Origin: Chiloscyllium plagiosum
Lineage: Eukaryota
NCBI RefSeq assembly: GCF_004010195.1
Contig: NC_057749.1
Coordinates: forward strand, 11,820,839-11,884,838
DNA: 64,000 nt
Direction: 5' to 3'
Shown here: positions 1 through 64,000 of the stretch, one piece after another
Numbering within the stretch: position 1 is the first letter of the stretch
Layout: each line of letters opens with the position of its first letter
Translations under genes and position numbers: made by a program
Notes under the pieces: model-generated
What the model was told of the DNA's origin: nothing
The model's database searches: none
Seen by the model: the letters and a program-made list of their open reading frames with translations, nothing else

Positions 1-239
1 CTTTTCCACCTATCCACTCCACCCTCTCCTCCCTGACCTATCACCTTCATCTCCTCCCCCGCTCACCCATTGTACTCTATGCTACTCTCTCCCCACCCCC
101 ACCCTCCCCTAGCTTATCTCTCCACGCTTCAGGCTCTCTGCCTTTATTCCTGCTGAAGGGCTTTTGCCCGAAACATTGATTTCGCTGCTCGTTGGATGCT
201 GCCTGAATTGCTGTGCTCTTCCAGCACCACTGATCCAGA

Positions 240-1320
240 TACCAGTTTATGTGGTATGAAAAATGCACAGCCACATATTAAAGATAAACCAATAAAGTAA
301 CTTTGGAATCACCAAATTGTGTGGTGTACATCAACAATCTGGTGCTTTTTAGGCACATTTGGAGCATGTATCAGAATTGTTTGATCAACTTCAGGAAGCA
401 AGCTTGGTGATAAACCTGGCTAAGACGAGTTCACAAATACCCAAGTCATATTCCTGGGCCACGTTATTAGACATGACAGACGGCTCCATGGGATGTGAAA
501 ACAAAGGTTACCGGGAAGTTGCCCATACCATCACAAAGGAAGCACTATGATTCCTGTGATTGAGTGGTTTTTATCTAAAGTGTTTGTACTGAATTTTAGC
601 AGGGAGGAGAAAGTGAGGATGGCAGATGCTGGAGATCAGAGTCAAGAGTGTAGTGCTGGAAAAGCACGCAAGTCAGACAGCATGCAAGGTGCAGGAGAAT
701 CAATGTTTCAGACATAAGCCCTTCATCAGGAATCCTGGTTCATCAGGGCTTATGCCCAATATGACAATTCTCCTGTTCCTCGGATGCTGTCTGACCTGCT
801 GTGCTTTTCCAGCACTACACTCTCAACACTGAACTTTAGCAGTATGGTTGCTCCACTTACTGACTTGTTGAAGAAGTGCAGAAAATTTCAGACGGCTGAA
901 GAATGTGAAAAGGCATTTGACAGCTTGAAAGCTAGGTTAACCACTGCCCCAGTGTTAGTCACACCTAATTATGCAAAGCCATTCAAGATGGCTATCAATG
1001 CGAGTGATGTGGGCATCAATGCTGTACTCTTGCAAGAGGATGACGAGAAGATAGAAGATCTATTGGGTATTTTTCCAGAAAAATGAACAATCAACAGAAA
1101 TATTCCACACATGAGAATGAGACCTTGAGCTTGGTGTTGGCATTGAAACATTTCAACATTTATATTGTCATTAATGTGTCTGAGAGAATTGTATATACTG
1201 ATCATAACTGCATAATATTTTGGAAAAATGTAAGAATAAAAATTCCAGACTGATTAGACAGAGTTTATTATTGCATCAAATCAATTTGAAAATTATTTCA
1301 CATGGCAGGTACATTGTCGC
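240..1320 (+). mobile_element. Decayed Ty3/Gypsy LTR retrotransposon pol fragment (RT/RNase H)
   Basis: Frameshifted peptides NCVVYINNL, LQEASLVINLAK, FDSLKARLTTAPVL, FKMAINASDVGINAVLLQ; interrupted at 603-827 by a PLE-derived palindrome. Confidence 0.85.
603..827. mobile_element. Short palindromic PLE derivative
   Basis: Inverted arms; TSD ACTGAA(T/C)TTTAGCAG at 588-602 and 828-842. Confidence 0.8.
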
Positions 1321-2113
1321 AACTTTGATGAAGGGAGATGGATATGTTCGATGGTGGGGAAAAAAAAGACTGAAATACACTATAGTAGTGAATGCTTGTA
1401 TGCTCTGAGTCAATGTAATGTGTATGTATTGTAGTGTACTAATAATGCAAGGCTAAAGGTTTTTTTTTTAATTAAGCCATCTTTTATACTGATGGTTTTT
1501 TTAAAGTTGGGAAGTGTGATGATACTTTAAGACATGTATTTTGTCCTTTTTTTCTCATCAAGATTGAGACAGAGATACTGAGCAGTCTGCTCAAAGCCAA
1601 TAGAGTAAATACCTTGTGAGGCCTTGGGCATTTTTTTTAAAAATGTTGAAACGATAGTAGCAGCCTGAATGGGTGAGGGGGGGGAGAGAGGAGAAGGGGT
1701 GAAGCTCCACTTACAGAAGCAGGATTTTTAGTTTCAGCTTTCTGCAGTTGCTGGGGTCTTGAAGCGGAATGTGGAAACTGTTATACCCCCAGCTAAGAGC
1801 TGGGGATCTCTTCTTGCTGCTAAAATTGCATGTGAAACAATCTATTTTACTGAATTTGACTACGCCAAGGGTCTGTTTGAGAAATGTTATTATATTAGAA
1901 CAGTTAATTAGTAGTAGCTAATATATATATTTTGTTAAGCATTTCAATAGAGTTACAGTTAAGCCAATTATTTTCTTTTATTTCGTCTACATTTTAACTG
2001 ACATGTAAAAATAAAAAAAGTGTTTTACTTAAAGTCAATAGTTTGACCAATCGAATTGCACCTTGAACACAACCTTTAAATAACCTTTAAATAAGAAAGG
2101 TTAGGGTTTAGAC

Positions 2114-2866
2114 TAGAGGTGAGGAACCTTTTCATGTTGGAAGGCCGCATTTGGGTGGCACGGTGGCCCAGTGGTTAGCACTGCTGCCTCACAGCGCCTG
2201 TAGACCCGGGTTCAATTCCCGACTCAGGCGACTGACTGTGTGGAGTTTGCACATTCTCCCCGTGTCTGCGTGGGTTTCCTCCGGGTGCTCCGGTTTCCTC
2301 CCACAGTCCAAAGATGTGCGGGTCAGGTGAATTGGCCATGCTAAATTGCCCGTAGTGTTAGGTTAAAGGGGTGGATGTAGGGGTATGGGTGGGTTGCGCT
2401 TCGGCGGGTCGGTGTGGACTTGTTGGGCCGAAGGGCCTGTTTCCACACTGTAAGTAATCTAATCTAATCTATCTAATTATGTTAGTAGTAATCTAACAAG
2501 GCTGCATCCAAGAAACTTCAACTATATATTCCTAAAAATTCACATTTTCTTTAATTGTGGCAGTCAGTCTGTGAGGATTATTTCATTGAATTTTCTTTTA
2601 CTCTCTGGTATTTTAAATACATTCATTTTAAGATTAAAATAAAAATAATAAAAGGACAAAAAAAAACACATTAATAAAAAATAAAAGATTTGTTCTGCAA
2701 AATTTGGATTCATTCAAAAGGCCAAACACAATGGCACAGTGGGTAGCACTGCTGCCTCACAGCGCCAGAGATCCGGGTTCAATTCCCGCCTCAGGCGACT
2801 GACTGGACTGTGTGGAATGGGGGGCCACACACAATGTCCTAGCAGGACGCAGGTTCTCCACCCCTG
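2114..2866. mobile_element. Non-autonomous hAT (Charlie-type) element
   Basis: Imperfect TIRs TAGAGGTGAGGAACC / GGTTCTCCACCCCTG; exact 8-bp TSD GTTTAGAC at 2106-2113 and 2867-2874. Confidence 0.8.
2152..2475 (+). mobile_element. tRNA-derived SINE (HE1-like)
   Basis: A box TGGCCCAGTGG, B box GGTTCAATTCC, (CTAAT)n tail. Confidence 0.9.
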
Positions 2867-5726
2867 GTTTAGACTATCATCGTAATATATATTGAGGGGG
2901 TTTGGTCTGGTCAATAACAGTAAATAATAACCATTACAGTAGCTGTGTAGTCAATACAATACATAATAGAGCAACCACCACAGTAAATAAAGTGATACTA
3001 AAGGTGTAATAGGCAGAGGAATGTAACCAGTACATTACCCAACACAGTAACTGTTACAGTAACCAGCACATTGAATCGTTTAGGATTCCTGCCTAGTAAT
3101 TTTGGCCTCCGTATTTAACAAATGCTTACTAGCTGCCATATGTCTTAAATTGTAGCTACTGAGAGATGAGCGCTGCTCTTGTGTTTCAGGTCACAATGAC
3201 AGGTTTAGGCCATTCTGAGATGTGGAGAAATTTCTTCACAAGAGAGTGGTGAACCTGTAGAATTCTCTGCAACAGAACACTGTTGAGGCCAAAATATTTC
3301 ATCTTTTCAAGAAGAAGTTAAGTTTAATTCTAAGGTCTAAAGGGTATGGAGCAAAAGCAAGAATGGTACATAGTAAGGTGATCGGCCATAATCATATTGA
3401 ATGGCACAGACTGGAAGAACTAAATGGCCTACTTATGTTCCTATTTTCTATGCTTCTATGGTTCTGTCTGATCTATGGCCGAGAACTGAATCCTGAACAA
3501 ATGTCAATTTAGTAATTAAATAAATGAGGAATATAAAAACAGACTACAAAAGCTTCTATAGGTGTGCAAAGGAAAAGATTAATAAAAATAAATTAGAGCC
3601 TTAAAAAGAGTTAGGAGAATTTAAAATGGAGTATTAGGAAATTGTAGAGAGGCTTCAAAACAAATACCCATCGCTAAATCCCCCACTATCAAAATTCTGG
3701 AAGGGTTCCACTGAGCAGAAACCTAACTGGACTCACCATATAAATACTGTGGCAAAAAGAGTAGACCAGAGGGTAGGAATCCTGCATTGACTAATCTCCT
3801 GACTCCCCAAAGTCTGTTCACTAAAGACACAGGCAGGAGTGTGATGAAATACTCCCCACTTGACTGGATGGGCACAGCTCCAACAACACACAAGAAGTTT
3901 GACACCATCGAGAACAAAGCAGCCCACTCGATTGGCACCACATCTACAAACATCCACTCCCTCCACCACCAACACTTAGTAGCAGCAATATGTATTATCT
4001 ACAAGATGCCGAAATTCACCAAGACTCCTTAGACAGCACCATTTAAACCTATGGCCACTTCCGACCAGAGGACAAGGGCAGTAGATACATGGGAACACAT
4101 CCACTTCAAGTTCCCCTACTTACCACTCATCATTCTGACTTGGTAATATATTGCTGTTCCGACAGGTCAAAATCCTGGAACTCCTTCCCAGCATTGTGGG
4201 TCTACCTACAGCATATGAACTGCAGTGATTCAAGAAGATAGCACACCAAAATTTTGTCAAGAGAAAACTGGATAGGCAATACCTGCTAGCCTACTAGAGA
4301 TGCTCACATCCCAAGTGACATAAATAAACAATAGAAACAGGTACTTCACATCTGTCTTAATGAAGGAAAATTCTAAATAACTCTCAATAATAATGGAGAA
4401 TCTACTGACATGTATAAATGATGCACTGCATGATACTAATATTAGTAAAATTACAGTGCTAGGGAAAATAATGCGACCTAAAGTACATAAATCATCTAGA
4501 CTGATAATCCCACTGAAAGAATCAGATAGTAAACACATTGATGGTAATCTTCTGAAATTCTCAACTTTAGAATGGCTCCTGCAGATTGTATGGAGGTTAA
4601 GGATAGCTCAGTTGACTGGATGGCTGGTTTGTGATGCTTATGCACGAAACATCAATTCTACTGCTCGTCGGATGCTGCCTGACAGGCTGTGCTTTTCCAG
4701 CACCACACTCTCGACTCTGATCTCCAGCATCTGCAGTCCTCACTTTCTCCTGGTTTGCAACAAAGTACGCCTACAGTGCAAGTTCAACTCTACATTGTCA
4801 GTCTACATTGCAAACCAACTGTTTAGTCAACTACATTGCAAACCAACTGTTTAGTCAACTGAGCTAACCATGAAGATCCCGCCATGTCAATCACACCCCT
4901 CCCCAGATGCATGGCAACCTTCAGGTTAAACTCACCATCAACTGTCTTGCTTTAACAAGAACCCTATGGATCTCTGGAACAATGGCAACGTATGGCTGGT
5001 TGATGGGAAATTTGTTTAAATGCATTTAATTTTTTTTTTTCAAAACCTTTTGAAGTGAATAGTTCAATGCTTTATGAAACAAGGGTAAAGAGAATTTTTT
5101 AAAAATTGGGCTGTTATTTAATAACAAGGTGCATTATCATGCAGGGAAAGAGTGAAAAGTTTGTTTCAAAACACAGAACCATCCAAAATATCAAAAAGTG
5201 TGCAGAGTTCTTAAGTGAAAAGCTCCAGTGACAGAAGGTTTAAAAATGTTGAAAAAAGATATTCCACAGACTGTTCTATCCATGAATTTAAGGAACAAAT
5301 GCAAAGGAGCAAGTAAATTGTTTTAGTAGTTTGGCTAAGGTCTCATGAAGAGACACTGATTAAAGAAGATAGAATGAAGTGAGTGAAGAAGTTTAGTGGA
5401 AAAAAAAAGTACAGCTCTGCCCACTGAACATGGGAACTTTAATGTGGAAACAAAATGGCACTTCACTGAGCTTTGAGTGGCTGCAAGGTTGTTGCTGATG
5501 ACAAAAGGATTGAATTTTGGTTTCTGATATTTATAATAAGATTATCACAAATACTTCTTTGTATAGTAGAAAACAATTTTCTTTTCCCTATAGTGTGTAA
5601 TAATCTTCAATCTTCTTTTATTGAAGTTAATTAGCAGTCACTTGTGAATATCTTCAGTAACTGACAACCACAGTAATTAAATTGCATAAATATAACTTAT
5701 GCTCTATCAAGGTTCTGACATCTACC

Positions 5727-5764
5727 AGTTCTGAGGAAGGGTCACCAGATCTGAAACGTTAACT
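5727..5764 (+). ncRNA. Minimal hammerhead ribozyme motif (third variant)
   Basis: AGTT-CTGAGGA-A-GGGTC-ACCA-GATCT-GAAAC-GTT-AACT, inside an insert with 12-bp TSD ATGCTCTATCAA (5699-5710, 5846-5857). Confidence 0.65.
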
Positions 5765-6113
5765 ATAATTTCTCATCATTGATGTTTTTCTAGCAATTTC
5801 TGTTCTTGTTTCTGATTTACAGCATCTGCAGTTCTTTGGGTTTTAATGCTCTATCAAATCAGGTTTGATTCTGGGGTCTGACTTATCTACTATTACCATC
5901 ATCTGGGGTCATAACAATTGGAAGGTAGTATATGTAACCCCACTATCTAAGAGAGGAGACAGCAAACCAGAAAATATAGGCCTGTTAGCCTAGTATCTGA
6001 TGTTTGGAACATGCTAGAATATTAAAGATGCAAGAACAAAACACTCAGAAGATAAGAGTAGGATTGGACAGAGTCAACATGGATTTATAGAAGGGAAATC
6101 ATGTCCAACAAAC

Positions 6114-6358
6114 AAGAACAGAAGTTGCTGGAAAAAACTCAGCAGATCTGGCAGTATGCGTGCAGAGAAAGCAGAATTAATGTTTAGGGTCCAATGACCT
6201 TTTTCAGAACTGTTCAGACTGTTTCAAAGAAGGGTCACTGGACCTGAAACATTAATTCTGCTTTCTCTCCACACATACTTCCAGATTTGCTGAGTTCTCC
6301 CACAATCTATGATTTTGTTTCTGATTTTCAGCATCCACAGCACTTTGTTTTTTTTTTG
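6114..6358. mobile_element. Short palindromic PLE-like derivative (older subfamily)
   Basis: Inverted arms; flanking repeats TCATGTCCAACAAAC / TCATGTCTGACAAAC. Confidence 0.7.
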
Positions 6359-6940
6359 TTCATGTCTGACAAACCTGTTGCAGTTGTTGTAAGGATGTAA
6401 CTGGCATAAATGATAAATGGGAGTGTGGATGGGAAAACAAGTGGATATGGTACATTCAGATAATCGGAGAGCTTTGATACACAACAGGCTGTTAAATTAG
6501 ACCACATGGGATTAAGGGGAATACACTGGCATAGTTAATGGGCAGTGATAGGGAATATGCAAGCTATTGTACATTGAAATTGCAGAGGGTGGCAAAATCT
6601 CCATCGGATTAATTAAATGAAAGTTACTATCACCAGATAAATTTTCTGCATGCCAGAACAGTCCACAACAGCAAGTAAATTGCTGAGGCAAATTGCTGAT
6701 AATAAAATGCTGTACCAAACATCCAATCACAGTTGGATAACTCAGCTCTGCTGATCGATAGTATACAAAGGGGGTGTGCGCTATGCTCTTGAGCTGTATA
6801 AAAGAAGCTAATTAGAAAACTTTTGCACGCCTTTTTGCTATGAAGATCTGAAGCTGTAACCAACATGTGTCACAATAAAGGTTGCCTGAATCTACCATCA
6901 GCCTCTGACTCTCACAAAGAAATCATGAGATCTTACAATT

Positions 6941-6958
6941 TGGCACAGTCGGCAGGAT
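6941..6958 (+). promoter_or_regulatory. Retroviral primer-binding site, tRNA-Ser
   Basis: TGGCACAGTCGGCAGGAT matches 16 of 18 nt of TGGCGTAGTCGGCAGGAT, the complement of the vertebrate tRNA-Ser 3' end. Confidence 0.8.
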
Positions 6959-7771
6959 TGCTGGAGGAATAAAGGATTAAATCCCGGACAACAGACCTAC
7001 ATCAGCTCCCAGAGGTAAAACTTCTCAGTAAATTGTCTGGATTCGGTCTCTCCCCCATGCAATCTCGAAACTCTCCTGAGTAGCAGACGGCTTTAGGCCC
7101 CGTTTTTGCAGAACACCATGATATCAGCAGAGACTACAATTAGTCACCGACCTAGCTGAAAGCGTATGGCTCGAGACCCGTAAAGAACCCGTACAATGGC
7201 AGACGATGAGACCAAGCAGTTACCTTCTACTATTAAAAGCAGGCAGAACCCAACTGATTTTTCAGATGAAATTCTCCAAAACCTAAAAGACTACATAGAG
7301 CAACAATCTAGCTTACCCAAGGCCTGTACTGAGATCAGACAGGAGCACGGTACCTCCATGGGACAGTGGTCCCTGGACGACATCAGAAGGGTCGGAGGTA
7401 AAACAACCCATATGATGGAGAAAGAATGAGTCGGGTAGTCCCTGGTCATCATGGGACAGGTCCAACAGGAAAAAAAAGTCATAATGCTTTCCCATACAAG
7501 CGAGATTTGACCAATACCAAGAGCCAACTGGAAGCAATTTGCGAAGGACTAAAAAGAACAAAACTTGAGATAGAAAAATGGGTACTTAAAAATGAAAATT
7601 TAGAGTTTGAAATTAAATGGTACAAGAAGCAATCATATAAAGAACCAGTAACATAATTAGCAGACAAGGGGAAAATGCACTAGGTCTTGGCCGGGGTACC
7701 CTTTCTTAAGTCAACTACCAAGTGATTAGCTGAAAGTGCAGAGACACCGGTGGGTTTAGAAACAGATTTGG

Positions 7772-8098
7772 AATTAGATTAGATTAGATTACAGATTACA
7801 TTAGTGTGGAAACAGGCCCTTCGGCCCAACAAGTCCACACCGACCCGCCGAAGCGAAACCCACCCATACTCCTACATTTACCCCTTGCCTAACACTACGG
7901 GCAATTTTAGCATGGCCAATTCACCTGACCCTGCACATCTTTGGACTGTGGGAGGAAACCGGAGCACCCGGAGGAAACCCACGCAGACACGGGGAGAACG
8001 TGCAAACTCCACACAGTCAGTCGCCTGAGGCGGGAATTGAACCCGGGTCTCAGGCGCTGTGAGGCAGCAGTGCTAACCACTGTGCCATCGTGCCGCCC
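7772..8098 (-). mobile_element. tRNA-derived SINE inserted in ERV gag
   Basis: Reverse-complement copy of 2152-2475 with (ATTAG)n tail. Confidence 0.9.
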
Positions 8099-9246
8099 AC
8101 AAATTCTCCAGTGACTCTTGTGAAGAAGGTATCCAGAGATTCGCCCCCTTGAAAACAACATGAGCTAAAGTTAAATCTGAAAAAATAAAAGAATAGCAAT
8201 GGGGTGGTCACAGTCACACATTGATATGCCAATATTTATCATAAATGAGTGGATCCTGAGAAAATTGATAAATAGTCTAAAGAAATACCACCCCCTTAAA
8301 AAGGAGGGTTGAAAACATGGGAACAAGTGGAATGTTTAAAAGGTATCAATAGTCTCCACCCGTTGGACGGAGCATAGATCCTGATCATGATGGTACCTAG
8401 CTGAGAGGGGAGGAGATTGGGTAGGAGGTTACAAGAGGTCCTCAGGGACAATGAACAAAAGATTGAGACTGGATGGGGAATGATCAAACAATGGTTACGG
8501 AAATTCAGTCCTGTAAAGACGGCCTGGGAAAAGATTGCAGCCTGTCAACTGAAAAGAACGGAAGATGTGTTGGAATACAACAAGCGTTTTAAAACTTTTT
8601 GGTGAGAACACTCGGGAATAAGTAATGAGGGACCCGCATACCAATGGTCTCCTGAAAGCCGCTTTTGTAGCGGGACTGAAGCCGGAGTTATCCAAGATGC
8701 AGATAACACTGCCAGACTGGGACGGGATAGGAATAACTCATGCAGAACTGGTAGACCCGTGCAACCAATTGGACATAGGAGCTAAAGGTCGGACCACGCA
8801 GGTCGCAGGAGGGAAATTCAGAGAACCGGACAAGCAATTACCACGAAGACTTCCTGGGAAGTGTCACTATTGCAGAAAAGAGGGACATTGGGCTAACACA
8901 TGAAGGGCAAAACAGAGAGCCAAGAACAGCGAGGTCTGGAGAACTACCCCCAGAGAACAGGCCCCTCCTCAAAAAGAGTTGCTTAATTTGACAAAAAAAA
9001 AAGTTGAGCCCGGCCTCACCCTCTCCTTGCACTAATACGAGGAGATTTTTAAAAATTCATTTGTAGGATTTGGACATCGCTGGCTGATCAGCATTGATAG
9101 CCCATCTCTATTTGCCCTTGAGAAGGCAGTGATGAGCTGCCTTCTTGAATCACTGCAGTCCACTTGCTATGGGTTGACCCACAATGGCAGTAGAGAGGGA
9201 ATTCCAAGATTTTGACCCAATGACTGTGAAGGAACAGCAGTATATT

Positions 9247-9553
9247 AGATTAGATTAGATTAGATTACTTACAGTGTGGAAACAGGCCCTTCAGCCCAAC
9301 AAATCCACACCGCCCCGCCGAAGCGCAACCCACCCATACCCCTTACCTAACACTACGGGCAATTTAGCATGGCCAATTCACCTGACCTGCACATCTTTGG
9401 ACTGTGGGAGGAAACCAGAGTACCCGGAGGAAACCCACGCAGACACGGGGAGAACGTGCAAACTCCACACAGTCAGTCGCCTGAGGCGGGAATTGAACCC
9501 GGGTCTCTGGCGCTGTGACGCAGCAGTGCTAACCACTGTGCCACCGTGCCGCA
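9247..9553 (-). mobile_element. tRNA-derived SINE
   Basis: Same family as 2152-2475. Confidence 0.9.
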
Positions 9554-12500
9554 CTTGTATATTTCCGTATATTTCCAAGTCCCTTGAGTGGCTTGGAGGG
9601 GAACTTGCAGGTGGTGATTTCCCAAGTACCTGCTGCCCTTGTCCTTCTAGATAGAAGTGGTCATGGGTTTGGAAGGTGCTGTCTGATCTTTGGTGAATTT
9701 CTACAGTACATCTTGTAGATAGTACACACTGCTGCTACTGAGCACCGGTGGTGGAGGGAATTGAATGTGCCAATCAAGCAGGGTTGCTTTGTCCTGGATA
9801 GTGTTAAGCTTCTTGAGTATTGTTGGAGCTGCACCCATCCAGGCAAGTGGGGAGTATTCCATCACATTCCTGACTCATGCCTTGTGGAAACACTTTGGGG
9901 TGTCAGGAGGCGAGTTACTCGCTACAGTATTCCTAGTCTCTGACCTGCTCTTGTAGCCACTGTGTTTATCAGGTGAGTTCAGTTGAGTTTCTGGTCAATG
10001 TAATCCCAAGGATGTTGACAGTGGGAGATTCAGTGATGGAATACCATTGAAAATCAAGGCCGGTGGTTAGAGTGTCTCTTATTGGTGATGGTCATTGTCT
10101 GATATTTGTGTGGCGCAAATGTTACTTGCCACTTGTCAGGCCAAGCCTGGATATTGTCCAGATCTTGTTGCATTTGACAATGAGATGGACAATTATATAT
10201 AACAACATATATTTAGGAGGGTGGCACACAAGATATAGACTGTCTCCTGGACACGGGGACAGAATTGACCTGCCTGCCTCAATGTTACATAAATTCTTTA
10301 CCTTTGGATGGTAAGGTGCGAACAGCTCGCAGGGCTAGGGGAGAAGGCCTAACCATAAAAAGAACATGTCCAGTATTCATAGAACTTCATCCACACAAGT
10401 TAACTGCAGCAGAAGAGGAGATTCCTCACCATTGGTGATACCCCTATCCAAATGGGAACGAAGTCCAAAACCTAGTAGAAGCCATACAATTACCCCAAGA
10501 AGTCTCCATCCTGAAATGTAAAGCGTACACAAAAGAAAATAAAATACTGTGGAAGCACACTGCAGTGCCATGGTGGACCAGGTAACCAGGGAGGCGGCCT
10601 CACAAGGTAGGCACCCAAAAGTGCAATATGCAAACTGGAAATGCTCAGATCCTTGACACAAGATTTAGCAGCAATGCAAAGCCAATGCTCCCGAAAGGAA
10701 AAGCAGACATGGACTGAGACTGGAATTAAACTGTATGAAGATGGTGTCTGGAGCAAAGTGATATCAACAAACCTGTTGTCCTGCAACCATTGATGTCCTT
10801 TTTGGCACAACAGATTCACTCATGGGGGCATTTAGCTCCACAACAGATGATGGCATGATTCCAAAAAAGCTAGTGGGTTAGGGATTTTAATAATACATGC
10901 CCACTTGGTAGCAGAACACTGTGGGACTTGCAAAAAGAATAACCCCAGACCCATCACAACAATGCCTGAACTGAGGCCTCCCGCTCCTGCGGGACCATTC
11001 TAGCACTTACCGGTCAACTATATATCTCTCCCACCATGTCAGGGATATACGGATGTTCTGGTTGTTGTTGATAAATTCTCCAGGTGGACAGAGGCTGCTC
11101 CAACTGAATGGGCCACAGCCAAGCACACAGCTAAAGTTTTATGCAAGGATTACATTCCCCAGTGTGGAGTCCCAATCAGTATAGACACTGGCCAAGGGAC
11201 ACGAATCATGGGTGCTGTCTGCCAGGTTACCGAACTTCGAATGGGATTTCCACTGCCTCCGTCACCCACAATCATCAGGGCAAGTGAAACAAACAAATCA
11301 AATGTTGAAACAACAACTTGCCAAATATCATCAGAAGGGAATACCCTTGCTCCAGGCATTACGATGGTCCTATATGCAGTATCAGGGCAAACCAGAGTAG
11401 AAGTATGGGTCTAAGTTGATTTGAGGTTATAATCAGAAGGCCCATAACACTGTCAGAAACCACTGATTTATGGAAAGCTGATTGCCACTTGATGAGTGAC
11501 GCACTGTTGAAATATTGTCAAGACCTGACCAATGCTGTTAATTCTGCTTCCCAACAGATATCAGCAGGCTGTGGTGATCTACCAGAGGGAGATCATGATA
11601 TTGTCTCGGGAGCTTGGGTTTATGCATATGGAACCATTGGGAGCCAAGTGGGAAGGACTCTACCAAGTGATGCTGACTACCCAAGCAGCAAAAGTCTGAG
11701 GCAAGAAAGCTTGGATACACACATCACACCAGTGAGTGAAATTGAAGCTTGATAAAAGGACTATAATGTTTGATCCAAAACGTGGATTATTATATTGCTA
11801 ACTGTGTGTATTTATGAGTGTTTGCTTACTAATAACTTGCCAATTTTCTACACCAGAAGAGAGATGAAGGAAAAGGGAATTACATGTGAATACCTTTTCG
11901 TATATATCCTATACTTATGCCAAACGACCTAGTATTTCCAGTTGTTGGGTGTGCTCCCACATACCCACTTACTCAAAAGAGAGCATCCCTTTAAGACCCA
12001 TCCCTTTTAATACACCTAAAATGGCAGAACGGGTAACTCACAAGAACATCACCTTAGAGGATCCAACATGACTGGCACAGTAGTCCTCAGCAGGGAAGGG
12101 GTGTATTGGGCATGCATGACTGACCCCCCCCAGAGCAGAGAGAGACAACAGGTTACAACCTCTGAAAGGCAATCAGATTGTATCAGCCTAATTACAACAC
12201 TTCTTTCTTGACCCTTAGAAACACCTCTGGAATCCTTCCTGATAGTCTTATGTAAAACCCATATAGGAGGGCAGGAGATGGGATACAGCAAATGTAATTT
12301 GAGTTACGTCTTCCTCTTTGTTCATCACTCATTTGCTCTACCTGGGATACCCCACTGGCAAAGATTTAAAAGGGCCATTACAGAGACAGCGAGATTGTTT
12401 GCTATCTTGGTCACCTGATACGGGACTGTGAAACTGGTGAAGGATCCATCAATACGTCCTAGAACAGGTGGCCAATGATACTTCAGAGGTTTTGAACAAA

Positions 12501-13344
12501 ATAAGCACTGAAATGGTAGCCATCCATAAAACAGTACTGGTGAATCTTCAGAAGAGGCTTTGGAGACCTAGTTATTGTCAAGACTGAGATTGAGAGATTT
12601 CTACATTTAAAAACATCAAGAGATAGACAGATTTTTAACTAGTAAGGGAATCTAGGGTCTTGGGCATAAGACAGGAAAGTAGAGTTGAGGATGATCAGAT
12701 CAGCCATCATCTCATTGAATGACAGAGCAGACTCAATGGGCTGAATGGCCTACTTCTGCTCCTACATCTTACAAGAAGGTAGTGCAGGAAATGGCAGTGA
12801 AAAAGAAGATTCGACATGATCTAATTCAAATGGTGGAGAAGGCTCAAAGAGCTGAATGATCTCCTCTTGCTGTTATAGTTGAACTGACTCTCCAAGGACC
12901 TATTGCAGGCACTTGGGACTGACCAGACTTGCTGCACCTAACTGGAAAATGCGTCAGCACTTCAAGAGAAAGACAAAGGCCCTATTGCATCACAGTGACG
13001 CTCACCCGCGCCTTGTCTCTTCACTTTGTCATTCATGTCCCGTCTAATTATTGTCGATCACTCACAGTTGATTCAGTATAAGGTCTTTAATTCACATCCA
13101 GTCCCTTCATGCTGCCTCTCATCAATGCCTTGTGTCATTGCTGCTCTATTTCCTGTGGCTCTTGCTCATGCCCAGTCTCACTTTAATGTCACTTGCCACG
13201 TTCTGTTGCATTACAGCTTTGTTTGTCCACATTCTGTTTCATTACAGTGAATCTCACATATGCTATCTCATAACAATGTCTCCAGTTCACAATCTTACAA
13301 TTGTTAGCTGCCACCTGTACTCTATTTATTTATGGTACTATTTA

Positions 13345-14045
13345 GAACATAGAACATAGAACATAGAAGAATACAGCGCAGTACAGGCCCTTTGGCCCTC
13401 GATGTTGCGCCGATCCAAGCCCACCTAACCTATACTAACCCACTATCCTCCATATCCAAAGCCCGCTTAAATGCCCATAAAGAGGGAGAGTCCACCACTG
13501 CTACTGGCAGGGCATTCCATGAACTTACGACTCGCTGAGTGAAGAACCTACCCCTAACTTCAGTCCTATATTTACCCCCCCTTAATTTAAAGCTATGCCC
13601 CCTTGTAATACCCGACTCCATACGCGGGAAAAGGTTCACACTGTCAACCCTATCTAACCCCCTAATCATCTTGTACACCTCAATCAAGTCACCCCTAAAC
13701 CTTCTTTTCTCTAATGAAAACAGCCCCAAGTGTCTCAGTCCTTACTCATACGATCTTCCTTCCATACCAGGCAACATCCTGGTAAACCTCCTCTGCACCC
13801 GTTCCAGTGCCTCCACATCCTTCCTATAGTATAGCGACCAAAACTGCACACAATATTCCAGATGCGGCCGCACCAGAGTCTTATACAACTGCATCATGAC
13901 CTCAGGACTCCCGAACTCAATTCCTCTACCAATAAAAGCCAGTACGCCATATGCCTTCCTCACCGCACTATTTACCTGGGTGGCAACTTTCAGAGATCTG
14001 TGTACATGGACACCAAGAGCCCTCTGCTCATCCACACTACCAAGT
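13345..14045 (-). mobile_element. Young CR1 LINE 3' fragment
   Basis: [51 protein letters not shown]; (AGAACAT)n tail; near-identical to 52105-52650. Confidence 0.95.
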
Positions 14046-14084
14046 ATAAGGGCGCAGGCTCAGAGGGCCGATGTGTCTACTCAT

Positions 14085-14850
14085 GCACTGTGTAGATCTT
14101 TGTGGTAAACCTCCCTCCGACTTTCCACATCAAACACTGGTATGACAGGGTTCGTGTATATTTGGATATTAAGTGAGGCTTCTTCGACATGGTCCTCATC
14201 AAACTCTCCCAGGACAGTTACGAGATCGTGTTAGATACAGATAATACCTTCCTGACACTATCCCCATCAAATAATATGTGATATGAATAAAACGGCGTTG
14301 GATACAAAGTAATACACGACTAGAGGTCCCCCACCAAAATTCCCAGAACAGGGACAGCATTGGGTCAGATATGCATTAAATCTTCTTGTCCACCGTCCCT
14401 ATCAAATACTCCCAAGGCTGGAACAATATGGGTTTAGATACACAGCAGAGCTGCCTCTATACTGTTCCCATCTAACAAACCCATTACAGGGTTAGGAGGG
14501 GGTTAAAGGCAGAGGAAATCTCTCTCTGTACTGTCCCTCATTCATCACTCCAATTACTGGGACAGAATGTGACTACGTACAGAGTGAAAATGTCTCGACA
14601 CTGTCCTCATCAAACTCTGCGAGAACAGGGAGAGAACGAGGATTGATACAGCATAAACAGTGCTCTGCACTGTGCTCAGTAAAAACTCCCAGGGTTCATA
14701 CAGGACCTGGTTAAATACAGAGAAGAGCTCTTTCGACAAGGTCCACATCAAATACTCCAAGGACTGGGACAGTATGACAAGAGATGCAGAGAAAAGTTAT
14801 TTTAACACTGTCTACATCAAACACTCCAAGGATACGGACAGCACACCCTA
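14085..14850. repeat. Degenerate satellite, ~65-70 bp unit
   Basis: Recurrent caggacagggacagcatgggttagatacagagtaaagctccctctacactgtccccatcaaacactcc-like units. Confidence 0.8.
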
Positions 14851-15892
14851 ATTTAAGACTGAGTAGAGGAGGAATTTCTTTTCTCACACAGTTTGAGTTC
14901 TTTGTACCTCCTTCCAACACAGAACTTGTGTATGTTTAAATCTGATATCGATTCTTGATCCAGTAAGGGAATCCAGTGTGTTGGAAAAAGTGCAAGAAAG
15001 TGGGTTTGAGGTCTGTAAAAATAGCCAAGATCCTTTGGAATGGCACAACAGGGTCGAGGGGCCAGACCGACCATTCCAGCTCTTATTTTCTTTTTGTTGC
15101 CTTATGTACACCTCATAATCATACTGCTCACTATTGGGTATGATGTGAAAATAGTTGCATCTATCCACTCTACCATGCTGTTTTTCTGAGTCTCCACCTA
15201 ATAAAGGCACTCCAATCCCACAACACTACTCAGATCACAGTTGCAAAGCTGTGAACAGTTTTATACCTCTGATATCAGGAAAGGTGTTCTGGCATTCAAT
15301 GCAGTGCAGTGAGGATTCGCTAGAATGACAGTGGGTGTGGAGGGACACTCTTACGAGGAAAGCTTGAGTAAGTTGTGCTTCTGCTCATTGGCAAATAGAA
15401 AGTTTGTTGTTTTTCTTTCCCTGCCTAAGAAATGAAGGACTTGCCACAGAGAGAGTGCAGCAGACAGTCACGAGGCTGATGCTAAAGATGTCGAGGATGA
15501 CGTCTGAGGACAGATTACATCTTTTAGGGAATTGACTGGAATTCAGAAGAACTCGAAGAGATCTGATTTAAAATAATGCAACTGCAACAGATCTGTACAG
15601 AATAGGTGCAAGGAGGATATTCTTCATGCTTGGATACTCCAAATTCATGGTGAAAGTCGCAAGATGTTGGCCAAGTCACATCGAACACCAGACTCGTTTC
15701 TGTTCTCAAGTATATCAATGTTTGATTTGGACAGAACACGAAAGTGTATTCATTCTTACAGTCCTGCTTTTCATAAATGTTCGTAATTAATCTGAAGATG
15801 AAAGTGGCCCATTGGATTATTTATGTCGATCTCAGTAAAGCAGACTTGGCAATGTGTCCTTGCTCTTCAAAGCCAATGTGCTTGCATCTTCT

Positions 15893-16152
15893 TGGGTGGC
15901 ACCGTGGCACAGTGGTTAGCACTGCTGCCTCACAGCGCCAGAGATCTGGGTTCAGTTCCCGCCTCAGGGAACTGTCTGTGCGGAGTTTACTTATTCTCCC
16001 CACGGCTGCGTGGCTTTGCTCTGGTTTCCTCCCACAGTCCAAAGAAATGTGCAGGTTAGGGGCATAGGTCTGGGTGGCTTGCTCTTCGGAGGGTCGGTGT
16101 GGCCTTGTTGGGCCGAAAGGCCTGTTTCCACACTGCAAGTAAGTAATCTAAT
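15893..16152 (+). mobile_element. tRNA-derived SINE
   Basis: Same family, internally deleted. Confidence 0.85.
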
Positions 16153-17536
16153 TCAGCATGTCAGTGTTCTGTGTAATTTGAATACAAGGGCATCTGAGCA
16201 CACACATAGAGATCAGTGACTTCCAGCATTGGACAGAATAATTTATTATCCAAAGAGGAACTGGATAAATCACTGACAGAGAATTACAAGCAGGTTTCTG
16301 GGGGAGAAGTGAGGCAAGTGACGTATTTGATTGCCTGGGTAGGTGAATAGCCAGTTATCGTGCGTCTGTCTATGCTATGCGTCTGTCCATGCACCATTTC
16401 TACAATGAAATGATCGCATGCATGCACACTTCTTTTGGGTATGGTTTAGGAATCAATAAAACACTCTCAGCCTTTTCACTCGACTCCCACCTGACGGAAC
16501 GGTCACCGAGACAAAAAGAAAGAAGCAGGAAACACATGTTTCAGGAGAGCAAGATTTCAACTGATGTTCTGTTCCCATGCCCCTGCAGAGTTCGTTTAAA
16601 CCCCCCCCAAGAGCACTAGCATTTACTCATGTGCTCTCCATTAAAAGCCTCTCTCACCCACTCCCCATCTCATTACGGTGTCGCTCATCCATGCCCCATC
16701 TCATTATTTCCTCTTGCCATGTTTCCTTTCGCCACCTGTTGCCTGTTCTCATTACAGCATGGTTTGTCCACATCTTGCTTCATTACAGTGAATCTCACAT
16801 GTGCTATCTCATTACAATATCTCCAGTTCTCAATGTTACATTGGTAGCTCCCTCCTGCATCCAATCTCTTTATGGTACTGTTTATCCATGTGGTCTTTTG
16901 TTACAGCCTCTCTTACCCATGCCCTGGCTCACTACAGTTGCAATTCGCTCATGCCTTGGCTCATTACAGCTTTGGCTCAATATAGCTTCTCTCACCCAAG
17001 CGGAGTCTCATTATGGTGCTGCTTTCCATGTGTTGCCTCATAGGAATGTGTCCAAGTTCTACTTTCCATCAGGTGGGAACACATGTTCTATGCATTTAAG
17101 CTGAACCACTGTTATCGTTCTCAAACATTCATGCAGTATAACGTGAATGCTCCACCATATAACCTGCTACTTACAATGCAGTGTTAACAGACTAATAACA
17201 GCAGAAATAATGATAAGAACATATCTATAATAGAGATTTCTGTATCAGTTCTCCCAGTTACCTGCAAGTATTAGCCCTGGCAGAATGAAGGGTATCTTTT
17301 ACAAAGCTGCTTCCCTTCAGGTTTCTTGGCTTGTGCTTGATGCTCTCATGGAGACGGTAAACCACTTTAATCAGAAATTACCAGTAGGAAATTATTGCAC
17401 AATCTAATTTTGTTAATCTTTCACAGTGTTTGGCAACCAGTTGCACTAAAGATGAAATAACTGCTCCTACCTGTTTTGAAGCCTAGAAAGACCAAGAAAT
17501 CATCATCTAGCACACTGTGGCACATGGCCGTCATTA

Positions 17537-19516
17537 GGTGAAAGTGAGGACTGCAGATGCTGGAGATTAGAGATTAGAGTGGTGCTGGATAAGTACAACA
17601 GGTCAGGCAGCATTAGAGGAGCAAGAAAATCTAAGTTTCGGGCAGGAGCCCTTCATCATGAATGAAGCTGGAAGCCTTAGTGGTAGAGACATAAATTGGG
17701 GGGTTGGGCAGGGGGGAGGTAGTTGAGAGTGCAATAGGTGGAGGGAGGAAGGGGTAGAGGTGATAGGTCAGAGAGGAGGTTGGAGCAGGTAGGTGGGAAG
17801 GAAGATTCCTGATGAGTGAGAGAGAGTGAGAGAGAGTGAGAGAGAGTGAGAGAGAGTGAGAGAGAGTGAGAGAGAGTGAGTGAGTGAGTGTGAGTGAATG
17901 AGAGAGACTCACTGAAATCTTTGTAGAGAGAGGAGGAGAACTTCTTCAAAGGTACAAAGTTAAAAATCACACATTATCAATGAGGATGAGCACCTCACCA
18001 AGACCTTCCCCACACCTCCACTATTTGCCTTTAAACAACTGCCAAATCTCAAACAGGTCATTGTTTGTAGCAAGCTGCCTGGCTCTCAGGACAACTCCAT
18101 ACAACCCTGTCACGGTAGATGCTGCAAGACGTGTCAGAGTGTGGACATAGACACCACCATTACGCGTGGGGACACCTCCCACCTTGTTCATGGCAGGTAC
18201 ACATAGAACTCAGCCAACATTGTCTATCTTATACATTGCAGGCAAGGATGCACGGAGGCATGGTACATTGGGGAAACCGAGCAAAGGCTACGACAATGGA
18301 TGAATGGGCACCGCACAACAATCAACAGACAGGAGTATTCCCTCCCAGTTGGGGAACACTACAGTGGTCCAGGATATTCGACCTCGGACTTCGGGTGACC
18401 ATCCTCCAAGGTGGACTTCGGGACAGGCAGCAGAGAAAAGTGGCCGAGCAGAGGCTGATAGCCAAGTTCGGTACCCATAGGGAGGGCCTCAACCGGGACC
18501 TTGGGTTTATGTCACATTACAGGTGACCACACACACACACACACACATATACTTTGTGGGGTGAATTTGTACTTTCAGGATTACATTGTACTTTGCTCAA
18601 AAACTGCATGAATTCATGTAAAACTCCATTATCTCACTTTTTAGATTAAAATCAACCTAAACATCATGGCACAAACAGAAAATACAGGGGGCCAACACCT
18701 TCAACATATTGTCTAGCTATCATCATTGTTAACAGCTAACCCGAGAATGCAACTTTTTAAAAAAAGGTTTTGTGATTTACACATGAAAGAAGTGAAACTA
18801 TCATGGTATTCTAACAGATGAAAGGCTTAACAGACAATCAATTTTTCAATGTATAATTTCAGTTACATCACACTGTAAATTTTTGTTATAAATTCTGTGT
18901 GTTAGGATTGAACCCTCCACTACCACCTGATTAAGGAACGACGCTCCAAAAGGTAGTGTGCTTCCAATTAAACCTGTTGGACTATAACCTGGTGTTGTAT
19001 GATTTTTAACTTTGTACACCTCAGTCCAACACCAGCATCTCCAAATCATGACTTCTTCAAGGTAGGTATCCTTGAAATCCGCTCCACCCTACTTTCCAAC
19101 CTATCACCTTCTAAGCTCTACTCCAATCTCCAGCATCTGCAGTCCTCACTTTCACCTAGTTGATTTCAACTTTACTGCGAATCCTCTTGCAAGGATGCCT
19201 ACCTTGAAGAAGTTCTCCTCCTCTCTATACAAAGATGTCTGTGAGTCTCTCTCTCATCTCTGCCCTGAAGCTCTTTACTTCCTTCCCACCTAACTGCTCC
19301 ACTCTCCTCTCCGACCTATCACCTTCACCCATTCCTCCATCCACCTACTGCACTCTCAACTATCTTTTCCCCAGCCCCACCCCTCCCATTTATTTTCTCC
19401 ACCCCCAAGGCTTCCAGCCTCATTCCTGATGAAGGGCTGCTGCCCGAAATATTGATTTTCCTGCTCCTCGGATGCTGCCTGACCTGTTGTGCTCTTCCAG
19501 TACCACTCTAATCTCT
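17537..19516. mobile_element. Palindromic PLE-derived element containing a nested Penelope GIY-YIG fragment (~17955-19050)
   Basis: Inverted arms; 15-bp TSD-like repeats ACATGGCCGTCATTA (17522-17536) / ACATGGCCATCACTA (19517-19531); inner fragment encodes WYIGETEQRLRQWMNGHR. Confidence 0.8.
17811..17908. repeat. (GAGAGAGTGA)n microsatellite
   Basis: Directly visible. Confidence 0.95.
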
Positions 19517-20029
19517 ACATGGCCATCACTACCCGGTGCACATACATCACCGAAAATTTCCATAATTAAATTGTAAAAGCTCCTTGATAACTTAATCTTA
19601 AATCAAAAATCGCTGACTGAGTAACAAAGGATTACAGAAACATATTTTAATCAAGGTTTCAAGTCTCAAAATTTGACCTGACAATTCAGGATATCAATGA
19701 AAATTCCTCAAACATCCCCAGGTGGGCTCCAGGAATACACAAGCCTCAACGCCTGTAACCAAGCCCAAACACAGGACCAGATTCCTCATCTTCCGTCTCG
19801 GAACACTTCAACTCCAGGGCATCAATGTGGACTTCAACAGTTTCTTCATTTCCCCTTCCCCCACCTCACCCCAGTTCCAAACTTTTTTACTGCTCCTCGG
19901 ATGCTGCCTGAACTGCTGTGCTTTTCCAGCACCATTCTAATCTAGACACCAGCTTAAAATGTGTCAATTTCCTGTTCACTCGCGTTTTGGCGGTGCTACA
20001 AAAAGGTTTTGGAAGGCGCTTTTTGGGGA

Positions 20030-21470
20030 GCCAGTCGGAGTTGCTATATTGCCTCTGGTAGATGATTCACGCTGCTCCTACCGTAGACCCACCCATTTGT
20101 GAAAAGAGTTAATGTTGAAGATAGTGGAAGTGTTGCCAATTAAGCAATTGCTTTGTCCTTGAGTGTTGTTTGAGCTGACTTAACTAGCCAAGTGGGGAGT
20201 ATTCCATCACACTCATGATTTGTGCCATGTAGATGATGGATAGGCTTTGGAGAGTCAGGATGGGAGTTACTACCTGCAGGACTACTAGCCTTTGACCTGT
20301 TCTTGTAGTCACCATAGTTATTGTCTGGTTCAGTTCAGTTTCTGTCAGTGGTAACTCTTGGATGCTGATAATGGGAGACTCAGTGACGGTAATGCTATTG
20401 AATGCTCTGGGGCAATGGTTAGATTTTCTCATGTTGGAGATGGTTACTGCCTGGCACTTATGCAACACGAATGTTACTTGCTACTTGTCAGCCCAAGGAA
20501 TACAGTCCAAGCCTTGCTGCATTTGAACATGGACTGCTTCAGTATCTGAGGAGTCGTGAATAGTACTGAACATTGTGGAATCACCAACAAACACCACCAC
20601 TTAAGACCTTATGATGGAGGGAAAGACACTGAGGAAGTAACTACCCTGAGGAACTCCTGCAGAGATATCCTGAAACAGAGATGACTGACCTCCAAAACCA
20701 CAATCAACTTCCTATGTGTCAGGTATGAGTCCAACCAATGGAGAGTTTTCACTCCCTGATTCCCATTGTCTCCAGTTTTGTTCAGGCTCCTTGATGCTAC
20801 AGTTTGTCAAAAGAGGCATTGATGTCAAGAGCAGTCACTCTTATCATCTCTGAAGTCCAACTCTTGCATCCATCCTTGGACCAAGGCTGTAATGAGGTCA
20901 GGATCTGACTGGTTTTGAATAGAACCCAGACTTAATGCGAGTAAGCAGCTTATTACGGAGCAGGCACTAATGATGACATATTCCATCACTTTCCTTGTGG
21001 TCAAGAGTAGATTGATGGGGCAGTAATTAACCAGTTTTGCTTTGTCCTGCTTCTTGTGTAAGGGACATAACTGGGCAATTTTCAACATTGTCCAGTCGAT
21101 GCCAATGATTAAACTGTAGTGGAACAGCTTGGCAAGAACAATTAAATTCTAAAGCACATCTTTAGTATTATTGCCAGAATATTAACAGGGCCCTTGGCCT
21201 GTGTGTTATCTGGTTACACCAACTGTTTCTCACAATTGCGTGAAGTGAATCGAATTGGCTGTAAACTGGCATTGGTGATGCTGAGGACCTCTGGAGGATG
21301 CTGAGATTAATCATCACTCGACACTTTTGGCTGAAGATTGTTGCCAATGCTTCAGCTTTATCTTTTCCACTGATGTGCCTTGCTCCCTTGTTATTTACGA
21401 TGGGGATATTTGTAGAGTTTCCAACTCCAGTGAAATTTTGATTTTCTACCACCATTCACAACTGAGTGGC
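20030..21470 (-). mobile_element. Older LINE (CR1/L2 clade) fragments; relatives at ~3670-4330(+), 9055-10180(-), 26990-27880(-), 60240-61160(+)
   Basis: NYCPINLL, MFADDCT, VMEYSPL peptides and a shared 3' tail ending cccacatcccacaaatga. Confidence 0.7.
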
Positions 21471-21589
21471 AGGACTCAGTGTTACAAAAATCATTTCTTT
21501 GGCTCTATCTGTCAAAGGAACTTGGTGTCAGTGCTGCCACCAAAGCTGATGGTATACTGGACTTGAAGAAGAAGATCTAAGAGTACAAC

Positions 21590-23990
21590 TGGGCTAGTGG
21601 ACCTAGGTATGGCAGATGGAATTTAATGCAGACAAATGCAATGTGTTACCTTTCGATAAGATAACCAGGCAGGACTTAGATAGTTAATGGTAAGGCTTTG
21701 GGGAGTGTTGTCGTACAGGCAGAGCCAGGGGCACACTTACGTAGCTCCCTGAAAGTGGTGTCACAGGTAGACAAGGTGGTGTAGGCAGCATTTGGCACGC
21801 TTGCTTTCGTCGGACAGAGCACAGAGTAAAGGAGTTGAGACATCATATTAAAGCTGTACAAAACATTGGCCAGGGCACATTTGGAGTTCTGTGTACAATT
21901 TTGAATGCCCTGCTTTGGAAGGATGTTATTAAATTGGAAAGGGTACAAAGAGGATTTACAAAGAGTAACTAAGGCTGGAAGGTATGGAGTTATAAGGAGA
22001 GGCTGAGACTGTTTTCCACTATAGCTCAAACCCTCCAACCCTAGTAACATCACTGTAAAACTTTCCTGAATCCTCTCAAGTTTCACAACATCTTCTGACA
22101 GCAGGGAGACCAGAATGGAATGCAGTATTCCAAAAGTGGCCTAACCAATATCCTGTATCATAGCCTCCCAACTCCCATACTTAATGCACTGACCAATAAA
22201 GGCAACCATACCAAACACCTACTTCACTATCTGCAACCCTATTTTCAAGGAACGACAAACCAGCACTTCAAAGTCTCTTTGTTCGGAAATACTCCCAGGA
22301 CCTTACCAATGAGTGTATAAGTTCTGTCCTGATTTGCCTTTCCAAAATGCAGTACCTCACAATTATCTAAATTAAACTCGATCTGCCACTCCTCAGCCCT
22401 TTCACCCATCTGATCAAAGTCCTGTTGTACTCAGAGGTAATCTTCGTCATTGTCCATTACACCACCAATTTTGGTGTCATCTGCAAACTTACGAACTATA
22501 CGTCTTATGTTCACATTCAAATCATTTATATAAATGACAAAAAGCAGTGGACCCAGCACCGATCCTTGCGACACACCACTGGTCACAGTCCTCCAGTCAA
22601 AAATGTAACCCTCCACCTCCACCAACACCACCACCACCACCTGACTCCTACCTTCAAGCCAATTTGTATCCAAATGGCTGGCTCTCCCTAGATTCCACGT
22701 GATGTAACCTTGCAAACCAGTCTACTATGGGGGACCTAGTCTAACATCTTGCTGAAGTCCATATAGATCATGTCCACCGCTCTGCCTTCAAATAGTCTTC
22801 ATCACTTCTTCAAATAACTCAGTCAAGTTAGTCAGACTTCCCACACCACCACCATTCTGACAATCCCTAATCAAACCTTGCCTTTCCAAATACATCTAAA
22901 TTCTGTCGTTCAGAATCCCTTCCAACAATTTACACATCTCTGATGTCAGGAACACCAGTCTATAGTTCCCTGGCTTTTCCTTACCACCCTTAAGTAATGG
23001 CAACACAATAGCCAACCTCAAATCTTCTACCATCTCACCCATGGCTATTGAAGATACAAATATCTCAGCAAGAGGCCTAGCAATCACTCATTTAGCTTCC
23101 CACAAAGTTCTAGGATACACCTGATCAGGTCACGGAGATTTCTCCACCGCTATGCATGTTAAGATTTCCAGCATCTCCTCCTCTGTAATATGAACGCTTT
23201 CCAAGACATCACTATTTATTTCTCCAGCTTCCATATCCTTTTCCACAGTAAATGCTGACATGAAATACTTGTTTAGTATCTTACCCATCTGCTGTGATTC
23301 CACACGTAGGAGGCTTTGTTGGTTTTTAAAGGGGGCATATGTTCTCCCTAGTTACTCTTTCGTCCTTGAAATATTTGTGGAATCCCTTTGGATGCTCCTT
23401 AACCCTATTTGTGCTCCTGATTTCCCACTTAGGTATGCTCCTATTGCCCTCAGACTCTTGAGGGATTCAATCGATCCCTGTTGACTATACCAGATATATA
23501 TTTCCTTCTTTTTCTTGATGAGAGCCTCAATTTCTCTAGTCATCCAGCATTCCATTCAGCACCAACCTTACCATTTGCATTAACAGGAACATACTGTCTC
23601 TGGGTTCTCGTTATGTCATTCTTGAAGGCCTCCCACCTTCCAAACTGTGAACATCCACCCCCAATCAACTTTGGTAAGTTCTTGCCTAATACCATCAAAA
23701 TTGGCCTTCTTCGAAGTTAGAACTTTGACTTTTAGAGCTGGTCTATTCTTTTCCATAACAATTTTAAAACAAACCAAATTATGGTCACTGGCCCCAAAGT
23801 GCTCCCCCACGGAACATCTGTCACTTGCCCTACGTTATTTCGCAAGAGAAGGTCAAGTTTTGTTTCTTCTCTAGTAGGTACATCCACATACTGAATAAGA
23901 AAATGTTCTTATATATACTTAAATTCCTCCCCATCCAAGCCCTTAACACTGTGGCAGTCTCAGTCTATGTTTGGAAAGTTAAAATCCCTA
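21590..23990. mobile_element. CR1 LINE fragments (+ 21590-22020; - 22020-23990)
   Basis: [39 protein letters not shown] and endonuclease-end GASDHN on the - strand. Confidence 0.9.
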
Positions 23991-24419
23991 CCATAAGACC
24001 ATAAGACATAGGAGCGGAAGTAAGGTCATTCGGCCCATTGAGTCCACTCCGCCATTCAATCATGGCTGATGGGCATTTCAACTCCACTTACCCGCATTCT
24101 CCCCGTAGCCCTTAATTCCTTTTGAACTCTACCATTTGACCTCTACTATTCTTACAGATAACTGAGATCTCTTTATAAATTTGTTCTCGATATCCCACTC
24201 GACTACTGCAGGGTCTATAGTACAATCCCAAAAAGATGATCATCCATTTTTTTTTCTTTCAAAGTTCCACCAAATAACTTAATGGACATATTTCCCAGAA
24301 TATCCTCCAAGTACAGCCATAATGTTATCCCTAACCAAAGATGCCACTCCTCTTACTTTCTTGCCACCCCCCCGCCCTTTCCATTGTTCCTAGTGCATCT
24401 ATAGCCAAGAATATAGAGC

Positions 24420-25978
24420 CCCACTGAACTCATCTTTATCCACCTTCACACTGTCCTATCCCCCCAGTCCAGAAACTGCCACATACATTCGAGACACCAC
24501 CCACGCCCTCCACTTCCTCCAAGACTTCCGTTCCCCAGCCCTCAATGCCTCATCTTCATCATGGATATCCAATCCCTCTATACCACCATCCACCATGACC
24601 AGGGCCTCCAAGCCCTCAGTTTCTACCTCTCACGACGTCCCCAACAGTACCCTTCCACCGACACTCTCATTCGTTTGGCCGAACTGGTCCTCACCCTTAA
24701 CAATTTCTCCTTTGAATCCTCCCACTTCCTCCAGATCAAAGGGGTAGCCATGGCACCCGTATGGGCCCCAGCTATGCCTGTCTCTTTGTTGGCTATGTAG
24801 AACAGTCCATCTTCCATAGTTACACCGGCACCACTCCCCACCTCTTCCTCCGCTACATTGATGACTGCATTGGCGCTACCTCGTGCTCCCACGAGGAGGT
24901 TGAGCAATTCATCAACTTCACCAACACATTCCACCCTGACCTTAAATGCACCTGGACCATCTCTGACACCTCCCTCCCTTCCTGGACCTCTTCATCTCCA
25001 TTAATGTCGACCAACTTGACACTGACATTTTTTACAAACCCACCGACTCCCACAGCTACCTGGATTACACCTCTTCCCACCCTACCTCCTACAAAAATGC
25101 CATCCCGTATTCCAAATTCCTCCGCCTCCACTGTATCTGCTCCCAGGAGGACCAGTTCCACCAAAGAACACACCAGTTGGCCTCCTTCTTTAGAGACCGC
25201 AATTTCTCTTCCCATGTGGTTAAAGATGCCCTCCAACACATATCGTCCACAACCCCCACCTCTGCCCTCAAATTCCACCCCTCCAACTGTAACAAGGACA
25301 GAATTCCCCCGGTGCTCACCTTCCACCCTTCGCATAAATCACATCATCCGACGACATTTCCGCCACCTCCAAACGGACCCCACCACCAGGAATATATTTC
25401 CCTCCCCACTCATTTCCGTTTTCCGCAAAGACCGTTCCCTCCGTAACTACCTGGTCAGGTCCACACCCCCCAACAACCCACCCTCCCTTCCTGGCACCCT
25501 CCCCTGCCACCGCAGGAATTGCAAAACCTCCTCCCTCATCTCCATCCAAGTCCCCAAAAGAGCCTTCCACATCCAATGTTTTATCTGCACATCCACCAAT
25601 ATAATTTATTGTATCTGTTGCTCCCAGTGTGGTCTCCTCTAGATTGGGGATACTGGACGCCTCCTAGCAGAGCGCTTTAGGGAACATCTCCAGGACACCC
25701 ACACCAATCAACCCCAAGGGAACATCTCCAGGACACCCACACCAATCAACCCCACCGCCTTGTGGCCCAACATTTCAACTCCCCCTCCCACTCTGCCGAG
25801 GATATGCAGGTCCTGGGCCTCCTCCACCGCCGCTCCCTCACTACCTGACGCCTGGAGGAAGAACGCCTCATCTTCCGCCTCGGAACACTCCAACCCCATG
25901 GCATCATTGTGGATTTCACCAGTTTCCTCATTTCCCCTTCCCCGACCTCACCCCAGCTCCAACCTTCCAGCTCAACAC
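24420..25978 (+). mobile_element. Penelope-like element, decayed RT plus GIY-YIG
   Basis: MDIQSLYT, GVAM..MGPSYACLFVG, FLRYIDD, NIIYCICCSQCGLL.IGDTGR. Confidence 0.93.
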
Positions 25979-28900
25979 TTCCTAATGTTACTGATGACTA
26001 CAGGAAGAATTTCAATCTCCTAGACCCAACAAGAAGAACATATCACTCTACCAAAGGCCATTTCTGCATCTTAGCATCTACAGGCCCAGAAAGTAGCTCT
26101 GTTTTACTGCTCTAAAAACCCTGCTCTAGGGTAACTTAGTGCTTATGTTTTATATTTTACAAAAATATAATCAAGAGACAGATCTTAGGAAAACATATTT
26201 TAAAAGCCCTCACCTTACACCCTATTGTAGATTTACAAACAACAATTAAAACTTAGGTTTTATAAAATTTAAAACCTATGTCCAGAAATGCTTGTAATTT
26301 TATAGCCAGTGAGTGAGTGAAAGTTCACTGTTCATTTTTTTCTGAACCCTACAGCAGTTCTTTAACCAAATTCTCATGGCGTCTCCTGTTCTCTTTTCTC
26401 CCATTTAAAGTACCATTGAAAATAAAAATCAAAACAAAGTTCCAAAAACAAAGCAACAGCTTATAAAACAATAATTACTACTCCAAGAAAGAGGAAATCA
26501 GCTCCAGCACTGAAATAAACCTCAAACAAAAAAGATCTTACAGCCACGATCGTTTCCCGTTCACCATTTTGCAAAGTTCACAGTGGTGAGAGAGACACAC
26601 GCACAGTGACGACGGAGAGAAGGAGGTGCACAGTGATGTGGGAGAAGACATAGAAGAACAGAGTGACCAGAGAACTCTCTCATTCCCCGTCTGCACTGAG
26701 GAGATGCAAAGGTCAGGATTAAGTTATTTGGAGTGGTGGGTGATGACAGAAGATTGTTCCCAAGGAGGATGGCTCTATGAACAATATCTGCTGGCATGAA
26801 GGCTAGGAATGACCCTTATCAAACTCACAAACAGTAAAACTTGTGATTATGAGAAAAAGAAACTATTTCTCCCTGCCCTAATCAAGCTGTCTGCAAACTT
26901 TCCCTTAGCATGCTCCACATTTAGCCAGTTGGATGGGACTGTTCTCACCTGCTTCCGTTCTTAAGTAATTGTAGCTGAAGAATCCTCTGCACCATCTTGG
27001 GTGCCATGTTCTCTTCCGAGTTCTCATCTGCTTTCTTGAACTGCTGCAGTCCACCTGCTGTTGCTTGACCCACAATAGCATTAGAGAGGGAATTCGGCCC
27101 AGCAACAGTGGTGGAACAGCAATATATTTCCAGGTCAGAGTTGTCAGTGGTTTGGAGGGAAACTTGAAGGTAGTCACATTCCTATGTATCTGCTGAACAT
27201 ATCCTTCTCAATGGAAATGGTCATGGGTTTGGAAGGTGCCGTCTTTGATGATTTTCTGCAGTGAGCCTTTGTAGATTGTACAAACTGCTGTTCCCGAGTG
27301 TCAGTGGTGGAGGGAGTGGATGCTTGTGGACGTAGTACAAATCAAGCAGGTTGTTTTGTCCTGGTTGGTGTCAAGCTTCTGGAGAGTTGTTGGAGCTGCA
27401 CCCATCCAGGCAAATAGATAGTATTCAATCACACTCCTGACTTGTAGATGATGGATAGGCTTTGATGGGGGTGGGGTTCAGGAGGTGAGTTACTCGCTGC
27501 AGTATTCCTTGGCTCTGACCTGCTCTTGTAGCCACTGTGTTCATTTGGCAATTCCAGTTGAGTTGCTAGTCAATGGTGACTCCCAGGATTCAGTGATGGT
27601 AACACCATTGTATGCCAAGAGGTGGTGGTTAGATTGTCTCTTGTGGGTGATGATCATAGTCTGGCATTTGTGTGGCGCAATTGTTATTTGTCACTTGTCA
27701 GCCCAAGCCTGGGATATTGTGCAGACTTTGTTGCATTTGAACATGGACTACTTCAGTAACTGAGGAGTTATGAATGACACTGAACATTGTGCAATCATCG
27801 GCAAACATCCTCACTTCTGATCTTATGATGGCAGGAAGACCAGGCCAACCAACGACACCCACATCCCACAAATGAGTAAAATAAAAGTACCCACTTCTCA
27901 AAAAACATTAAGTTAAAAAATTACATGCCAATGTTGCCCTTGAAATTTCAGTATTCCAATACATTCAGCTTCCCACAATATATCCTTATGTTGAAAATCA
28001 TCCAAAATAGAGCTGCTTGTGACCCACCCCAATCTAAGTCTAATTCACCCATCAATTTACTGACCTGCAATGGCTTTTGGTTCAACCCAGAATTAAAATT
28101 CTCATCCTCATTGTCAAATGAACCTGGGACATTCTAACACCTTAAAGGCACGACCTAAATGCAAAGTTATTACTTTTGAACAGAAAATTCTAGAGAAACG
28201 CAGCAGATCTGAAAGGGTTTGTGAGATGAGAAACAGAGTTAACATTCTTCCAAAGTCATAATGAATGAGAAATGTTGATGTGGTTTCTATCTCCATAAAC
28301 ATGGTCAGATCTGCTGTGTTTCTTCAGCACTTTCTGTTTTAATTCAGATCTCCAGCATCTATAATATTCCATTTTTGTTATTATTATTTTTGAAGTTGGG
28401 ATGGCCTCCAGTTTTGTGGTATTATAATCAAAACAGCAAGGGGTGGGTTTCACAGTACAAGAAGAAATCAGGGAGGCTATGAGGAAAGATATTTCAGAAA
28501 TTAGAGAATGATATGGGTTCAGGCTCAAAATGGAGAAACTACCAAATGAGACAGTACAAATGAATATCATTTGGTCAAGAAAGAATGATCTCAATCTCAA
28601 TCACCGAATGTAACTTTATCATTCCGTAGATAAGGAGACCAAAACAGCACAAAGGATCTGTACAACAAGGCTTCCTTACTGTTGTACTTCAAATCTCATG
28701 TAATAAAAGACAGCATGCTTTTTGATTTCCTAATTGCTTGCTACACCTGCAGGCTAACCTCTTGTCTTCATCATATAAGCACAATCGGGTACCTCAGGAC
28801 ATCAACATTTACTTACTTAATGCATTTTTAAGAAATATGCCATTATTCTATTCTATAATAGAATTATAGAATACCTACAGTGTGGAAAGAAGCCATTCAG

Positions 28901-30128
28901 TCCATCGAGTCTACACCAAACCTTCAAGGGGCAATAACATTATAATCAGACTAGCCATGATCTTATTGAACAGTGGAGCAGGTTCAAGGAGCTAATGGCC
29001 TACTTCTGCTCCTTATTAGTATGTTTATATGTTGAGGCCAGTACATCGGAACCGTTTGGACACTTAAAGAACTCACTCATCCCTGGGTGGCAAGAACCTC
29101 AAGTGGTGCAGATTCACCATTGAGAGGTAAGAAAAATCTCCCTTCTAATCACAAAGGCTGTGACACAGTATCATAGAAAATACAATCATCAATGCAGCCA
29201 TAAGCCATCATTTCCAAAAGCCATAACATTCTGCCGATCATAAACAGGCCCTGGCTCCGATGGCAAGTCTCTCTCTCTTTTTCTGGCACATTCAGGTGGA
29301 CCATTTCCAACAAGCTTTGAACAGCAAGACGTTAAACCAAATCCCCAATCCCTTCACCAAGGCCCCTCAACTGCAGTCGATCAGCCCCACCCTTACCCCC
29401 CCGATGCCAGTCACCACCATCAGACTACCAGCCCGTCCCAGTAACCCCTCTCCAGAGCGCCTGACATTCCATTTCATAGGGAAACAGTCTGCCTAAGCAT
29501 GGTTGGGAGCTATTATAGGGCTCACCATTACCCCAAACTTACCCCATCCGTGGCCAGACCCCCCACCCACAGCTACAATGAATATGAACCACCTTCGAAG
29601 CGGCTCTTGTAACACCGACACATGGGATTCATAACAGTTTCCTGGCCGTAAAACAATTGTCTATTTTCACGTTGGCAAAAATCTATCAACCCTTCCATCT
29701 GTGTGCTTGTACCTTTAAGCAGCTTCCCTGAGATGCTGAGACTGTGCAGCCTCGGCACCGGCTCATTGCAGCAAGCGCCTTTCCACCCGACACCATCGCC
29801 AATTTTTCCTTGGGAGGTCGAGGGAAAAAAAAACAGCAGGGCAACTGGCCCAGGCTGCACTTGCCGCCCGAGGAGTGATACGGCTGCTTCTTACCTACCT
29901 GTCCCACACTCGGTACCGGCTCCCAGTCTCTGTTCCTTTGTGTTCCCGAGAACCCCTGACCCTGAATAGGCAGCACCCCGCTAACCCCGCACTCTGAGTA
30001 GGACAGACACGTAGCGGCACCCAGCAAGCTGAATACAAACTAATACTTCACACTCAGATTGTGGAGCGCCGAGTGCAGTAGATAGCAGCAATATTGGTAC
30101 CCGAGATCCTGAATGCATAATAATAATG

Positions 30129-30296
30129 GGAGAAAATGAGGACTGCGGATGCTGGAGATCAGAGTCGAAAGTGTGGTGCTGGCCCTTCATCAAGAAATCC
30201 TGATGAAAAGCTTATACAGTCCTCGAAACGTCGATTCTCCTGCTCCTTCGATACTGCCTGAGCGTCTGTGCTTTTCCAGCACCACACTCTCGACTC
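30129..30296. mobile_element. Short palindromic PLE derivative
   Basis: Inverted arms; TSD-like TGCATAATAATAATG / TGTATAATATTAATG. Confidence 0.75.
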
Positions 30297-30871
30297 TGTA
30301 TAATATTAATGCCAAACCCAGGACACTGAATAATTTCATCACGGTCTGGGAGCTGGGAATTGTCAGGTTAGACTGGAACTTTACTTTCCCATCTCGACTG
30401 AGCAACTGCAAGGACCGCAGGTGACAGACAATGCTACAGCAGTTAAACTCATTCAAATCTGAGTTTTCGATTCCAACATAAAATAATTAATTCTGAGCAG
30501 GAGTAGGCCACTCAGCCCCTTGAACCAGCTCTGCCATTCAGTCATTTCATGGCTGATCTCGCTACTCCACACTTCCGCCTACCATAAAATATATGAGCAT
30601 AATTAGGCCGTTCAGCCCATCAAGTTTGCAACAACCCTCTGAATTACATTTCACCTTATCCTATGTGCCTTGCATTTACTGTGGCTAAACCACCTAGCCT
30701 GAACATCCCTGGACACTATGAGGCAATTTAGCATGGCTTAACCTGTTCATCTTTGGATTGTGGGAGGAAACAAGAGCACTCAGGGTCAGAGCCTCTATAC
30801 TCATTTATGCCTCCTGACTCTCTTGAAACTACTGGTGTTTTCCAGCGTGAAGATTTATGTAAAGTACCTAT

Positions 30872-31479
30872 TGTGATGATTCTATGGCTTTAAGAAGTGT
30901 GTTTTGTCCTGGTTTCTTTGAGAGAGAGATTGGAGAGACAGGTATTCTGCAGTCTATGAGAAGATAAACAACTTTAGTGTTTTTTTAAACTTAGAACAAC
31001 AGAAGCAGTCTGAATGGGTGTGGTCAAGTTTCTATCCACAGAACCAGGGACTTTAGGTTTAGTTTTCAGCAGGGTTGGAAGGCAGTGAATCTCTCTTGAC
31101 TGCTTCAAACTCTCTCTGGATTTTTGCTGAATGCTTTTCCTGAGCTGCTGGAGTTGCATGTGAGACAATTCTGTTTTCTGAATTTGCCTTTTGCCAGCAG
31201 TGTGTTTATGGGGATGTAACTATATTGGAACAGTTACTGTTTTGTAGTAAAATATTCTATTATTCTGTTAAGTTTTCCAGTGGAGTTAAGTTATTCCAAA
31301 TTTGTCTTTCTTTTTATTTTTAACTTAGTGTTTGATTAAATTGTGTTCTGCTTAACATTGACTAGTTTGACCAATTGAATTGCATCTGGAACCCATCTCA
31401 CATTTATCTTTAAAATAAGAAAAGGTGGGGTCTAGGCTAACTTAATATGTTTTGAGAGGGTCTGGTCTGATTCATAGTA
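30872..31479 (+). mobile_element. Solo LTR (Gypsy family of 1515-2919)
   Basis: TGTGATG start; shared blocks ctgaatttgccttttgcca and tagtttgaccaat..aattgcatctggaac; matching end. Confidence 0.7.
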
Positions 31480-31980
31480 CGATTCAGTTCCTCCATTATT
31501 TATTTGTTCTGTGTTACTGCTTCTCCAGATTCATTTTCCAGCGGTTCCAATGTCCCCTGTAGTCTCTTACCTTTTTATATATCTAAAAATACTTGTAAGC
31601 TTATATTACTAGCTAGTTTATCTCCATATTTCATCTGCTGCACCCCTTATTGCTTTTTTTAGTTGTCCTCTCTAGCTTTTAAAGGTTTTCTAGTCCTCTG
31701 GCTTCCCACTAATCTTCACTCTGTCCGATACCCATAACCTTGCATGCCCTTGCTTACCAACAATTCTTAAAAACATTCAAAGACTCTGCTTCCACTACCT
31801 TTTGTGGAGAATAATTCTGTTGGTTGACATTTCTGTAAGGGAAAAAAACATCTCAAATGGGTGACCCCCAAGTTATAGAATCTCCCACAAGAGAAAACAT
31901 CCTTTCCACATCAACCCTGCCAAGCCGCCTCTGCATCATAAATGTTTCAAGAATTTTACATATTAGTACCTTTTCTCTCT

Positions 31981-32597
31981 TGTGAAAATACTATGGCTTT
32001 AAGAGGTTTTTTTTTGAAGAGACATTTTAAGGTAGAGATGCCAAGCAGTCCATGAGAAGAGAAACTACTTGTGAAGTCTTGAATGTACTTTTAAAAATTA
32101 GGAACAATAGAAGCAGCCTGGGCATGGTCAAACACCCACCGAACCAGGATCTATTGTTTAGTTTTCAGCAGTTACTATTGGGATCAAAAGTAGAAGTTTT
32201 TTTTTTGTCCCTCTCTTGGTTACAGCCAAAAGCTGAGGCTTTGCTGCCTGCTACAGGAGTTGCATGACAGACAATTTTGGATCTGAATTTGCCTTTTGCC
32301 AAGGGTGTGTTTATGGGATGTTTCTATATTAAAACAGTTAATAGAATAAATAGATACAGTAACTATTATTAATTAAGTTTTCCAATAAAGTTAAGTTATT
32401 CCAAATTATTCTTTCTTTTCTTGTATTTTAACTATAGTGGATGAATAAAGTGTATTTTGTGTTAAATTCAGTAGTTTGACCAATCAAATTGCATCTGGAA
32501 CACAACACTTTTTTAATTTACCTTTTTAAAATAAAAAAAAGTTTGGATCCAAACTATCTTCTGAATATTTTGAGGGGGTTTGGTCTGGCCCATAACG
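31981..32597 (+). mobile_element. Solo LTR, same family
   Basis: Colinear similarity to 30872-31479; ends gagggggtttggtctggcccataacg. Confidence 0.7.
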
Positions 32598-33804
32598 TAC
32601 TACTTGTTGATTTGTTACATCTTCCCAAATTTGATCTATTGCCCTGATTTAGTTTAAAGTCCTTTTTACTTCCCTAGTTATGTTGCTTGGTAAATCACCA
32701 GTTCCAACACAGTTCAGGTGTAAACTGTCCAAACAATAAGTCCCGCTTTCCCAGTTGTGGTGTCAGTGCCTCTCAAACTACAACCCACTTATACCACACC
32801 AGTGTTTGAGCCACGTATCCATTTTTGTACTCTTACTTGCCCTACATTAATTTGGATGTGACTCAGGTAATATCCCAGAGATTATTACCTTTGTGACTTG
32901 ACTTCTTAATTTGGTACTTAGTTCTTTCATACTTCCTTCCTTATCCTACATGGACCGTAACAAAGGGATCTTTCTTCGTCTGAAATTTCCTCGCCAACCC
33001 TGAACTGATGAGCCAAACCTTGACACCAGGCAGACAAAACAACTGATTGAACTCCCACTCTTTGCTTCACAATAAGTTGTCAATCCCCATCACTATACCA
33101 TGCCTTACTAATGTACATTCGTTTTTGCTATCCCCATTTGAATGGCTTCCTGTACCATAATGCCATTATCAGTAGCTCATTCTTCCATTTCATAACTCTG
33201 AGTCAAAGCTCCTTGTGCCACAAACAAATACTGCAAATGTGTTTGCCTTGGGTCAGACTGACATCCAGGAATACCCTATTTGCTATGGCCATGATATATG
33301 ACTTGTCCTACCATTCTTACTATTTTAACTATCACAACTTAACTGGGAACAGTGCACTGATAATCATGCTCTACTTTTGCACAAGGTGTCACAAAATGTA
33401 TAAATGTATAAAGTCCCAATGAAAACACCAAAATGACTAGTGTTCCTGATTGACTGCTACTCCCGATAAAAGCAATTCACATCAGCTTCCTTCAGTTAAG
33501 AAAAAAAACTATATTTTAAAATACTTAGCTTTAACAAGTAAAAAGAAAGGAGTTCTAATTTTTAGAACTTAACCTATACCTCTTCAAAACCTCAAATACT
33601 CAATCAGACAAAAGACAAATGCTTTAACAAATCCGCTTTGGATGGGAAACAATATATACATGGAGAGCAAATTCTAAAGGTCAAAAGTTTAGACCACAAG
33701 TTGGAAAGTTATTTTCCTCACAGTCCTTTTGATTTTTCAGTGAAAAATCAAAATGTAGAATGTAGGATTACAATTGTCATTCAGCTCCATGTTTGATCAG
33801 GTGA

Positions 33805-34845
33805 ACTTAGGTGATCTGATCCAACCCAAACTCTGGATCAGATATGTGGACAATACTTTTGTTATTATTAAGAGAACAGAAATTGAGAACACACACTGAA
33901 TTATCAACACCATACTCACAAGGATCAGATTTACGAGAGAGGAGCAAACCAACAATCAAATCCCGTTCCTGAATGTGATGGTAGAAAAAACATAATGGTG
34001 AATGCACCATGACAGTGTATACAAAAGCCACACACTTGGACCAGATCCTGAACACCTTAAACACACACAAGTGAAGCTGCATTAGGAGCCTGTTCAAAAG
34101 GGCTACAACACACTGCAGCAGTCCCGACCCACAAGGAGAAGAAGAACACCGCCGCAAAATATTCACTAGGAACGGATATCCCTGCTACTTCATTCGCAGA
34201 TGCCTAACAGTGAAACAACGTGACGAGGACAGGCCATGGCCTAATTCACTAGCCACGCTACCTTATATAAAACAAGACTCGGAACTGTCAGCCAGATTTC
34301 TCCAACCACTTGGGTTCATAACAGCCTATAAACCGACAGCCACATTCACACATCAACTCACTAGAACAAAAGACCCTATACCCATCATGTGCAAGACAAA
34401 CATAATTTACAAGATTCCATGTCAAGGCTACATGAAACACTAAATAGGACAAACAGGGAGACAACTAGCAATCCGCATCCATGAACACCAACTGGCCACT
34501 AAACACTACGACCTGGTATCCAAACACACAGATGACAAGGACCACAAAGTCAACTGGGACAACACAACGATCATAGGACAAGCTAAACAGAGGATAGCCA
34601 GAGAATTGCTAGAAGCATGGCACTCATCCACGGACTCCATCAACAAGCACATTGACCTAGATCCAATATACTGACCACTACAATGAACAACCGGAAACAG
34701 CAAGAAAGGAACCAAATAAACTCCAGAAGACACCGTACAGCAGCGCTTCATAGGAGGCTCAAAAGGACTGAAGATTCACCTAGACAGGGGACGAAACATC
34801 TGCAAATCAACTTCTCAGCTTGGTGAACATACCCTCAACTACGAT
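33805..34845 (+). mobile_element. Penelope-like element (second family), decayed RT/GIY-YIG
   Basis: [34 protein letters not shown]; same family as 59240-59850. Confidence 0.9.
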
Positions 34846-35474
34846 ATCAGCTTGTCTTCTCTCCATGGATGTTGCCTGACCCACTGATATCTCCAGCACT
34901 TTTTGTTTCCAGTTCAGATTCCAGCATCTGCAGTAGTTTGCTCCTAGTTAAATTTTATTCCCAACAGCATTTGTATTTTTTAAACAGTTTATCTCCACTT
35001 CCTAATTTTATTTATCACCAAATTATCACCAAAGAGTTTCTGAATCAAACTCATCACTGTTAATTCCAAACAGTAAAAATGTGAAAGTGCTGGTGTTGGA
35101 CTGGGGTGGACAAAATTAAAAATCACATGACACCAGGTTATTGCCCAATAGGTTTATTTGGAAGTACAAGCTTTCAGAACATTTCGTCAGGCAGCTAGTA
35201 GAGTAGGATCATAGGACACAGAATTTATAGCAAAAGATCATAGTGTCATACATTGATGCAATATATTGAACAAACCTAGAATGCTACTAAGTCTTTCATC
35301 TTTTAGAATGGGTTGCAGGTTTTGATTCATTAATATGTAAATCCCAGAACTACTTTCAAGTCACATTCCTGAGATAACTTAAGATTTTATATAAAAAAGT
35401 GACATCTCATCTCAGACAATGCATTAAGGGTGTGAGGTGAGAGTCTGAATGTATTCCAATCTTGAGTCAGACTG

Positions 35475-36700
35475 GTCATAGAGGTGTACAGCACAGAAAC
35501 AAACCCTTCGGTTCAAATCGTCGATGCTAACCAGATATACCAACCCAATCTAGTCCCACCTGCCAGCACCCGGCCCATATCTCTCCAAACTCTTCCTATT
35601 CATATACCCATCCAGATGTTTTTTATATGTTGCAATTGTACTAGGTTCCACCACTTCCTCTGGCAGTTTATTCCATACACGTACCACCCTCTGCATGAAA
35701 AGGCTGCCCCTTAGGTTTCTTTTATATCTTTCCCCTCTCACCCCAAACCTATGCTGTCCTATACAGCGGACAGCTGAAACTGATAACCGGAAGCGGCAGG
35801 GACAGACCACTATAAACACCAGAGGAAACATCAAAGAAGCGCTTCGCAGGAGGCTCCCAAGCACTGATGATGTCGCCTAGCCAGGGGACGAAATGTTTGC
35901 AACAAAAACTTCCAGCTTGGCAAACAGAACCACAACTATGCTGTCTAGTTCTGGACTCCCCCACCGCAGGGAAAAGACTTTGTTTATTTATCCTATCCAT
36001 GCTCATGATTTTATAAACCTCTATAAGATCACCTCCTCAGCATCTGACACCCCAGGGAAAACAGCCCTAGCCAATTCAACCTCTCCCTATAGCTCAAATC
36101 CTTCAACTCTGGCAACTTCCTTGTAAATCTTTTCTGAACCCTTTCAAGTTTAACAACATCTTTCTGATAGGATACTGCGTGCAATTCTGGTCTCCTTCCT
36201 AACAGTGGCCTAACCAATGTCCTGTACAGCCGCAACATTACCTCCCAACTCCTGTACTCAACACTCTGACCAATAAAAGAATGCGTACCAAACACCTTCT
36301 TCACTATCCTATCTACCTGTGACTCCACTTTCAAGGAGCTATGAACCTGTACTCCAAGGTCTCTTTGTTCAGCAACACTCCCTAGGACCTTACCATTAAG
36401 TGTATAAGTCCTGCTAAGATTTGCTTTCCCAAAATGCAGCACCTTGCATTTATCTAAATTAAACTCCATCTGCCATTTCTCAGCCCATTGGCCCATCTGG
36501 TCTCGATCCTGTTGTAATTTGAGGTAACTTTATTCACTGTCCACGACATCTCCAATTTTGGTGTCATCAGCAAACTTACTAACTGTACCTCTTATGCTCA
36601 CATCCAAATCATTTACATAAATGATGAAAAGTAGTGGACCCAGCACCGATCCTTGTGGCACTCCATTGGTCACAGGCCTCCAGTCTGAAAAACAACCTTC
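35475..36700 (-). mobile_element. CR1 LINE 3' fragment interrupted by a PLE end (~35755-35938)
   Basis: [30 protein letters not shown]. Confidence 0.9.
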
Positions 36701-36939
36701 TTATTCTTGAAGATCAACAATTAACTCTTACAAGGTTGACTATTAGTAATAGCCATTCTTGTGGGGTTTTTTTGGAAGTTTAGGTGCAGGTTGTTAGCTC
36801 ACCGCAGTCTGGAGGATGTCACCTTCTCAGACAGGCTGAGGGCAGATCCTTCAGTATCGGAGAGATTATCTTCACCTTTCCTTCCGAGAGCTGCCTCCAT
36901 CCTTTAGCGAGGATTGAGGGAATTGAATAGGAATGGGAC

Positions 36940-37144
36940 AGATCTGACGGTTATCTCCCTGGAACAGAGTCTGTTCGAACCTCTCGCCTATTCCGGGATC
37001 CTCGGGCTTTGATGCTGAGCTTCCTCAGTCCGGCGCCCCGAATTACTGAAGCAGCGAGACTCAAAGATACAAGTATTTGAAAGGCGGCGCGAAAGCGGCC
37101 TCAGAAGGAGGAGGAGGAGGAAGAGGAAGGGCTTCAGGGACAAG
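36940..37144 (+). promoter_or_regulatory. CpG-rich MPHOSPH10 promoter/5'UTR
   Basis: Local CpG enrichment and a GGA/GAA purine run directly before the ATG. Confidence 0.5.
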
Positions 37145-37212
37145 ATGGCGGCGCTGGCGGAGTGCGTGCGACGGTTGGAGCGCGCGGTGGAACAGCCTGA
37201 ACGGCTCCTGAG
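37145..37212 (+). CDS. MPHOSPH10: MPHOSPH10 exon 1
   Basis: Strong Kozak aagATGG in CpG-rich context; [22 protein letters not shown]; AG|GT directly before the N gap. Confidence 0.8.
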
Positions 37213-40200
37213 GTNNNNNNNNNNNNNNNNNNNNNNNNNNNNNNNNNNNNNNNNNNNNNNNNNNNNNNNNNNNNNNNNNNNNNNNNNNNNNNNNNNNNNN
37301 NNNNNNNNNNNNNNNNNNNNNNNNNNNNNNNNNNNNNNNNNNNNNNNNNNNNNNNNNNNNNNNNNNNNNNNNNNNNNNNNNNNNNNNNNNNNNNNNNNNN
37401 NNNNNNNNNNNNNNNNNNNNNNNNNNNNNNNNNNNNNNNNNNNNNNNNNNNNNNNNNNNNNNNNNNNNNNNNNNNNNNNNNNNNNNNNNNNNNNNNNNNN
37501 NNNNNNNNNNNNNNNNNNNNNNNNNNNNNNNNNNNNNNNNNNNNNNNNNNNNNNNNNNNNNNNNNNNNNNNNNNNNNNNNNNNNNNNNNNNNNNNNNNNN
37601 NNNNNNNNNNNNNNNNNNNNNNNNNNNNNNNNNNNNNNNNNNNNNNNNNNNNNNNNNNNNNNNNNNNNNNNNNNNNNNNNNNNNNNNNNNNNNNNNNNNN
37701 NNNNNNNNNNNNNNAAAATGAGTTTACAAAACAAGATGAGACGACAAAGGGCAATGATGGAAAACAGGGAGAGTTAAAAAAACAGATGATAAAGAGAAAA
37801 GACTTCGAAAAAGGTTCAGAAACTGAAAATCTTAGTGATGAAGACTCTGAACTTAACTTTGATATTGATGAAGTTGAGAAAAAGACTAAAGTCCAGGGAA
37901 AGAGCTCGAGTTTTACTGGCAGCTCTGAAATAGATGATAAATTTTTTAGACTTGCAGAAATGGAAAATTTTTTAGAGAAATTTGAGAAGGAAGAAGAGAT
38001 GCAGAAAGATGATGATGAAATTCATTATTTTGAAGATATTCCCTCTGAAGATGAAGAACTTGTCCCCAAAATAAAGACTAAAAGAAAGGTAACAACATTA
38101 CCACAGTGTTCTGCCTCACTGCATGATGACCCTGAATCCTGTTCCATGACAGAGAGAAGCCCCACCCCTAACAGCACTGACCTCTGCTCTCTAACCCCTG
38201 CTCCGTAACAGCACTGATACTAGCTACCTGAACCCCCCTTGTCGATATCCCTGACCTCTGCTCCTTAACAGACCTGGCCTCCCCCTGCTCCTCAACAGCA
38301 AGGTAAATGCTGAGGATGTTTCCCCTTATAGGAGGGTCTAGGACCAAACGGCATAGTCTCAGAATAATGAAGCGCCAATTTAAGACTGAGAGAAAGAGAA
38401 ATTTCTTCTGGGGGTTGAGAGTTTTTGGAAGTTGCAATAGAGAACTGTGGGAGCAGAGTTCTTTTGTATATTTAAGACTGAGGTAGATTGAGTCCCCTCC
38501 TGACCAAGAATCTTAAGATTATGGGGAAATGCAGGAAAATTGATGAGTGTCAGATCAACCATGATCCCATTGAATGGTAGAGCAGGCTCAAGGGTCTGAG
38601 CTGTCTACTCCTGTTCCTATTCCTTATGAAAGGAAACCTCGCAACGTTTACCCTGTCAAACCCACTAAGGTTCTAATACACCTCAAAGAGATTGGAATTC
38701 GCAAGAATGACATTCAGAGTAGAAGTCCAAACCTGTTCAACGTTTGTTCATACAACAATCCCTCTGTACTAAGGACTGTCCTATTGAGCCTTCTCTGAAC
38801 TGCCTCCAATGAAATGATGCCTTTCCTAAAATAGGGAGACCAAAATTGATCTAAGTACTTTAGATGTGGTCTCATCAGCACCCTGCATAGTTGCAGTAAA
38901 ACTTTCCAACTCCTTTGGAATAAGGGCCAATGTTCCAATAGCCTTCCTGATTTACCTTTCATGAAGGTCCTCACATCTGGCTCCCTCTCTGTCTCTACAT
39001 CTGTCTCCTTCACTCTGACTCCCTCTCCCACCCTGTCTCACGCGCTATCTGTGCTGAGTGCTGCACATTGTGGACAGTCATGTTGTAAGATGAAACCAGA
39101 GTCAAATTTTTACAGATTTTTGTTGTTTGAAGAGTTCCAGAAACCTACAGTACAAGGATTTCTTTGACCCAGTTGAGGATGAGAAACCCATGGTGAAAGA
39201 CAACGATGAGGAGAAAGAAAGTGTTGAGGCAGAAGATGAACCAGATGCAGAAGAATTTGAGCCGGAGGAAGAAACGGATGAGTATGTTTTCTGAGGTTGA
39301 TTACCTTAACCTATAAGCCTAAAAAGCTATATCGCACTGGGTTCAGGTCTCCAATTGTTGACTCTAAACTCCCACTCCAACCTCAACCTCTGATAGTTCA
39401 AATGACTGGCAGAAACAGCGCTTTTTGGCCAATAGTTTGGTGTGCCACAGATGGAATATAAAACCTCTCAACAGGACCATCTCTCATCCTCTTCATTACC
39501 TAGGAATATAAACGTAATTTATCTGTTTCCAATGTTCCATATGATCCAGGTGACTATTGCCAGAGTTTGTTTCATCTGCCATTTCATTATTGTCTACGAT
39601 TAACGCCCAATTTGTAGAGGACCAACACTCAGTTTACTTTTTTTTCCTTTTTAAATATCTAGAAATTCTCACCATTTTTATATTTCTAACTAGCTTTCAT
39701 ACTCAAATTCCTTCCTCCTGATTAACCTTCTAGTCATTCTGTACCATTCTTTATATTCTGATGAATCATCTGACCTGTCACTTATCATTGCACAGGTATT
39801 TTTGTTTTCCTTGAGTTTCATGCTTTCTCTAAGTTACCAACAGATGGGGAGACATCCCTTAATTTTTTTTAGTAGTAGGAATATACTTATTCTGAGTATT
39901 CAGCAATAACCCCTTAAATAGACTGTCTCTCTATTGATCTATCCATTGAAAGTAGACATATTCTTTTTACAAACTAAAGTGTATTTATTAATTAATATTG
40001 CATTAATGTGGGTTCCTTTCTGTGATCCAGAAACCAGGAGGAGATGGCTGAGTCGGAGTGTGCCCAAGAGGCCAAAGGGGCAAATCAGAAAGTTCGCTTT
40101 AACCTGCCAGATGACAGTGATGGGAAAGAATTAGCCAGTGTGACAGGAGGAAACAAACCAGAAGAGACAAAGTCAACCTTTGAGAAGCGGCAAGAAAAGG

Positions 40201-43200
40201 TGATTATTGGAACTACAGTGAACACATACAGGGCTTAAATCCAGCACAACATTTCAGCTTAAAGAAAGCCCTGAAAAGTATCCACTGTGTACAACACAAG
40301 ATCTTGACATTGCTTCCACAAAGGAGTTATTAGGAAGATGAGCAATGGTTTTGTCAGAGAGCTGAGAAGAAAGACCAATACAACACAGGAACAGGCCTTT
40401 CAGCTTCCAAGCCAGCACTGACACATTTGCCCTTTCATACTAAAACTGTCTTTATGTGCAGGATCCATACCCCTCAATTCTCTTCCTAATCATGTATTTG
40501 TCCAGGTGTTTCCTGAATGCTGCTATTGTGCTGCCTTCCACCACCTTTTCTGGCAACACATTCCAGGCACTTACCACGCTTTGTGTGAAAAATATGCCTT
40601 GCACATCTCTTTAAAACCTCCCACCCCCCCAAACCCAAAATCTTGAACCTGTGTCCCCTCATAATTGATCTCCCCAGTCTTTCCAACCTTTCTTCACAGC
40701 TAAAATCCCCTATACCAGGCAACATCCTGGTAAACCTTTGTTGTACCCTCACCAAATCATCCAAGTTCTTCTGGGAATGTGGTGACCAGAACTCTACACA
40801 ATATTGCAAGTGTGGCCTAATTAAAGTTCTATAAAGCTGCAGCATAACTTGTCTATCCTTATAAGTACTCCTTGCCCCTTCCAATGCAAGAATGCCATTG
40901 GCCTTTTTTTTTACAACCTTCTCTACCTATGCTGCTGCCTTCAGTGACCTGTGGATCTGCACACCTAGATCCCTTTACGTATCAATACTCCTAATGGTTC
41001 TGCCATTCACTGTATATTTTCCACTTAACCTTCCAAAATGCACCACCTCACACTTGCCTGGATTAAACTCCATCTGCCATTTTTCTGTCCATGCCTCCAA
41101 CTGATCTATATCCTGCTGTATCCTCTGACAATCCTCCTCACTGTCCGCAACTCCACCAATCTTTGCATCGTTCACTAACTTACTAATTAGACCAGCTACA
41201 TGTTCCTCCAAATCACTTATATAGTCCACGAACAAGATCCCAGCACTGATCTCTGTGAAACACAACTAGTCACAACCCTCTATTCCGAAAAGCACCCTTC
41301 CACCACTACCCTCCTGTGACTAAGCCAGTTCTGTATCCATCTTGCCAGCTCACCGCGATACCTTTTGATTTCACTTTTTGTACCAGTTTGCCATGAGGGA
41401 CCTTGTCAAAGGCTTTACTGAAGTCCATGCAAACAACAACTGCTTTTCCCTCATCAATCATCTTCGCAACCTCTTCAAAAAAACTCAATAAAGTTAGTGA
41501 GGCATGACCTTGCTCACACGCAACCATGGTAATAAGCGCATTTGTTTCTTAATGCGTGTAGATCTTGTCCCTGAAAATCTTTTCCAATAATTTCCCTACC
41601 ACAGAATGAGGCTCAGAGGCCTGTAATTTCTTGGATTATCCCTGCTACCCTTTTTATCAATAGGGCAATTGGCTCTTCTCCAGTCATCTGGGACCTCACC
41701 TGTGGCCAAAAAGGTTGTCAGTGCTCCAGCAATTTGATCTCTTGCCTTCCTCAATATTCTGGGATCGATCTCAGCAGGACCTGGGGATTTATCTACTTTA
41801 ATATTTTTTAGGACGCACAATACCTCTTCCCTTTTAGTAGCAACTTGGCTTAGAAATTTGACACTCCCTTCCCTGACATCATCCTCCACCAATTCTTTCT
41901 CTTTGGTGAATACCAACATTACGTATTTGTTTAGGACCTCACCTACCACTTCTGGCTCCGTGCATAGATCCCTTACTTTGTCCTTGAGTGAGCTAACCCT
42001 TTCCCTGGTTATCCAGGTTTGAGATGGAAAACTTTGGAGAAAAATTCTGTAGATTGGGGCATGTGTGGCTAAAGGTATTAGTGCTGATAGTGGGCTGTGT
42101 GTAGTTATGGGGATAAGAATGGGAACAATGTGAAAGGATTTAGATATGATTTTAAATTTTTGGGGAAGCATAAGTGTTGTTTCAGAAATCAGGTGTTTTT
42201 CTCTCCATACATGCTGCGTGATCTGTTGAGTATTTTCAATGTTTTCTGTTTTAATTTCAGATTTTCAGCGTCCACAGTATTTTGCAGATTTAAATATTTA
42301 AAATTATGAAATGGTGTTTAAAAGTTTGGAAACACTGGAAAGAGTAGATACAAGCAAACTATTATGTCTGATTGAAGAATGTGCCTTTGAGATTAACCAT
42401 CAAGATATCTGGACAGAGAATAACACAATCATTTTTACTCTGGGTTTGGAGGTTGTGGAGTTAGTAATTGAAGCGTGATGTTCAGATTAGTGGCTAAAGG
42501 AACCGAAGGATGGTATACAGTTAGAATACAGATTGCTGCTTACTGTCCTGTCAATGTGAAATGTTTAGGTAGAATTACTAATCTCCATCCTGTGACCTTC
42601 ACATAATGTAATTCGCTGGTAACCAGCATGGTGTTGTTTTGTTTCCAATAGCTGAATGCTCAAATCCAACAACTGGAAATGTCTGCCTTGGAGCAGAAGC
42701 CTTGGCAGCTTCTGGGAGAGGTCAATGCCCAGATACGACCAGAGAACAGCCTGCTGGAGGAGGACCTCCAGTTTGACCATGCAGTTAGAAAAGGTAAGCC
42801 TTACCTCCACACAATAACTTTGAAATGATGGGGACTGGGAGGGTGTTCATTCAGACATAATTATGTTGTTGGCATGTTTATATGCATGTGTCATGAGCAA
42901 AACTTAACTATGTTATTGAAAAATAATTACTGTCGATGCTGGAAATCTGAAATTAAAAATGAAAATGCACAGCAGGTCAGATAGCATGTATGCCAAGAAA
43001 AACAGTTTTAGGTCAGCAACCTTTCATCAAAGTTCATAAATCTGATGATGAATCGTTGACCTGAAATGTTGAGCTGTGTTGTAGTTAACTTTATATTGAG
43101 TTTGTGCTCCTTTCCATATCTATTCTCAGCTCCAGTTATCACTGAGGAGACGACACTTAAACTAGAGGATGTTATTATTCAGAGGATTAAAGACCAGGTC

Positions 43201-46200
43201 AGTGAAAGTCTTTGTAGTACCTCCTGGATCAACGTTTCTGTTAGGTTTGTCGATTTTCCCCAGGTACTGTCAGCAAACATTTGTGAAGTTAGAGCCAGTT
43301 GTTTGTGCCATACAGCATGGTGTGACTAGCAACTAATCGTTTGGAACATTTTAACTGTGAATATTGGTGCCTAATTGCACAGGCAGCTTGTGCATACCAA
43401 GTATGATTTATTCACATTTCAACTGCTGGAGTGCCACCAATACAAAATTTAAATCAAACATAAAATAACAGCAAATTAGATTAACAGTACAGGTAGTTCT
43501 CCTATGATACTGTAATTGCATTCCCAAGCAACACTGTGTTATAGAAAATCATGCAATAGAAATAATGGGGCTATGGCGAGAAACAGGATTGGAGCAAACC
43601 ACCAAAAATGAGTAAAAATCTAAACAAAAGTAGTAGTTTGCCTAACCCAAACAATAGCACAATCTAAGTAAATTTTGAGCTGTTGTACTGTATAGTGCAG
43701 TTCATCAGAATCTTCAACTGATTGGCATTTACACCTGCTGGCTGCACTGCATTCTCAGCGATCTTCAGATCCCATCCAATAATAACACTGCACAAGTCAG
43801 ATCCAGAATGAAACCTCCCTTGATAGATCATGGGCTGAATCTTAATTTCTTTCACTAGGTGTCAGTTTGTCAAGTATTTTGGAGGGTTTCACAAAGTCTA
43901 TCAACTTATTTTACAAAACCTGCTTGATTTATTACCTACCCTGCCCTTTGGTGCTCCTCTCTCACACTCTAGCACCATCATCCCATGTGCCATTACCAAA
44001 ACAACTGACCACTTCCTGGATATCCCAGAATTGACCAACATGCGTGGTGCACCCAGACAAGAGCTGTCAGTCCGGAGCTGCCCTGCATGGTTTCTGACAT
44101 TGGCCCTAGATGTGGCAGACAGTGGAAAATTCATGCCTCTCTTTGTGAGCCTGGAGATGCTGCTCCTGGGGATGGGGTGATACAGAGTCAGGTATCTCCC
44201 AGACCAACAGAGGATGCCATTCTACTGAAACCATGCCAACCTGGATCAGGATAACTGTCCAGGCTAGTGCAGTCTCGATCAACTGAAGGAATGCATAGAA
44301 TGTAGAAAGAAGATCAATGATCTTCTCCACTCGGCCAATGAATTGCCACCATCTTCTCTTTCATACCTCATGCTCACACACTCACTCTCTCTTTCTCTAC
44401 TATTGTACCCACTATTTCCTGTAACATCTTCCCTGCTCACTCTCATCCTCGCTACCAACTGACCCTGACTAACCCTGAATCTCTTCTTCGCAGCCTACTT
44501 GCTCACTGTGCAGTGTTTCCTGAGTCTGACCACCCTGAGCAGCTGACTGACCATGTCCAAGCCCCTGTACTGGTATTATTTTGCAGTTGGTTATCATAAT
44601 GATTAGTCACTGAAACAAGATTCACCTGAGTCTACAGATATTCTTTAACATCTAAACATATTTTTTAAACAAAAAAAAATTAAAAAGCTCTTCATACAAA
44701 CAACAAAGCCAAGTTTCAAGCTACCCCTCAACACTCCTTTTACTGTTAGTCAATTCAAGTGAAATTTTAACTCTCAAATCTCAACTCAAGTTTTTAGATT
44801 AACAGGATGCTCCCAGCTTCTTGTCCTCGGGCTGTAGAAACATTTTCACAATGCTTTTTCAAGTCCACTAGCGCAAACATTTCATAATACCTTTCACAAA
44901 GCTCTTTATGAGAAATGCACAAGCCAACTGATTATGTGATACCAACACAGAGTTCAGTCTTGCGCACACTGTGACACCTAGTGCTGGGAATGAGAAATGT
45001 GTTAACAGCAAACAAGACAGGGGACGAAACGTTTGCAACAAAAACTTCCAGCTCGGCGAACAGAACCACAGCAGCAAACAAGAGTTTGCTTTATTAAAAA
45101 AAAGTTGGCAATTCACAAATCATGTTACAGATAAATCACTTTTAATAAACATGCATTATAGGAGAACTACCTGTACAACAATGTGGAAAACACAAACTGA
45201 AAATGTAAATAATAGAATAAATTAATAAAATTTCAAGAATGGAAGTGGAGTTTTTGAAGTGGGATTAATGTTTCACATATATGTAAAATTTATGATGAAG
45301 TATGCTTTAAATGCTGCAGTTGCCCAAGTAAACATTGACGTTTCTCATCCTGAGATGTGGGTGGCATGTTTGTGTAATTAATTCAAAATATGACACTTAA
45401 TTTGCAAGAGCAGAGAGATGGAGAAAGTGTTCATAGAGCTGTTCAAAATTATCAACAGGACAGCAAAAACCAATACAAATTAAATTATTTCATTTGTCAG
45501 AAAATCAAAGGTGAGCCCATTGCTGGAAAGGAATGTTTTGTTATGTGGCTGACATTTGGTGTAATAATTTAATACTCCTTGCTGTAGTTAAAGATGAGGT
45601 AAGAAGAAAGGAAAATGCAAATGTGGAAAATTAGTCCAGAGAGAAGCCTATATGTTTAGGGATAAAATATCTGTCCACCAATCAGAAATATCAAAATCCT
45701 TAGCGAGTTTTGAGAAGATTTGTAGCTCGGGTTGAGGTTTTGGATGTGGGTTTGCTCGCTGAGCTGAAAGGTTCATTTCCAGACGTTTCGTTACCTTACT
45801 AGGTAACATCTTCTGTGGACCTAAGGTGAAGCAATGCTGAATATCAAAATCCTAGAACAAGTATTAGGGGGACTAGTGGGCCAGTGAGAGTGTGAAGGAA
45901 GGAATATGGTCCACAAACAGAACAGTTTGACAGGACTTGGAGCTGTGACAGGAGATTCCCCTCCCAAATGTTCAGTCCCACTTTGCTTTGTGGATTCATA
46001 TGTATGTTCAGCATTTTCTGCTTCAACTAAGATTGATGAGATGAATATTTGGAATTGGTACATTTAGTCTCCTTCGAACAATCAATTTTCCACAATGTTG
46101 TTCCTGAATGATTTACAGCCATGGGATAATTGGTTGGGTTTGGTTCTCTGCACTGTTTTCTTTTATAAGTTCTTAATTGGCAACTATTTAATGTACAGCG

Positions 46201-49200
46201 ATCAGGTATTGATGGGTAAGCATCATGTGCCATGTGTTACAGGCTTGGGATGATGTTGTACGTAAGGAAAAACCAAAAGAAGAGGCCTTTGAATATAAAA
46301 AGAGACTCACCTTGGACCATGAGAAAAGCAAACTGAGCCTGGCTGAAGTTTATGAGCAGGAATATTTAAAGCAAACTCAGGTAATAATCTTGGATAACCT
46401 TTGGGGTTAATTGAATTTGAAGAGGAGTTCAGTTTTTAATATCTATGTTAGACACCGGAAAACTTGAAACAGGATACAGTACCTGGTTCAGTGTTGATGT
46501 CAAGCATTATTAACACTCTGGCAACAGTCACTCAGGAGAAACAGTGGCATTGCAGTTAATATCATTAGACAAATAATAACAGATCCAGACTGATAACCTG
46601 GAGACATAGGTTCAGATCTCACAATGGAAACTTGTGAAATTCACATTAATTAGTTTGAGGTATAAAGATAGTCTCGGTTATGGTGACCAAGACAACTGTC
46701 ATGAGTGGTTATAAAATCCCATCTGGTTCACTAATGTCATTTGGGGAAGGAAATCTGCCATACTTATCTGGCTGGCCGACAAGTGACCCCAGAAACACAG
46801 CAATGTGTTTGACTCTTAACTGCTTCTAAAATAGTCAGGAACCTGCTCAGTTCAAGGACAATGAGAGATGGGCAACAACCATTCCAACTGATACCCACAT
46901 CCTATGAAAGAATGAAGAAAAAAGAGCTTTCTGATTGGTCTCACCACACCTAAATGTTCATGTGTGTAACAGACAGAAATGATTCCAATGAGACTGTCCC
47001 CAAAAAAGTCAGCACCTTTAGGTATTGATCTCCCCCCGTGAGAGTGAACACCATCAGGACCTGCTGTCCCGGTGCAAGTGAGGACATTGTGAGTAAACTG
47101 AGATCACAGGCTAGGCCATTTTGGTGTGAGAGATTACATAGCTGGGATTACATATGTGACAGACTTTTAATTAAACTCTTGCAATCGCAGCAAATATCTG
47201 AAGTGGAGGAAAATGTGCAGCATGCTGAGATCCAGAGGTTGATGGATTCCCTTTTCCTTAAACTGGATGCACTTTCAAACTTCCATTTCACACCCAAACC
47301 GGTGAGTAAAAGAAACGCAAAATTAGAGTCAAGCATGGTCTGCATGACTGTACCACTATGTGTATGGCCTCTGTCTACTCTCAGACTATACTAGCACCCA
47401 CTGGATAGTCATTTCCTCTGATGCATTGTTTGATATATGATATTCACTATACTGGAACTGCTGGCTGCTGGAACAATCAGATCAGCTGCATTTCTGTACC
47501 ATGTTGATTTAACTGATTCCAACAAGGTGAAACCAAAGGTGAACCGCAATGTGCTTCAGTCCCCATTACCTGCTCTGACCTCTGCTGGAATACAGGGTTG
47601 GAAATCCCTCATGTAAGGTTCACCCAGTAAGAATGATCACTGGATGTGGGTGACCATGCAAGCAATTTTGAGATCTATAGCATACTAATTTCAGGTCTTC
47701 AGGAGAGAAAACTCTCAAACAAAACTATTAAAATAATAAGCACACACTCCCTCAGTGCTGGCGTAGAATTGAAAGTTTTGGATTCAGACACCAAAAGATA
47801 AATGTCTACAATTCAACCACTGACTTTTTCTTTGATATTTAAATCTTGTGATTTGTGTAATTGACTACACTTGCTATCTAGGTGCAGTCTATTTGTGATC
47901 CTGTCACGTTTATCCTCGGGGCAGGTTTACATCACCCCATAGCACTCTGACTGGGATTTGTGAGGTGCAAAAATCAGTATCTGCCACATCCAGAGGAAAA
48001 GTCATGCTGCGAGCAGCTCTCACTCACTAATCATTGAACTGAATCACCTTGGCTGTCAATTGGGGAGGAAGAACAAAATGTTTAAACTGTGCCAGCTTTT
48101 AACAAAGTTTTTTTTTTCTTTTGCCAGCCCATGCCTGAAGTGAAGGTGGTCTCTAACCTGCCTTCTATTTGTTTGGAGGAGGTGGCACCAGTGAATGTTA
48201 GTGATGCCACTCTGCTAGCACCAGAAGAAATCAAGGTAAGAGGTAAAAGAGGGAGATAGGATAAATCCCAACAGTTCTAAGGCTCTCCCTGGAATGGCAC
48301 TGAGCCCCACTTTGCCCAATCCATTTTAACTGATAACCGTTAGGAAAGGGTTGCAACATCAGCCTCTTTGCTTATGATTTTAAAGGTGAACTCAAGCTTG
48401 GACTTCTACTGTTGGCCATATTGGTGATACCATGGATAAGAACGGGATCATGATCATGCTGACTACAAAGCTACTCGTAGTTCAGATTCAACACATTTGA
48501 CTGGCTATGCTGAAGCATCAGTGAGGCTGAAAGAGAGTGTGATGACAGGAGGCTGAAGAGTTTTGCAAGAACATTGGTTTATTTTTTTGCTGTCTGGCCT
48601 GATAATTGCAGGAGAAGGGTCGAGCTGGGGAGATCCAGGGAGCCACAGAAAAGACAGCAACGGACAAGAAACGAGAGAGAAGGAAGAAGAAGAAACTGAA
48701 GCGTCTCCGACTGAAGGAGAAGGAAGCACGTCAGAAAGTGGTGGAGAAGTTGAATGTGAAGCTGAGTAATAAACAAGTAAAGGAAAAGAATGCTGAAAAA
48801 TTGAGAAAATTGACCTGGGAAGGAAAGGCAACACTGCTGAAGGTGAGCACTGTTATGGGTTGATTAATGTCTGGCGTAGGCAGCGGTGTGATGAGACTGT
48901 TTAATGTGTGTCTCACTGAATGGGAAATGGAGAGATTAAGTTAATTTGACCACGTTTTATGTCCTTTCAATGGTTGCTTCCTCTGGCATATAATTACCAT
49001 AAATTCCATTATTCCTATTCACAGCAAATGTTTCCTTTACAGAATGTTCAGACCAGTTTCCTTCCATGTACTGCATCGAAATTTCAAACACTCTTCCCAT
49101 TAGAATAAAAGCAAAATACTGTGGATGCTGTAACTTTGAAATAAATTCAGGAAAAAGTTATTCTAATTTGAAAAATTAACTCCAGTTAACTCCGTTTTAC

Positions 49201-51421
49201 TCCACAGATTCTGCCAAACCTTTTGAGTTCCTTCAGCATTCTCTTAATTCATGTCATTCAATTTGTATCCATTCACGCTCAAAATCTCTGTACAGCAGTT
49301 TCAGAGAAGCACTTAGAGTCATAGAGATGTACAGCATGGAAACTGACCCTTCGGTCCAACCCGTCCATGACGACCAGATATCCCAACCCAATCTAGTCCC
49401 ACCTGTCAGCACCCGGCCCATATCCCTTCTGACAGAAAATACACAGCAGTTCTGTCACCATCTGAGAGAAAAGATAGTTTAATTTTATGATTGAGTCATT
49501 GTATAGAGCAAGCCGCAAGGCTGCAGTTGAAGAACAAAGCAGTTTCTGCCCAGTTTGTTGAAGAACAAAGGTTTCCAGCATCTGCAGTCATTGTTTTTAC
49601 CTCATTGTATAGAGGCCATCTGAATGGCAAGGAGAAAGTGAGGTCTGCAGATGCTGGAGATCAAAGTTGAAACTTTATTGCTGGAACAGCACAGCAGGTC
49701 AGGCAGCATCCAGGGAACAGGAGATTCGACGTTTCGGGCACAGGCCCTTCTTCAGGAATGAGCAGAGAGTGTTCAGCAGGAGAAGATAAAAGGTAGGGAG
49801 GAGGGACTTGGAGGAGGGGAGTTGGAAATGTGATAGGTGGAAAGAGGTCAAGGTGAGGGTGATAGGTCGGAGTAGGACGGAGGCGGAGAGGTCAAGAAGA
49901 AGACTGCAGAAGACTGCAAGAAATCTAGGGAACAGAAGATTCGACGTTTCGGGCACATGCCCTTCTTCAGGAATGAGCAGAGAGTGTTCAGCAGGAGAAG
50001 ATAAAAGGTAGGGAGGAGGGACTTGGAGGAGGGGAGTTGGAAGTGGAGGAGATGCGGTGGAGGGCACCGTCGACCACGTCGCCTTCCTGACCTGCAGTCT
50101 TCTTGTTGACCTCTCCGCCTCCATCCTACTCCGACCTATCACCCTCACCTTGACCTCTTTCCACCTATCACATTTCCAACGCCCCTCCTCCAAGTCCCTC
50201 CTCCCTACCTTTTATCTTCTCCTGCTGAACACTCTCTGCTCATTCCTGAAGAAGGGCCTGTGCCCGAAACGTCGAATCTCCTGTTCCCTGGATGCTGCCT
50301 GACCTGCTGTGCTGTTCCAGCAATAAAGTTTCAACATCTGAATGGCAAGCCTATCCTTTTTGACTTGTGTGTTTCCAACATTCTCTCTCATGCTTGGTTC
50401 AATTCAATTATATCATATCTCTTTGTAGTACCTCTAAGTTTTGTATATATCTTATCACTTCAAAGTCTGTGAGAAGATTTGTACCTCGGGTGCTCGTTGT
50501 TGTGGTTCTGTTCGCCGAGCTGGGGTTGCAGATGTTTCGTCCCCTGTCTAGGTGACATCCTCAGTGCTTAGGAGCCTCCTGTGAAGCGCCTCTGTGATCT
50601 TTCCTCCGGCATTTGTAGTGGTTTGAATCTGCCGCTTGCGGTTGTCAGTTCCAGCTGTCCGCTGCAGTGGCCGGTATATTGAGTCCAGGTCAATGTGCAT
50701 ATTGATTGAATCTGTGGATGAGTGCCATGCCTCTAGGAATTCTGAACAGCCAGGGAATTCCTAGAGGCATGGCACTCATCCACAGATTCAATCAATAAGC
50801 ACATCAATCTGGACCCAATATACCGGCCACTGCAACGGACAGTTGGAACTGACAACCGGAAGCGACAAATTCAAACCACTACAAATGCCGGAGGAAAGAT
50901 CACAGAAGCGCTTCACAGGAGGCTCCTAAGCACTGAGGATGTCACCTAGACAGGGGACGAAACATCTGCAACACAAATTTCCAGCTCGGCGAACAGAACC
51001 ATAACATATCTTCTCACTTAATGATCATTTACCATGTTATCTACTTTAGTAAAGTCTCTCCTTTTGATACTGCCTGAAACATCAGTACCCCAAAAAGAGC
51101 CCCCAGTTTATTGCAGTAGATTTTATATGCAGCACTGTGGAGAATTTTGTAATCTTCTTGCCTTTGATTTCCCATATAATTCACTATATTGCAGGGGTGG
51201 TGTCAGAAAGCTAAAATTTCTATTATAAAAGTGAATTTCTACCTAATTTTTTGTTTTTAACCATTTAAAAGGATGAAGGGAAAGACAAAACTCTACGCTC
51301 GTCAAAGGCCTTTTTCTCCCAGTTACAAGATCAAGTAAAAGCTGATCTGAGAGGAGCCAAGATGAAAGCCAACAAGCAAAACAAACAAAGAGCTCTATCG
51401 ACAAGCAAGCTGAAACTTTAA
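37145..51421 (+). CDS. MPHOSPH10: U3 snoRNP protein MPP10 (whole gene span, 11 visible coding exons; 5' part of exon 2 lost in assembly gap)
   Basis: From exon 2 onward the exons join in frame with GT-AG sites: 37145-37212, <37715-38088, 39133-39281, 40031-40199, 42652-42793, 43130-43197, 46243-46380, 47191-47301, 48128-48235, 48612-48842, 51272-51421. Diagnostic peptides: [73 protein letters not shown]-terminal SKLKL*. Confidence 0.96.
37215..37714. other. Assembly gap (500 N)
   Basis: Run of N. Confidence 1.
37715..38088 (+). CDS. MPHOSPH10: MPHOSPH10 exon 2 (3' part; 5' end in gap)
   Basis: Open acidic frame NEFTKQ...[12 protein letters not shown]...[15 protein letters not shown]...KRK, donor AAG|GTAACA. 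Confidence 0.92.
39133..39281 (+). CDS. MPHOSPH10: MPHOSPH10 exon 3
   Basis: [16 protein letters not shown]...; acceptor ttgtttgaag, donor GA|GTATGT. Confidence 0.9.
40031..40199 (+). CDS. MPHOSPH10: MPHOSPH10 exon 4
   Basis: ...KVRFNLPDD...[10 protein letters not shown]; phase matches exon 3. Confidence 0.9.
40380..42010 (-). mobile_element. CR1 LINE ORF2 fragment (MPHOSPH10 intron 4)
   Basis: [40 protein letters not shown]. Confidence 0.9.
42652..42793 (+). CDS. MPHOSPH10: MPHOSPH10 exon 5
   Basis: [47 protein letters not shown]; donor GTAAGC. Confidence 0.95.
43130..43197 (+). CDS. MPHOSPH10: MPHOSPH10 exon 6
   Basis: [23 protein letters not shown]. Confidence 0.95.
46243..46380 (+). 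CDS. MPHOSPH10: MPHOSPH10 exon 7
   Basis: [46 protein letters not shown]. Confidence 0.95.
47191..47301 (+). CDS. MPHOSPH10: MPHOSPH10 exon 8
   Basis: [37 protein letters not shown]; donor GTGAGT. Confidence 0.93.
48128..48235 (+). CDS. MPHOSPH10: MPHOSPH10 exon 9
   Basis: [36 protein letters not shown]. Confidence 0.95.
48612..48842 (+). CDS. MPHOSPH10: MPHOSPH10 exon 10
   Basis: [27 protein letters not shown]...GKATLLK. Confidence 0.95.
49724..49759 (-). ncRNA. Minimal hammerhead ribozyme motif
   Basis: Exact reverse complement of 50242-50277. Confidence 0.8.
49939..49974 (-). ncRNA. Minimal hammerhead ribozyme motif
   Basis: Tandem second copy on the - strand, core intact. Confidence 0.75.
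50242..50277 (+). ncRNA. Minimal type I hammerhead ribozyme motif
   Basis: ATTC-CTGAAGA-A-GGGC-CTGT-GCCC-GAAAC-GTC-GAAT: stem I ATTC/GAAT, intact core, stem II GGGC/GCCC, predicted cleavage after C50273. Confidence 0.8.
50461..51005. mobile_element. Second palindromic PLE 3'-end element in MPHOSPH10 intron 10
   Basis: Inverted arms meet near 50745; TSD ATATCTT(A/C)TCACTT at 50447-50460 and 51006-51019. Confidence 0.88.
51272..51421 (+). CDS. MPHOSPH10: MPHOSPH10 exon 11 (terminal)
   Basis: [23 protein letters not shown]...SKLKL, TAA at 51419-51421. Confidence 0.95.
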   Translation, partial: DEGKDKTLRSSKAFFSQLQDQVKADLRGAKMKANKQNKQRALSTSKLKL

Positions 51422-51534
51422 CGCCATGCCCTTCAACTCCTTTACACAGATACTTATCTGCATTTTGTACCTACTTATAACTGTACATAAGAGCATTCCA
51501 GAATCATCTTTAATTTAAAACATGACAGTTTCTA

Positions 51535-51540
51535 AATAAA
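51535..51540 (+). terminator. Probable MPHOSPH10 polyadenylation signal
   Basis: AATAAA about 115 nt after the stop codon, followed by T/GT-rich sequence. Confidence 0.65.
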
Positions 51541-51665
51541 AGAGTTTTCTTTTATGCTGTATGGAGGTCTCTTTTTCACCTGTGTCACAAATGTTGGATA
51601 ATACCTTTTGCTGGTTGCAGTAAACACCAAAATATCAAGAGTAAACAAAAGCTCTAAAAGTATAG

Positions 51666-52103
51666 ATGGCTCAGTGGTTAGCACTGCTGCCTCACAGCAC
51701 CAGACACCTAGGTTCAATTCTGGCCTCGGGCAACTGTCTGTGTGGAGTTTGCACATTCTCCCTGCGTCTGTGTGGGTTTCCTCTGGGTGCTCCGGTTTTC
51801 TCTCACAGTCCAAAGATGTGCAGGTCAGGTGAATTGGCCTTGCTAAATTGCCCACAGTGTTAGGTGCATTAGTCAGAGGGAAATGGATCTGGGTGGGTTA
51901 CTTTTTGAAGAAGGGCTTATGCCCGAAACGTCGATTCTCCTGTTCCCTGGATGCTGCCTGACCTGCTGCGCTTTTCCAGCAACAAATTTCCAGCTCTGAT
52001 CTCCAGCATCTGCAGACCTCACTTTCTCCTTACTTTTTGAAGGGTCAGTGTGGACTTGTTGGGCTGAAGGGCCTGTTTCCACCCTGTAGGGAATCTAATC
52101 TAG
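51666..52103 (+). mobile_element. tRNA-derived SINE with a nested PLE-end insertion (51911-52029)
   Basis: SINE head and tail flank an insert bounded by the 13-bp direct repeat TTACTTTTTGAAG (51898-51910, 52030-52042). Confidence 0.85.
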
Positions 52104-52104
52104 A

Positions 52105-52650
52105 ACATAGAAGAATACAGCGCAGTACAGGCCCTTCGGCCCTCGATGTTGTGCCGATCCAAGCCCACCTAACCTACACTAGCCCACTATCCTCCATATG
52201 CCTATCCAATACCCATAATGAGGGAGAGTCCACCACTGCTACTGGCAGGGCATTCCATGAACTCACGACTCGCTGAGTAAAGAACCTACCCCTAACATCT
52301 GTCCTATACCTACCCCCCCTTAATTTAAAGCTATGCCCCCTTGTAATAGCTGACTCCATATGAGGAAAAAGATTCTCACTGTCGACCCTATCTAAGCCCC
52401 TAATCATCTTGTACACCTCTATCAAGTCACCCCTAAACCTTCTTTTCTCCAATGAAAACAACCCCAAGTGCCTCAGCCTTTCCTCATACGATCTTCCTAC
52501 CATACCAGGCAACATCCTGGTAAACCTCCTCTGCACACGTTCCAGTGCCTCCACATCCTTCCTATAATATGACGACCAAAACTGCACACAATACAACTTA
52601 ATTCCTCTACCAATAAAAGCCAGTACGCCATATGCCTTCTTCACCGCACT
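52105..52650 (-). mobile_element. Young CR1 LINE 3' fragment
   Basis: Same peptides and tail as 13345-14045. Confidence 0.93.
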
Positions 52651-52699
52651 AATCTAACCTATAAACATCGTATACAGCGCAAAAATACTTGATCTTGAT

Positions 52700-52881
52700 T
52701 CAATGCAAATGTTTATTGGGCTGTTTCTGATTTGGTTTTAATGCTGGGTCACCAGAGAAATGCCATTAGGCTCCTGCACCTTGACCATGGGCCAATTCTT
52801 GAAATCTGATTGGTTGGCGCAGCGAAGATCCGGGACCAGGCTGTGATTGGTCGCCCCGCTGGAGGTGGGACCTCCGCCGTC
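52700..52881 (+). promoter_or_regulatory. Putative FAN1 proximal promoter with CCAAT boxes
   Basis: ATTGG/CCAAT at 52715, 52792, 52809 and 52846, plus a GC-box-like cgccccgc near 52852, just upstream of the CpG-rich first exon. Confidence 0.6.
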
Positions 52882-53341
52882 ATGTTGTCCCCGGTCCCGA
52901 AGAGGCCGTGCTCCCGCCTTTCTCTCCGAGCTCGGGGCGGCCTCAACCCCCCGGCCCCGGCCCCGGCCCCGGCCCCGATCCCGACAGCGCCAGAAACACG
53001 GACTGGTGCCTGCGGCGCTGACCGCAGAAGCGGCCGCCTTCCATGCAGACTCTCGAGGCGGCATCGGAGAGCGGCCCCGGCCCCGGCCCCTGACCCCGGG
53101 GAGGGAGCGGCCCCGGCCCCTGACCCTGCCCCCGCCCCCGGGGAGGGAGCGGCCACGGCCCCGGCCCCTGACCCTGCCCCCGACCCCGGGGAGGGAGCGG
53201 GTCCGGGGAAGGGCAGGCCTCCGGTCCCTTACTACCTGAGCAATTTCCTGCTGGTGATGGAAGCGGTTCTGGGGAGTGAAGATAAAGAGCTTTTCAATGA
53301 AGACGATAATTACTGGCTGGGAACATTCCAGAAACTCTCAG
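52882..53341 (+). CDS. FAN1: FAN1 coding exon 1
   Basis: gccgtcATG; [15 protein letters not shown]..., Pro/Ala repeats, [15 protein letters not shown]...FQKLS; donor G|GTGATT. Confidence 0.85.
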
Positions 53342-56300
53342 GTGATTAGACAGAGGCACTGAGCTGGCAGTAAATTGTGGCCAAGTCCATTCGAGCAGCT
53401 TCCGCTGGTCTCAGGAGAGCAGAGCACTGACTGATCCAGACCAGGTGGAGTGGTCAGGTCTCCCAAGGCTCAATGTGTTGTATGAATAGAACTAGAGCCT
53501 GTCTCTGACTCAGGAGTCATCGTGGGGGTGGTGGAACCTACTTCACCTAGAATTCTTTGAGATTTGACAGGAAGCACACTTGCTGCTTTTTTTTTGTGGA
53601 GAACAATCAACAACAACATCCCTTCGTACCACTCCAGAGCCAAAGGATCTTGGTTGTTGTGTTATTGGAATCATAATTCAAATGTCTTGAGCAGGGAGGG
53701 GAAGATGTTCTTGGTGATAGGGTCTAGTTGGATTTGGCAGAAGTGTTTAAGGATGGTGCATTGGATGCAGAGACTGTTGCAGTGGTAGGTGAGGATGAGG
53801 GAGACTGTCTTTATTGCATTGGGCGGGGCTTAGAGCAATGGAACGGGGAAATGTAGATGGTGCAATGGAGGGCTGTCTGGATGACAGATGGAGGCGAAGC
53901 ACATTACGCAAAATAGGTAGACGTGGGATGCTGGCGAGTGGACTGCCTCTTCATCAGAGCAGATGCAGTAGGGGCAGAGGAATTGGGAGAATGGGGTGGA
54001 GTTCTTGTAGGATACTGGGAAGGAGGTGTACTCCAGGCAGTTATGTGAGGATGTGGGCTTGTAGTAAATGTCCATCTGGAGGCTGTCACCAGAGATGGAA
54101 ATTGGAGGAACAACCCCTGCTACTTGGGCAGTCTACAGCCTGGAGGACTCAACATTCACTTCTCCAATTTCAAATAACCTCCCTTCCCACCCCCTCCCCA
54201 ACTCTTCCACAACTCCCTGCCACCAATTGGATTCATTCCTCCTATTGACCAAGCAGATTATACCCTCTACCTGTCTTCACCTATCCCCACTTCACCACTA
54301 TGCCACTGCCACCCCTTTTATCTGCAGCTCCTCCCACACCCACCCCTCAGGCTTACACCCAAAATGTCAACTTTTCCACCTCCTGATGCTGCCTGGCTTG
54401 CTGTGTATTTCTAGCCTTCTGCCTGTCTCTCCTTATTTGGTCTGGCCTAAGTGGGGAGAAACATTTAAAAGGGATCTAAGGGTCAACCTTTTCACACAGA
54501 GGGTGGTGGATATATGAAATGAGCTGTCAGAGGAAGTGGTGGAGGCTGGTACAATTACAACATTTAAAAGGCATCTGGATGTGTATATGAATAGGAAGGG
54601 TTTCAAAGGGTATGGGCCAAATGTTGGCAAATGGGACTAGATTAATTTAGGTTATCTGGTTGGCATGGACGAGTTGCACTGAAAGGTCTGTTTCTGTGCT
54701 GTACATCTCTATGACTCTAAATGTGCCTCTGGACGCATGGCAATGTGGTTGACCCTTAAGTTTGGGCAATAAATGCTGGCCTAGCCAGTGATGTCCTCCT
54801 ACATGAAAGTAACAAAAAAGTAAAAACCGGCAGCTGACATAAAAGAATGTCCTTAACTCATATTACTGTTTACTTGCTCTACTTACTGAGTGCTTCATTT
54901 TATCCACAGTTACTGGCCAAAAGCTCTATGTGCGACTCTTTCAACGGAAGCTGAATTGGTTGAAAGTGACTAAACTGAATTATCCTGATATTGGTATGGA
55001 TCTGACCCCCACCATTGAGGAACTGAGCCTTGCAGGCTTGTTACTGACAGGTATGGGCTCCCAAAGGGAGGGTAGATTTTAATCAGTAAATTGAAGATAG
55101 CTGTGTTACTGAATATAGAATCCTTTTCCATCTCCATGACTCCAGCATGCGGAGACCCTCACCCATTCATGTGGCCACCATCTTAGACTTTCTGGGACTT
55201 TCTACCCTGCACCTGACAAACTTTCTCAAAACTCAACCTTTGGTAAATTTCTTCCATTCACTCAGTGTCTGCAGCAAAAGTGTGGTGCTGGAAAAGCACA
55301 GCAGGTCAGGTAGCATCCAAGGGAACAGGAGAATTGGCATTTTGGGCATACGCCCTTCATCAGGAAAGGGCCTGCTTCTTTATTTGATCTGTTACTAACC
55401 TTTGCCACTCTCCAGTAAAATCTTACGGCCTTTTGCTGTTCTTCAGATGCTGTGCCATATATATCTGAAACCAATGGTGTCACTGCAGTAAACATTCAAT
55501 TTGGGCTAGGCTCAGGGTCCTGGGGGAGGCAGCAACTGTCCCTTATTTATATTGTTTATCCCCCATTCCCCAGGCATTCCTGGCCCATACTATTCTGGGT
55601 CCCAGTGTGTTATACACTGACAATGATCTTTTCACCTTCCCAGAGTCAGATTTATGCAATGTCTCAGAGGCCCTGAACCTGCTATCTGCTCCTGAACTCA
55701 AACTAATGGCGAGAAGCTTCCACCTGCGATCCCAGGGTCAGAGGGCAGAAATATTGGAGTCTCTGCTACATTTGGCCAAGCAACAATCAATCTTCAGCTG
55801 CAGTCAGAAGCCATCAAGTCCTGGCCTCGCCATTCTCAACAGGTCTTTCAAAAGACACCATTTAACTTTGTACCAGCTGCATGTTAGAGCAGAGTGGAGC
55901 CCATGCCCCAGTGAGGGGGGAGGGGGCAAGCAAAAGCAATAGGATGGGGGTGTCTCTGCTCCAGGGAGGGATAAAGCAATGGGGAAGTGAATCGGGTCCA
56001 GGAGGTTGAGGGATTTGGGTTGTAGAGGAGGGCAAAGGCAAAGTTTCTAATTGTGGGAGGTTTTTGGACTGGGACAGTGTGCAGACTCTTGACGGGTAGC
56101 AGTTGGGGAGGAGCTACATGATAACTGATGGTAATGTCAATGCTGTGGGGCCTGTGTGCTTTCTTTGCTCTTTAAGGTCAGTACATTCAATGAAAAGTAG
56201 AATAAGCACTAAGGAACGAAAGTATGAGCTGATAAAAGTTGAAGAAAGCTGAGACAAGGTTGATGTGGAGCATAAACAGAGACCAGTTAGCTGAAATGAC

Positions 56301-59300
56301 TTTGTACAGGACATTGGTGAGGCCACTTTTAGCATACTACACTCTGGTCTCTCTGCTCAAGGAAAGATGTTGTTAAACTTGAAAGGTTTCAGAAAAGATT
56401 TGCAAGGATGTTCCTGAGATTAGAGAGTTTGAGCTATAGGGAGAAGCTGAATAGGCTGAGGGTAGTGTGTATGGAATGAGCTGCCAGAGGAAATGGTGGA
56501 GGTGGGTACAATTACAATATTAAAAGGCATCTGGATGGGTATATAAATAGGAATGGTTTAAGGGATATGGGCCAAATGCTGGCAAATTGGACTAGATCAG
56601 TTTAGGATATCTGGTTGGTGCGAACAAGTTGGATCGAAGGCTCTTTTTCCATACTGTAGAACTCTATGACTGTGTACTTAAAATTTAAATCCTGCCTAAC
56701 TCAATGGCTTTTGTTTAACAACGATGTGTGTTGTCAGGGTGAAGAAGATGGTCGGAAATTGTGTGAAAATTGCTGCTCCAGCCCGTGCTGTGTTCTCACG
56801 GCTATTACTACTTTTCAATCTGACGGACTGCACAGATGAAGAGGAAGCTTCCTGTGCTGGCCAGAATCAGCTGTCCACTGTGCTCATGGTCAACATGGGT
56901 CATGTCACCTTCCCTAGTTACACTGTGCTGAGGGAGAAGAAAATATTCCAGCACAGAGATGACCTGCTCAGGTGATGCCACATCTTGATCCACTCTAACT
57001 GCAGCATCCATACAGTTAATGGCAAACCCACCCAAGCTAGGAATTGCTTCTATGTCTAGCCAGATCAATTATAGGCGGAATAAGTAGAGGGGTTGGACAT
57101 GTAGTTGAGTGGATGGGTGTTAGGGTGTGCAAAGCTCCCCGTGACGGTTGCACAGCATTATGCTGATTGTGATTTTGACTTCCAATGTAGAATTACTACT
57201 CTATATTCTATTCAAACACTTTTCTGACTGGCACAGTCAGTTTACTCCATCATAGACTCCATGTCCAAAGGTGTATCATCTGCTCCCTAATAGGTGTGTT
57301 GACTGTCTTTGATAGATATAATGAAGCCGTGCATTCTCTGGCCGAGGTAATCACCGCGATGACCAGTGGGTTTTGGAGTGATGCTCTCCAGATTTGTAAA
57401 ACCGCCAAGGAGAAATGGAGCCAGCTGGAGAACAACAGTGACATCAGGTAATGAGCAGGAGTGCACAGTGTGGGGACTATCTCCTGGCCAGCAGTTTCAT
57501 GGGAACAACACATTCTTTCTTGTTAGTACTGCACCCCCCCCAAATCTCTAATTCAGCAAATATCCCTAGAGTATTTCACAAGGACAACAGAGAGAGCATA
57601 ATGTAAGAAACAGAAGAAGTGAAGAGAAAGTGTGACATAAGAATTACCAAATATCAAGTGAAAACAGCAATCCGAGGAAAGGCTGGAGTTTGAAGTGTGA
57701 GGGTATATGTTTCGTGAGACAGTATGGCAAGTTGCCAAGCTAGAGTTGGGTTGAGGTCATTGTTAGTACAGATTTTGAATTCAGTATGGTGTGTAGATGG
57801 CTGAATGTAGTGCAAAATCATTAGCAAGCAGTACAAGTTTGGATAACTCGCATCACACAGTTCTAGGACAGGTATAGCATAGGGTTAGATACAGAATAAA
57901 ACTTATTCTAGTCTTTTAAACTAAAAGTAAAGCTGTCTCTACATTGACCTCATCGATTACTTCCAGAACAGGGATAGCATAGGCTTACACATAGAGCACT
58001 CTCATTAAAGTAAAAATGCCTTTACTCTTTTAAACTGAAAGTAAATCTCCCTCTACATTGACTCCATGAAACACTCCCAGGCAGGGACAACATGGGGTTA
58101 GATGTAGAGTAATGCTCCTTCTACTCCTTTTAACTGAAATTAAAGCAGTCAGCAATGTCACCATAAAACACTCCAGGACAGGGACAGCATAAAGCTCGGT
58201 ACAGAGTTAAGATCCATCTAATCTTTCAAAAAAGAAAGTAAAGCTCTCTGTCCTTTACACTGCCCCATCAAACACTCCCAGGACCAAGACAGTACATATT
58301 AGGTACAGAGTACAGCTCACTCTACACTGTCATGTTAATATTCATACTTCCTGCCCCAGTATATATTTTTATTCTCCTTACTGTACCTGTCTGTGAATCT
58401 GGATCCTGCAGTGAATGAGTCGACTGACCAAAGTCTGCAATAGCAAACTGCGATGTTTGAAACCCGAACCACAAAGAAAAATCCAGAACCTTGGTGTTTT
58501 AGTCAAACTGAATGTTCAGGTGTTTACTTGGTAAGCGTTTCTTTTTCATCTTACAGTAAGTGACAAATGTTCCTTAATTTTAGGTTTCACCAGCAGCTCC
58601 CAGTGTATCTGCGACGTTTCACTGCAGGCTGGGTCTACACACGGATCAAAACCTATGGGGTTGAAATTTTACAACGACTGCACATGTATGAGGTAAAGAA
58701 ATGTAGAAGTTTGATAAGACCATAGTAATTCAATAAGACCATAGTAATTTCCTGAAGAAGGGCTAATGCCCGAAACGTCGATTCTCCTGTTCCCTAGATG
58801 CTGCCTGACCTGCTGCGCTTTTCCAGCAACACATTTCCATCTCTGATCTCCAGCATCTGCAGACCTCATTTTCTCTTCATAGTAATTCAATGCCAAGAAC
58901 ATCAATCTAGCTGCTCCCCAACCCAAGCTGTTCCAGTATTGTTACAACACTGGCATGTACCCAACAATGTTGGAAAGTTGTCCAAGCATATACTGTACAT
59001 AAAAAGCAGGACAAATCCAACCCAGCTAATTACTGCCCAATCAGTCTACTCTGGATCATCAGGAGGATGATGGAAAATGTCATCAAGAGTGCTAACAAGT
59101 AGCACCTTTCAGCATGGCGGGGTAGTGGACAGCCAAGAAGGCTACCTCAGTGTACAACGGGATTTGAGCAGATGGGCCGAGGAGTGGCAGATGGAGTTTA
59201 ATTTAGATAAATCTGAGGTGCTACATTTTGATAGGGCAGGCATGGTACCATACATCAAGAACATCTCTGAACTGACAGCCAGACTACTGCGACCACTAGG

Positions 59301-62300
59301 ACTTATAACAGCACACAAACCAACAGCCACGCTCGGACAACAACTCACCAAAACGAAGGACCCGATACCCAGCATGAGCAAAACTAATGTAGTGTACAAA
59401 ATCCCATGCAAGGACTGCACAAAACACTATATAGGACAAACAGGAAGACAGCTAGCGATCCGCATCCACAAACATCAACTAGCCACAAAACGACACGACC
59501 AGCTATCCCTAGTAGCCACACACGCAGACGACAAGCAACATGAATTTGACTGGGACAACACTACCATTATAGGGCAAGCGAAACAAAGAACAGCCAGGGA
59601 ATTCCTAGAAGCTTGGCACTCATCCACAAACTCCATCAACAAACACATCGACCTGGACCCAATATACCGGCCACTACAGCGGACAGCTGAAACTAACAAC
59701 CGGAAGCGGCAGGGACAGGCCACTATAAACACCGGAGGAAACACCACAGAAGCGCTTCACAGGAGGCTCCCAAGCACTGAGGATGTCACCTAGACAGGGG
59801 ACGAAACGTTTGCAACAAAAACTTCCAGCTCGGCGAACAGAACCACAGCAAAATCATGAGGGGCATAGATAGAGTGAATAGCCAAGGTCTTTTCCACAGG
59901 GTAGCAGAGTCCCAAAGTAGAGGAAATGGGTTTAAGTTGTGTGGGGAAAGATTTAAAAGGAACCTTAAGCAACTTTTTTATGCAGAGGGTGGTGCGTGTA
60001 TGGAATGAGCTGCCAGAGGAAGTGGTGAAGGCTAATACAATTAGAACATTTAGAAGCATCAGGATGGATATATGAATAGGAAAGGTTTAGATGGAAATGG
60101 GCCAAATGCTGGCAAATGGGACTAGATTAATCTGTAGGGATTCTAAGATTAGGATATCTGTTCGGCATGGACGAGTTGGACTGAAGGGTCTGTTTCCATG
60201 CTGTACATCTCTGATTCTATAAGCTGCTCCGTGACATCAGTATGGGTTCCATCTGGGCCACTCAGCCTTTGTTCAAATATGGACAAAAGAGCTGAGTTCT
60301 AGAGGTGAGACTGCGAGCCCTTGATGTCAGGGCTGCATTCCATCATCCACAACACACAAGTCAGGAATGTGATGGAATACTTCGTAGCACGTGATGAGTG
60401 CAGCTCTAACAACATTCAAGAACCTTGACACCATCCAGGACAAAGCAGCCGCTTGATTGGCACTACATCCACAAACATTCACTCCCTCCACCACTGACGC
60501 TCAATAGCAGCAGTGTGTACTATCTACAAGATGCACTGCAGAAATTCACGAAAGATCCTCAGACAGACTCCAAACCTGTAATCACTTTCATCTATATAAT
60601 AGACAATAGGTGCAGGAGTAGGCCATTCAGCCCTTCGAACCTGCACCGCCTTTCAATATGATCATGGATGATCATTCCTAATCAGTATCCTGTTCCTGCC
60701 TTATCTCCATAACCCTTGATTCCACTATCTTTAAGAGCTCTATCCAACTCTTTCTTAAATGAATCCAGAGACTGGGCCTCTACTTCCCTCTGGGGCAGAG
60801 CATTCCACACAGCCACCACTCTCTGGGTGAAGAAGTTTCTCCTCATCTCTGTAGGGCATCTAGAAGAACAAAGCAGTAGATACATAGGAGTGTACTCAAT
60901 GGGCCAAATGGCCTTACTTCCACTCCTATGTCTTATGGTCTTATAGGAATACCATCACCTACAAGTTCCTCTCCAAGCCAGTCACCACCCTGACTTGGAA
61001 ATATGTCACTGTCCTTTCACGGTCGCTGGGTCAGAATCTTGGATTTCTCTCCCCAATGGCATTATGGGTCGACTCACAGCAGGTGGATTGCAGCAGTTCA
61101 AAGGGGCAACCAGGGGTGGACAATAAATGCTGGCTGGCCAGCAATGCCCACATCCCACAAATCATTTTTTATTTTTAAAATTAACTGCAAGGCCTAGGTA
61201 TCTTATGTGGGCCTTCAGAATTGGAAACAGTGGCATTGGTTGGTTTAGTTTAACTTAATTAATCTAATATAGTGATTGAAGCTGCTGATACCATTATGTT
61301 TTGAATCCTGTTCTCAGGAAGCAGTGGAGGAACTGCAAAATCTTTTGGAACAAAGCATCTATTGTCCAAGCAGCCGTGGCTACTGGTGGAATCGACTGAG
61401 TCTGAATCTCCATCAGCATCTGAAGCAGACTGATCAAGTAATTGAGATTGCTTTAAAGTTATGATGTTTGATATCTTTGCCAACTACTTGTATACATGAG
61501 CATGTTGCTATGACCGGACAGACCCTAGTTCTAATTGCTGTATGACAAGATATCCATCTTATCTTTCACACAGTGGTGGGAATTGAACCCAATGCTCCAA
61601 TTCTGGTGTGCTTTACTACATAATAAAGTTTTGATAACTAACTAGGGTCGGTAACCTGGTTGAGAAATGTTGAAGTTTTAAATAGGCAGTGAAAGTTGAT
61701 TTGTACTCAGCTGACTAATGATCTCCTCAGATTATTCTGTTACAATGGTTTCTTCATATGATTTTGGCTTCCAGGCAATCCACTGTTTGCGGAAAGGATT
61801 GGATGATGTCTCAGTTCACATGGGCCATCGGCTGGCTTTATATCAGCGTGCAGTACGGATTCGTGACTCCCCAAGCTACAAGAAATGGCATCACCTTCTT
61901 CAGAATCTGCCAGTAGTGAGAGTACAGGATGTGCCACATGTGAGTGTCTCTAAGGAAGTCACAGCTCCAAGTTATTGACCCACTTTCTTTGTCTTCGTCT
62001 GACATAAATAGTTTGTTGAAATCATTTTATTGATTTGTGTTATTTCCATGAAATTGTGAGCAAAGGCCTGACTAGGTATTGGTGCAAAACCAATACAAAA
62101 TCTGACCCTCCATTGTAAGATGCAATAACAACTGCTGCTTCATTTCACAAGGAAACTAGATCTCCTTCCTCCCCCTAGCCTGGTAGAGGATTGGTCCCAG
62201 TTTGCTGAGCTCCACTCCTGAAATCACTGACACTAGCTGGATATCTGACCACAAATGCCAGTTACTTGGCCACCTGCCCCACGTAATTGTTTACAAGAAT

Positions 62301-63903
62301 TTTCCTCACCAGAACTTCCAGTGGAACTATATGGTCGTAGACCATAAGACATTGGAGCAGAATTAGACCATTTGGCCCAGCAGATCTGCTCCACCATTCG
62401 ATCATACCTGATATGTTTCTCAACCCTATTCTCCTGCCTTCTCCCATTGCTGATTGTTTGCCTTTGAGATAAGGCTTAATTGTAATTGGTCTTCCCATGC
62501 ATCCCTCACAATTCCAGTGTTTTCTTCATTCAAGGGACTCTTGCATTATCCTGTAAATGATTTCAGGCAAGTCAAGGATTGGAAGTGGATCCCACCTGAT
62601 TGTAATTTTCTTTCTAGGTGACGATAAAGGGCAGGTTATGCCCAGGGATGGGCAATGCTTTATTCCTAATGGAGAACACCAGTGAAGGACCAAGTTTGGG
62701 CCAAGGGGAGTCTTGCAGTACCATTATCTGTTCAGTGGAGGAGGTTTCTCTGGCCTACTATCGGCAGCAAGGTTTTGATCAGGGTAATCACTGCACTTAA
62801 CCTGCTCGAGTTTCTGACAGTAAAGGCTGTGTGATGATCTATCACTTTCTTTCTCTTACAGGAATACATGGTGAAGGAACCACATTCTTAACACTCTTTG
62901 GACTTCTCTTCTGGGACATTATCTTTCAGTCTGGAATCCCAGATGTTTTCCGAAATCCCTATCAGGTATCTGTAAAGTGTCGCTGTATAATGATAATCTT
63001 CCTCACATCCACCGTGTATCTCATGCCCAAAACTTAATTCAGTGTCACCTGGATCTTGTATAGTCAGCCATTAGGAACCTGTGTGTCTGGCTCATTTAAT
63101 CCTATCATAACCTTGACACCTTCGTCAAACTTTCCCTCCATTACATTGATTTCTTTCATGATTGTCATTGCAACATTTGACCAGCAGAATGGTAAAAAGC
63201 AAATTGAATAATGAGTTTCCCATCTGGGAATTGCTGTGTACAGAAATATTAATGTGTCTTTGTGTTTAGGCATGTCCTCTGGATCTCTACACTGATTGTT
63301 TTTATCAGCAACGGAGGGAATGCATTGAGTCACGGGTAAATTTTCTGAAAAATGCATCCAAAGAGACCCTCTGCACACTCATCGCTGATGTATGGAATGG
63401 TCACAGAGACATAAATGCCACATTAGTTAACTGGGAAATCTTCAGCTCGCTTCAGCAGACTCAGGTATACAGCATATGTATTTACAATGGAAGGATTACG
63501 GTTTCTTCACCTATTAAAGAGGAACCTGGATTATCTGAAAGAGTTGGGCAGGCACTATTTCGTTCTGATAATTGATTATTCAGTTAATAGTTTTCCGATA
63601 AATCTGCTCCCTGTTCAGGAGACTAGGCAGCAGCACATCTTGCGCAAGCCCCCGTCCCGAAGATCCTCTTCGGATAATTGATATTTGGATAATCGAGGTT
63701 CCTCTGTATTCTGTTGCAATTTCAGTGAAAGGACAACTATTGACTGTCTTTTGACATGTGTATGGGTTTTTCAGAGCCTGGTGAGCTGTCTGGGTGGTCC
63801 ATTCCTAAGTGGTATTTGTAGGATTCTGGCCAAAGATTTGAGGAATGGCAGTGCGGGTCTCCCTGATCTTGTCATATGGAACAGCCACAGCTGCCAGTAC
63901 AAG
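52882..63903 (+). CDS. FAN1: Fanconi-associated nuclease 1 (12 coding exons in window; final exon beyond window end)
   Basis: In-frame GT-AG exons: 52882-53341, 54910-55050, 55644-55842, 56738-56971, 57316-57447, 58584-58692, 61318-61437, 61775-61939, 62618-62783, 62862-62965, 63270-63464, 63775-63903 (718 codons). Motifs: [22 protein letters not shown] region [41 protein letters not shown]-nuc GLPDLVIWN. Confidence 0.96.
54910..55050 (+). CDS. FAN1: FAN1 exon 2
   Basis: [28 protein letters not shown]...AGLLLT. Confidence 0.95.
55644..55842 (+). CDS. FAN1: FAN1 exon 3 (SAP domain)
   Basis: [28 protein letters not shown]...AILNR; donor GTCTTT is weak but phase-consistent. Confidence 0.9.
56738..56971 (+). 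CDS. FAN1: FAN1 exon 4
   Basis: [12 protein letters not shown]...[18 protein letters not shown]...[10 protein letters not shown]. Confidence 0.95.
57316..57447 (+). CDS. FAN1: FAN1 exon 5
   Basis: [43 protein letters not shown]. Confidence 0.9.
57860..58335. repeat. Same satellite family in FAN1 intron 5
   Basis: Same unit, with interspersed tcttttaaactgaaagtaaa segments. Confidence 0.8.
58584..58692 (+). CDS. FAN1: FAN1 exon 6
   Basis: [36 protein letters not shown]. Confidence 0.95.
58748..58783 (+). ncRNA. Minimal hammerhead ribozyme motif in FAN1 intron 6
   Basis: TC-CTGAAGA-A-GGGC-TAAT-GCCC-GAAAC-GTC-GA; short stem I; insert TSD CATAGTAATTCAAT (58721-58734, 58878-58891). Confidence 0.65.
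59110..60220 (+). mobile_element. CR1 fragments flanking a Penelope-like 3' fragment (59240-59850)
   Basis: [10 protein letters not shown] (CR1), then [36 protein letters not shown], then CR1 3' end. Confidence 0.9.
59774..59813 (+). ncRNA. Minimal hammerhead ribozyme motif (Penelope 3' end)
   Basis: GCA-CTGAGGA-T-GTCACCT-AGAC-AGGGGAC-GAAAC-GTT-TGC. Confidence 0.75.
61318..61437 (+). CDS. FAN1: FAN1 exon 7
   Basis: [40 protein letters not shown]. Confidence 0.95.
61775..61939 (+). CDS. FAN1: FAN1 exon 8
   Basis: [29 protein letters not shown]...QDVPH. Confidence 0.95.
62618..62783 (+). CDS. FAN1: FAN1 exon 9
   Basis: [10 protein letters not shown]...[19 protein letters not shown]. Confidence 0.95.
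62862..62965 (+). CDS. FAN1: FAN1 exon 10
   Basis: [35 protein letters not shown]. Confidence 0.95.
63270..63464 (+). CDS. FAN1: FAN1 exon 11
   Basis: [22 protein letters not shown]...[14 protein letters not shown]. Confidence 0.95.
63517..63706. mobile_element. Tigger/pogo-type MITE
   Basis: TIRs AAGAGGAACCTGGATTATCTGAA / TTTGGATAATCGAGGTTCCTCTG flanked by TA. Confidence 0.7.
63775..63903 (+). CDS. FAN1: FAN1 exon 12 (VRR-nuc PD motif)
   Basis: [43 protein letters not shown]; donor GTGAGT. Confidence 0.95.
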
Positions 63904-64000
63904 GTGAGTAGAAGTGAGACTTTGTCTATGCAAATGTATCCTACATCTTTACACACTGCAAAACCTGAATATACACGGTTTCTCTTCCCTGAAGTGACTG

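Follow-up and report, generated by a model that had tools for sequence, protein, structure and literature searches.

Minimal hammerhead ribozymes have been described in Penelope-like elements (PLEs), and the motif, with its extra base after A9 and its palindrome, was published in 2014, as was its abundance in the form of single truncated copies (PMC4209133). In vitro, the Poseidon element from Anolis carolinensis, PAc, nicks and extends both target strands, using two internal start sites; uncleaved RNA is the substrate, the ribozyme is assisted by protein, and a dimer is predicted (PMC11167929). Elements of the Neptune clade have a Cys-rich, zinc-finger-like linker between RT and EN (PMC8557442). 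Animal retrozymes reach up to 120,000 copies in the axolotl (PMC7229834; bioRxiv 10.64898/2026.07.22.740005). Both the function of PLE hammerheads and the formation of inverted PLE units are treated as open questions (PMC8557442, PMC11167929).

We analyzed a 64 kb window, the whole stretch of Chiloscyllium plagiosum DNA under study, and built a catalogue of hammerhead loci by BLAST with natural copies. Our main reading, to which we give a probability of about 0.8, is that these loci are minimal type I hammerheads of PLE terminal repeats, present as 5'-truncated copies on the scale of a hundred thousand, decaying at the background rate where tested and likely dead on arrival. Because the motif class was already known, the gain is largely one of annotation, namely a cartilaginous fish in which PLE hammerheads are unusually dense. 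What makes it valuable is the sample size, together with junctions that yield sharp predictions about the role of the PLE hammerhead and the formation of inverted units.

Hammerhead-derived loci in the window and the genome

The catalogue contains 29 hammerhead-derived loci in the 64 kb. An earlier note on this DNA had listed 17 sites, and hammerhead-derived sequence was present at all of them (17/17), with the core, both stems and the palindrome kept in only five (5731+, 49755-, 49970-, 50246+ and 59777+). CUGANGA is broken or truncated at 146, 17634, 18923, 45779 and 51905. The numbers given for the minus-strand sites are the low ends. Loci absent from that list are 729-, 735+, 4626+, 6208-, 6224+, 19855+, 28271-, 34818+, 35196-, 45000+, 54341+ and 55363-, several of them tail remnants only. 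The mapped features are:

146..231, plus strand: family A2 copy; core broken, with A6 changed and helix III decayed
600..835: decayed family A inverted pair, cores 729- and 735+; not listed earlier
5727..5845, plus strand: family C stub; core 5731 intact, stem I AGTT/AACT, stem II with a G-U pair at its base
6100..6360: inverted pair of family C, 6208- and 6224+, both decayed; not listed earlier
17536..19520: inverted unit of family A2, with decay in the long minus arm (core 17659) as well as in the short plus arm (core 19426); duplication ~15 bp; family E copy nested inside
17960..19052, plus strand: 3' end of family E (Neptune-type); broken Cys-linker/GIY-YIG-like frame, a label read from motifs, with no Pfam hit to the frame; the hammerhead at 18927, from an AGCT-type family, is decayed; long tail
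24417..25990, plus strand: fragment from the parent element of family A, with a broken RT-linker-GIY-YIG of Neptune type and without the hammerhead end
30128..30298: fold-back junction of family A; the two core boxes are present at 30200, but the stems are broken
34075..34840, plus strand: 3' end of an older family B copy, with a remnant of coding sequence; core 34768, decayed helix III, no stem I left
35105..35249, minus strand: family E stub; AGCT helix III, core near 35190; not listed earlier
35675..35937, plus strand: family B2 copy; core 35864, helix III decayed
45015..45073, plus strand: family B stub in an MPHOSPH10 intron, truncated within stem II
45747..45820, minus strand: family D copy; stem II GTTACCT/AGGTAAC, U4 changed; MPHOSPH10 intron
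49630..50335: family A1 (Neptune-type) inverted insertion, detected as I1 (244 nt, 99%) and flanked on one side by exons matching Mpp10 and on the other by the putative last exon of MPHOSPH10; long-tailed minus arm (core 49755), second partial minus copy (core 49970), short-tailed plus arm (core 50246); target-site duplication ~14 bp
50242..50277, plus strand: intact minimal hammerhead; stem I ATTC/GAAT, CUGAAGA, extra A, stem II GGGC/GCCC, GAAACGUC; cut predicted after 50273
50456..51007: inverted insertion of family B (Poseidon-type); the minus arm (core 50564) is long, and the short plus arm (core 50933) has ~18 nt more 5' sequence; helix III CpG-decayed in both arms; duplication ~14-16 bp
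51905..52030, plus strand: solo stub of family A, truncated within CUGANGA, with a long tail and a duplication on each side
55286..55371, minus strand: decayed family A copy, core 55363; not listed earlier
58749..58875, plus strand: family A solo stub in a FAN1 intron, starting at the edge of stem I; core 58752, long tail
59248..59850, plus strand: 5'-truncated family B copy in a FAN1 intron; the stop of its GIY-YIG-type coding end falls in hammerhead loop II, and the hammerhead (core 59777) is intact; short tail

We defined a strict motif as an exact CUGANGA, GAAA-NN-UH, and a minimum of 3 bp in each of stems I and II. The window contains eight such motifs and 20 shuffles contain none; the count in 1 Mb of contig C1 is 35, compared with a shuffle mean of 0.2. 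Genome-wide, there are ~221,000 exact cores (~2,200 in controls), or about 1 per 16 kb. The earlier figure of one motif per 4 kb therefore describes remnants and not strict motifs, which number 1 per 8 kb in the window. Among 127 in-register family-A copies, 52 have an intact CUGANGA / GAAA / NUH core. Rfam at gathering thresholds returned 0 hits.

The fold is kept between lineages

The sites are indeed PLE-type minimal type I hammerheads, and at least five families are present (A, B, C, D/P and E). Covariation of the stems was upheld in a permutation test between seven lineages, which are not fully independent: 21/21 pairs in stem I (P = 2e-4) and 26/28 in stem II (P = 1.6e-3). We conclude that covariation keeps the fold at the level of lineages and that single family-A copies are unprotected. 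The extra nucleotide after A9 was found in 45/48 strict motifs. At positions 15.2-16.2, the same 48 motifs have the palindromic CG (26) or GC (10), or the decay products CA (6) and TG (6), and decay at CpG, as the earlier note had proposed, amounts to a 14-24% change at CpG positions. Two details of the earlier description needed narrowing. Helix III is palindromic, but it is not always ACGT, as AGCT is found in intact copies of the family to which 18923 belongs; and a perfect ATTC/GAAT stem I is limited to subfamily A1, the commonest family-A types having a U-U mismatch in the form ATTC/GATT.

One family has a U3-A8 core, which is informative only together with its family-specific pattern: a generic U3-A8 search gave 3,900 hits, below the control (4,580). 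A candidate family with an A/T helix III (22,695 versus 8,590 in the control) was rejected, the family-like hits listed being double CpG decay. Folding z-scores for motif plus tail were unremarkable (-1.9 to +0.9).

The motifs lie at the ends of Penelope-like elements

The motifs are positioned at the 3' end of RT/GIY-YIG frames, and the sequence upstream of motif-bearing ends is RT/GIY-YIG coding sequence. Pfam searches gave RVT_1 at E=2.8e-7 and 5.9e-9 and a weak GIY-YIG match below the cut-off (E=0.017-0.089); in full-length relatives both domains are present. At E 0.01, Pfam missed every PLE fragment in the window, and a PDB sequence search using the RT fragment gave 0 hits. We found a partial tandem of the form EN-pLTR-ORF-pLTR, ~3.8 kb with assembly gaps, and recovered no gap-free full-length element, because the long "open frames" that we fetched were mostly assembly gaps. 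The hallmarks of EN+ PLEs were observed: the pLTR partial tandem, an inverted 5'-truncated copy, a 30-40 bp tail and a target duplication. Judged by sequence, the motifs are part of PLE terminal repeats (pLTRs) of both Neptune-type and Poseidon-type. These putative labels are based on a Cys linker, seen in translations of families A and E as a Cys cluster ahead of the endonuclease motif, and on a PAc-like layout. Family C has a downstream module in common with family A and also forms inverted pairs, and family D is similar to family B; no ORF was traced for C or for D/P.

The earlier note had called these sequences non-autonomous retroelements, a description not supported by the coding sequence upstream, the separate 5' junction of each copy, or the ends at PLE tail sites. 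Because of their own 5' junctions, the duplications at most inverted pairs and the PLE-tail ends, we read them as truncated autonomous PLEs, likely dead-on-arrival 5'-truncated copies with no separate non-autonomous family.

Copies have two 3' ends and pair one long arm with one short arm

Copies of families A, B and E stop at either of two points 38-40 nt apart, at a ratio near 1:1, and the stretch between the two is called the "tail". Most mirror-image pairs have a target-site duplication of 10-18 bp, mostly 12-16 bp; no target duplication was detectable in 85 of 113 young solo copies. When pairs were bounded by a duplication, 82/83 consisted of one long-tailed and one short-tailed arm, as did 107/124 of all classifiable pairs. 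Two RNAs with fixed roles would be expected to give the same pattern.

For a nesting test, we mapped 67 pairs and dropped 41. The short arm reached further 5' in 29, the long arm in 27, and 11 were ties. Thus, in 29/56 resolved pairs (one being an alignment artefact), the short arm has upstream sequence absent from the long arm and the long arm has the tail, so that neither is a copy of the other. That about half of the resolved pairs are non-nested argues for two RNA-templated priming events per insertion. Arm-to-arm likeness was above that of each arm to its best relative in only 17 of the 67 pairs, and as a result neither a shared template nor gene conversion between arms could be demonstrated in this set. 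The junctions of inverted pairs have short overlaps or inserts.

Family-A 5' ends pile up at stem I

The 5' ends of family-A copies accumulate at the first bases of stem I, away from the cut site, with 46/210 in four positions there compared with 13 in the 20 positions upstream. Strand-switch joints coincide with these same bases in public reads and contigs alike. They were the only read evidence used, as loose ends are confounded by upstream subfamily divergence or by the reference's own truncation. In family B, no pile-up was seen at the hammerhead. The pile-up is not preceded by AG, which speaks against a 3' splice site there. Nor was there a significant excess of G, as a cap might leave (G before 15/49 ends versus 23/130 others). 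Copies starting at the cleavage site, considered as a genomic record of cutting, formed a small bump only. Since 10/210 family-A ends fall within 2 nt of the cut site, three exactly on it, a minor fraction of family-A RNA may be cleaved.

A proposed model for insertion

We suggest that the element protein, probably a dimer, nicks both target strands ~14 bp apart, and that one cDNA per strand would be primed from two internal start sites of an RNA with an uncleaved hammerhead. Both cDNAs would stop independently and then be joined head to head. In family A, more loosely in E, and in a C-type subfamily, many cDNAs would run up to an RNA 5' end that is fixed where stem I begins, at its first base, and at which transcription likely starts. 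The ribozyme probably works for the parent element only, aided by its protein or a partner RNA, and may cut or decap the transcript; template production would not need it.

Joined into one account, which we consider somewhat less likely than not, twin priming would be obligate: an RT dimer on one uncleaved RNA would make one cDNA at each of the sites 38-40 nt apart, on opposite target strands. The Neptune-type hammerhead would then be the very 5' end of the transcript, and hence would decap or silence its own mRNA and not excise a template. If this account is true, shark genomes hold >100,000 fossil records of the reaction. From the junctions, we would predict that the RNA 5' end is fixed at stem I, that templates are uncleaved and that each start site is used for a single priming event.

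Alternative explanations

Short copies could instead belong to a true non-autonomous family, SINE-like or retrozyme-like, with its own internal promoter at stem I and with stubs remobilized by the PLE protein. A fixed 5' edge and two fixed 3' ends do give many copies of near-equal size, and the 5' edge falls on a pyrimidine-A step, which we take to resemble the initiator consensus. The stub sequences nevertheless match ORF-bearing subfamilies, the motifs are without the canonical helix III loop, and no tandem array of hammerhead units was found in the window. Penelope has an internal promoter (PMC2377424) and a 2026 preprint derives animal retrozymes from pLTRs (bioRxiv 10.64898/2026.07.22.740005), whereas the minimal PAc template requires the ORF to +172, past the start sites where stubs end (PMC11167929). 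We consider a separate family unlikely. Inverted units could also arise by snap-back, with a cDNA folding on itself and being copied, and with the pile-up a structure-induced stop at the mirror of stem I. The non-nested arms largely refute this as the sole route. Self-priming has been proposed for PLE palindromes (PMC3846280), and both the overlaps or inserts at junctions and the coincidence of the stem I end with the pile-up would suit it; given the arms, we regard it as very unlikely.

The earlier note also described the genome as seeded with ribozyme-bearing elements. Read as a statement about working ribozymes, this is not supported: family-A cores decay at the control rate (7.9% in each), and motifs stand head to head on opposite strands. 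We find it very unlikely that many dispersed copies are active in host transcripts, as dimers in trans or in tandem, and affect pre-mRNA. What speaks for such activity is the ~221,000 exact cores, the intact cores of sense-strand copies within introns of MPHOSPH10 and FAN1, the intact same-strand copies 49755 and 49970 lying 215 nt apart, and the occurrence of family reads in RNA. Yet the hammerhead dimer for A1 is predicted to be less stable than other folds (-14.3 versus -19.5 kcal/mol), published monomers did not cleave and dimers barely did, and read starts and ends showed no pile-up at the cut site in one polyA single-cell run, a weak test in which ~2% of the run was read.

Comparison with known systems

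Read as truncated PLE copies, the shark loci are closest to the motifs of Cervera and de la Pena (2014, PMC4209133). Both have a loopless palindromic helix III, an extra nucleotide between 9 and 10.1, G10.1-C11.1, a short helix I, compensatory changes across families and a U3-A8 variant, and both occur mostly as single motifs from truncated PLEs, with close pairs on opposite strands. They differ in the Neptune-type helix II, which is short here (4-5 bp), and in number: ~221,000 exact cores compared with ~9,000 in Xenopus tropicalis and 4,000 in coelacanth, counts that are not strictly comparable because the descriptors differ. The Results and Discussion and two supplements of that paper name no shark.

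Family B can be likened to PAc (Frangieh et al. 2024, PMC11167929). An ATG lies at the start of stem II, the cut site is 28 nt downstream compared with 26 in PAc, and the long end lies ~110 nt into the frame, where PAc reverse transcription starts at 111-118. PAc was assayed in vitro, whereas the elements here are known from sequence. The portions of that paper used here report neither a one-long-one-short rule nor a 5' pile-up.

Animal non-LTR retrozymes likewise have type I hammerheads in high-copy repeats of PLE-holding genomes (PMC7229834; bioRxiv 10.64898/2026.07.22.740005). They are, however, tandem 150-450 bp units with canonical hammerheads and circular RNAs, whereas the shark motifs are single, minimal, and dispersed or inverted, with no such array within the window.

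The canonical EN+ PLE unit (Craig et al. 2021, PMC8557442; Arkhipova et al. 2013, PMC3846280) has in common with these loci 5' truncation, partial tandems, an adjacent inverted truncated copy, target duplications, and a 30-40 bp tail, often at one end only. Duplications are mostly 12-16 bp here compared with 8-10 in the rotifer. The asymmetry of the tail is quantified here (82/83), and the non-nested arms oppose the self-priming model of that unit.

Hammerhead motifs are abundant and belong to Penelope-like elements

All 17 sites listed in the earlier note were found to be hammerhead-derived sequence. A BLAST catalogue gave 29 hammerhead loci in the window; five copies are fully intact, and strict motifs numbered eight, against none in 20 shuffles. 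A 1-Mb stretch of contig C1 from the same genome (91 kb of it N) contained 35 strict motifs, compared with a shuffle mean of 0.2. Across the 3.56-Gb genome, with stems not required by the patterns, exact cores with GAAACGTH occurred 168,816 times (control 1,854), exact cores with GAAAGCTH 52,210 times (control 347), a single family-A pattern 88,166 times (control 0) and the family-B pattern 16,003 times (control 0). At its gathering thresholds, Rfam returned no matches to the window motifs. We conclude that the hammerhead motifs are real and far above chance.

The motif anatomy proposed earlier mostly held, whereas its assignment to non-autonomous elements was not supported, because the motifs of families A, B and E lie at the ends of reverse transcriptase (RT) and GIY-YIG-type frames of Penelope-like elements (PLEs). 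The motif of family A (Neptune-type) lies 3' of RT, then a Cys linker, then GIY-YIG, and in family B (Poseidon-type) a GIY-YIG-type frame runs into the motif and has its stop codon inside loop II. The family-E motif (also Neptune-type) is downstream of a similar broken frame at window 18.0-18.5 kb. At one family-A locus the endonuclease (EN) end is followed by a hammerhead-bearing terminal repeat (pLTR) and an open N-terminus of 378 residues; beyond a gap comes another pLTR, about 3.8 kb further along. No gap-free full-length element was found among the loci examined. The closest named homologues of the RT are from carpet sharks and rays, which suggests a cartilaginous fish as host.

Some family-A copies are internally deleted partial tandems, in which the pLTR and ORF start are joined straight to the 3' untranslated region (L198:9590-10000; window 19140-19520). 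At L178:7582-7700, the reading frame of an ATG located 18 nt past the cut site matches that of the long ORF in A2-type copies but is shifted by one base in A3-type copies, which leaves the true start codon uncertain. A perfect 38-bp tandem duplication lies within a Neptune-type endonuclease region (window 25679-25754).

Host genes and other repeats

MPHOSPH10 and FAN1 are arranged in tandem on the forward strand (window 37019-51420 and 52800-64000). A putative last MPHOSPH10 exon lies near 51.3-51.4 kb, judged by sequence resemblance.

Features of the window
37.7-48.9 kb, +, MPHOSPH10 exons (Pfam)
54.8-64 kb, +, FAN1 exons (Pfam)
37215-37714, 500-base N gap after the first MPHOSPH10 coding stretch
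52949-53200, GC-rich tandem repeat close to the presumed FAN1 start
718-1083, 11004-11411, broken LTR-retrotransposon pieces (Pfam matches: RT RNase H-like, integrase)
36029-36529, 40486-40926, 41596-42264, 52174-52653 (-), pieces we take to be CR1-like LINEs (no Pfam match)
2165-2377, 7930-8096, 9345-9552, 15905-16024, 51667-51865, abundant repeat of up to ~200 bp, presumably SINE-like
14197-14799, degenerate repeat (period 69 bp), with one further related copy at 57851

Inverted pairs join one long and one short arm

Families A, B and E each have two 3'-end peaks, 38-40 nt apart, and the long (tail-bearing) and short ends were 132:112, 9:10 and 26:29, respectively, in an unbiased sample. Head-to-head neighbours within 3 kb numbered 131, and 85 had a detectable target-site duplication, mostly of 10-18 bp. 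One arm was long and the other short in 82 of 83 classifiable pairs with a duplication, and in 107 of 124 pairs without the duplication filter; many B and E pairs in these counts came from pattern listings, where position, rather than tail type, determined the choice.

If two independent RNAs each used a start site at random, half of the pairs would have matching arms; this was not seen. Copying of one arm from the other was weighed by nesting. Among 67 mapped pairs, the short arm extended further 5' in 29 and the long arm in 27, and 11 were tied; alignment artefacts account for one of the 29 and for three ties, two pairs look duplicated, and 41 pairs with unexplained spacers or low identity were dropped. 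When a short arm has extra upstream sequence and its partner has the tail, neither was copied from the other, and thus both require an RNA-sense template.

Family-A 5' ends cluster at the hammerhead

Among 210 unbiased family-A copies (identity at least 85%), 46 began at -5 to -2 from core position C3, most often at the A and T of ATTC, and 13 in the 20 positions upstream of this cluster. Others began inside the motif (62), at the cut site +/-2 (10) or at -30 or beyond (52); the remaining 27 lay at -28 or downstream of +30, the latter including some mis-assigned C-type relatives. Unrelated or inverted sequence lies upstream of the family-A junctions inspected, and the joints at which public reads and contigs switch strand coincide with the pile-up bases. 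Family E has a broader cluster (-9 to +1), four of five inspected loci with a U3-A8 core start no more than a few bases from stem I, and the family-B copies mapped showed no cluster at the hammerhead.

An RT stalled at the fold should halt on its 3' side, which makes a fixed RNA 5' end the simpler reading of the pile-up. A pyrimidine-A step is a transcription-start consensus, and its presence here suggests that transcription may start at the pile-up.

Stems covary while single copies decay

Covariation of the stems among families, as claimed earlier, was upheld. With one natural representative for each of seven lineages, pairing was found at 21/21 positions in stem I and 26/28 in stem II (P=2e-4 and 1.6e-3, by permuting 3' strands among lineages); the lineages are related to one another and were chosen because they carry the motif, and an eighth representative, A2, was omitted because it is closely related to A1. 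Helix III is CG or GC, and the exceptions are CpG decay products. A C-type subfamily has a U3-A8 core (at least 1,283 exact copies, control 0); the first 100 matches listed comprised 92 U3-A8, eight C3-A8 and none with G8. In this subfamily (L223, L225, L228, L229, L231), stem I is self-complementary, AGCT/AGCT.

A reading in which the genome is seeded with working ribozymes found no support. In 127 in-register family-A copies, of 146 chosen via a downstream anchor, non-CpG core positions differed at 100 of 1,270 sites versus 201 of 2,540 control sites (each 7.9%, P=1.0). CpG positions were changed at 14-24%, core and palindrome were retained in 52 of the 127, and stem I of the commonest family-A subfamilies contains a U-U mismatch. 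We conclude that single family-A copies are not under selection. A script flagged 12 family-A columns as subfamily-polymorphic (one, -13, is actually invariant), with N7 and loop II among them and no conserved core base. That this polymorphism spares the core suggests that selection acts on the parent elements.

Two intact A1 hammerheads lie 215 nt apart on one strand (window 49630-50045, -), antisense to MPHOSPH10, and are a candidate natural tandem dimer.

Expression

In about 2% of one polyA single-cell run, 2,451 and 2,741 reads matched two element stretches, in both directions, and 93-95% of matching reads continued into unlike sequence, which fits passive transcription of many copies within host RNAs. 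Molecule ends showed no pile-up in that portion, which says little on cleavage.

Relation to known elements

In titles and abstract openings of openly accessible papers, no relevant shark report and no relevant twin-priming account of PLEs was found. A 2026 preprint (bioRxiv 10.64898/2026.07.22.740005) has supplements that cover one chondrichthyan, which may affect how new our counts are. PMC4209133 already describes this motif, its occurrence in large numbers and its weak activity. The motif class is known; the junction statistics carry the value of the finding. PMC11167929 covers the in vitro behaviour of PAc, the Poseidon element of Anolis carolinensis. As read from the sequence, stem II in family B begins with an ATG that opens a frame running through the tail, and PAc has both features in common with it.

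Follow-up and report, generated by a model that had tools for sequence, protein, structure and literature searches.

A well-preserved asymmetric insertion, very probably of a Penelope-like retrotransposon, in the last coding intron of MPHOSPH10 of Chiloscyllium plagiosum

Complex insertions of endonuclease-positive (EN+) Penelope-like elements (PLEs) have been described for Penelope/Poseidon, Neptune and Nematis and, in Adineta vaga, for Pen2a and a Pen2 derivative (PMC3846280, PMC8557442). These insertions combine pseudo-LTRs (pLTRs) in partial tandem with an adjoining inverted, 5′-truncated pLTR placed head to head, a tail of 30-40 bp at one end and a target-site duplication (TSD), internal deletions of the microhomology type, and a minimal hammerhead motif in each pLTR; for the inverted structures, the published authors lean to self-priming or to endonuclease-mediated resolution. 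PAc, a Poseidon element from Anolis carolinensis, has a hammerhead in its pLTR and an RNA-internal tail with two fixed ends that equals the distance between two reverse transcription start sites, and its enzyme nicks and extends both target strands (PMC11167929). Non-LTR retrozymes (PMC7229834; bioRxiv 10.64898/2026.07.22.740005) carry paired type-I hammerheads of one orientation within sequence whose derivation from pLTRs has been proposed.

Here we describe a 703-bp insertion structure in a 64,000-nt stretch of the Chiloscyllium plagiosum genome (contig NC_057749.1), which we refer to as the window. All of the features listed above for EN+ PLEs recur in it, and the first-pass annotation overlooked that partial-tandem pLTRs, an inverted 5′-truncated copy and a tail of 30-40 bp are a published PLE signature. 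There is little doubt in our minds that the insertion is of PLE origin, and it is very probably a truncated, single, non-autonomous, dead-on-arrival insertion of an EN+ element. It departs from the EN+ examples in having lost almost the whole open reading frame (ORF), in two internal jumps that would have brought two hammerheads within 215 nt, and in its 15-bp TSD (14-15 bp across the six inverted insertions tabulated), compared with 8-10 bp in the rotifer examples. Whereas PAc is a Poseidon element, the family here, known from sequence alone, looks Neptune-like by a Cys/His linker motif recognized by eye in the long ORF of the window. The components are as follows.

48843..51271, + strand: last coding intron of MPHOSPH10, from flanking-exon matches and an in-frame GT-AG join
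49617..49631, no strand: left TSD, 15 bp, identical at 15/15 positions to 50335-50349
49632..49666, - strand: PLE-type tail, 34-35 nt, confined to one arm; same end in direct copies at 51906-52030, 58749-58875 and 4636-4751
49666..49909, - strand: downstream pLTR (tailed arm), 99% complementary to 50092-50335 and 72-92% like sister copies in the window
49724..49759, - strand: minimal type-I hammerhead motif B, core start 49755, predicted cut after 49728
49899..49922, - strand: junction between the two direct copies, where the sequence shows 4 additional nt and 10 nt duplicated in tandem (49899-49908 recurs as 49909-49918)
49923..50042, - strand: upstream partial pLTR (inner copy), ending 20 nt past its own predicted hammerhead cut; 123-nt repeat with period 215
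49939..49974, - strand: minimal type-I hammerhead motif A, core start 49970, predicted cut after 49943
50039..50081, - strand: putative PLE coding-sequence fragment from the region after the reverse transcriptase (RT) core, joined to the pLTR via a 4-nt microhomology
50080..50334, + strand: inverted, 5′-truncated, tailless pLTR, whose first 12 nt (50080-50091) have no mirror in the other arm
50242..50277, + strand: minimal type-I hammerhead motif C, core start 50246, predicted cut after 50273
50335..50349, no strand: right TSD, 15 bp; by a 1-nt microhomology, its first base could equally belong to the element

The host intron was correctly placed by the first-pass annotation: the exons on either side align with residues 555-632 and 632-681 of human MPP10, its C-terminal end, and can be joined in frame over the GT-AG intron 48843-51271, which makes it the last coding intron of a gene on the + strand. 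A contig of sequencing run X8 departs from the genomic stretch at 48843. In the host pre-mRNA, the element would form a 244-bp hairpin that is removed by splicing. Arms that had been described as ~250 bp and almost perfectly complementary measure 244 nt each (49666-49909 and 50092-50335), with 3 differences, and the extra internal partial copy reported between them is the 123-nt repeat at 49923-50045, which differs from both arms at 3 internal positions. The junction between the direct copies may have arisen through slippage or a template switch. The exact 15-bp TSD was likewise borne out, scoring 15 in a search that never exceeded 10 with 148 random position pairs, and the left-arm extension, put at ~35 nt, is 35 nt long, or 34 if the C common to TSD and element is assigned to the arm. 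"Young", as the insertion had been called, holds in a relative sense only. Dating by arm divergence was considered and rejected, as the arms possibly derive from different templates and as, with the shark rate of 7e-10 per base and generation, a divergence of 0.6% per arm already amounts to several million generations. Sequencing reads of 4 of 24 listed runs, compared over 47900-49945, showed neither an empty-site junction nor a cluster of molecule ends, in output dominated by other family copies; the one RNA run among them, a polyA single-cell library of which ~2% was read and which would hardly capture circles, had zero depth over the unique intron, and we draw nothing from these reads on cleavage, circles, editing or polymorphism.

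Two tandem - strand hammerhead motifs 215 nt apart (cores at 49970 and 49755) and one on the + strand (core at 50246) were recovered as predicted, and they account for 3 of the 9 matches obtained when the window was scanned on its two strands. Each has a 4-bp stem I, a 4-bp stem II and a palindromic ACGU in place of stem III, and each pLTR displays the minimal type-I features of an extra base before stem II, a G10.1-C11.1 pair and a palindromic 15.2-16.2. The claim of three intact hammerheads thus stands at the level of motifs; these are minimal forms that lack stem III, with a 4-bp stem I and without the helix III and loop 1-loop 2 contacts of a canonical type-I hammerhead, and Rfam returned no match over the whole window at its gathering score. 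Hammerheads of such a minimal kind are able to work only as dimers, as had been stated. The tandem pair is antisense to MPHOSPH10, and motif C, the sole one in the sense of the host pre-mRNA, is fully paired within the hairpin in the folded + strand. We infer that all three are passengers at this locus.

The coding fragment may link the insertion to a PLE ORF. Its 43 nt at 50039-50081 match the long PLE ORF of the window at ~25212-25254 in 31/43 positions, a score reached by 0/300 shuffles; it also narrowly leads all non-self matches over 127,912 six-frame positions (31 vs 28), for a fragment of only 14 codons whose DNA target was picked after the peptide had been seen. The long ORF, with putative RT and GIY-YIG regions, spans 24394-26020, and a copy at 19784-19943 ties its end to the pLTR family (89/101 nt). 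Atlas look-alikes of this ORF, taken as a lead only, carry HTH_animal, RVT_1 and GIY-YIG. Pfam matched 4 of 13 ORF pieces (Mpp10 twice, Fan1_SAP and RT_RNaseH_2) and 0 of the 8 PLE-like pieces, and a PDB sequence search with the long ORF gave no matches; the protein assignment therefore rests on the Atlas leads and on motifs identified by eye. The source family is probably Neptune-like: a candidate for the Neptune-type zinc-finger-like motif between RT and endonuclease (CHRRNC followed by IIYCICC...IG) was recognized on visual inspection of a sister ORF that is broken and lies outside the insertion. About 30 PLE end fragments are spread over the 64 kb of the window. Scans of metagenome contigs with the subfamily motif and with the tail motif each returned no matches.

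The one-sided tail recurs within the window. All six TSD-bounded inverted insertions that we tabulated carry a single extension of 32-43 nt and a TSD of 14-15 bp; the shared asymmetry claimed for 603-827, 17537-19516 and 30129-30296 corresponds to extensions of 38, 32 and 33 nt, and the 15-bp TSD of every one of these loci contains 1-2 mismatches. The extension is not bound to one side, being on the right at 6114-6359 (43 nt, degenerate). Single direct copies in the window, variably 5′-truncated, carry their own TSDs of 13-14 bp, and in the TSD search 10 of 11 candidate loci scored at least 9, the one at 4641-4751 having no convincing TSD. Counted from the hammerhead core, the tail has two fixed ends, one at +123 to +125 and the other at roughly +89 to +91, and at 19121-19250 it continues into further repeat sequence, from which it follows that the tail is internal to the element RNA. 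The TSD length of the inverted copies suggests a fixed nick spacing; we found no TSD lengths for shark-type PLEs in the literature searched, a search that lay outside most subscription papers and Repbase.

How were two arms of unequal length produced? On balance, we lean towards priming from two nicks. A GIY-YIG endonuclease of the element would nick both target strands 15 bp apart, as published PLE biochemistry leads one to expect; reverse transcription from the first nick would start at the end of the tail (~+124 from the hammerhead core), copy one pLTR, and then jump twice, at the slippage duplication 49899-49922 and at the microhomology 50039-50042. The second nick would prime at a second start site ~35 nt upstream (+89), yielding an inverted arm that has no tail, and head-to-head joining would unite the two cDNAs. 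The 215-nt hammerhead spacing would then be an accident of the template jump. Inversion in TSD-bounded L1 retro-insertions is attributed to twin priming from both nicks, and what is inverted in L1 is another stretch of that RNA, lying further 5′. In the present insertion, by contrast, both arms copy the same sequence, so that two pLTR templates would be needed. A doubtful but possible alternative, starting from the same PLE origin, is that the 3′ end of the first cDNA snapped back, copied itself, halted ~35 nt short because of a protein footprint or endonuclease resolution, and joined the second nick. Such a fold-back would suit arms that are 99% alike and of one subfamily, a variant common to both arms at 603-827, and palindromic centres at 603, 6114, 30129 and 50461; it would also accord with Arkhipova et al., who infer self-priming from junction palindromes, and with Craig et al., who suggest endonuclease-mediated resolution. 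Against it, the tail in vitro is the spacing of two RT starts (PMC11167929), and at 30129-30296 the tailed arm is without ~65 nt that are present in the tailless arm. At the present locus, there are two details that speak, weakly, for arms primed separately. The 12 nt at 50080-50091 are without a mirror in the tailed arm, and both direct copies have a T, at 49820 and 50035, where the inverted arm has a G. This G is the majority base of the family (29/33 and 10/23 reads in run X21; 64-86% of contig depth in runs X1, X8 and X14), in a comparison that covered 47900-49945 in 4 of 24 listed runs, with reads that mix many family copies at 92% likeness. The case against fold-back amounts to one base plus 12 nt, and mutation after insertion together with gene conversion, or a later deletion at the palindrome centre, might mimic both details. 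The earlier proposal of a stereotyped fold-back step holds for the asymmetry, a stereotyped product of integration at 6/6 loci; the fold-back itself is possible, with two sequence details on the side of separate priming.

The first-pass annotation also likened the tandem - strand pair to a retrozyme or circular-RNA intermediate, a reading that found no support. An antisense transcript would release and circularize a 215-nt RNA (49942-49728), or the insertion would have been copied from such a circle; we give this a very low probability. Both cores are intact, the modelled geometry would permit a nested double hammerhead, the spacing falls inside the 150-450-nt range of retrozymes, and derivation of retrozymes from PLE pLTRs has been proposed in print. 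In retrozymes, complete units that each contain a hammerhead follow one another in tandem at least twice, and the monomer RNA folds into a stable structure. Here the repeat spans just 123 of 215 nt, identity ends 20 nt past the first cut, and both sides pass into PLE sequence foreign to the unit, which rules out a 215-nt circle as the template. It also counts against a retrozyme that the pair is antisense to the host gene. The locus, known from DNA, is set apart from non-LTR retrozymes by its lack of a complete repeated monomer, its minimal instead of canonical hammerheads, and its unstructured, pyrimidine-rich unit (folding z = 0.00; 97/200 shuffles as good) beside an inverted copy that would sequester the pair. 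Forming the dimer fold is predicted to cost ~220 kcal/mol with the inverted arm and 17.0 without it, and 14.8 for the core alone, no better than with shuffled linkers (15.8 ± 2.5, n = 40); these energies ignore hammerhead tertiary contacts, and we rely only on the difference made by the inverted arm. The minimal hammerheads of PLEs are poor at cleavage, dimers included. Among nine frog dimers tested, one cleaved and eight did not, and cleavage is dispensable for PLE insertion in vitro (PMC11167929). A promoter inside the pLTR, as published for other PLEs, could yield a transcript without the inverted arm, and a retrozyme at birth can be imagined on this basis: two jumps in one PLE insertion would set the hammerheads 215 nt apart, transcription from the upstream pLTR would bypass the inverted arm, and a protein-assisted double hammerhead would excise a circularizing 215-nt RNA. 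We consider this, too, highly improbable, and production of the proposed circular RNA by this element is unlikely. That the palindrome is an assembly artefact is scarcely credible. Assemblies from short reads are known to have difficulty with tandem and inverted PLE structures, and the read comparison covered the left part, with the centre and right junction beyond it; against this stand an exact TSD on either side, variants that tell the three copies apart, the same asymmetric geometry at five other loci, and a contig of run X1, possibly the assembly's own source, that spans 49583-49652 with no differences at single-copy depth (8.2 vs 7.8) and reaches only 21 nt into the element, where the bridging rule is 31 nt. 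Equally implausible is descent from a DNA transposon, as a MITE or Foldback-type element ending in long inverted repeats, a reading to which the TSD and long inverted arms would conform. The repeats are offset by 35 nt and thus not terminal, retroelement coding sequence lies at the centre, and the same sequence occurs as single direct truncated copies with TSDs of their own; those at 51906-52029 and 58749-58877 largely refute this reading.

The architecture is a known one, to which this locus adds one well-preserved instance of the published PLE signature, and as a single locus it is of little importance, the architecture being already in print. Should a retrozyme at birth prove real in spite of its low probability, it would show directly how PLE ends yield animal retrozymes and would give a concrete route for their proposed PLE origin. 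For the two-nick priming that we prefer, the modest value of the insertion lies in its three distinguishable pLTR copies, which make fold-back and two-nick priming separable within one event, and it offers a clean natural record of the process by which inverted PLE copies come to bear a tail at one end.

The element at 49617-50349, in the last coding intron of MPHOSPH10, is an ordinary insertion of an already published Penelope-like element (PLE) kind, real and well described by the first-pass annotation, whose positions for the arms, inner copy, 15-bp target-site duplication (TSD), three ribozyme motifs and left-side extension all held. An exact 15-mer at 49617-49631 recurs at 50335-50349, with a TSD search score of 15 where 148 random position pairs reached 10 at most. 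The inner copy, 49923-50045, repeats 49708-49830 with a period of 215, and the left arm exceeds the mirror of the right arm by 35 nt (or 34, with a C common to arm and TSD assigned to the arm). Scanned on both strands, the whole window gave nine hammerhead motif matches, three of them inside the element; these are minimal type-I motifs in which stems I and II have 4 bp each, an extra base precedes stem II, and a palindromic ACGU replaces stem III. Rfam at its gathering score reported no match in the window. The element had also been called young, which stands as a statement of good preservation (3 differences over 244 positions between the arms, 49666-49909 and 50092-50335) and not of age. The host is probably a shark, to judge by its style of repeats; if so, and if the differences arose after insertion, 0.6% per arm would correspond to several million generations at the mutation rate of the epaulette shark (7e-10 per base and generation; PMC10587355).

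Parts of the element, reading from its centre (pseudo-LTR, the PLE end repeat; tail, the one-sided extension at the element end)
50081-50039, - strand: coding-sequence scrap, 43 nt, first part
After the scrap, - strand: partial pseudo-LTR, joined via 4-nt microhomology, ending 20 nt past its own hammerhead cut site
Between partial and full pseudo-LTR, - strand: junction with 4 extra bases and a 10-nt duplication
Last parts, - strand: full pseudo-LTR, then tail
About 50080 to 50334, + strand: inverted pseudo-LTR without tail
49970 and 49755, - strand: hammerhead cores, from the motif scan
50246, + strand: hammerhead core, from the motif scan

This architecture matches the PLE insertions described by Craig et al. 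(PMC8557442) as partial tandems whose 5′ end carries an inverted, 5′-truncated copy, with a tail of 30-40 bp on one end. Minimal hammerheads of this sort, including opposite-strand pairs 100-700 bp apart, are reported by Cervera and De la Pena (PMC4209133) and described there as poorly active even when dimeric. Against a long, disrupted ORF (24394-26020), picked as the target after the peptide was seen, the scrap is identical at 31 of 43 nt, a score that none of 300 shuffles reached; at the peptide level this ORF is, narrowly, its best non-self match among 127,912 positions. The ORF is a frameshifted PLE reading frame with RT- and GIY-YIG-like motifs and a Cys/His linker, without the hammerhead-bearing 3′ end; its Atlas look-alikes, which we treat as a lead, carry HTH_animal, RVT_1 and GIY-YIG. 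A copy at 19784-19943 connects the ORF end (89 of 101 nt) with the pseudo-LTR family. Because Pfam matched none of eight PLE-like ORF pieces and a PDB sequence search with the PLE ORF gave no match, we only tentatively call the family Neptune-like.

The asymmetry of the arms recurs across the window, as the first-pass annotation had noticed at 603-827, 17537-19516 and 30129-30296. Eleven candidate insertions were tabulated, ten of them with a TSD score of at least 9; of 148 random pairs, one scored as high.

Inverted insertions, with TSD length and one-sided extension
603-827: TSD 15 bp, extension 38 nt
6114-6359: TSD 15 bp, extension 43 nt, right side
17537-19516: TSD 15 bp, extension 32 nt
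30129-30296: TSD 15 bp, extension 33 nt
49617-50349 (the element): TSD 15 bp, extension 35 nt
50461-51005: TSD 14 bp, extension 38 nt

All six inverted insertions have TSDs of 14-15 bp, and all four direct or mini insertions have TSDs of 12-14 bp and retain the tail; this narrow range (12-15 bp) is longer than the 8-10 bp of published rotifer PLE examples. Since 50461-51005 belongs to a second PLE family, with GIY-YIG look-alikes for its longer copy at 59242-59790, the pattern is not restricted to one family. Counted from the hammerhead core, the tailed ends in the element's family lie between +123 and +125, the tailless ones at about +89 to +91. The tail continues into further repeat sequence at 19121-19250 and is therefore internal to the element RNA. 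By manual reading, the start lies at -5 to +1 of the core in about 9 of 29 hammerhead-region copies (733, 6209, 6224, 30194, 30201, 45815, 51905, 55363 and 58752), which suggests that the template ends, or reverse transcriptase stops, at the 5′ border of the folded ribozyme; one of the 29 starts near the cut site (+28), at an internal join. Among individual copies, 603-827 sits inside an LTR-retroelement RNase H-like piece (Pfam RT_RNaseH_2, 718-1083). The 2-kb insertion at 17537-19516 encloses the end of another family's GIY-YIG-like ORF (18119-18523), a (GA/GT)n tract and a second tail (19121-19158) that runs on into further repeat sequence, and is probably a set of nested insertions. The direct, tailed copy at 58721-58891 has, besides its 14-bp TSD, a short extra duplication of flanking target at the 5′ junction, as if synthesis had jumped to target DNA as its template.

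In the work of Frangieh et al. (PMC11167929) on a lizard PLE protein, both strands of the target were nicked and extended, reverse transcription began at two internal sites whose spacing equals the tail, and hammerhead cleavage was dispensable for insertion. We slightly favor a comparable origin, in which each arm was primed from its own nick: the target would be nicked on both strands with a 15-bp stagger, first-strand synthesis would start from the tail end and include two template jumps, the other nick would prime a second cDNA at the second start site, and the two cDNAs would be joined head to head. The main rival, proposed in the first-pass annotation as a stereotyped step at integration, is that the first cDNA folds back, so that the tailless arm should be a copy of the tailed one. 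The stereotypy holds, in that the asymmetry recurs in all six inverted insertions, but the fold-back itself now seems rather unlikely. The first 12 nt of the + strand arm (50080-50091) are unmirrored in the - strand arm and may or may not be family sequence; at one site the inverted arm has G and the two direct copies have T (49820, 50035); and the tailless arm of 30129-30296 has about 65 nt absent from its tailed arm. Reads of X21, a run of raw polyA single-cell RNA reads, show this G in 29 of 33 and 10 of 23 cases, and contigs of the other three runs show it at 64-86% of their depth. Later mutation, conversion or deletion could account for each of these points as well, and a variant common to both arms of 603-827 is compatible with fold-back and two-nick priming alike.

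The tandem - strand hammerheads had also been read as a retrozyme-like arrangement with a circular RNA intermediate of about 215 nt, and this interpretation is not supported. A rolling-circle template is expected to repeat the entire unit. In 20-nt bins, period-215 identity is 19-20/20 in five bins, 15/20 in one and 2-9/20 on either side, and the 215-nt unit lacks the sequence that follows the second hammerhead; the repeat is thus incomplete, and copying of the insertion from a 215-nt circle is ruled out. Because the host gene lies on the + strand, the tandem pair is antisense to its transcript, and an antisense transcript would be needed for the locus to make a circle. That it does so appears very improbable. 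The double-hammerhead fold is computed to cost about 220 kcal/mol with the inverted arm and 17.0 without it, a contrast that is the only meaningful one since the models leave out tertiary contacts; for the core alone the cost is 14.8 against 15.8 +/- 2.5 for shuffled linkers (n=40), and the 215-mer shows no excess stability over shuffles (z = 0.00). A promoter inside the PLE pseudo-LTR (PMC6765202) could yield a transcript without the inverted arm, which leaves the circle a small chance. Retrozymes proper are described as tandems of complete units, in the classical case with canonical hammerheads (PMC7229834; bioRxiv 10.64898/2026.07.22.740005), and the latter source reports self-cleavage in one of nine tested dimers.

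Reads from four of 24 listed runs were compared over 47900-49945, a stretch that takes in the left part of the element. One contig of run X1, possibly the assembly's source, spans the left junction at single-copy depth without differences and reaches only 21 nt into the element. Copies of the family are very numerous in all three contig runs, a second organism included.

The position in the last MPHOSPH10 intron is confirmed by flanking exons that match human MPP10 residues 555-632 and 632-681, the C-terminus, and join in frame across a GT-AG intron (48843-51271); upstream exons match Pfam Mpp10, and the preceding splice joint is present in runs X21 and X8. The first coding exons are separated by a 500-N assembly gap (37215-37714), and a GC-rich island and FAN1 exons (together 52800-55940; Pfam Fan1_SAP at 55469-55939) lie about 1.4 kb past the MPHOSPH10 stop, on the same strand. 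The same intron holds a very abundant repeat fragment at 49315-49430, with high depth in all four runs, and a 93-bp mini insertion at 49509-49601 (region 49496-49614), which terminates in the tail of a different PLE subfamily; its 13-bp TSD is exact, its 5′ part has a 14-nt direct repeat, and 2 bp separate it from the element's left TSD. It also holds the inverted insertion 50461-51005, of a different, Poseidon-like family, with 218-bp arms at 95% identity, each bearing a hammerhead motif, a 38-nt one-sided extension and one mismatch in its TSD. The sole hammerhead motif of the element in the host pre-mRNA is the + strand one, which is fully paired within the hairpin in the computed fold. With these two inverted insertions, the last MPHOSPH10 intron would contribute two long hairpins to the pre-mRNA, possible candidate substrates of ADAR or other dsRNA-binding proteins.
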